A stretch of 64,000 nt of DNA from Macrostomum lignano (lineage: Eukaryota): contig NIVC01003534.1 in assembly GCA_002269645.1 (NCBI GenBank), positions 1-64,000 of the forward strand, read 5' to 3'. The position numbers and the translations under genes were made by a program. Positions within the stretch are counted from its first letter, which is position 1, and the number at the start of each line of letters is the position of its first letter. The notes under the pieces are model-generated. The model did no database searches. It was not told the DNA's origin and saw only the letters and a program-made list of their open reading frames with translations. Shown piece after piece: positions 1 to 64,000 of this stretch.

Positions 1-360
1 TTTCAACCTCCGAGAATTGCTGAAGTGGCTCCAACCGATCACGAAATATGCGTTGTCGATGGAGGCTCGCTGAACTAAATCTATCGCAACCAAAATTTCA
101 TTTCTTTCAATCGTCTAAGGGCGAAGGCAATGCAAAATTAGCTATCAAGACAGCTCTAGAGCAGGCTAGGTTTTGTCTAGTCCAGACTAACTAGTCAAAG
201 CTTTTATGCATACCAAAGTAAGACTAAACTACCATAGACAGAACTAGGTTGTTTGTCTATGCTAGACCGGTCTAAATTTGTGTTTCTGCATACCAAATCC
301 GAGTCCAGACTAGCTTTTCAAGACCGGACTACCCTAGACAGAGCTTTCTGCATACGGCTC
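1..360 (-). mobile_element. 5' end of PIF/Harbinger element (family H1), copy 1
   Basis: Same sequence as 5631-5994; two 1-bp deletions in the transposase N-terminus relative to copy 2; terminal ctttctgcatacggctc (344-360) looks like a Harbinger TIR. Confidence 0.8.
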
Positions 361-444
361 ATTAACATGCACTGTAGTTTTTTGATCCCATAAAGAGGGA
401 GACAGAAGGTTTAAGAGAGCTGAGTAGAAAGACAGCAGATTTGA

Positions 445-1226
445 TTGCTTGCATCTTTCATTTACGCAAACAAAATCGAAATGGCTGACGCAGAGCCAAC
501 TACAATGGCAGAAGTTCTGCCTCCTCTATTTAACTACGGAGCTATGCCGAATGGTGAGATTTCAGGAGTAACATCCGGCGAGTTCGACTTGATTTGCACG
601 TCATTCGATCATGCCCAAGGTCATTAGACAGTCGAGATGCAGCGAACCGCTATAGATTCTCCGAGAAAAGCTGCTAGAGGCTTTCGCCATCTTCTTGAGT
701 TTATGAAGAGCGTCAGTGAGAAAGCAGGCGGCCTTACTAAGGTGTACACCGACCGCTGCATATGGTAGGTAGTTTGACCTGTCCACCATATTCATGTGTC
801 TCTGTGAACACATTTGAATCTAGACAAATCAGTTGCCAACTTTTCTTAAACTGCAGAGTAACTAGAGCGTGCCACCTGGATGCCTGTGGCCAGACTATCC
901 AGGAGATCTTGCTCATCACTGGGCGAAAGTGTGAGCGAACTGTTAAGCGCTACTTATCGAGGCGACGTGATCGCAGTTTGTATAGGGCATCTCTGGCTGT
1001 GGATCAGGCGCTGAATCATACAGTTTCCGAAACTAATGTCAATAAGATCGTTAAGCTAGCTCGTCCAAAATCCAATCACAATAAGCGAGGCTACGATGGA
1101 GGAATGTGCGGATGTTTATCAAGAGCCTATCCAGACCGACGGCGCACTACGTGTGCAGGCTGCTCCGTCAAAGAAGATGAAAGTGACCATTGGCGGCAGT
1201 CGCAATCTGATCGATATTCTTTTTGA
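445..1226 (+). other. Unidentified degenerate ORF region (repeated at 6079-6860), probably a TE-derived remnant
   Basis: Short ORFs 445-627 and 762-1226 with possible splice signals; no family recognised; lies outside the putative H1 TIR. Confidence 0.2.
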
Positions 1227-1393
1227 GTGACGTTTCTGTGTAGGCCTGGTATTAACTGATTAACATACGATTTCTTTGTTGAACAGTTTTTGATGTTTTT
1301 CTAACATAAAAAAATAAAATTTACCCTTTGTTATTGTTTAAATTGCGTTGCGTGTTAATGTCCAAAATGACATTAACACGCATCCCACGCGCG

Positions 1394-1689
1394 TGTTATT
1401 GTCACCAAAAGTGCATAGCAATGGTCTATGGCCGATCTTACAGTTGTATCTAAGTGAGAATATAGCTCGATCGGTATTAAAAATACCTATAAAAATACTT
1501 TTATAGGTACTAAGTATAAATAAAGTGTTAATCTCCGACTTCTTCGATACGTAACACTGGCGACGATTCCGATAGAACCCCTAGAAACAGATGGAGTGAC
1601 CCGATGGCTCCAACGCTTCGATGCTACCGTGAAAGTAAAAAAATGGGCGGAGGATTTGCTAAAGTACGCGTTTGGTTTCCTTTTTGGTT
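1394..1689 (+). mobile_element. Ty3/gypsy family B fragment: LTR (~1394-1556), PBS and gag N-terminus (duplicated at 7028-7323)
   Basis: TGTTA...TAACA ends, TATAAAA and AATAAA inside, TGGCGACG PBS-like at 1558, then VTRWLQRFDATVKVKKWAED similar to the gag start of family A (FQRWLDRFLIASRFYKWTSED); LTR left boundary uncertain. Confidence 0.65.
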
Positions 1690-2583
1690 TGGTTTGGCGG
1701 AACGTTTCGTGCGGACAATTAAGGAGGCCATCAAAGCAAACGGACTCAGTCAAGCAGTTATCGATCGCTACCTGTTGTTCTATCGAGCATCTGGTGGGAA
1801 GAGCAGAGCATCACCCGCAGAACTGCTGTTCGGCAGAAAGATCCGAGCACCACTGCTCTCCAATAGGCCAACCTGGGTACCCGGCGAGCATCTAATCTAC
1901 AAAACCGACCGACGGGCTCAAGAAGCTTCACTAGTTTGCCCAACGGGTTCAAACATGGCCACTATCAAGGTGGGGCCCGATCTGTACAAGAAGGCCCACC
2001 TGGATCAACTCCAGAGGCATAGTCCCATGCAAGTCGATAGTGAAGCAGCAGAGATCAACACCGAGGCTGACGCAGACCAAGCCGCCGGGGCGCGAGCGTC
2101 GGACAGCAGTCAGAACGTCAGCAGAAGCTCCTGTGTCATTTCTGAAGACTTACAGCCGCTACCACCACCCCCCGAGGACTGCGGAACACAGCCCTCACAG
2201 CAGCATCAACAGCTGCTGACGCCTGGTCGGCTGGAACTGACGCCTGAGGAGTTGGGCCCCAGGAGAAGTCGCCGTCTGTGTGGGAAGTCCCGCGTCAACT
2301 ACAAGGTTAGAATGTGCAAGTTCATTTTGTAAAAGAAGGGAGGTGTTGCATACTAGCCTTAAGTATAGAGGCAGAGTTTTATTTATTATTATTGCTACGT
2401 ACGAATAGCCATGTCGAGCCATAGACTCTAATGAAAAGCTATGGCTACAGGTCGTGAAGCAATCCAAGTCGATGAGCTTGGGGATAATAAAACGAGAAAG
2501 ATCAGAGCTGATCATATTTAAGACGAGCCAGACTCGCATACCATCGCTACAATCATCGTGTGTGGCTTCTTCAAGACATAACA
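1690..2583 (+). mobile_element. Ty3/gypsy family A integrase C-terminus, PPT and 3' LTR (2344-2583); inverted copy of 13433-14326; also at 7324-8217
   Basis: GLAERFVRTIKEAIK integrase motif; AAAGAAGGGAGG PPT before TGTTGCA...CATAACA LTR; coordinates mirror 13433-14326 (sum 16016). Confidence 0.93.
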
Positions 2584-3293
2584 CTGCGAGATATGCTCTT
2601 GCAACCACAGAGTCATTCCTTTGCCCGACATGGTGATATCCTCGCTCTGAAGCTGGTTGACAGGCGAAGCTCAGGAACAAAGACTGTCTATCTGTTGGAC
2701 TCCTCTTCAACAGCTGCCAGCTCTTTAGTTAGCCGGGTACTACGCGGTGGTGTGGAGCAGCAGCTGCTGAAGCCCAACTCGGTGTTGCAATATAATCAGA
2801 ACATGGGAGGTGTGGATCAGATGCAGCCGAGCCTTACATCCGCATGTCGCCGAACACATAAATGGTTCGTAAAGCTGGCGGTGTTTCTGCTACAGCAACT
2901 GTTTCGCAACTCATGGATTGTGTACCGACATCTAGGTGGATCCATGAGCTTTCTCAACTACACTGAAAGGTGTGTAAAGCACTTGATTGAAAGCAGTGGG
3001 AATGGTCGATCCAGAGTTAAGCGTCAGGCTCTTCAAGCGACATCCATCACCGGCTGGAAAAGCTACCCGCTACCGCGGCACAAGAACGGCCTACCAAGCG
3101 TTGCCGAGTTTGTTACCAGCGCAGACTGAAAAAGCGGACCGTCTACTTCAGCCAAGGCTGTGACGGTCAGCCTGGGCTTTGCCTGGAGCCGTGTTTCTTT
3201 GAGTGGCACTCGACTAACTGATTGCTGGCGTTTTGCTGAAACTGTAATCGAACTGCTGCTAACATTCTTTTTATTCACTTACATGCAGCTTCA
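2584..3293 (+). pseudogene. piggyBac (PGBD4-like) transposase C-terminal fragment; also at 8218-8927
   Basis: KPNSVLQYNQNMGGVD motif, WFVKLAVFLL, and after a frameshift a Cys-rich tail KRCRVCYQ...GC...LCLEPCFFEWH ending at 3221. Confidence 0.92.
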
Positions 3294-3722
3294 TTTGCCC
3301 ATGAAGGCAACAGAGAGTGCTCGAAGCGATGCAGGCAAAATAACTCAGTACTGTGGATATTGTTGACCTGACAAGCCAAATCGGACAAGTAAAGGACTTC
3401 GTTGCAGGTCAGGCTTCAGTCGTAAAGTCCGCAGGCAGCCTGTCTACGACCACTTCAAGCGGTGCTTGCGAGTCGCATGCTGAAATCCACCACGGTGACC
3501 ACAAGCACCAAAGCTCGCATCACTATTGTCGCTACTGTGGAAAGACCCACGCCGCTGGAAAATGCTCGGCCTTCCGACAGCGGTGCTGCAAATCTAGCAA
3601 GCTCGACCATTTCGCTTTCGTATGTCGTTCCACCCGATCAAAGCCCGTGCACAATGTGGAAGGGACATGGTCCGACACCACTGAGAGACCAAGCAACGAC
3701 AAGAGCACCGATATTCTACATC
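3294..3722 (+). mobile_element. Ty3/gypsy family C gag fragment (truncated copy)
   Basis: Zinc knuckle CRYCGKTHAAGKCSAFRQRCCKSSKLDHFAFVC; identical to 8928-9356. Confidence 0.85.
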
Positions 3723-4680
3723 GATGTGGATAACGTGCTGCAAGTACCTGGTAGTCCAAGAGACTTTTTGGCTCACTATCGGTGTCGTGAGACGCTAGCT
3801 GTCCGGATTGCAGCATGGCATACATGATTTTAGCATTGGCAGAAATCCATTGGCCGACTGTCACAGAGTCTACAGATTTTGGTCTACCGCTCTTGAGATT
3901 CTGCTTAGCTGTCTCACCCTGCGCAAGAAGCTCGTCAACCTGGCCAGGGGCATCAATGAAGTCGCAAATACGGAGCAGCCGCCCGGATGTAACTCTAGCG
4001 TTGCTGGGAGCAAAAATAGCAGCATCAAGTTCACCATCATTGGACCACCTATCAGACTCAGCGCAAGCAGACTGGCTCAAAAATTCTGGTAGCTTACCGC
4101 GATTATCTGGTGCCTTATCCACCGACCGTCGCAGCTCCGCCTCTTCTTTCTGCAGCCTTAGCAGTTCAATGCGCCGTCGGGTGAGCTCGATCTCCTCATC
4201 CAGAGCCGCGCCACCCAAAGAGGTGCCACCCCCCTTGGACCGCCGGCTGCTCCCTCCATCGGACGAGCCGTCAGAATCCCTCGGTGGCTCCCTGTGGGAA
4301 GTCCTGTTCGCGGCGTCAGCAGCTAGACGCTCGTTGAGAATCGCGTCGCACAGACGAGTACGTAGGGCAGCCTTGCTACCTTTTGCTGGCAATTTGCGCG
4401 CTTGCAATGCCGTCTTTAGTTGAGGCACGCTCAGATCGGTGACTGATTGCAGCTGACTAGAGGTGGCCATATTGATTGTGGCTAAGAAAAAAAATCTGAG
4501 CAAACACGAACGCACGGCGAACAAGCGGAGGACCGGACTAAATATGAAATCAAGCTAGCACCCCCGCGACCCCCCGCCCCCCGCAGCACACGCCACCCCG
4601 CATGCACCCGCCCCAGCCAAGCGAGCCCCTCCCCCCGCAGTTTAAACGCCCTTACCACCAACACAGTGGCAAGGGTAACA
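3723..4680 (-). mobile_element. DIRS/Ngaro-like (tyrosine-recombinase retrotransposon) 5' fragment: G-rich leader plus SAP-domain gag-like ORF1 (ATG 4470), truncated at 3723
   Basis: SAP motif LSVPQLKTALQARKLPAKGSKAALRTRL; LRICDFI...VTVGQWISANAKIMYAML...DYQVLAARY pattern typical of Ngaro/DIRS ORF1; reading frame ends at the junction. Confidence 0.65.
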
Positions 4681-5733
4681 TTACATTGCATTGCTGATTT
4701 GGTCTCGAAGTTGATGGCCTCTCCTTTGTCTTTGCTGTTCCCGTTGATTGGCGTTGTAATTAACTAGTTCTGGCTCCGGATCATCCCATTCTGCTGCGAG
4801 ATGCTCAGGAAGATCATCATGAGGATCGTTCTGGGTGCGAGCGAAATTGTGTAGCTTACAACAGGTCACAATTAATGTTGGTACACGGTCTAGTGGTACG
4901 CGTAGGATGCAACCAACGCAGTTGAAACGGCGCTTTAAAATTCCGAATATCTGCTCGATTCGAACTCTCGTTCGGCTGAGTTCGCGATTGAATATTCTCT
5001 GCCGGCCATCTGGGTTTTGATATGGAGTGAGTAGAAAATCGCAGAGTCGGTATCAAGAATCTCCGACAAGATAGCCCTCCCATTGGGCGTCTAGAAGCGA
5101 TCCAAAAAGAAAACTGTTGCGAAATATTCTCGAGTCATGGACTGAACCAGGCCATTGAGCAGTTATTTCGAGAAAGAAGTATCTCGCATCGCAGACTGCT
5201 TGGACTTTAATAGAGTGGTAGTTTTTACGATTAATGAATTCATCTGGAAAGTTCTCATTAGATGGCCTTTGAATTCGTACATGCGTACAGTCGATAGCAC
5301 CGATTACATCTGCCAGTTGACCAATTTGATTAAACCCCGTTGACACTCGCTTCCGCTCAACACCTGGCTCTGGATAGCGGATGTTATTCAAGCGGAGATT
5401 CAGTATCCTGACCACTCTCCAGTAGCAGCGGGACATGGTGCTTTGGTCGATACCTCCAAGAGCAAACAGGTTCTGCTGAAAGCTTCCAGTGTCGAGATAA
5501 GATAGTGTCAGGCACAGCTGTAGCATGGGAGTCAGGCTTCTGTTACGCATTGTCGTCCGTTCGAGATCTGTCTCGACAAGCTCCACAAGTGATAGAAGTG
5601 ATCTAGGTTCGAACCGAAACAGTCTTTTAATTTCAACCTCCGAGAATTGCTGAAGTGGCTCCAACCGATCACGAAATATGCGTTGTCGATGGAGGTCTCG
5701 CTGAACTAAATCTATCGCAACCAAAATATTCAT
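4681..5733 (-). pseudogene. PIF/Harbinger (HARBI1-like, DDE_Tnp_4) transposase with one in-frame stop
   Basis: GAIDCTHV, NRKNYHSIKVQAVCD, WPGSVHDSRIF, GDS*Y (TGA at 5053-5055 where GDSGY is expected), RVRIEQIFGILKRRF, CCKLHNF all in one frame. Confidence 0.95.
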
Positions 5734-8700
5734 TTCTTTCAATCGTCTAAGGGCGAAGGCAATGCAAAATTAGCTATCAAGACAGCTCTAGAGCAGGCTA
5801 GGTTTTGTCTAGTCCAGACTAACTAGTCAAAGCTTTTATGCATACCAAAGTAAGACTAAACTACCATAGACAGAACTAGGGTTGTTTTGTCTATGCTAGA
5901 CCGGTCTAAATTTGTGTTTCTGCATACCAAATCCGAGTCCAGACTAGCTTTTCAAGACCGGACTACCCTAGACAGAGCTTTCTGCATACGGCTCATTAAC
6001 ATGCACTGTAGTTTTTTGATCCCATAAAGAGGGAGACAGAAGGTTTAAGAGAGCTGAGTAGAAAGACAGCAGATTTGATTGCTTGCATCTTTCATTTACG
6101 CAAACAAAATCGAAATGGCTGACGCAGAGCCAACTACAATGGCAGAAGTTCTGCCTCCTCTATTTAACTACGGAGCTATGCCGAATGGTGAGATTTCAGG
6201 AGTAACATCCGGCGAGTTCGACTTGATTTGCACGTCATTCGATCATGCCCAAGGTCATTAGACAGTCGAGATGCAGCGAACCGCTATAGATTCTCCGAGA
6301 AAAGCTGCTAGAGGCTTTCGCCATCTTCTTGAGTTTATGAAGAGCGTCAGTGAGAAAGCAGGCGGCCTTACTAAGGTGTACACCGACCGCTGCATATGGT
6401 AGGTAGTTTGACCTGTCCACCATATTCATGTGTCTCTGTGAACACATTTGAATCTAGACAAATCAGTTGCCAACTTTTCTTAAACTGCAGAGTAACTAGA
6501 GCGTGCCACCTGGATGCCTGTGGCCAGACTATCCAGGAGATCTTGCTCATCACTGGGCGAAAGTGTGAGCGAACTGTTAAGCGCTACTTATCGAGGCGAC
6601 GTGATCGCAGTTTGTATAGGGCATCTCTGGCTGTGGATCAGGCGCTGAATCATACAGTTTCCGAAACTAATGTCAATAAGATCGTTAAGCTAGCTCGTCC
6701 AAAATCCAATCACAATAAGCGAGGCTACGATGGAGGAATGTGCGGATGTTTATCAAGAGCCTATCCAGACCGACGGCGCACTACGTGTGCAGGCTGCTCC
6801 GTCAAAGAAGATGAAAGTGACCATTGGCGGCAGTCGCAATCTGATCGATATTCTTTTTGAGTGACGTTTCTGTGTAGGCCTGGTATTAACTGATTAACAT
6901 ACGATTTCTTTGTTGAACAGTTTTTGATGTTTTTCTAACATAAAAAAATAAAATTTACCCTTTGCTATTGTTTAAATTGCGTTGCGTGTTAATGTCCAAA
7001 ATGACATTAACACGCATCCCACGCGCGTGTTATTGTCACCAAAAGTGCATAGCAATGGTCTATGGCCGATCTTACAGTTGTATCTAAGTGAGAATATAGC
7101 TCGATCGGTATTAAAAATACCTATAAAAATACTTTTATAGGTACTAAGTATAAATAAAGTGTTAATCTCCGACTTCTTCGATACGTAACACTGGCGACGA
7201 TTCCGATAGAACCCCTAGAAACAGATGGAGTGACCCGATGGCTCCAACGCTTCGATGCTACCGTGAAAGTAAAAAAATGGGCGGAGGATTTGCTAAAGTA
7301 CGCGTTTGGTTTCCTTTTTGGTTTGGTTTGGCGGAACGTTTCGTGCGGACAATTAAGGAGGCCATCAAAGCAAACGGACTCAGTCAAGCAGTTATCGATC
7401 GCTACCTGTTGTTCTATCGAGCATCTGGTGGGAAGAGCAGAGCATCACCCGCAGAACTGCTGTTCGGCAGAAAGATCCGAGCACCACTGCTCTCCAATAG
7501 GCCAACCTGGGTACCCGGCGAGCATCTAATCTACAAAACCGACCGACGGGCTCAAGAAGCTTCACTAGTTTGCCCAACGGGTTCAAACATGGCCACTATC
7601 AAGGTGGGGCCCGATCTGTACAAGAAGGCCCACCTGGATCAACTCCAGAGGCATAGTCCCATGCAAGTCGATAGTGAAGCAGCAGAGATCAACACCGAGG
7701 CTGACGCAGACCAAGCCGCCGGGGCGCGAGCGTCGGACAGCAGTCAGAACGTCAGCAGAAGCTCCTGTGTCATTTCTGAAGACTTACAGCCGCTACCACC
7801 ACCCCCCGAGGACTGCGGAACACAGCCCTCACAGCAGCATCAACAGCTGCTGACGCCTGGTCGGCTGGAACTGACGCCTGAGGAGTTGGGCCCCAGGAGA
7901 AGTCGCCGTCTGTGTGGGAAGTCCCGCGTCAACTACAAGGTTAGAATGTGCAAGTTCATTTTGTAAAAGAAGGGAGGTGTTGCATACTAGCCTTAAGTAT
8001 AGAGGCAGAGTTTTATTTATTATTATTGCTACGTACGAATAGCCATGTCGAGCCATAGACTCTAATGAAAAGCTATGGCTACAGGTCGTGAAGCAATCCA
8101 AGTCGATGAGCTTGGGGATAATAAAACGAGAAAGATCAGAGCTGATCATATTTAAGACGAGCCAGACTCGCATACCATCGCTACAATCATCGTGTGTGGC
8201 TTCTTCAAGACATAACACTGCGAGATATGCTCTTGCAACCACAGAGTCATTCCTTTGCCCGACATGGTGATATCCTCGCTCTGAAGCTGGTTGACAGGCG
8301 AAGCTCAGGAACAAAGACTGTCTATCTGTTGGACTCCTCTTCAACAGCTGCCAGCTCTTTAGTTAGCCGGGTACTACGCGGTGGTGTGGAGCAGCAGCTG
8401 CTGAAGCCCAACTCGGTGTTGCAATATAATCAGAACATGGGAGGTGTGGATCAGATGCAGCCGAGCCTTACATCCGCATGTCGCCGAACACATAAATGGT
8501 TCGTAAAGCTGGCGGTGTTTCTGCTACAGCAACTGTTTCGCAACTCCTGGATTGTGTACCGACATCTAGGTGGATCCATGAGCTTTCTCAACTACACTGA
8601 AAGGTGTGTAAAGCACTTGATTGAAAGCAGTGGGAATGGTCGATCCAGAGTTAAGCGTCAGGCTCTTCAAGCGACATCCATCACCGGCTGGAAAAGCTAC

Positions 8701-9356
8701 CCGCTACCGCGGCACAAGAACGGCCTACCAAGCGTTGCCGAGTTTGTTACCAGCGCAGACTGAAAAAGCGGACCGTCTACTTCAGCCAAGGCTGTGACGG
8801 TCAGCCTGGGCTTTGCCTGGAGCCGTGTTTCTTTGAGTGGCACTCGACTAACTGATTGCTGGCGTTTTGCTGAAACTGTAATCGAACTGCTGCTAACATT
8901 CTTTTTATTCACTTACATGCAGCTTCATTTGCCCATGAAGGCAACAGAGAGTGCTCGAAGCGATGCAGGCAAAATAACTCAGTACTGTGGATATTGTTGA
9001 CCTGACAAGCCAAATCGGACAAGTAAAGGACTTCGTTGCAGGTCAGGCTTCAGTCGTAAAGTCCGCAGGCAGCCTGTCTACGACCACTTCAAGCGGTGCT
9101 TGCGAGTCGCATGCTGAAATCCACCACGGTGACCACAAGCACCAAAGCTCGCATCACTATTGTCGCTACTGTGGAAAGACCCACGCCGCTGGAAAATGCT
9201 CGGCCTTCCGACAGCGGTGCTGCAAATCTAGCAAGCTCGACCATTTCGCTTTCGTATGTCGTTCCACCCGATCAAAGCCCGTGCACAATGTGGAAGGGAC
9301 ATGGTCCGACACCACTGAGAGACCAAGCAACGACAAGAGCACCGATATTCTACATC
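5631..9356 (+). repeat. Copy 2 of the segmental direct repeat
   Basis: See copy 1; this copy continues collinearly into gypsy protease/RT whereas copy 1 is joined to a DIRS-like fragment. Confidence 0.97.
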
Positions 9357-10510
9357 TATCTGACGCAGATGCAATCAACTCGATAGAGACCAGGTCTGGA
9401 AAAAATTTCCATTGACGGGGTTTTCGTGCCGATGCAGCTGGAAACCGGTGCATCCGTCAGCATCATCTTGACAAGCATTTGGGACTCGCTCAAGCGTCCG
9501 GCGCTTAAGTTGTTCCACCGCCGCCTTTACGCCTATGATGGCCACCAGCTGAAGGTGTTAGGTACGCGCTCCACCGTCATTGAGTTTTGTGGTTGACTGC
9601 ATCCCGCAGACCTGACTTTTGTACGTGCGTCAAAGTCGTTTGGACTTCTGGGTAGGGACCTGCTGGAATCTGACCAGCTCTTTAATGTGACCTCAGCCAG
9701 CGCCGCAGCCAGGCCACCAGTGAAGACTCTACCGATAATGTAGGGCGTCAAGGCTAAGATGATGCTCATCAAGGGCGCCAGTCCTGTAGCAATAGCTCTC
9801 GAGCATGCTGTCAACGCTGAGCTGGACAGGTTGCAGAAGCTGGGCGTGATCGAGCCAGTTGACGGCCCGGTGAGTAACTCTTCCCTAGTGGTTTGGGTGA
9901 AAAAGAAAGATGGCACTTTGAGGATGTGTGCTGACTACAGTGTGCATGTGAATGCCAAATCCGGTCTGAGGATTATCCAATTCTTAGCGTGGAATGCTTA
10001 CTTGCAAAGCTCAATAATGCGAAGAGGTTCGCCAGTGTTGACCTGCGATCTGCTTACTGGCAGATTGGATTGGACGAAGCGGCCCATAATTTGTCGATCA
10101 TTACAACGTCAAAATGCCTATTCCGCGTTAAAAGACAAATGCCTTATTCATTTTCCAGAGGACAATGGAGAAAATTCTACCGAAAATCCAGAGTCGCTGC
10201 AAAAAAGACTCCGTACCGTTAAGACTAGACTTGCGGAGAAGCAGGTCAGCATCAACGATAAACAGAGGACAAGCAGAGACGCGGGGGCGAAACTGCAGAT
10301 TGGCACATAGACAAGTCGCTAGCTACTGGGATTCGCTAGCCATACGAGCTATATCGTACTATATCAAAAACAAAAGCTTCTGCTTGGCAGTAGAAACTTT
10401 GTAACAACAAATCTATCACTAGAATATACTCGTAGTTGTGTATACAAAGCACTATTTCGGTCTACGACCTCTCTTTTCATTCCAAAAGAATTGTCTATGG
10501 CACATCTTGA
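8928..10510 (+). mobile_element. Degenerate Ty3/gypsy family C: gag knuckle, protease, RT N-terminus, large internal deletion
   Basis: PMQLETGASVSII (DTG to ETG), ELDRLQKLGVIEPV, KKKDGTLRMCADY, FASVDLRSAYWQIGL; RT stops near 10140 and jumps to a post-integrase-like segment. Confidence 0.85.
10308..10497. mobile_element. 190-bp MITE-like insertion
   Basis: TIR TAGACAA/TTGTCTA flanked by the direct repeat TGGCACA (10301-10307 and 10498-10504). Confidence 0.65.
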
Positions 10511-10624
10511 GACTACTGCTTAGCAGAGTAGCAGCTGCGGAAATTTAACAGCGGATATTCATCTGTTTTTTATATAACCAAATTTTAGCAGACTGTTAAA
10601 TATCCGCGGTCAATGTAGCTGCTA

Positions 10625-12366
10625 TTGGTTTTGTCAGCCTAACTGAGAATAAAGCCATCCAAAGTGAGAATCCCGCCTACGCTGACTGCGAAGGGCCTGG
10701 CTGCGTGCAGCCTTAGTATATGGGCCATAGACTATAAAGGATAAGCAAAGTGATAAAAAGCCATCCAATGTGAGAATCCTGCCTACGCTGAATACGAAGG
10801 GCCTAGCTGCGTCCAGCCTAGTCTATGAGCCATAGACTATAAAGGACAAGCAAAGTTTTAAAAAGGCATCCAATGTGAGAATCGATCGCCCAGCTTTCCC
10901 CCAGCTCTCTCCACTCATCCAAGCGCAACTCCTCCATCACTGCTTCTCCATCACCCACAGTCTCGTTGCTTTCTTGCCTATTTATCCAACACTTAGAATT
11001 AACAGAGTTAAGTCTTCACCACTGCAATAAAAATGCCCGCCTCATCTGTGGACCGCCAGCGACTCATTGCGGCCATTGAAAATGGAAGCTCACTAAGGGA
11101 AGCAGCAGCCGTCCTGCAACTGCCTGTCTCAACTGCCTATAGAATTGCCCGTCAGCATCGCCTAGAAGGAAGAACTGAGGCGCTTCCTCGCGGTGGTCAA
11201 CGACTTCTTAAAGTTGATGATGAAATGCGGCAATTTCTGAACCAGAAGCTGCAAGAGAACCCCTTCCTAACGTTAAAAGAGATGGCCAACTGCATGGCTG
11301 CACAGTTTCCGGAGAAGCCTCAAGTGGGGTACAAGACGGTCGATCGGATGCTCCAAGGGATGCTATACACCCTGAAGCTCGGAACGAAGGGCAGTGACAC
11401 CAGAGCGAGCTGCAATCTGCCTGAAAACATCGAGGCCCGGAGAGAATTTGCCAACTTCATGCTGCACCTTGACGCCTCCGTACACATCGTCTATTTGGAC
11501 GAAACTGGATTCAACTTGTGGCTACGGCGATCGCAAGGCCGTGCTATCAGGGGTCGCCCTGTTAAGCGGACTGTGACGACACAAAGAGGCCCAAACGTGA
11601 CCGTCTGCATGGCTATCTGCGCAGAGTTTGGCCTGGTGCACTCGACCGTGCAGCGGGGTGGTCAGACGCTGGTTCGCTTCCAGGAGTTCATCAACTTCTT
11701 GGCAGAGCGATGCAATGAGCTCGATGCCGATGGAAGCTGGCTGGTTGTGATGGACGGCCCGCACTTCCACAGGGGAGCCAGGGTGCCGGAGCAACTACAA
11801 GAGAAGATCTCGATTCGCATCCTGCCGCCATACTCACCCTTCCTCAACCCATCGGAACTGGCCAACAGTGCGCTGAAGGCACGGATCAAAAGCCGCCTGG
11901 CAGACGCTGGACTAGTCAACGAGGAGGCCGTTGCTCCAGATGGCGTCAACCAAGAGGAGTGGCGATTCATGCTGTTAGAGAGGGAGGCGCGCGAAGCGAT
12001 TGACGACACAGTCACTGCTGGGAAGGCTGCCGCGTGGGACCTGCATTGCAGACGACTCTTTGGGCAGTGCATTGAGGGACGGCTATTTTAACTATTTACT
12101 TTACTGTACTGTATCATCCAGTGTGTTCCTGTTTCCGTTATTCCGTTCAAGCTATTGGCTAGTCATATGGCTCAGAAGGTATAAAAATAAAAGAATACGA
12201 CGCATAGACCAATCGATTCTCACATTGGATGGCTTTTTATCACTGCTTGTCCTTTATTGTCTATGGCCCATAGACTAAGGCTGCACGCAGCCAGGCCCTT
12301 CGCAGTCAGCGTAGGCAGGATTCTCACTTTGGATGGCTTTATTCTCAGTTAGGCTGACAAAACCAA
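10625..12366 (+). mobile_element. Tc1/IS630-like DNA transposon, apparently full length
   Basis: TA at 10623-24 and 12367-68; inverted arms starting TTGGTTTTGTCAGCCTAACTGAG (~150 bp shared); central transposase ORF. Confidence 0.95.
11033..12091 (+). CDS. Tc1/IS630-like DDE transposase, 352 aa, intact
   Basis: N-terminal HTH (SLREAAAVLQLPVSTAYRI), YLDETGF, VVMDGPHFH, LPPYSPFLNPSE. Confidence 0.93.
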   Translation: MPASSVDRQRLIAAIENGSSLREAAAVLQLPVSTAYRIARQHRLEGRTEALPRGGQRLLKVDDEMRQFLNQKLQENPFLTLKEMANCMAAQFPEKPQVGYKTVDRMLQGMLYTLKLGTKGSDTRASCNLPENIEARREFANFMLHLDASVHIVYLDETGFNLWLRRSQGRAIRGRPVKRTVTTQRGPNVTVCMAICAEFGLVHSTVQRGGQTLVRFQEFINFLAERCNELDADGSWLVVMDGPHFHRGARVPEQLQEKISIRILPPYSPFLNPSELANSALKARIKSRLADAGLVNEEAVAPDGVNQEEWRFMLLEREAREAIDDTVTAGKAAAWDLHCRRLFGQCIEGRLF

Positions 12367-12381
12367 TACTAGCTTACCAGT

Positions 12382-12400
12382 GCTTCATGAAATCGGTCCC
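12382..12400. mobile_element. Harbinger family H2 terminal inverted repeat (orphan end, split from its subterminal part at ~10510-10624 by the Tc1 insertion)
   Basis: GCTTCATGAAATCGGTCCC is 18/19 identical to 20474-20492; TTAGCAGACTG lies ~60 bp inside both ends once the Tc1 is removed. Confidence 0.7.
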
Positions 12401-12638
12401 TGAGAAATCGACCGAATTTGTCTATGGTGAAACCATAGTGATCAAATTTTGCGAAATCCGTTTGGAAAGCATCACTGTATTTTAAGCGTTGCCAATCTCG
12501 AGAGATATTTTTAAATCATATTTTTTTACAAGGTTGAGCAACAACCTGTGACGAAGCGCCTACTTTCGTTATTCTGAAGTCACAAAATAAGATGTGTATG
12601 CTGTATTCGCTACTATAAGTACACAATCTCGCGTCTTT

Positions 12639-12678
12639 AAGAGTATTTAAAGAAATTTAAATTTCTTTAAATACTCTT
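12639..12678. repeat. Perfect 40-bp AT-rich palindrome
   Basis: AAGAGTATTTAAAGAAATTT|AAATTTCTTTAAATACTCTT. Confidence 0.95.
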
Positions 12679-13432
12679 TGAATACTTTAAATACTCTTTA
12701 AAGTAATATTCTTTAATTTTTTTGAAGCTGCATGTAAGTGAATAAAAAGAATGTTAGCAGCAGTTCGATTACAGTTTCAGCAAAACGCCAGCAATCAGTT
12801 AGTCGAGTGCCACTCAAAGAAACACGGCTCCAGGCAAAGCCCAGGCTGACCGTCACAGCCTTGGCTGAAGTAGACGGTCCGCTTTTTCAGTCTGCGCTGG
12901 TAACAAACTCGGCAACGCTTGGTAGGCCGTTCTTGTGCCGCGGTAGCGGGTAGCTTTTCCAGCCGGTGATGGATGTCGCTTGAAGAGCCTGACGCTTAAC
13001 TCTGGATCGACCATTCCCACTGCTTTCAATCAAGTGCTTTACACACCTTTCAGTGTAGTTGAGAAAGCTCATGGATCCACCTAGATGTCGGTACACAATC
13101 CAGGAGTTGCGAAACAGTTGCTGTAGCAGAAACACCGCCAGCTTTACGAACCATTTATGTGTTCGGCGACATGCGGATGTAAGGCTCGGCTGCATCTGAT
13201 CCACACCTCCCATGTTCTGATTATATTGCAACACCGAGTTGGGCTTCAGCAGCTGCTGCTCCACACCACCGCGTAGTACCCGGCTAACTAAAGAGCTGGC
13301 AGCTGTTGAAGAGGAGTCCAACAGATAGACAGTCTTTGTTCCTGAGCTTCGCCTGTCAACCAGCTTCAGAGCGAGGATATCACCATGTCGGGCAAAGGAA
13401 TGACTCTGTGGTTGCAAGAGCATATCTCGCAG

Positions 13433-16400
13433 TGTTATGTCTTGAAGAAGCCACACACGATGATTGTAGCGATGGTATGCGAGTCTGGCTCGTCTTAAAT
13501 ATGATCAGCTCTGATCTTTCTCGTTTTATTATCCCCAAGCTCATCGACTTGGATTGCTTCACGACCTGTAGCCATAGCTTTTCATTAGAGTCTATGGCTC
13601 GACATGGCTATTCGTACGTAGCAATAATAATAAATAAAACTCTGCCTCTATACTTAAGGCTAGTATGCAACACCTCCCTTCTTTTACAAAATGAACTTGC
13701 ACATTCTAACCTTGTAGTTGACGCGGGACTTCCCACACAGACGGCGACTTCTCCTGGGGCCCAACTCCTCAGGCGTCAGTTCCAGCCGACCAGGCGTCAG
13801 CAGCTGTTGATGCTGCTGTGAGGGCTGTGTTCCGGAGTCCTCGGGGGGTGGTGGTAGCGGCTGTAAGTCTTCAGAAATGACACAGGAGCTTCTGCTGACG
13901 TTCTGACTGCTGTCCGACGCTCGCGCCCCGGCGGCTTGGTCTGCGTCAGCCTCGGTGTTGATCTCTGCTGCTTCACTATCGACTTGCATGGGACTATGCC
14001 TCTGGAGTTGATCCAGGTGGGCCTTCTTGTACAGATCGGGCCCCACCTTGATAGTGGCCATGTTTGAACCCGTTGGGCAAACTAGTGAAGCTTCTTGAGC
14101 CCGTCGGTCGGCTTTGTAGATTAGATGCTCGCCGGGTACCCAGGTTGGCCTATTGGAGAGCAGTGGTGCTCGGATCTTTCTGCCGAACAGCAGTTCTGCG
14201 GGTGATGCTCTGCTCTTCCCACCAGATGCTCGATAGAACAACAGGTAGCGATCGATAACTGCTTGACTGAGTCCGTTTGCTTTGATGGCCTCCTTAATTG
14301 TCCGCACGAAACGTTCCGCCAAACCATTACTTTGAGGGTGGTACGCCGGCGTTGTGATCAAGTTGCCACCGACCTTTGTCAGCCATTGACGGGTCTCATC
14401 ACTGACGAAGCTCGGGCCGTTGTCTGACACCAGCTGATTTGGTACCCCTAGTTGAGAGAACGTTCGTCGCAGCCTACTCACAACTGTTGATGATAGCATG
14501 TCTTTCGTCAGGTGTACCTCCGGATAGCCCGAGTAAGCATCCACCAGTATCAGAAGATAACTTCCTTCAATGGGTCCTGCGAAATCCATATGCACTCTCG
14601 TCCATGGTCCTTCCGGTTCGGGCCACGAGGTCCTGAAATTTCTGTTCTGAGGCTTGGCCATTTTACAAACACTGCAGCTCCCGACCTGCAGTTCCACCAT
14701 TTTGTCCATGCCTGGCCACCAGTAGCTCTCCCGAAGCAACGACTTGGTTCGTGCAATGCCGAGGTGCACACTGTGTGCTGCAGAGACCGCTCTACTCCTC
14801 AGCGTCACGGGGACAACCAGCTTGTTTCCTCGAATTACTAAGCCGTCCTGGGTAGAAAGTTCACCAGCTAAAGGTTTGTATGCTCTGACCTCATTTGTAC
14901 GGAAACGTCCTGTCTGGATAGCGTCAACTAGTTTCGTTAGTTCTTGACACTTCCGGATGTGACACCTTAACTCCTGTAGACTCAGCAGAGTTCCTTCGCA
15001 GACAGGGGCGTGTCCGACATGGTGAGTGGTCGCTGTGTTCGTCGGTTTAACCAATCTCGATAGTGCGTCGGATTTCATCTCGGCCGATCTTCTGTACGTG
15101 ATGGTGTAACTGTATCCAGAGAGCGTGATAGCCCACCTCTGAAGACGCGCCGACACACGCTCTGGTAGCTGGCTGTCGTGGTCGAAGATGAAGGTGAGTG
15201 GCCTGTGATCCGTCACCAGCGAAAACTCGCGTCCATTTGAAACCGGTGACAACGACGGACCGCCCACACGATAGCCAGAGCCTCTCGCTCGATCTGCGAA
15301 TACTTCTTTTCTGCTGGTGACAGAACCTTGCTGACGAATATTATTGGCACGCCTTCTTGACTAAGAACTGCTCCGATTGCAACTTGTGACGCATCACACT
15401 CAAGTTCAAGCTGCTTACTTGGGTCATAGGTCGCCAGCATGGTCTCTTCAGTCAGGGCCGCCTTGATCCTTTGGAAGGCGGATTCTTCTGCGTTAGTCCA
15501 CACGAACTCGCTATCCTTCCGCCTCAGCCTTGATAAAGGCTCGATCAGTTCACCCAGATTTCTAATGAATCGACCGGAGAAGTTTATCATTCCTAGAAAC
15601 GATTCCAGTTCGGCGATGCTTTTCGGAGCTGTCATCTCCCGGATGGCTCGAACTTTCTCCTCACTTGGCTTTATTACGCTAGATTCTAAGATGAAGCCGA
15701 GAAAGTGCACGCGGTTCTTCGCCAACTGGCATTTAGACTCGTTGATCTTGAGCTTGTAGCATGCCAGCTGCTTTCTGACCGCCGACTCTCGTTGACTGAG
15801 CTCTTGCTTCGTTCGGCCGCCAATCAGGATATCGTCGACATACGCCACGGCCCCCGGGATGCCTAGAATCACCTCGGAGATAAACCGCTGGAAAATTGAT
15901 GGCGCTGTTTTGATGCCGAAGACTAACCGATTGAAGCGAAAATTCCCGAACGGGGTGGCCATCACTGTCAACACCTTTGATATTTCATCCAGCTCTATTT
16001 GATGGTACGCCTTCTTCAGGTCCAAAATAGAGTAGAAATGACAACCGGTGACAGCTGAAAAAGCCTCCTCTGGGGTTGGCGATGGGTAACTGTTGTTCAC
16101 AAGCTGAGGGTTTACTGTTTGCTTGTAGTCTACGCACAGTCGAATACCGCCATCTGACTTCTGGATGAGTACAATAGGAGACGCCCAGTTAGAAAACTTC
16201 ACGGGTTCAATTATTCCGTCCCTCAGAAGCTCATCAAGTTCTGATCGAAGCTTGTCCTTTAAAGCAAACGGAACTGAGCGTGCTTTCATGTACCTCTGTG
16301 TGGCGTCATTGTTGAGCTGTAGATGCGCCTTGAACCTGGTCTGAGCGTCGATCTCGGGCATCTCCTGTCCGGAATCCAGCACATGTGAGTGCTCAATCGA

Positions 16401-18015
16401 TATTGCCTCCAGGTCAATGTGCACTACATCTCGCCCCAATAAGGCGAAGCTTCTGTTGGATGCCACAACATGGAACGTGACTTGAATCGGACCACCGTTC
16501 CAGACAGCTTGTAGCTCGAGTTGGCCTAGAAGGTCGAACTTATGGTCGTCCGTGTAGCCAATCAGTACAGCTTCACTGGGTTGCAGCCGCGGCTTACCCA
16601 AACTTCTCCACAAGCTGCTCGACATGACAGATACAGTGGCCCCCGTATCGAGTTGACACTGAATCTGCCTGCTTTTACCCTTGATGGAGCACGGCAGCTG
16701 GATGGTCGGACAGGATCCTCCTCTGGTTGAGAGGGTGTTCGCGATCGCCAGGACATCTGCCGTCAGCACGTCTTCAGTCTTCGCTACGTGGTGTTGACTT
16801 CCGACTTTGGATATGCACTGCTTTTCAAAATGGTTCGGCTTGCCGCACTTGCGACAGGTTTTGCCGATGGCTGGACACTCTGATTTATTTTTGTGGTTGC
16901 CGCCGCATCTCGAACACCGGACACTACTAGGAGTAGGAGCGCTGGAAGCATTTGACTTCTTGTCGGTTAGCCTCTTTGGCTTCTGCGGTACTTGTTTTCC
17001 GACATTCATTACTTGCCCTGTCTGAACTGCCCCAGCCAACTGCATTAATTTCGTCTCTTTCAACGCTAGAATCGCCTCCGCTTCTGACACGGCCGTCTTA
17101 AAAGTGAGTTCTTCGTGATCCTTAACTAGTAACTTGGCTATTATTACCTTGTCGTTTAAGCCGAAAATCAACTGATCTCGAAGTCGCTCCTCTCTGTTGG
17201 CAAACAGACACTTGTCAGATGCTTTTAGCAAGCGCTCTGCAAACGCTCTAACAGATTCCGCCGATTCGCGCTTCAGACTCTGAAAAGTGAAGCGTTCGGC
17301 CAAAGCGTATGTCTGTGGTTGCAAGATCTCCTTCAGTGCTTTTTGCAGTTCGTCGAGCTCTTCTTCTTCTTCTTACGTCTTCGAGCTTGGCGAATCAGGT
17401 GACAGATGGTCTGCTAGACTGTCATACAACGCCGGTGATAGCCTCATCAACAAAACTTGGGCCATGTCTTCGCTTGTCCATTTGTAAAATCGAGACGCGA
17501 TTAAGAAGCGATCAAGCCAACGTTGGAACAACCGGCCATCCTCCAACTTCTCGATGTCGGCCATATGAGTAGTCGAACGGTTGTGAAATCCATCGTTGAG
17601 CTGGTAGTTTCCAAACAGCTGCTGACTTTCTCTAACCGGTGACTTGGTAGGCGCCTTTACTTTCGAAGCCTTAGAAGGTTCCTTAGTAACGGTCTTGGCA
17701 GCTCCCATGGCAGGCGACTTGATGGGCGACATGTGGGTACTAGTGTCCTTGCTCATTGTGTGCTTGCAACGCCACTGTTATGTCTTGAAGAAGCCACACA
17801 CGATAATTGTAGCGATGGTATGCGAGTCTGGCTCGTCTTAAATATGATCAGCTCTGATCTTTCTCGTTTTATTTTCCCCAAGCTCATCGACTTGGATTGC
17901 TTCACGACCTGTAGCCATAGCTTTTCATTAGAGTCTATGGCTCGACATGGCTATTCGTACGTAGCAATAATAATAAATAAAACTCTGCCTTTATACTTAA
18001 GGCTAGTATGCAACA
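13433..18015 (-). mobile_element. Full-length Ty3/gypsy LTR retrotransposon (family A), 4583 bp
   Basis: 240-bp LTRs at 17776-18015 and 13433-13672 (TG...CA, 3 mismatches), 5-bp TSD CGCAG (13428-32, 18016-20), TGG-type PBS next to the 5' LTR, PPT at 13673-84. Confidence 0.98.
13684..17756 (-). pseudogene. gag-pol polyprotein of gypsy A with one nonsense codon and one frameshift
   Basis: CCHC knuckles, LDTGA protease, RT (LDLKKAYHQ, YVDDILI), RNase H (CDAS, EREALA), integrase (H-H-C-C, HMDFAG, SDNG, ERFVRT); TAA at 17373-75 in frame; 1-bp loss near 15240. Confidence 0.95.
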
Positions 18016-19589
18016 CGCAGAATCGGTGAAACGCCTCGGTCTTTGCGAACGGTCCCAGTTAAGGTTGTTCCTCTGGTCAGTAGGAACTTGGCCAGTCGCA
18101 CTGATGAAAACCAACTGTCCCAAAAGACCCGATATCCAAGGTCCAGAATGTCGCGACAAAGTTCTACGACGACTCTCTCACTGATTGAGAGCTGCGGCAT
18201 ATTGTTGCCGAACTGTTCATTCGCAATGGTGGTTGAATGTATCAGACAGTTCCACATATAGCCTGTAGAAGACTCTGCAAGGCAGTACATCTTGATGCCA
18301 AACTTGGCTCTCTTGTTGGGCATGTACTGCTTAAAAAGCAGCCTCCCCTTGTAGAGCAGCAGCGCTTCATCAACGGCAATGCTTTGACCGGGCAGGTAGC
18401 TGTTCTTGCAAACTGTCCGGATAATGTCTAGGAACGGCCTGATCTTGCACAAGGGATCATCAGCGTCGAAGTCAATATAGTCATAGCAACGCAGCCATGT
18501 CATGATTTGTTGAAACCGCGAGCGGGGGAGCATCTTCTTGCTTTGAAAGTAGGGATGGAAGTAGAACGGGTCCGTGGACCAGTAAGCCGCCAGCTCCAGT
18601 TTCTGTACAACTCCAGTAAACAGTATAACGCCGATCACCTTCTTCATCTCAGAAACAGTGCAGGGCTTCCACGTTCTGAGCCCGTAGTTCATCATCTCCG
18701 TGTTCTTCTTGAAACTTGGCAATATCCAGCTGCACTCTCTTTTTTGTCCACATGCACATCTGAAGCAGAAAGTCATTGGGTAAAAATTGCTCGAAAATGA
18801 CTGTCCAGCCGTCGTCAACATCAGCGGGTACAGAGAATCCCGAATTGACTCCACTTTCCCCGAGGAACTCGGGGAAGAGAATTAGCTCGAGCATCGGTCT
18901 CTGGAGTTACTGATCGCCAATCATCGTACATCATTCCCTGATCATCTTCCCTCCGGTCCATCGTTGTCTGCTTGATTTTCGCCACCGTCCTCTTCCTCGC
19001 TCTCAGCAGTGACAAATGATTCATCGCTCGACTCATCGCTCGATTCGCTGTCGAGGCCCAAGTTTCGCAAGGCTTGCTTGGCTGTTTGCCGTCGCTGTCT
19101 GACCGCTTGCATTGTAAGATTTGGTAAGCTGGGATGGTGAGCTAAGGAAGCACCAGTAAAAATTCTTGCAGTTGACTTTTCATGCCTGTATTTTCTCTCT
19201 CTTGACTTTTTCTAGCTTGGCCATAGACAATCCTCCAGTCAAAGATGCTACTTTTCCTGTTGAGAAAGTGTTTTCTTGCCTGTGCATAATACAGCAACTG
19301 TTTTGGAGTTCGATGTGTACAGCGCAGAATCAATATTGTCTATGGCATGCATTCTTGCCATCTGGTAAGATAGAAATGTGGGGAAGGAATTCTGTCGTAG
19401 ACAAGTGGTTAAGCTCTGCTCAATGCACGTTAAACATTTTTTATTCCCTAGTATATTTCAATCTCGCGGCTTAGTGACTCGCGAATAGTACACTGTACAT
19501 GTTGCCATAGACAAATGAATAATTGCTCAGCCGTTGACGGCTCTTTCTATTAAAAGTTCGTTAAACTAAAAGTTTTTCTTCAGCTCCAA

Positions 19590-20492
19590 CAATTAGCCAG
19601 TCTAAACAGGGAAATATGCTGTCACCGAGAATGACATATCCTGGAAAAGGTCTCCACTGTTCCGTCTGGAATACTGTAAAAAGACTGCTATTTCACAAAA
19701 TTCTAGCGTCGCTGACGCTGGCCAGCCATGAGGCGTTGCAATAATATAATTAATTACCTGGGCCGCTTACAAGATGGAAGTTCAACGAATCAACGAACTG
19801 GTTCTCGTGTAGCTTCTTTTCAGTGTCCCGTCAACCAATCCACAAACGAACGGAAGTCCGGCGATGTCATAAAACTTCTGCGCAACGCCAAGCGGCTCAG
19901 GCCATGCAACGAATTCGTGGAAAAACTCGCCGTTGATAGCTGCTGTAACATGCATCACGACGCGCGTCACTGTCGCTCCAGAAGGCCCATGCGCATCCCG
20001 GAGAACGTGATAGAAACTGTTGATTGCATAAAACCTGTGTTTGCTCACGGGCAGTCAGGCTTCCACTTCTCGGGGCGTCGTATTCCAACTGCGGGCCAAT
20101 ACGCTCCATCGGAAATTCAAACCTTTCTGGATTCACTCGGAAGCGCTGCTTGAAGTCATCACCGGCGTCGTAATTTACGCGATTATTTTTGAGCTCTCTC
20201 GGCCGACGATTATCGACCGGGATATCAGCTAATTGAAGCGCGTCAAATAGTGGAATCTCCATCCCTAGCCGCCTCTCGAGTATGCTAAACTTTAGCAGTT
20301 AAAGTTGTGTCCTTTTAGCAGAACTGAAACCGCGAACTAGCAGTCTGCTAAAACCAAGCCTTTGGACCATAGACATCGCTCAGAAACCCCTCTCTTCCGA
20401 CTGCTAGGCTCGTGAAGCCAAAAGTTAGCAGACTGGCAAAAATCTGTTTGGGACTGCTAGACTAATAAAACCAGCTTCATGAAATTGGTCCC
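19590..20492 (-). mobile_element. Degenerate PIF/Harbinger element (family H2): TIR 20474-20492 and broken transposase from ATG 20262
   Basis: FKQRFRV, VCGLVDGT, SVSDARIL, VILGDSIFP motifs in shifting frames; 3' part lost. Confidence 0.8.
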
Positions 20493-22503
20493 TAGAGAAT
20501 TGCTGCAAAGTCGCAAAGTTCCACAATTTTGCGGGCCGCACGGCCCTCAGAATCGTCGGTGTCTGCCAGTGATTTAGTCTATGGCATTTTTATCAAGTGT
20601 AGAAAATAATAATTTCAACAGTATAGTTATAACAGTATAAGTCAGCATAATAACAAAAGAATGTTTATAAACAGAAGCAGTTAGTTCGCTGTTGCTATGC
20701 CAAAAGGCTTTAGTGTTAAAAGTTAGGTTTAGTCTTTGGTTCAAAGTACCGCAATAGTACTTGTAGAGCTGTAGCTCTGAGACCGTAAGTAAGAACTCAG
20801 GCTTCGAGTCCCTAACTCTATTCCTACTGACCTTGAGCTTCTGCTCAAACTCAGAGAAAATCCTCAAAGTTTGAGGTGGAACTCGCAAGTTTTTACTCAC
20901 TTTATTCATAAGGCCTATTGTCCTTTGCATCCATTTTGTGATGAACCGGGGGAAGAATCCCAAGGCTCCCCGCCTGACCCGGGTTCGTGTACTGATCCTT
21001 AGCGCTACGGTCGTCCAACCTACCCGCGTACGACGCAGAGTCGGTTGGGATCAGGCCAATCGAGCGTACGACGTACGGTGGCCTCCAGTTAAGCAGACGA
21101 CGCTGAGCTGGTTGGGGTGGGAATCGGCGTACGACGCTATCTATCCCGGCTAAGCCCTAAACATGCAAACCCCGAAAAGACAAAGACAGAGTGCTCACGT
21201 TTCGCTTGCGGAATGGCCCAGGCCAGGCTTGGCTGTTGGCTCGACTCCGAGATGCAGATCGCCACTATATTTGTGCAGTCGCAAAGCAGATACAAACTCA
21301 ATCGCAGAGTTGCAACAACAGAGCAGTCGCGAGAGCAAGGAAAACAAGGGCCGCAGAGGCCTCATATAGGCAGGCATAATACGGGGGGGGAGGCGCCAGA
21401 CAGAAAAGCCCCGGGGCTTGCAGCCAATCAGAGAGCGCCAACTGGCCCGCCTGCGCCGATGGGAGAGTACATTGCAAAGGCTGGGGAGGGGTTGAGAGAA
21501 AAACAAGTGGGGCTACTTCAGAACGGGTTTCCGCCAATCAGAAGCCGGGGGCTGACGCAAGCGTCAGGGGGTGGGGCACATAAAAAATAGCGAACGAAAA
21601 AGAGAAGGTCAGGGGGGCTTGATAGAGTACACAACAGGGAGGGCTACACAACCAAAAAGGCAGGCGGGGAGGGGCGCATTCATCACAATTAATTAGCTTA
21701 ATTTTCAATTCACGCACTTGATAAATTACAAAAGAGCTACAGAGGGAACCAGAATGATCCTACCTAGAATAAAAAGTACAGATCATACTCTTAGAAAATC
21801 ACAAACTCGCTGCCAGCAAAGCAAGTATCCATCTGGCGCCTGATCCACTGGGATGTCGGCTCCGGTGAGCGACGATGAAGGATAAAAAAGCGAGATAGGG
21901 CGGCAGCCGGTGGCCGTGCAGGTGGCCGGGGGGCCGAACCGCCTGCCTGCCTACCCGGATCTCCTGCTGCGCGGCTTGGCGCGAGCGGCAGACAATGGGA
22001 ATGGTGGGGGGGGGGCGGTGCCGGCAAAAAGCCGGTGCTGTGGGATGAAAGGACTGCAGCTGGATGTGGGCAAAAAAGCAGACCTTTGATTGCTGCTGAG
22101 AAAGTGGTTCTCAGTGCAAATGGATTCGCTGCAGCAGTAAAATTCTGAGGGCCGCAGATTCAATGCAGCCCCGCGGGCCTCAAGAGCCGGAGAGAAGGAC
22201 CCGGACAGTCAGCTGAAAGCTTTGCACGAAACGGCACGTTTGGAACTCGCTTTCCTCACAGATTTTTGCCTTTCTTCATTTTCCATTTACCGTCAGGCAG
22301 GAGACAAAATGGAGGGCGCTGAGACAATGGTCCGATGCGGGAGGGGCGATAGAGAGGAAGCGGCGGCCGAGCTGAGTGAGCCTTTTGCTCAGAAAAGCCG
22401 GCGGGCAAATCGGAAAGCAAAAAAAGCGAATTGAGTTGGGGTTTGGGATTTTCTGACTTGCGATGTGGATATGGGCTTGTCTCAGGCTCTGATGGGTCTG
22501 TAG

Positions 22504-23049
22504 GGGATCTGAGACTGTGGCTGTCTGTAGGTACAGAATGCTCTAGGGATCTGGGACTGTGGCTGTCTGTAGGTACAGAATGCTCTAGGGATCTGGGACT
22601 GTGGCTGTCTGTAGGTACAGAATGCTCTAGGGATCTGGGACTGTGAGGTGTCTGTAGGTACAGAATGCTCTAGGGATCTGGGACTGTGGCTGTCTGTAGG
22701 TACAGAATGCTCTAGGGATCTGGGACTGTGGCTGTCTGTAGGTACAGAATGCTCTAGGGATCTGGGACTGTGGCTGTCTGTAGGTACAGAATACTCTAGG
22801 GATCTGGGACTGTGGCTGTCTGTAGGTACAGAATACTCTAGGGATCTGGGACTGTGGCTGTCTGTAGGTACAGAATGCTCTAGGGATCTGGGACTGTGGC
22901 TGTCTGTAGGTACAGAATGCTCTAGGGATCTGGGACTGTGGCTGTCTGTAGGTGCAGAATAATCTAGGGATCTGGGACTGTGAGGTGTCTGTAGGTACAG
23001 AATGCTCCAGGGATCTGGGACTGTGGCTGTCTGTAGGTACAGAATGCTC
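22504..23049. repeat. 42-bp minisatellite, ~13 copies
   Basis: GGGATCTGGGACTGTGGCTGTCTGTAGGTACAGAATGCTCTA. Confidence 0.95.
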
Positions 23050-24389
23050 AAGACGATCTTTCTCAAAGCAGGTACAGAAATTCAGTTTGCCTGCACCCGG
23101 GAACCTGGTGATCTCGTGTACGCCGTTGAAACTCTTCTAGTTTTCAGGTTTGTTGCAAGAAATTTTCAAGCAAAATATAATAACTGCGATTTAAGTACGT
23201 AACAGCTTTCGTAACTGCTTATTTTTATCTAGCCCACAAATAGTTGAGCACAAATGGTCATAGCAGTGTGATCTAGAGTGTACTATAGTGTAATAATTTG
23301 GTTATTCAATTCGAGCAGGCATATATTTTAGGCATCATTAATTAAAATCCAAGCAAGCAGAATTCGAATTTTGAACGGAACTGAACAGTTTTTATGGAGC
23401 ATTGGGCAAAAATTTCCTGACTAGGGGGCCTAAAACAGCAACCACTGCTCAGACTCTTTAGGGCTCGTCAGTACTCTTTAGACATGGCAAAACTGTCACA
23501 TTTTGTAACTTGCTGTTACATTTATTTAAAATAGTTTTAGCATTGATAATATTGCTCATCGGCAGTGTCAGAGAGTGTCTGATGACAGAACCTTAGAACT
23601 AGTAAATATCTCAACTGGACTGGCATCATCTGCCCTCTGAGCCTGCCAGCATTATTAAATATTAGAAGCTTTTCACGGGCACGGGCTTCTGAAAAAAAAA
23701 ACAAAGGAAAAGACAAAAAAACACGCACGAAGAATACACAAAAGCGAGTGAGGATGAGTGAGTAGACAAAAAACAAACATCTATGCTGGTCTGCGGGGTC
23801 AAGAGGCTGGTATGCGAGTTCAGAGCGGCAGAGGTGTACAATTAAAAGTACAATAATATCGTATGTACAGTATGATGACCCGGCCGTTCCTCATCGTTGA
23901 CAAAGCGAAGGCCAGAGAATTAAAGCAATCTTCAAAACGTGAGGACTTGAAAACAAGCTTGGGATTGAAATTCGGGATTAAGAGTAGGATCAGTTGAGTT
24001 TAGCTAGCAAGCCTTACACTACAGCCGCTCGGCATTGCCAAAGGCGCTTTCAGATCCATCGGCTTTTGTCGTAGAAGTTCGTTACTGATGGATCAGCATC
24101 GGCTACTCTGAACCACCGGTCGGGATACAAAGGGGCTCAGAGGGGTTCACAGAGGAATATTCATAGCCAATCAGTGAGGGCCTCAAGGTGGCAGCAAGCC
24201 ACTTTTCTGAACTCAACTTAGTTTAACGAGTTCATCTGTCTTGACAACAGATGCCACAGAGCAGGAAATGGCCTCATGCGACTGACAGAGCAGCTGTACA
24301 TAGCTATAATATGCTGCGTATTCTAGACAATATGTTTTGAGTGAGTCAGTTTTGAGTCGAGCGTCAATTGATGAATCGCTGAGCTCCGA

Positions 24390-24962
24390 TCACATGCTGC
24401 CGATGGCACTTGAGTGCAGCTCGCCTGGGCTGCCGGGCTCCAGCTGGTGGTGATGGCTCTGATGGTGGCCATTGTGCATGCCATAGTGCGCCTGCTGCAT
24501 GTACATCATGTGCATCTCACCGGACCCAACTGCTGGCGACTCCCGCTGCTGATGGGGCTGATGATGATGATGCTGGTGATGCTGGACCGGACTAGAACTC
24601 GGACTGCCGCACTCCTGTTTGCCAACCAGCAGCTGGTAGACTCCATCACCGCCAGCCTGCTTCTGCATCTGTCCGCCTCCTCCGCCGTGGTGCTGGCCGC
24701 CAACCAGCATGCCGTAGCCGGTGGGCGGAGAACCGGGCGGGTAGCCGCCGTAGACAGCGGAGCCACCGCCGCTGTACGGCCCCATGGACTGCTGAAGGTA
24801 GCCGCCGTACTGCCCCATGACAGCCTGCTGGTAGTCCGTCGGCCCGCCGTGGTGCAGGTACTGCTGGGCGGCCATGTAGCCTGCCGGGCCGCTGTACAAA
24901 TCTCTCGGCAAAGCGGAGTTCGCCGCCGTCATGCCCTGCTGCGGACCTCCAGCGCCGCCGCC

Positions 24963-24994
<32 letters not shown>

Positions 24995-25418
24995 TGCTGT
25001 AGCGGTCCTGCCGTTTCAGCAGGGTCTTGGTCTTGCGCCGCGGCCTGTACTTATAGTCCGGATGGTCCTTCATGTGAATGGCGCGCAGCCGCTTGGCCTC
25101 GTCGATGAAGGGCCGCTTCTCGGTCTCGCTGAGATTCTTCCACTCGATGCCAAGCCGCTTGCTGATCTCCGAGTTGTGCATCTTCGGATTCTCCTGCGCC
25201 ATCTTGCGGCGCTGGCCCCGGCTCCACACCATGAAGGCGTTCATCGGCCGCTTCACCCGGTCCTCCTTCTTGCCGCCAACGCCTGCGCCGCCGTGGACTG
25301 GAGGTCCTTCATGGTGCTGATGCTGATGCTGGTGATGATGAGGCGGAGGCGGCTGCTGTTTGTGGGCCGGCGACATGACAGATGGTGCGCTGTTGTTATT
25401 GCTGCTTCCGGGAGTCAC
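24390..25418 (-). CDS. SoxB1: SoxB1 (Sox1/2/3, SoxNeuro-like) HMG-box transcription factor, HMG-containing exon (first internal ATG 25376)
   Basis: [38 protein letters not shown]...[15 protein letters not shown] (group B1 homology tail); KQE..PSSSPV motif resembling SOX2 KSEASSSPP. Confidence 0.97.
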
Positions 25419-25535
25419 CTTCAATGATTTTTTTTAACGGAAAAAGTCCGAGTAAGACGCAGTGAAGAAGACGTAGATTTTAGACTTTCGTTTTTTTATT
25501 AATGATCATGGAATATACTGAGCCTTTGTACCTCA

Positions 25536-26716
25536 TTCCTGTGAGCAGTTAGTGCCGCTACCCCCTGTTCCTGTGAGCAGTTAGTGTCGCTACCCCCTAT
25601 TCCTGTGAGCAGTGAGTGTCGCTACCCCCTATTCCTGTGAGCAGTGAGTGTCGCTACCCCCTGTTCCTGTGAGCAGTGAGTGTCGCTACCCCCTATTCCT
25701 GTGAGCAGTTAGTGTCGCTACCCCCTATTCCTGTGAGCAGTGAGTGTCGCTACCCCCTGTTTCTGTGAGCAGTTAGTGCCGCAACCCCCTGTTCCTGTGA
25801 GCAGTGACTGCCGCAACCCCCTGTTCCTGTGAGCAGTGACTGCCGCAACCCCCTGTTCCTGTGAGCAGTGAGTGTCGCTACCCCTATTCCTGTGAGCAGT
25901 GAGTGTCGCTACCCCCTATTCCTGTGAGCAGTGAGTGTCGCTACCCTCTATTCCTGTGAGCAGTGAGTGTCGCTACCCCCTATTCCTGTGAGCAGTGAGT
26001 GTCGCTACCCCCTGTTCCTGTGAGCAGTGACTGCCGCAACCCCCTGTTCCTGTGAGCAGTGAGTGTCGCTACCCCCTATTCCTGTGAGCAGTGAGTGTCG
26101 CTACCCCCTATTCCTGTGAGCAGTGAGTGTCGCTACCCCCTGTTCCTGTGAGCAGTGAGTGTCGCTACCCCCTATTCCTGTGAGCAGTTAGTGTCGCTAC
26201 CCCCTATTCCTGTGAGCAGTGAGTGTCGCTACCCCCTGTTTCTGTGAGCAGTTAGTGCCGCAACCCCCTGTTCCTGTGAGCAGTGACTGCCGCAACCCCC
26301 TGTTCCTGTGAGCAGTGACTGCCGCAACCCCCTGTTCCTGTGAGCAGTGAGTGTCGCTACCCCCTATTCCTGTGAGCAGTGAGTGTCGCTACCCCCTATT
26401 CCTGTGAGCAGTGAGTGTCGCTACCCTCTATTCCTGTGAGCAGTGAGTGTCGCTACCCCCTATTCCTGTGAGCAGTGAGTGTCGCTACCCCCTGTTCCTG
26501 TGAGCAGTGACTGCCGCAACCCCCTGTTCCTGTGAGCAGTGAGTGTCGCTACCCCCTATTCCTGTGAGCAGTGAGTGTCGCTACCCCCTATTCCTGTGAG
26601 CAGTGAGTGTCGCTACCCCCTGTTCCTGTGAGCAGTGAGTGTCGCTACCCCCTGTTCCTGTAAGCAGTGAGTGCCGCAACCCCCTGTTCCTGTGAGCAGT
26701 GACTGCTGCAACCCCA
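25536..26716. repeat. 32-bp minisatellite, ~37 copies, with a ~480-bp higher-order period
   Basis: CTACCCCCTATTCCTGTGAGCAGTGAGTGTCG and variants. Confidence 0.95.
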
Positions 26717-28037
26717 AGGTCCTTCAGTGGACTTGGACACCCCCTCTACTTCTTATTTTCTCAGTAGGCTCCGCTGCAAGCAAACCGAGGTACGGAGATC
26801 TGCTCATATCGACAAAGATAATTAGCAGTTTGTTTAGAATTTATCATATGCGAGCGCTGAATGTTGATCCACAGGATTTTCTTAATTTGCCGGACTCAGG
26901 GACTAACAAGCACACCGGGAGTCGTCCCGGATACCGCGGATCCTTCGCAGCTGCTGCACCTCCGAAATGTCGCGCTCGCTAGGGGGCTTCGTCAAAGCCC
27001 GGTCCTCCACCCCGCGATCCACAGGGGGTCCCCGACCCCGGCCCCTACCTAGCACGGCGGGCGGAACACCTGCAAAGTTTTGCTCCGCCTAACGAGGCGT
27101 AATTATTTTTTCGGCCGCGTACGGCCCGACCCGGCCAGTGGGTATCCGAGAAGCTTCGGCGGCGCCTTAGCGACTAATTGTTTCTTAACAGCGACTCAGC
27201 GAGTACAGAAAGTGGCTGCTCCCCTCCGCCCCACTTCAGGGGGCTGGCGGGCTTCGGGGCAAGTGGGAGAGAATAACGAAACGAAAGGTGAAGACGGGCC
27301 TCCGCCAATCTACCTTCGTGTTTCCCCTTCCTAGGGGTCGGCCCCTCCATCCCCTCTCCGGAGCCCCCCCCCCATTCCCGCACCCGCATCTGCCCAACAA
27401 CGCGAGCGGAGGGTCCGCGAGGTCCCCGATTCTCCCGCGCCACGCAGCTTCCCCGCTTCTTCTTCATCCCCTCTCCCCACGCGACTGGCGTCCCCGCCCC
27501 CCTCAGGCCCAAATTCTCCTATCAATTATCCATCATTTCCTGGGGCTCCTGCCTGCTTGAGTTGGGGCTGGGGTGCAATATTCCCCAACTCCACTTCGGG
27601 GATGCCCAATTTCGAGTTGGATAAATTCTTCCCAACTAAGCATGCCTCATCAGGCTGAGCTCAACAGATGAGGACGCGGCGCCCATCTTTCACCTGGCGC
27701 GAACAAATTCCAGCTTCCGCCGAGGCGGTGAGCAGCCAGAACAGCCGATTGCTTCTCCCACGAAGGGAGTCGTTCTCTGGGTCCCAACTCATACAGTCCC
27801 TTCTATGCCGGCGCATGGATCCCCAGATTGGGAAGGTGGCCCATCGATTTCCTGAGCGCTATTTTTCTTTCCGAACTCGCGAATTCCGACCGGCACAGCA
27901 GGCGGTTGATAATTTTTATATTTTATTGGCTTCTATCGATTCGTGGGGTTGAAGGGATACTTTGCCGGCTCACGGGATGCTGCACCCCGTGAGTTGAGCA
28001 TAGTGAGCCTTCTCTGCCCTGCCTATCTGGCGTGTGC

Positions 28038-28502
<465 letters not shown>

Positions 28503-28539
28503 CTACTCTACCCTGATCTCCTTACAGTCAGTGACTCAC

Positions 28540-28660
28540 CGAAGCCGAATGCGCACCGGTGCCGCCCTCAGCTGAAGCTGGCGATGACGGGTCAAAGTCG
28601 CTGCCGCCGCCACCCCCGGGGCTGCCAGTTGGCATGCAGGGCTGGCGCAGCATCTGGCTG

Positions 28661-28726
<66 letters not shown>

Positions 28727-29007
28727 AGCAACATCTGATGCGGCGGGGCGCCATAGGTGGCTGCTGCGGCCGCGGACTCTGCAGCGTAGAGATGATCGTA
28801 GCGACCAGGAGCGGCGGCGTGCTGCGGCAGGTAGCCGCCCAGCCTGACGGCGTCCTGCATGCCAGCCGCCGCTGCCGCTGCTGCCGCCGCCGCAGCCGCC
28901 TGCTGCTGAATATGATGGCCGTGATGGCTGTGACTGTGGTGATGATGGTGCAAGTAGGCCTGGGCCGCCTCCCTGCAGTGCTGCTGCGACTGCAGCTCCG
29001 TTGCCAT
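28540..29007 (-). CDS. SoxB1: His/Ala/Gln-rich 156-codon exon; probable first coding exon of the SoxB1 gene
   Basis: ATG at 29007; ends TCG|GTGAGT (phase 0); transcription-factor-like poly-H/A/Q; phase matches AAG|GTG acceptor at 25419/25418. Confidence 0.65.
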
Positions 29008-29671
29008 GGAGTCTCTAGGGTGTGTTGATTATGGATTGATTTTTAACCGATATCGCGAGCTGTTCACTAAAACCTGAGCCCCGTTGGAGTGTCTTTTCTA
29101 GCCTCTCGTGTCCTCTTCAGAGAATTGTGCCTTGACAATGCCTCTATTGTGCTGTGGCCTGGCGGGGTGTCGGTGCAGCTTGGGAAATAAGCAGAGAAGG
29201 AAGGGGCTTGAAGAAGGAGGAAGCCAGTCCTATCTATGGGGTCTGGGAATTCGGGATAAGGAATGAGGCTCGGGCAAGTGCTGAGGCAACTGGGGCTTTG
29301 AGCAGCCGATTCGCCAATCTGCAGCCCAGCCAATGCCAGCCAGCCTGAGTTTAGGGGTTGGAGAAGAGTTTGGCCTGTGAGTTCCCCGAGCCTTCCCCGA
29401 GCTCTGTGAGCTGGTTGGCTTGGAGCTGGGGGTGCGGCCGCCGCCACGGAAGAGCTTTCGAATCTTCGGCTTGAGTTTTCCATTTTTTAATATTAGTTTC
29501 ATAAATGGCCTCTAAAACTCGAGTAATTTCGCATAGGGAATGGGGATGTTAAACATTCCATGCCTTCTTCTACAATTGCATTATGCATGTGCCCTCATAT
29601 CAGATGCTCATGTCCTCACTACATAATCGCTAATTTACCTATTCAATAAATATAAAATTCTGTTCTCAATT

Positions 29672-29935
29672 CTCAAACTGTCCCATCCTCAAACTGTCCC
29701 ATCCTCAAACTGTCCCATCCTCAAACTGTCCCATCCTCAAACTGTCCCATCCTCAAACTGTCCCATCCTCAAACTGTCCCATCCTCAAACTGCCCCATCC
29801 TCGAACTGTCCCATCCTCAAACTGTCCCATCCTCAAACTGTCCCATCCTCAAACTGTCCCATCCTCAAACTGTCCCATCCTCAAACTGTCCCATCCTCAA
29901 ACTGTCCCATCCTCAAACTATCCCATCCTCAAACT
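29672..29935. repeat. 16-bp minisatellite, ~16 copies
   Basis: AAACTGTCCCATCCTC. Confidence 0.95.
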
Positions 29936-31030
29936 CTGCTAAAAACTTCCAAAAGTGTTCAGCGGAGCAAGACAGACCGGGTTCGGGCAGCCCCAGCAAG
30001 TGGTTAAACAAAGACATGCAAAGGGAAAAGTTTATGCAGTTAAAAAAATCCCACAAAACTAACTAATTTCGGTATAAGGAATCAACCACAAGGCACAGTA
30101 TGAACGGGTCCTCATCAGTCACGCTCAGTTCACGGCTCTGAATTCTTGCCATCCCCCCAGAGCAGCGGGGGCCGCCGCCCCCCCCCCCGCGCTGGGAAGT
30201 TGAGCCACCCTCAATTCCCACCGGGCCGGCACGAGTGCAAGGGGCAGCACCCATGACAGAAATCCTATATGCTCGTAGGAGTTCCAGCACGAGTGGGCCT
30301 CCATGCCCCACGCATGGTTCCCCAAGGCACCGAGCCACCTGTGACATCTCCAACTGACTAAAACTCTTAAAGTTAAAGTAAGCTGTGAGTTGCACAGGGA
30401 AGACTCCAATCTGCTTTAGCTCAAACCCTTAATGGCCCAAACAATCAGTAAGAATTCGTACAGACCCCATTCGAACATCTGTACAAAGCCACACAATGAG
30501 CAGTATAATGAAGGTCAAGTCGTCCAATCTTCTTTTCGAGTCCGGCCCAAATCACAAAAGTACAAAACATTCTTATGAAAGGAATTTGAAAGATTTGCAC
30601 CCCCATTCTGTTGTGCCTGACTTGATAACACATTCGATAGCAACCTTGAAGTGTACTAAATAATAAAGAAAATTTCCTGGTTGCACATGCCCATTTGTCT
30701 CTAAATTATGTTGCCCCCAAGCTGCTTCATAATTTTTCTCAAGCAAATTATTTTTGACTGACAGGCGCTTAGTCCCGGCATAAGAAGATTCCCAACAGCG
30801 GTGTGAACCAGGCTGGAAATCTGGTGGAAAGCCGGCAGAGAGAGGAGGAGCTATGGAAATAGTAAAGTCCATAGGATCTCCTGCCTCTAGCCAAGTCCAG
30901 CACACCCATGCCCCCGACTGTGGATTTGTTGAAGCGCTAATCTCACCGCGCGTTGCTGCAGTGCCTTAATCCAATCCAATAGTTACAATAGTTGAGTTTG
31001 ATCGGCAAATAAGAAGCTGTGGTAAGAATC

Positions 31031-31614
31031 TGTGGCGCTGTCTGAGATCAGTGTGGCGCTGTCTGAGATCAGTGTGGCGCTGTCTGAGATCAGTGTGGCG
31101 CTGTCTGAGATCAGTGTGGCGCTGTCTGAAATCAGTGTGGCGCTGTCTGAGATCAGTGTGGCGCTGTCTGAGATCAGTGTGGCGCTGTCTGAAATCAGTG
31201 TGGCGCTGTCTGAGATCAGTGTGGCGCTGTCTTAGATCAGTGTGGCGCTGTCTGAAATCAGTGTGGCGCTGTCTGAGATCAGTGTGGCGCTGTCTGAGAT
31301 CAGTGTGGCGCTGTCTGAGATCAGTGTGGCGCTGTCTGAGATCAGTGTGGCGCTGTCTGAGATCAGTGTGGCGCTGTCTGAGATCAGTGTGGCGCTGTCT
31401 GAGATCAGTGTGGCGCTGTCTGAGATCAGTGTGGCGCTGTCTGAGATCAGTGTGGCGCTGTCTGAGATCAGTGTGGCGCTGTCTGAAATCAGTGTGGCGC
31501 TGTCTGAGATCAGTGTGGCGCTGTCTTAGATCAGTGTGGCGCTGTCTGAAATCAGTGTGGCGCTGTCTGAGATCAGTGTGGCGCTGTCTGAGATCAGTGT
31601 GGCGCTGTCTGAGA
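31031..31614. repeat. 21-bp minisatellite, ~28 copies
   Basis: TGTGGCGCTGTCTGAGATCAG. Confidence 0.97.
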
Positions 31615-32576
31615 AGTGCCCTAACTGGAATCTGTAAAGCGCTGGTTATGATCAGGCCTCGATCACTCTAGGATTATCTTGAGTCCGTGTGATTTCAATC
31701 CGCCAATGCAAATGCGGCATGCACTGCAGTACAGAAGCCGGCATCCAAAGAGCTGATCGATCATTGATCAGGCATTCACATCTGATCGATTAGAAACCTT
31801 CAAGTCACATCCTTCTCCCTGAGAGGAATAGAAAGGAATCGCTCCAGGATAGCAGAGCAGACGGCATTGGCAAGTCAATTGTTGTCAGCCGCAGCTGTCA
31901 GCTGGAGGCTTGCCGGAAGTGCGGCCCTGAAGTTCAGTTCAACCAGGAAAATCTTTCTGGCAGCAGAGAGTAAAGAGAGGGAGCGAGAGAGGACAAGACA
32001 AGAGAGATAACGGAGAGAGCAGAGGAGACAGCAGATGCGGAAAATCTTTCGAGTGTCGCACTGCGCTTGCCTCACAGGTCCGGGGCAGGCCAGGCTCGCA
32101 GTGGATAGAGAACGAGAGAGATGGAGAGCCCGCCAAACCTCTCGAGGCAAAGTTGCGGATGAGAATGTAAAAAATGGGCGACATTAAGAACTCCGCAAGT
32201 AAAAAAAACTTATTGCTTGGCGAGCAAGAAGAATGGAGATTGGGGGGAAAGGGGGAGAAAGCACTAGGCCGGGTTTCCTGGCTGGGAAGTGGAGCCCCGG
32301 CACTTCGGCCATTGAGGCAGCCGAGCCGACCCAGAGTGCCGGCCACTTCCTGCGACTGCTCCGCCCGGCTCTCCTGACCGGGGGGGGGGATTATTAAGGT
32401 GGGAATGCTATTAAGGTTGTAGACCCATTTTACAGCAAGTTTGACCAGTATTCTGGCCTGCTTTTGGTTTTATTGTGGGCGCAAAGTCATGCGTTGGATT
32501 TCATTGCCAGCCCTTGAGTTCATTGATCTTTGCCGACCTCTGCTCTGTCTCCCCTCAATTCCGCTCTCTCCAGCTC

Positions 32577-32700
32577 CAGTCCCTCCTTCCCAGTCCCTCC
32601 TTCCCAGTCCCTCCTTCCCAGTCCCTCCTTCCCAGTCCCTCCTTCCCAGTCCCTCCTTCCCAGTCCCTCCTTCCCAGTCCCTCTTTCCGAGTCCCTCCAT
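32577..32700. repeat. 14-bp minisatellite, ~8 copies
   Basis: CCCTCCTTCCCAGT. Confidence 0.9.
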
Positions 32701-33676
32701 CCCTGCTTCGGTTCAGTGCTGACTGGCACCCGGAACTGCCAGCGGCCTGCCACTATAATTTCGATTTTCTATTGTTAAATTCGGAAAGCTTTGCCGCCAG
32801 CTGCGCCGGCTTAAGCCGGGCCAAGCCACAGGACAGTCGCTCACTGCATGGAAACAGACCGAGCGCGGCTCATTGGGGACGCACAGACGGTGTCCCAAGG
32901 GCGAAAATCCTTCGTGACCCCGGCAAGTCCCTTGGGGATCTGGCAGTGGAGGCAAGCGTATAGGAATGCGGAACTTTGCGAAGAAGGTGCGATAATTTTG
33001 GCTCCAAGCGGTTCAAGATGGCGCAAACCTGTTCTGTATGCTCAATGCCTATGAATATGAATATGACTTCCACTGTGACACCCCATTGCTAATAGGGAGT
33101 AACGATAAATTCCAGTTCAAACAAACAAACATTAAGGGGAGTGCGCGCAACGAATGAGGCACGCTTCTGATCCGCCCATACGGCTCACAGATAGACTAAT
33201 ATAATGCGCTACCAGCTGGCATCTGGGCTCCCTTCGACTTTTTTATTTGCATTTTGACATGCCGGCCGCCCAGCGCTGGGAGATCCCAAGGGACTCGGCT
33301 GTCAGGTGGTTGACTATTCTTGACGTCCCCAAGCAAGCAGTCAAATTCCTGGGGGGATTTTTCTATTTCTCTGTCAATCGCGGCCGGGAATCCTTGGATG
33401 CTGGTTTTTTTCTTAGAAATCTTCATCAACAGGCATGCGGGCCTCTTGAAAGACGACTGATTGATAAATCATTTTCGCTTGGAAATTAATTGAAAACCGT
33501 CTTAATCCTGGCTTTCGATTGTAAGAATTAGACCAATTTTGTTTAAGTACCGAATTCAATTATTCTGCCTTTGCTTTTAGAAGCATGGGGGCTCATTGTG
33601 CGACTTGATTCTTCCGAATCTGCTGTCCAAGCTCCTCGCTAAAAGGGGCTCTCTAAATTCCAGTTTTCATTGTCTG

Positions 33677-34371
33677 ATGACTGCAGTAATGACAGCAGAG
33701 ATTGCAATGCATGACAGTAATGACAGCAGAGATTGCAATGCATGACAGTAATGACAGCAGAGATTGCAATGCATGACAGTAATGACAGCAGAGATTGCAA
33801 TGCATGACAGTAATGACTGCAGAGATTGCAATGCATGACAGTAATGACAGCAGAGATTGCAATGCATGACAGTAATGACAGCAGAGATTGCAATGCATGA
33901 CAGTAATGACTGCAGAGATTGCAATGCATGACAGTAATGACAGCAGAGATTGCAATGCATGACAGTAATGACTGCAGAGATTGCAATGCATGACAGTAAT
34001 GACAGCAGAGATTGCAATGCATGACAGTAATGACAACAGCGATTGCAATGCATGACAGTAATGACAGCAGAGATTGCAATGCATGACAGTAATGACAGCA
34101 GCGATTGCAATGCATGACAGTAATGACTGCAGAGATTGAAATGCATGACAGTAATGACAGCAGAGATTGCAATGCATGACAGTAATGACAGCAGCGATTG
34201 CAATGCATGACAGTAATGACAGCAGCGATTGCAATGCATGACAGTAATGACAGCAGAGATTGCAATGCATGACAGTAATGACAGCAGTAATGACTGCAGA
34301 GATTGCAATGCATGACAGTAATGACAGCAGCGATTGCAATGCATGACAGTAATGACAGCAGCGATTGCAAT
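33677..34371. repeat. 31-bp minisatellite, ~22 copies
   Basis: TGACAGCAGAGATTGCAATGCATGACAGTAA. Confidence 0.97.
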
Positions 34372-34374
34372 AGA

Positions 34375-34437
34375 GTTAGGGTTAAGTTAAAGTTTAGGGT
34401 TAGGTTTAGGCTTTTTTAGGTTAGGGTTAGGGCAGGG
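34375..34437 (+). repeat. Degenerate interstitial telomere-like (TTAGGG) tract
   Basis: Several TTAGGG/TTAGG units directly after the 31-mer array. Confidence 0.7.
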
Positions 34438-35323
34438 CTATGCCAAAACTGACCCGGCTGTCCCATAAAAATTGATCGGCAAGGAAAAAAAGATACAGTG
34501 CGAGCATTTCTGCCGTCCAGATTGGTGCCTGATTGAGGCGAGTGGGTGACGGGGGCAACCGCTGGGCCCTCGTTGATGAAAATTGTGCCGAGATTCGCTC
34601 CCTGACGAGAGAGAAATGAAGAGGGGGGCAGTATGGATAACGGTGGAGGAGCCCCTCAGCCTCCAGCCTGGAGTGCCGGCATCATCACAGCTGGGAGACA
34701 CACCAAGCTTTTGTTACATCCGGCCCGGCTCGATGGGATTAATGAAATTTCGCTGGCGGAGTGGCCTGGTCGGCGGCTTCTTTTGTCCTCTCGCCCCCCC
34801 CTCCCGTGTCCCCCCCGGTCTGCTGTCCCGATTGGGAAGAAATTACTTTTTTTCCCTGCTCAGCCTCATCTCCATCTCACTCGCTCAGCGGCCAAGATGA
34901 GATAATTTGCAAATGAATTCCCAGCGCCAGTTCTGCTTTTTTCCCCAGATGTGGCAGAGGGGCAGCTGCGGACCTCCCCAGTGTGTCTGGTGGACAGCGG
35001 CAACATCCCTGAGTATAATAACTGTGACAGTTTTTTTCACATAGGTTTGTCAGTCCTGCAGAATGCGCGCTTAAAAGTGTTTCTCTTCTGGACGGCTGGC
35101 AAAAATTGGAGGCGGTCGGAGCTTTGCGTTGAGCTGTCAAATTTCACCTGGTTTTGCCATTTTCTGTGGGTATATGCGATGCGGAAGCAGGCACAGATGC
35201 AGAGTCAGGAGGGTTACGGGCCACTGGCTGGGTGAGCACGGAAGTCGCTTGGTAAAAGGGCAGCTGGGCATCCATGCTGAGGCCATGCGATCGAAACTTA
35301 TTGCTGAGGTAGATTACTTCTGT

Positions 35324-35783
<460 letters not shown>

Positions 35784-36266
35784 TTTTGAAACAGGCAGCA
35801 GCAGCAGCAGCAGAATCTGCATTTTCACCGGGCTGTTGACAAAAAGCTCAAGCAGAAACAGTCAGACTCTGTCTTTCGTAGAATTTTTGCCGAACCAAGG
35901 ATGCGAAGCGAAGCCCCCATGGCCTCTCAGTTCCGTCTCCTGGAAGCAGCAGCAGAGGCCGGGGAGCAGAGCCAAAAAAGAGACGCAGCGGGAGAGACTC
36001 AGCGGAATGATGAAGCGCAGAAGCTGGAGGCTCCCCCCCCCCGATCCGCCTGAATTCATCCTGGGCGGCCTTGGAGTGGCAGCCGCTCGGCACACGGCGG
36101 GTTTCCGCCTCGCTAATCGCCCTGTCGATCGGCCGCTTAGGGGGGGGGGTCGGCGGCCGGGAGCTCCTCCGCGCAGGACCGGCGGGCCCGGCTCACTGCG
36201 CTTCTCAGCACAATGCCTTTTTACGGGCGCGGGGCGGATTTTTTGCCGAAAAAGCCGTTTGCTTCT

Positions 36267-36302
<36 letters not shown>

Positions 36303-36565
36303 TGAGTCCAAGAAGATTCCATTGTCAGAAGAAGCAGAAAAAACAACAGAATGCTTGGAGAGCGCATTTTTTAGCGTTACGCGCCCTGCTCATTGTTAAA
36401 GGAACATTTTTGAATGCCGAAATTCTAGTTCCAGCCAATGCTCTCCAGGCCTTCATATTCTCCACTGGAGCTCGAGTGTTAATGATGCGAACTCGTTGGA
36501 TGCCATTGTGACTGATGATCGAACCACTGCAAGGCGGAGATGCAGGCGGCCTCGAGACCGCCGGC

Positions 36566-36613
<48 letters not shown>

Positions 36614-38388
36614 TTCTGACTGAGCCCAGAAGCCTCCGTTCCGATGGGCTCCACTTCCTGTTCTGTGGCTCGTGGCTCGCGGCGGGGGCCTCCGGAGCTG
36701 CCCTGCCGTGCCATTCACCTGGGAGGGTGGATGCGGGAGCGGGGAATGGGGAGAACGCTTCAGGGAAGTAAAATAGAGAGGCGCGCTGGCCTCTCCAGCC
36801 AGAAAGAGGCCGGGCAGGCGACCGTCTGATGGGGCAGAGAGGCTGGCAAGGCAGAAGTGGGTGAGCGAGGCTGCAGCTTAAGCAGCGGGGGCTGGCTAGA
36901 AGTCCCCTTTCCGCTCCGCTCCCGGGGCCCGGCCGCTCTCCACGTGCGGTAAATGACTTGAAACCGGAACCCCCATCATCTAAGTGGCCCCCCATCTCCG
37001 CGCTCCCGTCCCCCCGGGGTCCCTGACCCCCCCTCCTCGGCAGTCCCGTGGCGGATGCTTTGGGGTCCGCGCGGCAGTCCCTTCCCCTGCAAAATTTTTT
37101 CTACCTTCAAGCTGAAATCTCCCTCGGCCTCTCCCGCTCCGACGCCCCGTTTCCTCTCTTGTCCTCCCGCGGCCTCTCCAATCTCCGCAGGGCACGGCAG
37201 TTTTGAGTCCTCCGCCGCTGCCACCGCCGTCCCCTCCCCGACCCCTGTGCGTGCGGTGCCAGGGCCTGGGCTCGGGTCTGGTGCGGTGGAGCCGCCCCGC
37301 CACCCCCTTCCTGTCGTGTTTTTCAGCCAGCTTCCTCACTTTAATTAATTATCCCATTCACGTAACGGGACAGAGCAGAGGTTGGAGCGCGATGGAGGGT
37401 GGGACATCGCGCCGGTGCCCCTTCCTCACCCACGGGCTCCCGGGTCTGAGCCTCATTTCCTGAGGCTTCTCGCAGCTTCCACTGTGCTGCTGCTGCTCCC
37501 TCCGGCTCTTCATCTCCCCCGGACCAGTTCTCACTCCCGGCTCAAAAATCCTTTTTCTCGACTCCTGACAAAAATTCTTCCCAAATCTTAGCCGGCGCTG
37601 CACTGAAGTTCGCTGCCGGCCTCCAGTCCAAGCCGCTATTATAATAATAGCTGTCCTTGGCGGCGACAAGTTTCAATCAATATTTTTCAACGCAGCGGTT
37701 GTTTGTGGACAAGAATTTCTCGGGTGCGCTCTGTGCTCTCCCTCCCACCCAGTCCGCGTTCGGGATTGAGGATATCGCGGAGGGGAAGTCGGGAGTCACC
37801 TTCTTGGGGGGGGGTGTATTATGAAACACTAATCGCCTTGCGATCTCCCCTGAGATTTCGGCTCTTTCCACTGGGAGGCTCAAGGAAGTGGGTGGGGGGG
37901 GGGGTTGGCAGAATCGAGGCCAGGCCGCGGCTCAATGGGTGGAGGGGATTTTTCTCTTTTTTTAAATCCCCGCATTTGATCCGCAGCAAGCGAAGTCGGG
38001 GCAAATCCGCTTAAATGCCAGGCCGAGCCGAGAGCTGGGAAGGGGGTGGGGCAGGTGCTGCAGGGAGGCCAAGTGCCGCGAGTGCCGACTCTAAGAGCCG
38101 CCCCCCGTCTCAACTCCCAGAGCGATTACCGATAGAGAGTGGGGTCGGCCCTTCAGCTGACAAAAGAAGACACACGAGACCCGGAGCTGGATAGCTTGCC
38201 AGCTTAAAGCTGCCTGCATGGCGGCCATCTCGACTTCTCCGGGTGGAATTCGCTGCTGAGATAGATTATTTTTACCATCTCATCTTACGGGGCTGTTTAA
38301 ACGGTGTTTTTAATACTGCATTTTCCAATGTTTTTGTGAGATTGTTTATGATGGTGTGCTTGAGACCTTTGGATTTTGGCAAGCCTTT

Positions 38389-39746
38389 TTCATAGTTCAT
38401 GACAGCAATCAGTCATAGTTCATGACAGCAATCAGTCATAGTTCACGACAGCAATCAGTCATAGTTCACGAGAGCAATCAGTCATAGTTCATGAGAGCAA
38501 TTAGTCATAGTTTACGAGAGCAATCAGTCATAGTTTACGAGAGAGCAATCAGTCATAGTTCACGACAGCAATCAGTCATAGTTCACGAGAGCAATCAGTC
38601 ATAGTTCATGAGAGCAATCAGTCATAGTTCATGAGAGCAATCAGTCATAGTTCACGACAGCAATCAGTCATAGTTCACGACAGCAATCAGTCATAGTTCA
38701 CGACAGCAATCAGTCATAGTTCACGACAGCAATCAGTCATAGTTCACGACAGCAATCAGTCATAGTTCACGACAGCAATCAGTCATAGTTCACGACAGCA
38801 ATCAGTCATAGTTTACGAGAGCAATCAGTCATAGTTCATGAGAGCAATCAGTCATAGTTCATGAGAGCAATCAGTCATAGTTCATGAGAGCAATTAGTCA
38901 TAGTTCATGAGAGCAATTAGTCATAGTTTACGAGAGCAATCAGTCATAGTTTACGAGAGAGCAATCAGTCATAGTTCACGAGAGCAATCAGTCATAGTTC
39001 ACGAGAGCAATCCGTCATAGTTCACGACAGCAATCAGTCATAGTTTACGAGAGAGCAATCAGTCATAGTTCACACTGACAATCAGTCATAGTTCACACTG
39101 ACAATCAGTCATAGTTCACACTGACAATCAGTCATAGTTCACACTGACAATCAGTCATAGTTCACACTGACAATCAGTCATAGTTCACACTGACAATCAG
39201 TCATAGTTCACACTGACAATCAGTCATAGTTCACACTGACAATCAGTCATAGTTCACACTGACAATCAGTCATAGTTCACACTGACAATCAGTCATAGTT
39301 CACACTGACAATCAGTCATAGTTCACACTGACAATCAGTCATAGTTCACACTGACAATCAGTCATAGTTCACACTGACAATCAGTCATAGTTCACACTGA
39401 CAATCAGTCATAGTTCACACTGACAATCAGTCATAGTTCACACTGACAATCAGTCATAGTTCACACTGACAATCAGTCATAGTTCACACTGACAATCAGT
39501 CATAGTTCACACTGACAATCAGTCATAGTTCACACTGACAATCAGTCATAGTTCACACTGACAATCAGTCATAGTTCACACTGACAATCAGTCATAGTTC
39601 ACACTGACAATCAGTCATAGTTCACACTGACAATCAGTCATAGTTCACACTGACAATCAGTCATAGTTCACACTGACAATCAGTCATAGTTCACACTGAC
39701 AATCAGTCATAGTTCACACTGACAATAAGTCATAGTTCACACTGAC
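38389..39746. repeat. 23-bp minisatellite, ~58 copies, two sub-arrays
   Basis: CAATCAGTCATAGTTCAC core with GACAG/GAGAG variants to ~39070, then homogeneous ACTGA variant. Confidence 0.97.
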
Positions 39747-40264
39747 ATTCTATGTTTTTCTCGGCTGTCTCACAAATTCAGCGCCAGCAGCTGAAAGATT
39801 TGCATATTTTCCTGAGATTTTTGTTCTCAGTCTTCATTCTCATGCGAGTTGATACGGGGAACGAACTGGCTGGCTCGGCTCTCCAATGGGCAGTAATGAA
39901 GGCCGAGTCCCTAGGGGGGGAGGGGGGACTGCAACGGAGAGCCCGATTGCGCGTGGGGACTCCGGATTGGCGATTCCCAATCAGGTTAGCGGCGGGCAGG
40001 TTGGGGGTTCGATTCCCCTGGGCGCCGGATCGCACAATCGCGCGATAGAAAAAAAACGTTTAGAAGAAGACAAGAAATGCGCGAGCTCGAAGATTTTCAG
40101 CTCTGTTATAAGCGGAAAATTCTGTGCTGCTGGGATTACAGGGGTTGAGGTGTCTGATGCTATCAATAATCTTAGTTGTCAGGCGAACAGTGGGTTGAAA
40201 GCAGAGCTTAACCTACAATAAACAAGTAGCGACAACACTAGCGACTTAATTAACGTTTATAGCA

Positions 40265-40790
40265 ACAAAATTAGCGACACAATTAGCGAAACAATTACAG
40301 ACACAATTAGCGACTCAATTAGCGACACAATCAGCGACACAATTAGCGACTCAATTAGCGACACAATTAGCGACTCATTTAGCGACACAATTAGCGACAC
40401 AACTAGCGACACAATTAGCGACACAATCAGCGACACAATCAGCGACACAATCAGCGACACAATCAGCGACACAATTAGCGATACAATCAGCGACACAATT
40501 AGCGACACAATCAGCGACACAATCAGCGACTCAATTAGCGACTCAATTAGCGACACAATAACCGACATAAGTAGCGACACAACTAGCGACAAAATTAGCG
40601 ACACAATTAGAGGCACAATTATAGACACAGTTAGCAACTTAATTAACGACCTAGTTTGTGAAAAATTAGAAATACAATTAGAAACAAACCAAACAATTGA
40701 AACCATTTTTAGTATATGGGACGACACAATTAGCGACACAACTAACGACAAAATTAACGACATAATTGGCGACAAAATTAGAGACACAAG
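40265..40790. repeat. Degenerate 12-bp minisatellite
   Basis: ATTAGCGACACA and variants. Confidence 0.9.
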
Positions 40791-43700
40791 TCAAGCTAAA
40801 CACGCAGCCCCTAAACAGTCATAGTTTAAACACAGCACGTGAAAATAGTGCCCCATCGAGCGCCACGAATTTCTGTCAGATTTATTCAAGCCAATTAAAA
40901 TCCAGTCACAGGAAAAATTGTTCATAGATTTAAGAGCTCGTCAGTTCTGAAAAGTTTGCTTTGTTGAGTCAAGCGCGCACTTCTGCCATTCAGCCGCGCT
41001 TTCTTGTTGACACTGCAGCAAAATTTTGACAAATTCTGCATCAAGAAAAGCTAGGCAGAGCAGGCAGAATGTCTATCTAGACGACTTTCTGTTCTCAAGA
41101 CGAGTTGAGAAGTCCGACATGCGAGGCTGAGCAATTTGGAGCTGTTGCAGTTTTCGATTGGCAATTTGCGGGAAGATTCTCCCAGGGAATATCGGCAGCT
41201 GCGGCAGCTGAAGGTTTCGAGAGCCACCGGCCCCCCTGTGTCAACAGCCGGCCGGAGACAATGCATGGCGAAGATTTCTGGGGTTGAATGTCGCACAGCA
41301 AAGTTTAGCTGGAGGAGGTCGGCGCAAGAGAGGAGGCAGCGGCTGCACTTGCCTTCAATCACTCCTGAGCTCCCTCACTCCCTTGCACAGCGCAGACTGA
41401 TGCAGACATGCAGACATATATCTCACCATGCAGATGTAGGCTATATTTTAACACCGGTAAGATGATGGATGTTCGATTCTGTAAGCGGTCAAATTCATTT
41501 GGGGCTTGTGTGCACAAAAATTGGCCGGCAGGGGGTTGTCGTGCGATTCGCAGCCATGTACGACACAACCGTACAGTCGCCTAGATTTTCAGTAGTCTCT
41601 AAATGCCGTTTTGTCTGCAAAAAATGAGTCGATGTGGAGAAGATGTGAACGACGCGGAGATTTTTTTGAGTAAGTGGCAATCTGTAACAAGAAACGGAAT
41701 AAAAAGTTTTGAACAAACTACATGTAGGTTTTGACCTAAGATACGGGTGTCAGCATCCCCTGTGAGCTTTGGCTCAAAGCATCACCTGAGCAACCCCCAT
41801 AAGCCACCATTCTCACCATTCCAGCAATCCCAGCCATCAGAGGGAACCGCAGGTTTCCCTGACATCCCTGCGTTATGAAAGAGACGCCGCACAACAAGTA
41901 GACAGGATGCACCCCCCGATGCGAGGGAAAATCAAAGGGCTCTGGGTAGACGGCAAGAATTACAGATCAGGCGCAGTTAGAGGATGACCGCTGCAGGTGG
42001 ACAGAGAAAAAGTCCTCTCGAGTTCTCAACGGCCCCCTTCCCATCCTGTCCTGAGTAATGAGAGCCCTCGGAGATGTAATTGTCCCCAACTGCTGCCTCA
42101 TTTTGTCCGCCCCTTCATTCGGAAATTGATGGGTTGGAGGTTTCGGGGTGACATCGGATGGAACAGCAGCTGAAAAGGTTGACGGACGGCAGCCGCGTGT
42201 GAAAGTCGCAGTTTTTCCGGCGACCTTGCTGGATTTGGGAGCTGCAGTGCAGGTGAGGTGCGACAAATTAATGATTAAATCTGCGGTCGATGCTGTAAAT
42301 GCTGAGCATGATTTGTTACTAGAAACATTGTGTCCTCGCAGATGAAAATTTCTCTGAGATAAACACGATGCGGGATTATGGAAATCCAAAAGTACGGTGA
42401 AAGGAACGCCTTCCAAAGCGCGCAGTGCCATGAACGCGCACTCTTGGTTAGAGCAAGAGCGTACTGGACGTGTTGCATAACAAATGACAAGTGACAGGTC
42501 CATAATTCATCTATGGTCGTTCGATGCAAGGGCTTGTTGGTGCAATGCACGATAGTTTGAAAGGGGGTGTTCGTGAATACTTTCTATATTTAGTTAACTT
42601 TCAACTAAAGCTTTACTCACTGCTTTCAGCCATTCACTTTTAACTTTGTTGAAAATGTTAGATCTGAAGTTGAAAGTTCAAAAATATTCGGCCATGCAAT
42701 CATTTGTTATCTGACGCGCTTATAACAGTGCAAACAGTGTATACACTGGAAGCCAGTCCCAAGCTGCTGCAACATTGCCTACCATACTGTAATGCAAGCA
42801 GACCCCGTAGACAAAGACCTTGAGCACACAGGGATCTTTTATGCTCCAACGAGAGCCCAAAAGCAGAACTACCGAGAGGCTTGGAGGATTTGAGGAAGAT
42901 TTGCGGTGTCAGTCAGAAATCGGCATGAAAATCCCGTGCAACCTCTCGAGTTTTGCCCGGGCCGTGCCCCCCTCACCCACTTTTTTGCTGAAGTTTTTCT
43001 ATATCTGCTCCAGACCAGCGGCCGCGGACGAATTGCTGCCTCGTTCAGCCACTTCTGCGCAAGTCCCGCATTCCCCCTCTGCCAGTGTTGAGTCGGACAG
43101 CCCCCCCCCCCCTGTGCAACTCAACAACAACAGCAGCGGCAGCACCAGCCAGACAGGCTGCGGGGCTCTCGTCTCCTCCCCCAACCCCCACCCCTCAAGA
43201 TCATCGGCAGGGGGCGCTGAGGATCCCCCCGGGGTTCAAAACTGAGTGAGAAGTAGTGAGAAGAGAGAGAGTGTGTGATTGTGTGATGCGTGTAGCAGTG
43301 GGTTTGCCTCCCCAGAGCCGCAATTAGCAGTGGGGAGTGGAGAAACGAAGCCTGGGAAAACTCCGGCTCTGAACCCTAATCAGGGCGGAGGGTGAGGCGA
43401 GTAGAGAGAGAGCCAGCGTGAGCTGCTAACGATGTGCACCATGTGTTGCTTGCGACTCAGTTTATGTTGTGATTTGCTCCACTCCCCCTGTGTCTCTCGC
43501 CCTGCCTCAGGGCCAGGAAGTCGCGATGGCCGGCAAATCCTCGCGTCTCCCCCCCCCACAGATTTCTAGCTAGACATGCTCGGCCCCTGCTCGGCACACC
43601 CCCTAATTGCCTCGCGATACCTTCGGGCTGAATTTTTGCCGCCTCGGCGTCTGCGCCGCGCGCGCTTATGTCCAAAGCCATGCGCAATTGGGCAAATGCG

Positions 43701-43982
43701 CGTACTAGCTGCAACCCAGGCAGCAATTATTGGCACAGAAAATTTTCTACTAACCAAAACCAAACTGTTTTTTTCTCTAATTCGGAACTCAAGCTCTCTT
43801 CATTATTTCCCAATAGGTTCGATAAACTTTTTATGCGGCATCGGACCCGCAGGGCTCGATTCTAACAGTGTCTCTTCATCCTTAATTGATTGCTTGTTTA
43901 ACTTGTTCGTCTGTTAAGCATTTACATTGCCCCAAGCATGCTCTGTGGGTGTCTAAGTGAGGAGAGAAAGACGGCAAACCAC

Positions 43983-44308
43983 GGAAATGAAGGGGTGCAA
44001 TCAGGGAATGAAGGGGTGCAATCAGGGAATGAAGGGTGCAATCAGGGAATGAAGGGGTGCAATCAGGGAATGAAGGGGTGCAATCAGGGAATGAAGGGTG
44101 CAATCAGGGAATGAAGGGGTGCAATCAGGGAATGAAAGGGTGCAATCAGGGAATGAAGGGGTGCAACCAAGGAATGAAGGGGTGCAATCAGGGAATGAAG
44201 GGGTGCAACCAAGGAATGAAGGGGTGCAATCAGGAAATGAAGGGGTGCAACCAAGGAATGAAGGGGTGCAACAAAGGAATAAAGGGATGCGTGCAATCAG
44301 GGAATGAA
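43983..44308. repeat. 21-bp minisatellite, ~15 copies
   Basis: GGAATGAAGGGGTGCAATCAG. Confidence 0.95.
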
Positions 44309-47300
44309 GTGGTGAACGACCTGTGTGACTCCCAGACCTGTGTGATCCCGCAGACCTGCGTGGTATAGCTGCAGGGTGGTCTGCGACACAGCGGGAGGCA
44401 GCTAGGGGTCGCCCATTCCGCTAACGTACATGCATGTACCCCTATGTGGCATACTAAAAGCCAATTCTGGTGACGCCCTATGAAATCAACTTGAAACCCT
44501 TGCATGAATAAATCTGCCACGGATATGCATTATATATGCGGACCGCAGAAACTGCAGTTGATTATTTTCGAATCTCACTGTTCTCTGTAAAGCGGAAATA
44601 TGCAGCACGAGATTGAAGCAGCTGATTCCAATTGCACGCTGCTGCCTGTAGTCCATGCATAGAAAATCTTGTTTCCAACATGCTCGCGCTTTTCCACAAT
44701 TCAATCAGTTTGTCTGCTCTTGTCTCCCGCTTTGCAAAACAACTCTTAGGCTTTTCGTGCATCTTTCGAGCGTACATCCACAGAGTGTTAATAATAATAT
44801 GAATCAGTCAACAAAGGTATCGAGGCGTTTGCGAGAGATGAGATGTTAGCAGTTAGGTTAGGTTTCTTTAGTGCGATTTTCCTTGGAAAAGAATGATCAA
44901 ATATTTTGCTGAATGGAAAAGGTGGCTACTTCTGCAGAGACGACATGCAACGCATGATGCTAATCATAAGAGGGAAGTTTCAGTAAGTACTACAATGAAT
45001 GATAAGGAGGCTGTGACCAAGGCCGTGTTTGTTGCAATTAAAAGTATATACTGCAGTGGTCGAAATTTTTTCCATTTAATTGCAATTCCCGCTGTAATTT
45101 TTTCCGGTTATTTCGCATATAAAAGTCAAGGAAATGAAACTTTTTTAAATAAACGTGAAGTGAATTTTTGTTTTGGGAGATAATTTTCCGTTGATGATTA
45201 GATTATCTCTTTAGTGAAGCCAAAAACAAGCATGTACTAATTAGACAGTAAAAAATTGAGATTTTTGAGTTGGAGACAAAAGTGATGATGACATTATTGT
45301 CCTTATTCACACAGCATGAATGGTCCAAAGAAGTCAACGGTTTTAAAAGCTGGAGATACATCTCAGTTAAACAAAATAGTTCTTTGTTGAATGACAAAAT
45401 AACATGCAGGTTATTTTAGAACTTTGTTAGTTTTGGAATAAAACTTTTGAAACTAGAGTATTTTAAAATCTAAATTGTTTTAAAAACCGTGATAATTAAT
45501 ACGTTTTTGCTTTTTCTAAGACACTGGTACTGTATGGTGGATTGCAGTAAAGATGCATGGCCACGTAAAGGCATTATCGTGCCCACTCATTTTTTTCGAT
45601 GAATACACTCTAGAAACTGATACGGATACTGATACACTATAGAAAAAATATTTAAGCAATAATCATTCACCAATTCCAATTATTTCTTATTTAGTTATGT
45701 TTATAATAACTGTTTTATCGTTCACATAACATAAGCCAAGTTTAGAAGTTTGAGCGCTTGTGCTGTTTCTTTTCCCTCTATTTTCCTAGCCAAGTTTCCT
45801 CAGTTTTTTAGACATATATTTAGTTATATTTTTTGTGCACAAGATGTTTTAAAAGCGCCTTGTAAAGGAAACTGGAAGACAATTATATTATATATTGAAT
45901 GAAAGATTGAAAGGAAATTATAAAACAATTTAGCTAATTTTGCTCAAATTTTCTACCCATTCTTTCTGCTTTAAGTTTAATTTTAGTTAGTCAATTTCAT
46001 TTTAGTATATAGGATTGTAAAAAAATTTTAAAAATCTTATACAAATATCAAAAGCATGCTAAATATTAAAAATAAAGTAACTAGTATATAGTCTGCTTCT
46101 GTTCAGTATGTGAAAACTTTAGGCTTATGCATTATGAAATCAGTTGTAATTAATATATCCATACATTTTTCCTATTGTTGCAACTATGCTTGTTTAGCTT
46201 GTAGGTATAGAAAATTACACCAGTTTTGTAGCTTACAATTGGAATATTAAGATGAACAAATGTATTAAAAAAAATAAATCCAAGTATACTAAATCTAAGG
46301 TTTACATGTTTGTCCATAACGCTCTAGAGATTGCGATTCTTGACCTATTGTGATCACGTTTTCGCCAAATAATAAACTAAATTTGGCTAGTTGATCTTAC
46401 TTTTTATTAGAAATTTAATCCCTTTAGCATTTAGCAATTTCTTAGCCATGTTGCATGTACCATCACGGAATTTTTTTTGATTGAACAGTGCAAGTTTGAA
46501 GAAAATTGGTTGAGCTGTTTTTTTTTAAAATTGATCGCATACCAATAGATAGATACCAACAGACCATTTTTAGTATATGGAAATGTAATATTAAAGGGCT
46601 AAATTTTTTATGAACATTGAATTTAAGAAAAATAAAGTAAAAGAAATTTCTAAGTAATAAAATAAAATTATAAAATGGCCTAATTTCCTATTACTAGTTA
46701 TTATATCTTTGTCTTTGCTAAAATTGATAGATATTTCATTTTTAGTGATAGTTTGTTTGAATTTTTTGTATTTCTACAAATTTATTAGGCTATTTATTTT
46801 TATAAAAATATTTATAAAAAGAAAAAAGTTATATTTAAAAAATTATCTTCAAAACTTTAGCTTTTTCTTAAAATCTAAAAAGCATTCATAAGGAGCAAAT
46901 CAACCAAGGTTCAAAAATGTGCATTTTTTAAATATAGCAATAGCTAATGCTGCAAATAGTTATTCAAAATTATGATATGAATAAGGACAATAATTCAATA
47001 TAATTTGTGGCTAATCACATTCATAATGCCAATTGAATATAGCATCATATACCTTTTTTAAGAGATTAAAGAAATGCAACTAAAGTGAGTTCAATTTGAT
47101 ATGATTTTGCATCAACTCTTGTCCTTTAATTTTTTTCTGTATCTGTATTGACAATTATATTCTTATTACACTTGAAATTAATGAGAATGCCATTTCTAAG
47201 TTGAAAATTGCCATGTGGCATCTTAGCTTTTTGTTGAGAGCCTTTATCCCTGCCTCCCTTCCCTGTCAGAGCTCAAATAAATTAGAGCAGTTATCATTAA

Positions 47301-47996
47301 AATAGCTTTAGATATTTAAAAACATTGGCCAAGCCTAGCTTTCAGTGTGCACTGCTCGATTCAAATTAATTTGTCTAACAGAAACTGTGACAGTTTCTTG
47401 AATTAAATATTCTCTTCCATTTTTTGCTACTTTACTATTAAGTAGGGCGATTCTATGTTGCCTTCTCTACTCTCACTGTGTCTACGTGTGCTTCTATAAC
47501 GAATATGCGCTACTAAAATAGCAAATATTATCAGCATTGACCTGTTTGCAATCTCAAGTCTACCCCTTCTGCGCACATATTGACTGCCAGGTAAGAGAGG
47601 GAGGGCACAGTGAGATCCTTTATCAGCTGTAGGGCGTGCTTGACCCCTCCTCTCCTCTCTCTTCGCTCGTCCCTGCAGCCCTGGGTTGCATTTAATGTTA
47701 AGCGAATGCTCAGTGAGTCACAGAGATCAACAAGCCGGTTTTTTGTGACTGTTTCTAAATAACTCCCGGTTTTTTTTCGCGAATTTGCTTCTTCTGAATC
47801 AATCAGTCAAAATTCCATTATTTTTGCAGAGAATCTAAACCAGCCACTGTATAAATATTTGAAGTTTGAAGCAAGTTTGAATCACGCTTAAAAACCTGTG
47901 AGCATAGCGGCCAAAGTGATGCCGCAAGATTTCTGTCGCCAAAATTCAACTTAACGTTCCTTCCTGCGGCACTTATAATAGCTGAGGGAATTCGGC

Positions 47997-48062
47997 ATGG
48001 ACGATGACGCGCACGGTCTCCGCGTTTTGTGGGATCATTATCTCAAGGCGAGAATGAGCCAG
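47997..48062 (+). CDS. LYST: LYST putative first coding exon (MDDDAHGLRVLWDHYLKARMSQ)
   Basis: ATG 47997; phase-0 donors CAG|GCGAGT (48062) or CCG|GTGACC (48074) fit the phase-0 acceptor at 49164. Confidence 0.5.
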
Positions 48063-48107
48063 GCGAGTGCACCGGTGACCTGATGAGTCTGTGTCTTTTT
48101 ATTAGAT

Positions 48108-48108
48108 T

Positions 48109-48142
<34 letters not shown>

Positions 48143-48143
48143 C

Positions 48144-48177
<34 letters not shown>

Positions 48178-48178
48178 C

Positions 48179-48225
<47 letters not shown>

Positions 48226-48247
48226 ATAGTTAGTTAGTTAGTTAGTC

Positions 48248-48312
<65 letters not shown>

Positions 48313-48347
48313 GTTTGTTTGTTTGTTTGTTTGTTTGTCAGTTAGTA

Positions 48348-48380
<33 letters not shown>

Positions 48381-48407
48381 GTTTGTTTGTTTGTTTGTTT
48401 GTTAGTC

Positions 48408-48446
<39 letters not shown>

Positions 48447-48499
48447 CAGTTAGTTAGTTAGTTAGTTAGTTTGTTTGTTTGTTTGTTTGTTTGTTAGTC

Positions 48500-48530
<31 letters not shown>

Positions 48531-48531
48531 C

Positions 48532-48581
<50 letters not shown>

Positions 48582-48679
48582 CTAGTTAGTTTGTTAGTTA
48601 GTTAGTTTGTTAGTTAGTTAGTTAGTTAGTTAGTCAGTTAGTTAGTTAGTTTGTTTGTTTGTTTGTTTGTTTGTTAGTC

Positions 48680-48710
<31 letters not shown>

Positions 48711-48925
48711 CAGTCAGTTAGTTAGTTAGTTAGTCAGTTAGTTAGTCAGTTAGTTAGTTAGTTAGTTAGTTAATTAGTTAGTTAGTTAGTTAGTTAGTTA
48801 GTAAGTAAGTTAGTTAGTTAGTTAGTTAGTTAGTCAGTTAGTAAGTTAGTTAGTTAGTTAGTTAGTTAGTCAGTTAGTAAGTTAGTTAGTTAGTTGGTTA
48901 GTTAGTTAGTTAGTTAGTTAGTTAA

Positions 48926-48986
<61 letters not shown>

Positions 48987-49077
48987 CAGTTAGTAAGTTA
49001 GTTAGTTAGTTAGTTAGTTAGTTTGTTAGTTAGTTAGTTAGTTAGTTAGTTAGTCAGTTAGTTAGTCAGTCAGTTAA
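48108..49077. repeat. (GTTA)n/(GTTT)n compound microsatellite in LYST intron 1
   Basis: Direct reading. Confidence 0.98.
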
Positions 49078-49163
49078 CTAATATGTTAGTAAAGCGCATG
49101 ACTCTGGTACCTCTCAACCCGGAGTCCAAGCTTTTAATCAGTCATACTGTCCTAAACTTTCAG

Positions 49164-49409
49164 AAGCCCGTCTACCTGAACAAATTTCTTCGCCTATTCT
49201 TCGACCTGAGCTACAGGCGCCAGCAGCCGGTCCTGTCGCTGAAGGACACCCGCAGTAGCGTCGCCCTGCTTATCAGAGAATTCATTGCCGACATCAACGC
49301 CTGCTGCAAGTACGGAAAAGATGATCAGGACATTGAGCCTCTGTGCAGCTACCTGCTTTGCGACAGGGGCTGGCTCATCCTGTACGCCCTCAGCCGGCTT
49401 CAGGTTGCG
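49164..49409 (+). CDS. LYST: LYST exon 2
   Basis: TTTCAG| acceptor, |GTAAGC donor; LIREFIADINACC...LCSYLLCDRGWLILYAL resembles the LYST N-terminus (LAREFLTDVN...LGQYLVHGRGFLLL). Confidence 0.85.
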
Positions 49410-49432
49410 GTAAGCTCTGGGGACCGCAGCCC

Positions 49433-50042
49433 AGTCAGAACTGATTCAGGCCACAGTCAGGACTGGTTCAGGCCACAGTCAGAACTGGTTCAGGCCACAG
49501 TCAGAACTGATTCAGGCCACAGTCAGAACTGATTCAGTCCACAGTCAGAACTGGTTCAGGCCACAGTCAGAACTGATTCAGGCAACAGTCAGAACTGATT
49601 CAGGCCACAGTCAGAACTGATTCAGGCCACAGTCAGAACTGATTCAGTCCACAGTCAGAACTGGTTCAGGCCACAGTCAGAACTGATTCAGGCCACAGTC
49701 AGAACTGGTTCAGGCCACAGTCAGAACTGGTTCAGGCAACAGTCAGAACTGATCAGGCAACAGTCAGAACTGGTTCAGGCAACAGTCAGAACTGATCAGG
49801 CAACAGTCAGAACTGATCAGGCCACAGTCAGAACTGGTTCAGGCCACAGTCAGAACTGATTCAGTCCACAGTCAGAACTGATTCAGGCCACAGTCAGAAC
49901 TGATTCAGGCCACAGTCAGAACTGATTCAGGCCACAGTCAGAACTGATTCAGGCCACAGTCAGTACTGATTCAGTCCACAGTCAGAACTGGTTCAGGCAA
50001 CAGTCAGAACTGATTCAGGCCACAGTCAGAACTGGTTCAGAC
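49433..50042. repeat. 22-bp minisatellite in LYST intron 2
   Basis: CAGGCCACAGTCAGAACTGATT. Confidence 0.95.
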
Positions 50043-50118
50043 CACCAGTCAATCTGAACTATTTTTTCGAGTTATCCTCAATTCTTGTCTGCATCTGATC
50101 AATTTTTTTTCATTTAAG

Positions 50119-50206
50119 GACGCGTCCGATTGCTTTGACTTTGCGAGCATTCTGGTGTCAATCTTCAAGATGATGGGCGATTATAAAGAGACTTTCAAGT
50201 CTAGCG
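50119..50206 (+). CDS. LYST: LYST exon 3
   Basis: CATTTAAG| acceptor phase 0; G|GTGAGT donor phase 1; DASDCFDFASILVSIFKMMGDYKETFKSS. Confidence 0.75.
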
Positions 50207-50329
50207 GTGAGTGAAAAATTTATCGTCTCTGGGTGCTTAAAAATTGTCCCAAAATCGCCCTAGAGAACAGACCAAGCCACTCTGCAGGCAAGCTCTTATC
50301 GCATTTCTAATATGCCACCTTCTTAACAG

Positions 50330-50926
50330 AGGATGTTAGCCTGGCACTGCCCGAGCTCGAATCCTGCTTCGGCAACTCCCGGCCGCCAACCGACCTGGGC
50401 GGTCGCAGCTTTCGCGGCCAGCGCGGCCGGACCAGAAAGTGGCGCTCGGCCAATGCTGCAGCCGCCGCAGCAGCCGCCACCGCCGACTCCGCGGGAGCTG
50501 CAGCAGCAGCGCCGGCCGCCGCAGCCGCCGCCTCGGCGGCGGGATCGGGCGCGTCAGCTGACTCTGGCATCAATCCCCGGCACTCGGCGGGCCTGACAGC
50601 TTCGGCATCGGCTGCGGGCTTGTCGCGACTTCGACGGCCAGCCAGCGCCGCCGCATTGGCGAGTAGCAGCGACTCGGACGCCGGGCCCGACTTGACCTCC
50701 ACTTATCGACAAGCCGCGGGCGCCACCGTCGACTCTGCCGCGGCCGACAATTTTGTTGGCGGAATTCGCGGCTCGAATCGGCGAGGCCTGCTGCAGAACG
50801 AGGCCGTGACCTTCGATATCCGGCTGTCGGATCAGGAGGGCGACGTCGATCTCTCTGGCGACAATTCTGCCGCCGTTGCCGCCGCCGCCGCCGCCGCTGC
50901 AGAGGCTGACGAAGGCGCCTCGAACG
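50330..50926 (+). CDS. LYST: LYST exon 4
   Basis: TTAACAG| phase 1; open frame throughout; G|GTGAGA phase 1. Confidence 0.8.
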
Positions 50927-50937
50927 GTGAGACTGCA

Positions 50938-52645
50938 TGGGGTTAGATTTGGGTGGGTTAGATTGAGATGGGTTAGATTGAGATGGGTTGGATTGGGATG
51001 AGTTAGATTGGGATTTGGTTGGATTGGGAGGGGTTAGATTGGGATGAGTTATATTGGGAGAGGTTAGATTGAGATGGGGTTAGATTGGGATTTGGTTGGA
51101 TTAGGAGGGGTTAGATTGGGATTTGGTTGGATTAGGAGGGGTTAGATTGGGATGGGTTAGATTGGGATGGATTAGATTGAGAGAGGTTAGATTGGGATGA
51201 GTTAGATTTGGATCTGGTTGGATTGGGAGGGGTTAGATTGGGATGGGTTAGATTGGGATGGGTTAGATTGGGATGGGTTAGATTGGGATGGGTTAGATTG
51301 GGATGGGTTAGATTAGGGCGGGTTAGCTTGGGATGGGTAAGATTGGGATTTGGTTGGATTAGGAGGGGTTAGATTGGGAGGGGTTAGATTGGGATGGGTT
51401 AGATTGGGATGGGTTAGATTGGGATGGGTTAGATTGGGATGGGTTAGATTGGGATGGGTTAGATTGGGAGGGGTTAGATTAGGGCGGGTTAGCTTGGGAT
51501 GGGTTAGATTGGGATTTGGTTGGATTAGGAGGGGTTAGATTGGGAGGGGTTAGATTGGGAGGGGTTAGATTGGGATGGGTTAGATTGGGATGGGTTAGAT
51601 TGGGATTTGGTTGGATTGGGATTTGGTTGGATTGGGAGGGGTTAGATTGGGATGAGTTATATTGGGAGAGGTTAGATTGAGATGGGGTTAGATTGGGATT
51701 TGGTTGGATTAGGAGGGGTTAGATTGGGATTTGGTTGGATTAGGAGGGGTTAGATTGGGATGGGTTAGATTGGGATGGATTAGATTGAGAGAGGTTAGAT
51801 TGGGATGAGTTAGATTTGGATCTGGTTGGATTGGGAGGGGTTAGATTGGGATGGGTTAGATTGGGATGGGTTAGATTGGGATGGGTTAGATTGGGATGGG
51901 TTAGATTGGGATGGGTTAGATTAGGGCGGGTTAGCTTGGGATGGGTAAGATTGGGATTTGGTTGGATTAGGAGGGGTTAGATTGGGAGGGGTTAGATTGG
52001 GAGGGGTTAGATTGGGAGGGGTTAGATTGGGATGGGTTAGATTGGGATGGGTTAGATTGGGATGGGTTAGATTGGGATGGGTTAGATTGGGATGGGTTAG
52101 ATTAGGGCGGGTTAGCTTGGGATGGGTTAGATTGGGATGGGTTAGATTGGGATGGGTTAGATTAGGATTTGGTTAGATTGGGATGGGTTTGATTGGGATG
52201 AGTTAGATTGGGATGGGTTAGATTAGGATTTGGTTAGATTGGGAGGGGTTAGATTGGGATGGGTTAGATTGGGATGGGTTAGATTGGGATGGGTTAGATT
52301 GGGATGGGTTAGATTGGGATGGGTTAGATTAGGGCGGGTTAGCTTGGGATGGGTTAGATTGGGATGGGTTAGATTGGGATGGGTTAGATTAGGATTTGGT
52401 TTGATTGGGATGGGTTAGATTGGGATGGGTTAGATTGGGATGGGTTAGATTGGGAGGGGTTAGATTGGGAGGGGTTAGATTGGGAGGGGTTAGATTGGGA
52501 GGGGTTAGATTGGGAGGGGTTAGATTGGGAGGGGTTAGATTGGGAGGGGTTAGATTGGGAGGGGTTAGATTGGGAGGGGTTAGATTGGGAGGGGTTAGAT
52601 TGGGAGGGGTTAGATTGGGAGGGGTTAGATTGGGAGGGGTTAGAT
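50938..52645. repeat. 15-bp G-rich minisatellite filling LYST intron 4
   Basis: GGGTTAGATTGGGAT / GGGTTAGATTGGGAG. Confidence 0.97.
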
Positions 52646-52700
52646 ACTGGAATTGAAGACTGTGTGAGCAGTGCAAAAGCAATCCCACGCCACACCACAG

Positions 52701-53245
52701 GCGCAGAAGCGGCACGGGCATCTCCGAGCCAGCAGCAGCAGCAGCGGCAGTCGCCGAATTCATCGGCATCCCAGCGGCATTCAACAGTGGAGGCAGACGA
52801 TGTCCGCATCCTGTTGATAACGCTGCTGTGCCAGCTCTGCCGCACGGACGCGCCGAGCACCGCCGCAGTCGCCGGTCATTCGGCCGCGTCAGCTGCGGCT
52901 TCTTCGTCTGGCGGCGGCGGGCGTAGCGTCGCCACCGCTGCCGCCTTCGCCGCAGACTGGCGCGCCGGGGAGGCCTGGCGCTCCAAGCAGGCGCTGTGCC
53001 CGGAGCTCCTGCCCTGCATGCTGGCCGACGTGTTGAGCCGCGTCGACGTTGTCGATCTCTGGCTGAAGCCGAAGCGGCTGGCACTGTGCCAGCACATCCT
53101 GCGCACTGTTCTGTCGGGCGCTTACTCGCTGCTGCTCGGCGGTGCCGCCGGAGTCAACGTGTTGCTAGGCAACAAACTGTTTGACAGCCTGTTCCAGCTG
53201 GGCGATGCCTGCTTGAATTGCATGACCGCCGAGAATGCGGCGCTG
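52701..53245 (+). CDS. LYST: LYST exon 5
   Basis: ACCACAG| phase 1; CTG|GTGAGT phase 0; VRILLITLLCQLC...ELLPCMLADVL. Confidence 0.8.
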
Positions 53246-53379
53246 GTGAGTTAATGGCGACCGGTGCCTGCATCCAGCCCTGACGCCAATCCTGCCCATT
53301 CCGCTGTACTCCTGAGCACTCTGTACATGTACACTCTGTGCTTTGGGCGTTGGCCCTTATGGGGGTGAATTGCACGACA

Positions 53380-54195
53380 ACCCCCCCCCTCCCTGCTACT
53401 CAGAGCTCACCCCCCCCCCACTCAGAGCTCACCCCCCTCCCTGCCACTCAGAGCTCACCCCCTCCCTGCCACTCAGAGCTCACCCACCCTCCCTGCCACT
53501 CAGAGCTCACCCCCCTCCCTGCCACTCAGAGCTCACCCCCCTCCCTGCCACTCAGAGCTCACCCCCCTCCCTGCCACTCAGAGCTCACCCCCCTCCCTGC
53601 CACTCAGAGCTCACCCCCCTCCCTGCCACTCAGAGCTCACCCCCTCCCTGCCACTCAGAGCTCACCCCCCTCCCTGCCACTCAGAGCTCACCCCCTCCCT
53701 GCCACCCAGAGCTCACCCCCTCCCTGCCACTCAGAGCTCACCCCCCTCCCTGCCACTCAGAGCTCACCCCCCTCCCTGCCACTCAGAGCTCACCCCCCTC
53801 CCTGCCACTCAGAGCTCACCCCCCTCCCTGCCACCCAGAGCTCACCCCCCTCCCTGCCACTCAGAGCTCACCCCCCTCCCTGCCACTCAGAGCTCACCCC
53901 CCCTCCCTGCCACTCAGAGCTCACCCCCCCTCCCTGCCACCCAGAGCTCACCCCCCTCCCTGCCACTCAGAGCTCACCCCCCTCCCTGCCACTCAGAGCT
54001 CACCCCCCCTCCCTGCCACTCAGAGCTCACCCCCCTCCCTGCCACTCAGAGCTCACCCCCCTCCCTGCCACTCAGAGCTCACCCCCCTCCCTGCCACCCA
54101 GAGCTCACCCCCCTCCCTGCCACTCAGAGCTCACCCCCCTCCCTGCCACTCAGAGCTCACCCCCCTCCCTGCCACTCAGAGCTCACCCCCCTCCT
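53380..54195. repeat. ~26-bp C-rich minisatellite in LYST intron 5
   Basis: CCCCTCCCTGCCACTCAGAGCTCACC with variable C run. Confidence 0.95.
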
Positions 54196-54204
54196 CCCGA
54201 GCAG

Positions 54205-54645
54205 GTGGCGGACACGGTGGGCCAGACCATATCCGGCACTCTGCACCTGCTGATCGCGCACGCTTCCCGCCTGGAGCGAGCCAGCTCCGGCCTTGAGCAG
54301 GCCGACCTTCGCCTCCCAGTCGCCTGGCTCGAAGCTGACGGTCCCGCCGCTATTCGCCGACTGGCCGGCCAGCCGTTTCCTGAGGCCGCCGCCAGCGCCG
54401 CCGCCTGCGTGTCGCTGCTCGGCTCCCTGCTGCTCGGCCTGAAACGCTGCCGGGTGCAGCTCGCCCACCTCAGCCGCTGCCGGCGCCGCGGCCACCGCCT
54501 GTGCAACTACGGCTTCTACGCGCATCACCACTGCGACGCTTTCGTTGCGGCCAGGATCGGCCAGAGGGAGCGGGTCTGCCTGGCTGCCGAGCTCGCCAGC
54601 CTGCTGCTGGGCCTGGCGGACGCGCCCGCTTCCTCTCAGCTGCCG
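54205..54645 (+). CDS. LYST: LYST exon 6
   Basis: GAGCAG| phase 0; CCG|GTAAGT phase 0; contains CNYGFYAHHHC. Confidence 0.8.
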
Positions 54646-54784
54646 GTAAGTGTGACTTTGCTTCATCTGTGGAATCTGTAGCTTAATCCTATATACTGAA
54701 AATGGTCTGTCGGTAGGTAGGTTATCTATCTATCTAGGTAGGTAGGTATGTGATTGATTAGTTTGCCTCTCATTCTCACTTGCC

Positions 54785-55145
54785 TTTGGCTTCCTTTTCT
54801 CTCTCCCTCTCTCCCTCTCTGCCTCCCTCCCTCTCTCCCTCCCTCTCTCCCTATGCCTCTCTCCCTCTCTCCCTCTCCCTCTCTCTCCCTCACCCTCGAT
54901 CCCTCTCTCCCTCTCCCTCTCCCTCTCTCCCTGTGCCTCTCTCCCTCTCTCCCTCTCCCTCCCTCCCTCTCCCTCTCTCCCTCTCCCTCTCCCTCTCTCC
55001 CTCTCTTGCTCTCTCCTCCTCCCTCTCTCCTTCTCCCTCTCTCCCTCTCCCTCTCCCTCTCACCCTCTTCCTCTCCCTCTCTCCCTCTCTCTCTCTCCCT
55101 CTCTCCCTCTCTCCCTCACTCCCTCCCTTTCTCTCGCCTTCTCTC
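54785..55145. repeat. CT-rich low-complexity tract in LYST intron 6
   Basis: Near-pure C/T run. Confidence 0.9.
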
Positions 55146-55241
55146 TAAAAAGCTGCACTTCAAGTCTCCTAAACTTTATTTATCGCCTACTGCTAATTCT
55201 CTAGTAGCATATTAAACCTGTCCAATCCGCTGCCACTGCAG

Positions 55242-55754
55242 CCAAGCGACTCGCAGCTCCGGCCAGCCGTCTCGGTTGCCTCGGCCGCCCTGGTCACTCT
55301 GGACAGAGTTGGTGCCTGCTGCTGCATGCCCCTGGCCGACTCGGCCGCCCGGCTGCTCAGGCTGGCTTCAGAGGCGCCCGCCGCCATCGGTCGAGCTGGT
55401 GTAGCCGCTGCGCTTCGTCAGGCCACCGGCAGCGTCCTGCTGGAATGCCCGAATCTGCCGCCGCCGCCGGCAGCTCAGCGAGCCGAGACTGAGCCGCCGT
55501 TCTCTTGCGCCACCTGCCGCGTCGGCGCGTCAACGCCGACGATGAGTTTCGACGTCCTTGCCGGAGCTTCTCAGACTGTCTTGCCAAGCCGATGGAGCTT
55601 CTTGTCTCTCTACACTGGGCTGGTTTTGAACTCGGATGCGGCCACCGCTTGTCTGACGCTGCGGCAGTTTTTGCGCCTCATCAAACTGGCTGGGCGCGAG
55701 TGCAAAGCCGAGTTTCTTCGACTGGCGCTGCTGCCGCTGCTGCTGGAGCTGAGG
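55242..55754 (+). CDS. LYST: LYST exon 7
   Basis: CACTGCAG| phase 0; AGG|GTAAGG phase 0; LDRVGACCCMP. Confidence 0.82.
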
Positions 55755-55755
55755 G

Positions 55756-56155
55756 TAAGGAGTGGTGGGGTGGCTGCCGAGGAGTGGGTGTGTGCCGAGG
55801 AGGGGGGTGGCTGCCGAGGAGGGGGGTGGCGGTCGAGGAGTGGGGTGGGTGTCGAGGAATGGGTGGGTGCCGAGGAGTGGGGTGGGTGTCAATGAGTGAA
55901 GTGCTGTTGAGGAGTGATGTGGATGTTGGGGAGTGGGGTGGCTGCGCAGGAGTGGGGTGGCTGCGCAGGAGTGAGGTGGCTGCGCAGGAGTGGGGTGGGT
56001 GTCGAGGAGTGGGGTGGCTGCGTAGGAGCGGGGTGTGCGCCTAGAAGTGGGGTGGGTACCGAGGAATGTGGTGGGTGCCGAGGAGTGTGGTGGGTGCCGA
56101 GGAATGGGGTGGGTGCCGAGGAGTGTGGTGGGTGCCGAGGAGTGGGGTTGGTGCT
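55756..56155. repeat. Degenerate G-rich ~20-23-bp repeat in LYST intron 7
   Basis: GAGGAGTGGGGTGG(G/C)TGCC-type units. Confidence 0.85.
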
Positions 56156-56211
56156 ATGGAATGGTGACCCATAAATTTCAAGCATAGCAAAATATTTCTC
56201 TCTGAATTCAG

Positions 56212-56779
56212 AGCCGACTCAGCGGCGACACCGGGATCAACGCCGACTGTGAGGACGATAACGGACAGCCGGGCAGCTGTTCCACGGCAGCTGGCGGTGG
56301 CAACGGTGGATGCCGCCAGCGCTACTTGAACACGGCCAAGTACTGCCTGTGCCTGCTGCCGTACGCCCTGTCAGCCACTTCGGTTACTGAATCCGACTCC
56401 GCCGTGCTGCGCGAGCTCCTTGACCTGTCCTCGCTGCCCTCGCTGCGCCGGCACGTCTACCGTCTAGTTGAGAGCCTGATTGTGTCCAGCGAGCTGGCCC
56501 AGCTGCGCAGGCGAGCTCGCGAGGACGCCACTGCGGCTGCCGCGGCCGCTGCCGCCGTGTCGGGCAGTCGGTGGGACGCCGACGACGGCGGCTTTCTTGA
56601 CGATCGAGTCGGCGGCTTTGGCAGCTTGGATCAGCGCGACAAGCAGCTCCTGCTGACTATCGGAGTTGGTGGCGGCGGCAAGTCGGGCGGCTCTAAATCG
56701 CTGCTGGTCATCTTCATCAACTTTTTAATTAGCGTATTCGACTTCAATACCACCGTGATGGTGCCGATCCCGACTGATG
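56212..56779 (+). CDS. LYST: LYST exon 8
   Basis: GAATTCAG| phase 0; G|GTGAGT phase 1. Confidence 0.8.
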
Positions 56780-56968
56780 GTGAGTTCTGATGGCTCCAGG
56801 CCTCCCTTTGCTTTGCTTTTTGTATGTTTTAATCAAAGCGCTTCGTCAACCTGTCACTCTGTCAACCTGTCACTCTGTCAACCTGTCACTCTGTCAATCT
56901 GTCACTCTCAATCTCACTCCGTCAACACGCTAACCAAGCATTCCCCTTGTCGCCTGCTTCCGCCGCAG

Positions 56969-57246
56969 ACGATGCCAGCAATGGGCCGCATGCCGCGGAG
57001 CTCCTCTCTCGGCTGCAGCGCGACGCCGACATTTGGGCCAGCTACGAGCGGCTGTTCCTGCAGTCACCCAGCTTCCGACGCCGCTTCATCGATGTCAACG
57101 GGTTTAGCGGCGCCTATCGACTGCTCAAAGATCTCATAGTCGCATTCGGCCAGGTCGAGTCGCTTTCCTCGGATCAGTTGGCTCTGTTCCAGTCGCTGCT
57201 GACGCTCAGTGTGCACTGCTGCGACTATCAGAACTCAGAGTTCCGG
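56969..57246 (+). CDS. LYST: LYST exon 9
   Basis: CCGCAG| phase 1; CGG|GTGCGT phase 0; IWASYERLFLQSPSFRRRFIDVNGFSGAYRLL resembles the LYST FQKQF..LGGF region. Confidence 0.82.
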
Positions 57247-57299
57247 GTGCGTCATCCTTGCTTTCCTCAACTGCTTTTCCTCCCCGCCACACACTTACC

Positions 57300-57600
57300 C
57301 TCTGAGCTAACCTCCCCGCTAACCTCCCTGCTACCCTCCCTGCTACCCTCTCTGCTACCCTGCCTGCTACCCTGCCTGCTACCCTGCCTGCTACCCTGCC
57401 TGCTACCCTGCCTGCTACCCTCCCTGCTAACCTCCCTGCTACCCTCTCTGCTACCCTGCCTGCTAACCTCCCTGCTACCCTCTCTGCTACCCTGCCTGAT
57501 ACCCTTCGCTACTCTCCCTGCTACCCTCCCTGATACCCTTCGCTACTCTCCCTGCTAGCCTCCCTGCTAGCCTCCGTGCTATCCTCAGCTGCTACCCTCC
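57300..57600. repeat. 12-bp C-rich minisatellite in LYST intron 9
   Basis: CTACCCTGCCTG / CTACCCTCTCTG. Confidence 0.9.
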
Positions 57601-57640
57601 ATTAACTTCCTAATCGCAAACTCCATCACCAAAATTGCAG

Positions 57641-57820
57641 GACTTCTCATCCCAAGTGGTTCTGGATTCTATCCTGATGCTGCTGTTAAAGTGCATGTCG
57701 GAAAACGAGGCCCGAGCGCACAGCATATTTGACTGCGTGCTGAACGCTTGCACTAGCAATGCCTACCTGCTGGCCCAGGGCCGCAACTACAGCTGCATGC
57801 CCGAAACTGTGGAGAAAATG
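57641..57820 (+). CDS. LYST: LYST exon 10
   Basis: ATTGCAG| phase 0; ATG|GTGAGC phase 0. Confidence 0.78.
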
Positions 57821-58143
57821 GTGAGCGCCTGCGCTATCGATTTATTTCGACAGGAACAAATGTTCTTTTCTACTTATCATCCAGTAGTCTAATTAGCGTA
57901 TGTGTTTTATCTTCAATAGCAGAATGATCGCTGAGTATAATGATATCAAAGGTCGGGAGCAAAATCTCTAATTGAGCTTAGCTTGGAGGGTTGCTGTCCT
58001 CTTTTCAAGTTTGCTACTTTTTGCTTCTAAAAGAATGTAGTAAATTCTGCTCAGAGCAACGTCACTGTAATTTTCAAGTGTCGATCTTGTCCTCTAATGA
58101 TTCCAAATTTTCGAATCTAGCTGGGCTTGAAGTGCTTGACCTT

Positions 58144-58414
58144 AATAATAATAATTGATTACACCTGCCCTAATAGGCAGATGTGCAACCGACAGCATAG
58201 CCGCAGCTATTGCATCTGAAGGCATCTGAAGGCTGCGTACGGCTGTTCAGTCCAGGGGGGTCGCCACACACAATTACCCCAGCTAATGCTGGCACCCATT
58301 TTACAACTGGTACCCGTCTTGCTCAAGGACACAAATTGTTCTGAGAGGGTCGCGAATCGAACCCCCGACCTTTAAGTCGCGAGTCCGACGCTCTGACCAC
58401 TAGGCTGCAATCCC
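58144..58414 (-). mobile_element. tRNA-derived SINE in LYST intron 10 (antisense)
   Basis: A-box-like GCCTAGTGGTCAGAG, B-box GGTTCGATTC, central GTGTCCTTGAGCAAGAC and AAATGGGTGCCAGC (V/Meta-SINE-like), (ATT)n tail. Confidence 0.85.
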
Positions 58415-59049
58415 TGCATAATACAAGTACAGTACGCAATATGCAAAAGAACTGGCCAGGGGTGTTGACATGCGATGATGTCATGTCATGTCATGTCATG
58501 TCATGTCACCCATGAGGGCCAACTCCAAGGCACAGTCTCAGCTCTCCTTCAAGTATTATTAATATTTTAATTAAGTATTGCGTCCTTGGTTACTTGAGAA
58601 TACTAATGTGGATTAAGTATTGCTTGCACTTTGGTAACATACCCACCCGGATGGGAAAATTATCCCATATCATCTACTTAGTTCTTGGCTGTTTCCTGTC
58701 ACTCACTGCTTCCTTATCACTATCTTGATTTTCTTTTCCCAATGCTCTCCAATATTCTTATCGTATCCTCTCTAGTCAGCCCGCAACAACTCTTAATATG
58801 GCAATGCGTAATTGCCCTTCAGAAGTCCCAATCTGTTAGTCTGATGCTTCTGTTTGAATAATCTTCGAGTCCTTGTCTGCGTGTGCATCCATCAGAGTTG
58901 TCCTATTACTTCCTGCATCATCATCTTTGAGTACCTTCTATCTTTGTTGCTGAGTAGGACTCAGTTTGAGCCTACATCTCGACTCGACCTGCGGCTCCAT
59001 CTCTGTTCCAGCAAATTATCCTCGAATTTTTCAACCGATTAGTTTTACC

Positions 59050-59725
59050 TATCACAACTCCAGACCTCCGCAACCCTTAAACTCCACAACATTAAACTCC
59101 ACAACTCCAAGCTCCACAACCCACAAACTCCACAGCCCCAAGCTCCACAACCCACAAACTCCACAACCCCAAGCTCCACAACCCACAAACTCCACAGCCC
59201 CAAGCTCCACAACCCACAAACTCCACAGCTCCAAGCTCCACAACCCCAAAACTCCACAACCCACAAACTCCACAACCTCCAGACTCCACAACCCACAAAA
59301 TCCACAACTCCCAGATTCCACAACCCACAAAATCCACAACCCCCAGCCTCCACAACCCACAAACTCCACAACCCACAAACTCTACAGCCCACGAACTCCA
59401 CAACCCACAAACTCCACAGCCCACAAACTCCACAACCCACGAACTCCACAACCCACAAACTCCACAGCCCACAAACTCCACAGCCCACAAACTCCACAGC
59501 CCACAAACTCCACAACCCACAAACTCCACAACCCACAAACTCCACAGCCCACCAACTCCACAACCCACAAACTCCACAGCCCACAAACTCCACAGCCCAC
59601 AAACTCCACAACCCACAAACTCCACAGCCCACCAACTCCACAACCCACAAACTCCACAACCCACAAACTCCACAGCACACAAACTCCACAACCCACAAAC
59701 TCCACAGCCCACAAACTTCGCAACC
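59050..59725. repeat. 16-bp C/A-rich minisatellite in LYST intron 10
   Basis: CACAAACTCCACAACC. Confidence 0.95.
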
Positions 59726-59739
59726 CAAAATTTTCTCAG

Positions 59740-60192
59740 CTGTACTTCTTGTACTCGGAAGTCGCCTGCGGCGCCGAAAGCTCCGATGCCAGAATCGCGG
59801 CGCCGCACGACGCCATCGCCGGCGTGAGGAACAGCCTGTCGGAAAGCGGCGAAGCTGATGATGAAGAATATCTGGCCGATCGCGACAGCAGCACCAGCAG
59901 CGAAGGCAGCAGAGGCGGCCGCGGCGGCTTTGGCGACGAGTTCAATGGAGTCGACGGTGGCGGCGAATGCGTCGACTCCGGCGGAGAGTTCGGCGGCAGC
60001 GGCAACGGCTGGCGGCCGAGGCGCGGTCGTGACGGCGGTGATACGACGGTCAGTCCGGCTGTGGTGCGCCTGGCCATCCGGTTGTTGTTTGGCCTGGGGC
60101 CGGAGCGCGTAGCCCTGCAAGAGGCGGCCGCCTGCGGCCTCCTGCAGATGCTCAAATTGTCGCCAGCTAGTGCTGCTCGATTGGCTGCTGAG
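59740..60192 (+). CDS. LYST: LYST exon 11
   Basis: TTTTCTCAG| phase 0; GAG|GTCTGT phase 0; EADDEEYLAD acidic stretch. Confidence 0.78.
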
Positions 60193-60198
60193 GTCTGT

Positions 60199-60685
60199 TG
60201 AGTAGGAAGGGTAGTTGCTGAGTAGAATGAATAGTTACTGAGTAGGATGAGTAGTTGCTGAGTAGGATGAGTAGTTGCTGAGTAGGATGAGTAGTCGCTG
60301 AGTAGGATAAGTAGTTACTAAGTAGGATGAGTAGTTGCTGAGTAGGATGAATAGTTGCTGAGTAGGATGAGTAGTTACTAAGTAGGATGAGTAGTTGCTG
60401 AGTAGGATGAATAGTTGCTGAGTGTGATGAGTAGTTGCTGAGTAGGAAGAGTAGTTGCTGAGTGTGATGAGTAGTTGCTGAGTAGGAAGGGTAGTTGCTG
60501 AGTGTGATGAGTAGTTGCTGAGTAGGAAGAGTAGTTGCTGAGTGTGATGAGTAGTTGCTGAGTAGAAAGGGTAGTTGCTGAGTAGGATGAATAGTTGCTG
60601 AGTGCGATGAGTAGTTGCTGAGTAGGATGAGTAGTTGCTGAGTGTGATTAGTAGTTTCTAAATGGGATAAGTAGTTGCTGAGTGG
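60199..60685. repeat. 20-bp minisatellite in LYST intron 11
   Basis: GAGTAGTTGCTGAGTAGGAT. Confidence 0.95.
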
Positions 60686-60800
60686 TTTGGCTAGTTGGTT
60701 GCCGAAGAATATATATGGGGCACCTGAGTAGTAGTACATGTGAATGTAAGATCGCAGGGCTCTGCAGTTTATTAACACTGCAAATGGCTTGCTTCCACAG

Positions 60801-60995
60801 GACATTCTAGACACCCTGCTAGCCGCTGGTGCCAGCATCCTAACCAGCGACCACAGCGACAGCCCGACAGGCGCCAAGCTGCAGCAGCACGCGCTGGCTA
60901 TCGTGGAGCTGCTGGGGGCCTGCCGGCTGACCAGCAACCAGGCTGAGAGCCTCCTGCAGATGGCTCGGGCAGACGGACTGACGCCCGCCTGTCGA
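60801..60995 (+). CDS. LYST: LYST exon 12
   Basis: TTCCACAG| phase 0; CGA|GTGAGT phase 0. Confidence 0.82.
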
Positions 60996-61238
60996 GTGAG
61001 TGTTTGAAAATACTTAAATCATTGTTTTTAAGGTTTTTATGTAGAATTTTAAAAGTACATTTCATTAAAGTACATTTGAATTGAAAAAAGTACTTTTGAT
61101 GAAAAGTATAGCACTTAGATACAAAAGGAATCTATAAATTGAAGTTTCTTGTAAGTATTTCATATAAGAGTGCACTTCATTCTAAAGTGCATTTCCTATA
61201 AAAGTGCACCTGTCATCTCCCGCCTGTTCCTACCACAG

Positions 61239-61542
61239 TCTGTGCTGTTCCGTACCCTGACCCAGCTGGCCAAGTCGATGCGGGTGGCTCCGGCCAGTTC
61301 GCTGCGATTCCCGATCACTCCGGCCACCCCGGCAGCCGCCGCGGCCGCTGCTGCCGCTGCCGACTCGCAAGAGGCCGGCGCCGCCGGTCGGCTAGCGAAG
61401 CATCACGCTCTGGGGCTGCCGATCCGGCACGAGCTGGGACACCACGTGTGGCCGGCCAGCACCCAGTCGGGGTTCACCCTGTCATTCTGGATTCGGCTGG
61501 CCAGCCGCGGCGGCTGGCGGGCTCAGAGGCATCTGTACACTA
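61239..61542 (+). CDS. LYST: LYST exon 13 (start of ConA/laminin-G-like region); gene continues beyond the window
   Basis: TACCACAG| phase 0; VWPASTQSGFTLSFWIRL matches the WP..GFT.S.W motif of BEACH proteins; A|GTGAGT phase 1; about 1490 codons summed to this point. Confidence 0.85.
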
Positions 61543-61790
61543 GTGAGTAGTTTGCCTTGTGCCATCTGTACACTAGTGAGTAGTTTGCCTTGTGCCATCT
61601 GTACACTAGTGAGTAGTTTGCCTTGTGCCATCTGTACACTAGTGAGTAGTTTGCCTTGTGCCATCTGTACACTAGTGAGTAGTTGGCCTTGTGCCATCTG
61701 TACACTAGTGAGTAGTTGGCCTTGTGCCATCTGTACACTAGTGAGTAGTTTGCCTTGTGCCATCTGTACACTAGTGAGTAGTTTGCCTTG
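61529..61790. repeat. 33-bp minisatellite, 8 copies, overlapping the exon 13 donor
   Basis: CATCTGTACACTAGTGAGTAGTTTGCCTTGTGC. Confidence 0.97.
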
Positions 61791-62108
61791 GTCTTGTGCC
61801 AACTGGAAGTTGATTTTTCATTTTGGCCTTGTAATAACAGTTATATTAATTGATCCCACCTGCCCCAATTGGGCCAGATGTGCAGCCGACAGCTTACACT
61901 CGGCAACATGTTAAAGTTTCCACTTCCTAAGCCAGCTGAGAACTGAGAGTGACAGCTTTAATCCAACTCCTAGCCATAACTCTCCACTGTCTCCTCACCA
62001 GCCTAGGCTGTGGCCTTGTGATAGAAATTGCATCTCCGACATCTCATGCCTCCGAGACTTATGTTTAGCAGCCTAACCCTAACCCTAACCAGCTCTAACT
62101 CTAAGTTT

Positions 62109-62666
62109 GTCGGAGATATGAAGTGTCGGAGATATGAAATGTCGGAGATATGAAGTGTCGGAGATATGAAGTGTCGGAGATATGAAGTATCGGAGATATG
62201 AAGTGTCGGAGATATGAAATGTCGGAGATATGAAATGTCGGAGATATGAGGTGTCGGAGATATGAAATGTCGGAGATATGAAGTGTCGGAGATATTAATT
62301 GTGGAAGATATGAAGTGTGGAAGATATGAAGTGTGGAAGATATGAAGTGTGGAAGATATGAAGTGTGGAAGATATGAAGTGTGGAAGATATGAAGTGTCG
62401 GAGATATGAAGCGTCGGAGATATGAAGTGTCGGAGATATTAATTGTCGGAGATATGAATTGCGGAAGATATGAAGTGTCGGAGATATGAAGTGTCTGAGA
62501 GATGAAGTGTCGGAGATATTAATTGTCGGAGATATGAATTGCGGAAGATATGAAGTGTCGGAGATATGAAGTGTCTGAGAGATGAAGTGTCGGAGAGATG
62601 AAGTGTCGGAGATATGAAGTGTCGGAGAGATGAAGTGTCGGAGATATGAAGTGTCGGAGATATGAA
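62109..62666. repeat. 16-bp minisatellite, ~35 copies
   Basis: GTCGGAGATATGAAGT. Confidence 0.95.
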
Positions 62667-63225
62667 TGGAGGCTGGAAGAAATAAGCCCCCCCTCTCGCG
62701 TTGAATGTATTTAACACTGATTTAAAGATCAGGAGGGGTTGATAGATAATAAATTTGAGAAAATACGTCACGTACAATGACTACATTGCAATGATTTCGA
62801 TATTAAAGCATCGCGGGAGAAAAACTGCTAAAAATAGCTCGTATATTATATTATTTTATCTGCGTGACTTCTGTCTCCCCTCCAGCTTGTCTTATCTTTC
62901 GTTTCTGATTGGCTGGTTCATTATTTCTTATCAAAGGGCCTCCAGCGCCAACCCGCTTTTGGCCCCTGTCCAATCCCAATTTATTCACGGCATAAATTGG
63001 GGCCATAGTCTCGAGATTTCGGCCCCCTGCCTTTTCCAAAATTTATCTGCATTTTCACTGTGAATTGACCTTGAATAATGACCTTGAAAAGTTATTTTTA
63101 GCACTAACCTAGCAGCTTGGAGTATTCCCGTTTTAATTTGACTCTGAGGGAAATGACTTTGTCAGAGTTTGTGGGCTGCTGCTGATGCTGAAATGGTGCT
63201 CATTTGTTCGGCTTGCAACTTGATG

Positions 63226-64000
63226 ATCAGGAGTTTAGGGGCGAATGATCAGGAGTTTAGGGGCGAATGATCAGGAGTTTAGGGGCGAATGATCAGGAGT
63301 TTAGGGGCGAATGATCAGGAGTTTAGGGGCGAATGATCAAGAGTTGAAGGGCGGATGATCAGGAGTTTAGGGGCGGATGATCAGGGGTTTAGGGGCGGAT
63401 GATCATGAGTTGAGGGGCGGATGATCAGGAGTTGAGGGCGGATGATCAGGAGTTGAGGGGCGGATGATCAGGAGTTGAGGGGCGGATGATCAGAAGTTGA
63501 GGGGCGGATGATCAGGAGTTGAGGGGCGGATGATCAGGAATTGAGGGGCGGACGATCAGGAGTTGAGGGGCGGATGATCAGAAGTTGAGGGGCGGATGAT
63601 CAGGAGTTGAGGGGCGGATGATCAGGAGTTGAGGGGCGGATGATCAGGAGTTGAGGGGCGGATGATCAGAAGTTGAGGGGCGGATGATCAGGAGTTGAGG
63701 GGCGGATGATCAAGAGTTGAAGGGCGGATGATCAGGAGTTTAGGGGCGGATGATCAGGGGTTTAGGGGCGGATGATCATGAGTTGAGGGGCGGATGATCA
63801 GGAGTTGAGGGCGGAGGGTCAGAAGTTGAGGGGCGGATGATCAGGAGTTGAGGGGCGGATGATCAAGAGTTGAAGGGCGGATGATCAGGAGTTTAGGGGC
63901 GGATGATCAGGGGTTTAGGGGCGGATGATCAGGAGTTGAGGGGCGGATGATCAGAAGTTGAGGGGCGGATGATCAGGAGTTGAGGGGCGGATGATCAAGA
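63226..64000. repeat. 22-bp minisatellite running off the right edge
   Basis: GATCAGGAGTT(T/G)AGGGGCG(A/G)AT. Confidence 0.95.

Follow-up and report, generated by a model that had tools for sequence, protein, structure and literature searches.

The stretch of DNA analyzed here, 64,000 nt in full length (the window), contains a transposon nest of 20 kb, and the only host gene in the window is SoxB. The body of a first Harbinger element, H1 (3532–5742, minus strand), comprises two ORFs, an N-terminal transposase ORF with similarity to DDE_Tnp_4 (5053–5742, minus strand) and a second one that encodes a SAP domain (3532–4524, minus strand). A Tc1-like element (DDE_3; 10625–12366, plus strand, ORF 11033–12091) is flanked by TA and inserted in X1, a Harbinger-H2-like terminal region. 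A gypsy-type LTR retrotransposon (PR-RT-RNaseH-IN; 13430–18016, minus strand) with LTRs of 244 bp, gypsy-1, lies inserted in a piggyBac transposase gene, of which the N-terminal part is found at 18003–19113 (minus strand, positions 21–241 of the DDE_Tnp_1_7 profile) and the C-terminal part at about 13100–13414. Harbinger H2 (19618–20262, minus strand) consists of an N-terminal ORF (19897–20262) and a DDE remnant (19618–19803). Several segments are present more than once: 1–3722 corresponds to 5631–9356, 1690–3293 to 7324–8927 and to the reverse complement of 12723–14326, and the LTR at 13430–13673 to that at 17773–18016. The three segment copies are 99.8–100% identical, and the copies differ by changes in homopolymer length that are typical of long-read errors. 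All in-window evidence for the short word described below comes from this single nest.

Scoring both strands for the exact 8-mer CCATAGAC, we identified 19 matches in the window, at positions 232, 1424, 2419, 5864, 7058, 8053, 10493, 10725, 10830, 12259, 12268, 12420, 13590, 17933, 19221, 19338, 19505, 20367, and 20577, and none in the other 43 kb (20585–64000); the exact search thus reproduced every coordinate, and the empty 43 kb, of the first-pass annotation. Dinucleotide shuffles of the whole window gave a mean of 1.63 matches and a maximum of 6. When duplicated segments and Tc1 arm repeats were each counted once (15,658 nt), 11 independent matches were left vs. 0.32 expected (Poisson, 7e-14), and the probability corrected for all 8-mers is 2e-9. 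The excess and the 11 independent sites estimated earlier therefore stand, with an expected value of 0.32 for the collapsed sequence in place of 0.6. The word is the top-ranked 7-, 8-, 9-, and 10-mer of the collapsed region, and is also the 8-mer and 9-mer that recurs in the largest number of annotated segments. Variants with one mismatch are at background level (about 14 seen, about 11.5 expected), which argues for a tightly defined recognition word. With flanking bases included, the consensus reads approximately GCCATAGACAAT, present as an exact 12-mer at four sites in three different elements; apart from these approximately 4 extra bases, the flanks differ between families. The word is found in either orientation. 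The base before it, previously described as always a purine, is C at 12268 and a purine elsewhere, and the A or T said almost always to follow is replaced by C at 1424 and 7058. An inverted half-site CTATG lies within 25 nt of 5 of the 11 independent sites, where about 0.5 would be expected.

Matches are confined to non-coding transposon control segments, which belong to at least five families and all seven of which carry the word (12 matches in 4.4 kb); there are none in the transposon ORFs and bodies (12.1 kb) and none in SoxB. In H1, whose ATG is located at 5733 on the minus strand, the word lies in the 5′ subterminal repeat (232–239, plus strand, and 5864–5871, plus strand, in copy 2 of the duplicated 5.6-kb unit) and reads GTCTATGG on the coding strand, 131 bp upstream of the ATG. 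An inverted GTCTATG follows the word at 232 after 15 nt. The repeat, ACTACC[A/C]TAGACAGA, is the family's own subterminal unit and occurs three times near the 5′ end, in both orientations; its single copies toggle between CCATAGAC, CCCTAGAC, and GCATAGAC. Homologous repeats of distant H1 relatives read CTACC(C)TAGAT, and the H1 word is one substitution away from a family repeat of the CCCTAGAC/CCCTAGAT type. An element-encoded binding protein would suffice for the H1 site.

The arms of the Tc1-like element are about 130–155 bp long and contain AAAGCCATCCAAWGTGAGAATC direct repeats. In the left arm the word occurs in both of two 105-bp units (10725–10732 and 10830–10837, plus strand), each time directly followed by TATAAAGG, 308 and 203 bp upstream of the ATG. 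The GTCTATG-NNN-CATAGAC palindrome noted before in the Tc1 arms is indeed present, as GTCTATGGCCCATAGAC in the right arm (12259–12275), where it holds two words in opposite orientations. In these arms the word is outside the repeated direct-repeat unit, and is absent beside the outer direct repeat. The surrounding region X1 carries the word on the minus strand as TGCCATAGACAAT (10493–10500) and, to the right of the Tc1 insertion, within CTATGG-TTTCA-CCATAGAC (12420–12427).

The piggyBac 5′ region has two words. The first (19221–19228, plus strand), part of the 12-mer GCCATAGACAAT, reads GTCTATGG on the coding strand 108 bp upstream of the ATG at 19113; the second (19338–19345, minus strand) is in sense orientation about 230 bp upstream of the ATG and belongs to the 13-mer TGCCATAGACAAT. 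Together they bound 125–127 bp and form a perfect 12-bp inverted repeat, and the putative piggyBac end holds the related GTCTACGA. Just outside this end, in the degenerate H2 body, lies a further word (19505–19512, plus strand). The 5′ region of H2 contains GTCTATGG on the coding strand (20367–20374, plus strand), 105 bp upstream of the ATG at 20262, and another word in sense orientation near the outer 5′ end (20577–20584, minus strand); the subterminal repeat of H2 itself is a different word, TAGCAGNCTG. The distances to the ATG reported in the first-pass annotation for H1, H2, and piggyBac hold, with 108 instead of 109 bp for piggyBac, and place the word 105–131 bp upstream of three DNA-transposase start codons.

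Both gypsy-1 LTRs carry the word on the minus strand. In the 3′ LTR (13590–13597) it occupies LTR positions 77–84 in sense orientation. In the 5′ LTR (17933–17940) it follows TATAAAGG by about 50 nt and precedes AATAAA by about 60 nt, so that TATA box and AATAAA lie on either side of it; this word has an inverted CTATGG 12 nt downstream. Copies of this LTR word are found at 2419–2426 (plus strand), in a duplicated gypsy 3′ end with a piggyBac fragment, and at 8053–8060 (plus strand) in the second duplicate. An unclassified non-coding stretch carries the word at 1424–1431 (minus strand; duplicate at 7058–7065, minus strand), with an inverted CTATG 5 nt away. It ends in AACA followed by TGGCGACG, and has TATAAATAAAG about 90 nt downstream. 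This stretch (around 1330–1556) may be an LTR; its listing as a second gypsy LTR family could not be confirmed. The sharing of the word proposed for at least six unrelated families is real, but the number comes down to four superfamilies, as H1 and H2 are distantly related to each other and the proposed second gypsy LTR is unconfirmed. Relative to TATA boxes the position varies: the word can lie directly upstream, about 90 nt upstream, or about 50 nt downstream.

Relatives of the Tc1 element from four other samples (L003, L004, L006, and L008; 48–62% protein identity) all retain the 8-mer, pointing to the gene between GAGAAT-type direct repeats, as a single conserved word in surroundings that cannot be aligned and with direct repeats that drift. 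A near-identical Tc1 copy (L001) carries it as well, as does a relative of H1 (L012, twice) from the sequencing run that also yielded the window-like Tc1. Together, these sequences contain 9 matches in 11.9 kb, all non-coding, vs. 0.36 expected. The distant Tc1 relative L005 and the Harbinger relatives L009, L010, and L011, which come from AT-richer hosts and have repeats of the CCCTAGAT type, are without the word. Set against its presence in L012, we count these absences as suggestive of host dependence.

We favor, with a probability of roughly 45%, the reading that CCATAGAC (about GCCATAGACAAT) is an orientation-independent cis-element in the promoter or subterminal control regions of several unrelated transposon families of this animal genome, and the predicted binding site of one sequence-specific protein, most parsimoniously host-encoded. 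A binding site fits best because the word is confined to control regions, has unrelated flanks, occurs in either orientation and is retained in the four Tc1 relatives and L001. A site for a host (possibly germline) factor, common to class I and class II elements, had been proposed on first reading. The part about a common factor site appears sound; convergent acquisition would hold in part, the H1 word being one of the forms taken by that family's subterminal repeat.

The word could instead be bound by a protein that one of the transposon families encodes, for instance the N-terminal HTH of the transposase of this Tc1 lineage or the SAP-domain second protein of H1, with the other families relying on that protein by cross-talk or hitch-hiking. 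Strict conservation in the Tc1 lineage while direct repeats drift could just as well stem from binding by the conserved HTH domain of the element itself, the HTH of Tc3 transposase reportedly recognizes a similar CCTATAGAAC-type sequence, and the H1 word is embedded in a unit homologous to the repeats of distant relatives. We nevertheless regard this as unlikely, given the position of the Tc1 word outside the direct-repeat unit, the different repeat of H2 and the word in the gypsy LTR, which needs no transposase; we know of no mechanism by which a retrotransposon would benefit from a DNA-transposase site. Independent sites in each family (for its own transposase or accessory protein, or a promoter) that are identical by coincidence, aided by similar ancestral repeats such as CCCTAGA, would agree with the single substitution separating the H1 word from its family repeat and with the related GTCTACGA at the putative piggyBac end. 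This is improbable, since the identical 8-mer would have to arise by coincidence at least five times, several of these extending to the same 12-mer, against the corrected probability of 2e-9, and since drifting look-alikes would be expected to enrich the one-mismatch variants.

Oppositely oriented pairs such as 19221/19338, and the frequent inverted half-sites, could suggest the termini, footprints or preferred targets of an unrecognized small mobile element of the MITE type, with GCCATAGACAAT as its inverted repeat, landing in other transposons, in line with the CATAG...CTATG element family suggested in the first-pass annotation. That suggestion is unsupported, as we found neither target-site duplications nor empty sites nor internal sequence in common: the intervals between oppositely oriented words lack similarity, no word coincides with the mapped junctions (1690, 3293, 3722, 5631, 9356, 12723, the Tc1 ends, and the LTR ends), paralogous and orthologous copies differ by substitutions within the word rather than by gain or loss of a unit, and the Tc1 relatives conserve a single word only. 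We consider it very improbable. The same half-sites could fold into a short hairpin or cruciform (CCATAG...CTATGG) that acts at the level of single-stranded DNA or RNA, in small-RNA biogenesis or strand transfer for instance, but this is scarcely credible: spacing and polarity of the pairs vary (tail-to-tail, head-to-head, 1–17 nt), a partner is missing from six sites and from all Tc1 relatives, the invariant part runs past the paired part to GAC, and Rfam finds nothing in the window. The near-identical segment copies do raise the raw count from 11 to 19, and their homopolymer differences resemble sequencing errors, but chance, base composition or an assembly artefact is effectively refuted by the excess after collapsing all duplicates and by its recurrence in contigs that were assembled independently from seven samples.

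A precedent comes from the flatworm Macrostomum lignano, where heat-shock elements were acquired independently by several LTR-retrotransposon families (PMC12801592). As proposed here, a short defined factor-binding word recurs there in promoters of unrelated families in one animal genome, with transcription as the presumed gain; in that case both motif and factor (HSF) have been identified, mutation has demonstrated the function, and LTR elements alone are concerned (PMC12801592). Unlike these elements, CCATAGAC spans Tc1, piggyBac, and Harbinger elements as well as an LTR element, lies inside terminal inverted repeats, and was not mentioned as a motif in the literature searched. Host-factor sites in retroelements include those for Su(Hw) in Drosophila gypsy and for YY1 in LINE-1, MLV, and IAP. 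These are zinc-finger sites that likewise lie in 5′ control regions, but are limited to single families or class I elements; the YY1/Pho core GCCAT equals the first five bases of GCCATAGAC, whereas the consensus GCCATNTT differs from the AGA that invariably follows GCCAT here. In fission yeast, the transposon-derived host proteins Abp1, Cbh1, and Cbh2, homologues of CENP-B, bind Tf2 LTRs, a genome-wide case of a sequence-specific protein (here putative) on a short word in transposon control regions. PIF/Harbinger subterminal repeats are bound by a Myb-like second protein, and the H1 word is similarly part of a thrice-repeated 5′ unit homologous to the repeats of relatives; unlike such repeats, the 8-mer recurs in non-Harbinger elements, and H2 uses another word. 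Sleeping Beauty has an extra half-DR enhancer (HDR) between its repeats. The Tc1 word is likewise an extra conserved element, set in long arms between an outer and an inner direct repeat for transposase binding, but the HDR resembles its own direct repeat and is restricted to the left arm, whereas CCATAGAC is unrelated to the direct repeat, present in both arms and common to other superfamilies. The IR/DR architecture of Tc1-like elements, Sleeping Beauty among them, is described in PMC5224488.

Retention of the word through 48–69% protein divergence of Tc1 argues that it benefits the element, in contrast to the binding of the CENP-B homologues, which represses elements. The elements would keep the word because it is helpful to them, most likely by driving or permitting their transcription and, less likely, by recruiting a DNA-bending cofactor for transposition.

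A pattern search of the whole window for the word, an exact 8-mer taken on either strand (CCATAGAC/GTCTATGG), returned exactly the 19 sites listed in the first-pass annotation, all within positions 232–20584, and 0 matches in the other 43 kb, as had been claimed. Dinucleotide shuffles of the whole window gave a mean of 1.63 words and a maximum of 6, versus 19 observed, and much of the raw count is owed to copies by descent. When the duplicate segments were masked, together with one copy of each repeated Tc1 arm unit, 11 independent matches remained in 15,658 nt, whereas 1,000 dinucleotide shuffles gave an expectation of 0.32. The Poisson probability of this collapsed excess is 7e-14 (2e-9 once multiplied by all 32,896 possible 8-mers), and the word tops the 7-, 8-, 9- and 10-mer frequency lists of the collapsed region. 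The word is sharply defined, since its one-mismatch variants are at background level (approximately 14 seen versus approximately 11.5 expected), with the exception of a mild excess of first-base variants. All of the in-window evidence comes from a single 20-kb transposon nest.

The duplicated segments comprise a repeat of positions 1–3722 at 5631–9356 (99.8% identity), a 1,604-bp block in three copies (1690–3293, 7324–8927 and, inverted, 12723–14326) and a 244-bp LTR in two copies (13430–13673 and 17773–18016). A composite of gypsy 3′ end, LTR and piggyBac C-terminal fragment occurs three times at 99.8–100% identity (in 1–9356 and at 12723–14326), and the 5.6-kb unit is present as a tandem duplicate, the copies of which mostly differ in homopolymer length. 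The duplicates suggest a very recent segmental duplication or redundancy of the long-read assembly.

The first 21 kb of the window form a nest of real transposons. A TA-flanked Tc1-like element (10625–12366) has long arms and an intact DDE_3 transposase of 352 amino acids, and is inserted at a TA in X1, an H2-like terminal region (10400–10622 and 12369–12722). The gypsy-type element gypsy-1 (13430–18016), with PR-RT-RNaseH-IN and 244-bp LTRs, sits inside a piggyBac transposase gene, the N-terminal part of which lies at 18003–19113 and the C-terminal part at approximately 13100–13414. For piggyBac, a candidate end TTAA-CCACTTGTCTACGAC was identified at 19397–19416, and a search for a matching 3′ end found none. 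Two Harbinger elements are present: H1, with a transposase ORF (5053–5742) and a second, SAP-domain ORF (3532–4524), and H2, which is diverged from H1 and comprises an N-terminal ORF (19897–20262) and a DDE remnant (19618–19803). Between the end of H1 and an unclassified stretch bearing the word at 1424 lies a possible spliced gene (481–1226, + strand; ATG at 481, GTGAG donor at approximately 555, 154-aa ORF at 762–1226) with no Pfam match. A hairpin with a perfect 13-bp stem (GCGTGTTAATGTC-CAAAAT-GACATTAACACGC) is found at 1340–1385, approximately 45 nt upstream of the 1424 word.

With the unique sequence split into 13 annotated segments, the word was found in all seven non-coding control segments (12 matches in 4.4 kb), versus 0 words in the ORFs and bodies of the elements (12.1 kb). 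The word-bearing segments are the H1 5′ end, the unclassified stretch 366–1689, the gypsy LTR, the piggyBac 5′ region, H2, X1 and the Tc1 arm; no other 8-mer or 9-mer is common to as many segments. The placement proposed earlier for the coding-strand form GTCTATGG held up; the measured distances to the downstream start codons are 131 bp in H1, 105 bp in H2 and 108 bp in piggyBac. Orientation is variable among the elements, and piggyBac carries two words, one per orientation. In the Tc1 arms the word faces the gene, is directly followed by TATAAAGG, and is separated from the downstream ATG by 203 and 308 bp. The left arm contains 2.2 tandem copies of a 105-bp unit (10651–10883), each consisting of a direct repeat, a GC-rich palindrome, the word and TATAAAGG, which gives this arm one direct repeat and one word more than the right arm. 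In the gypsy-1 LTR the word is in sense orientation at LTR positions 77–84, approximately 50 nt past TATAAAGG and approximately 60 nt ahead of AATAAA. The word had been assigned to two gypsy LTR families; the second remains unconfirmed, because the candidate is a single copy with a PBS-like TGGCGACG and the ORF downstream of it is a fusion that includes part of a gypsy-1 integrase.

The rest of the window contains a single host gene, an intronless SoxB-type gene (24390–25424, − strand) without the word, encoding 344 amino acids with an HMG box and a SOXp domain. The database proteins most similar to it, arthropod SoxB, are approximately 60% identical, and its local stretch is GC-rich (about 58% GC). 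The gene marks the source as an animal. From 22504 to 63997 a chain of approximately 25 different short tandem arrays was observed, with periods of 4–42 bp, GC contents of 35%–62% and distances of 0.5–2 kb from each other. One of these, a 15-bp array with unit GGGTTAGATTGGGAT (50940–52645), holds telomere-like GGGTTAG and TTGGG units. Three arrays are very pure microsatellites, namely (CTAT)x116 (28038–28502), (AGAC)x114 (35326–35783) and (GTTA)x242 (48109–49076). The middle part of the word, ATAGAC, is what results when ATAG (CTAT read on the opposite strand) is overlapped with AGAC, and this may be a coincidence. A search of Rfam found no RNA gene in the window.

In an alignment of the sites, G precedes the word in 9 of 12 and A-A-T tends to come after it, with approximately 12 bases in common. 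The 12-mer GCCATAGACAAT is exact at 10493, 12259, 19221 and 19338, in three different elements. The rule that a purine precedes the word and, almost always, A or T follows it is loosened by a preceding C at 12268 and, at 1424 and 7058, by a C as the next base. Half-sites in inverted orientation, CTATG(G), lie within 25 nt of 5 of 11 sites, with varying spacing and polarity. Apart from the known duplicates, the site contexts are mutually dissimilar by sensitive self-BLAST.

Short contigs of metagenomes and of unrelated runs contain relatives of the Tc1 transposase. A 99%-identical Tc1 copy (L001, Logan SRR24204725) carries the word. Among diverged relatives (48–62% protein identity), CCATAGAC is kept in all four with contigs reaching far enough upstream, namely L003 (JGI), L004 (ENA), L006 (Logan) and L008 (ENA); the contigs of L002 and L007 end before this region. 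In each of the four the word faces the gene and sits between GAGAAT-type direct repeats; it is present in both arms of L003 and twice in L008. Aligned on the word, the sites of the Tc1 relatives show conservation confined to the word itself. L003 also has a tandem repeat of its own, (ACTACTCATAGTAGTAGCAGTGC)x4 at 130–235, outside the word-bearing arm, which indicates that arms in the Tc1 lineage repeatedly gain internal repeats. A metagenome scan with the Tc1 alignment yielded one irrelevant relative at 37%, genome and viral scans found nothing, and the Tc1 palindrome pattern had no match in viral contigs.

For Harbinger H1 the picture is mixed, these two lineages being the ones compared for retention amid changing flanks. 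The relative L012, assembled from the run that also yielded L001, has 81% DNA identity to H1 and contains three homologous subterminal repeats. Repeat A reads GTCTAGGG in the window copy and GTCTATGG in L012, repeat B GCATAGAC and CCATAGAC, and repeat C GTCTATGG and GTCCTAGC, so that L012 has the word in two of the three repeats, different ones from the window copy. In the distant H1 relatives L009, L010 and L011 (59–42% protein identity; AT-richer hosts, GC 0.35–0.41) the word is absent, and the homologous repeats read CTACC(C)TAGAT (L009/L010). The H1 sites at 232, 255 and 332, together with their L012 counterparts, thus qualify as Harbinger subterminal repeats, and on this alignment the word in H1 is one of several forms of a repeat unit native to the family. 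Pooled over the GC-similar loci, 9 words were found in 11.9 kb, all nine non-coding, versus 0.36 expected; the AT-richer loci had 0 words in 26.6 kb.

Chance cannot account for at least five coincidences on the same exact 8-mer, some of which extend to the same 12-mer. Since the flanks are unrelated, the word is not a module inherited by common descent either, and with both out a common cause is needed. One such cause put forward in the first-pass annotation, that the words are the termini of a hidden CATAG…CTATG element inserting into other transposons, was not borne out: no target-site duplications were found around any pair of words and no empty sites were found, intervals between oppositely oriented words have no mutual similarity or common internal sequence, and none of the words falls on a junction that was mapped. 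Paralogous copies and L012 show substitutions only, with no gain or loss of a unit. A recombination junction was likewise rejected, as 0 mapped breakpoints coincide with the word. The word is also distinct from the Tc1 IR/DR direct repeat, the repeated unit of which is AAAGCCATCCAAWGTGAGAATC; the word sits between these units, and the outer one has no word beside it. H2 has its own subterminal repeat, TAGCAGNCTG, different from the word.

The word was also compared with known signals. The YY1/Pho site has a GCCAT core followed by N-T-T; 9 of 12 sites contain this core, yet the next bases are invariably A-G-A, so that the fit ends at GCCAT. Two further readings were rejected. Read as a start codon (GTCT-ATG-G), the word has ATGs that, on inspection of the sequence, open frames of just 4–20 codons. 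Read as a splice site or introner with GT…AG ends, it pairs inconsistently, and the Tc1 arms are of opposite polarity. Resemblance to the RFX X-box and to a Sox/Oct composite is limited to single sites. In the literature searched the word was absent as a motif, the sole co-occurrences being primer sequences.

Our main reading, to which we assign a probability of roughly 0.45, is that the word is a putative site of one sequence-specific DNA-binding protein, probably host-encoded, and that this site would be useful to very different elements. Of the evidence for a factor site, the excess, the non-homologous flanks, the confinement to control regions and the retention in Tc1 are favorable, with mixed retention in H1. 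A single protein is the most economical account because the hallmarks of a hidden element are absent, the word is not the repeat of Tc1 or H2, and it is also found in an LTR, for which a transposase would be of no use. A binder encoded by the element itself would account for the H1 word equally well, and for this reason we go no higher with the single-protein reading. H1 shows that small changes in a family repeat already in place can produce at least part of the pattern, and convergence on a host site would take this form. The likeliest role of the site would be that of an orientation-independent promoter or enhancer element; a site for a DNA-bending cofactor of transposition would be less likely. 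Because the word is kept through approximately 50% divergence of the Tc1 protein, a benefit to the element is favored over a repressor site.

Transposons acquire host transcription-factor sites, and the documented cases mostly concern one class (LTR/ERV families) and known motifs. Host-factor sites occur in gypsy, LINE-1 and MLV, CENP-B homologues bind Tf2 LTRs, and the arms of Sleeping Beauty have an extra enhancer between the direct repeats. Compared to such cases, the word spans class I and three class II superfamilies, recurs in the control regions of a gypsy LTR, a Tc1, a piggyBac and both Harbinger elements, persists in diverged Tc1 relatives, and in a Tc1 lineage lies within the terminal inverted repeats. 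It matches no motif described in the literature searched. The closest precedent on record comes from Macrostomum lignano, where several LTR-retrotransposon families independently acquired heat-shock elements (PMC12801592).

We regard as rather doubtful the broader proposal that a lineage-specific, high-information word of approximately 12 bp, read by one host protein (possibly transposon-derived), would serve retrotransposons and three cut-and-paste superfamilies as a common ‘entry ticket’ to expression or mobility, kept through approximately 50% Tc1 divergence across several host samples. The 12-mer GCCATAGACAAT would be a ready-made probe for isolating the putative factor. If the proposal is true, unrelated mobile elements of an animal clade would depend on one factor and could be controlled through it, and this factor would offer a natural way to understand transposon activity in the host lineage, or to switch it by experiment.
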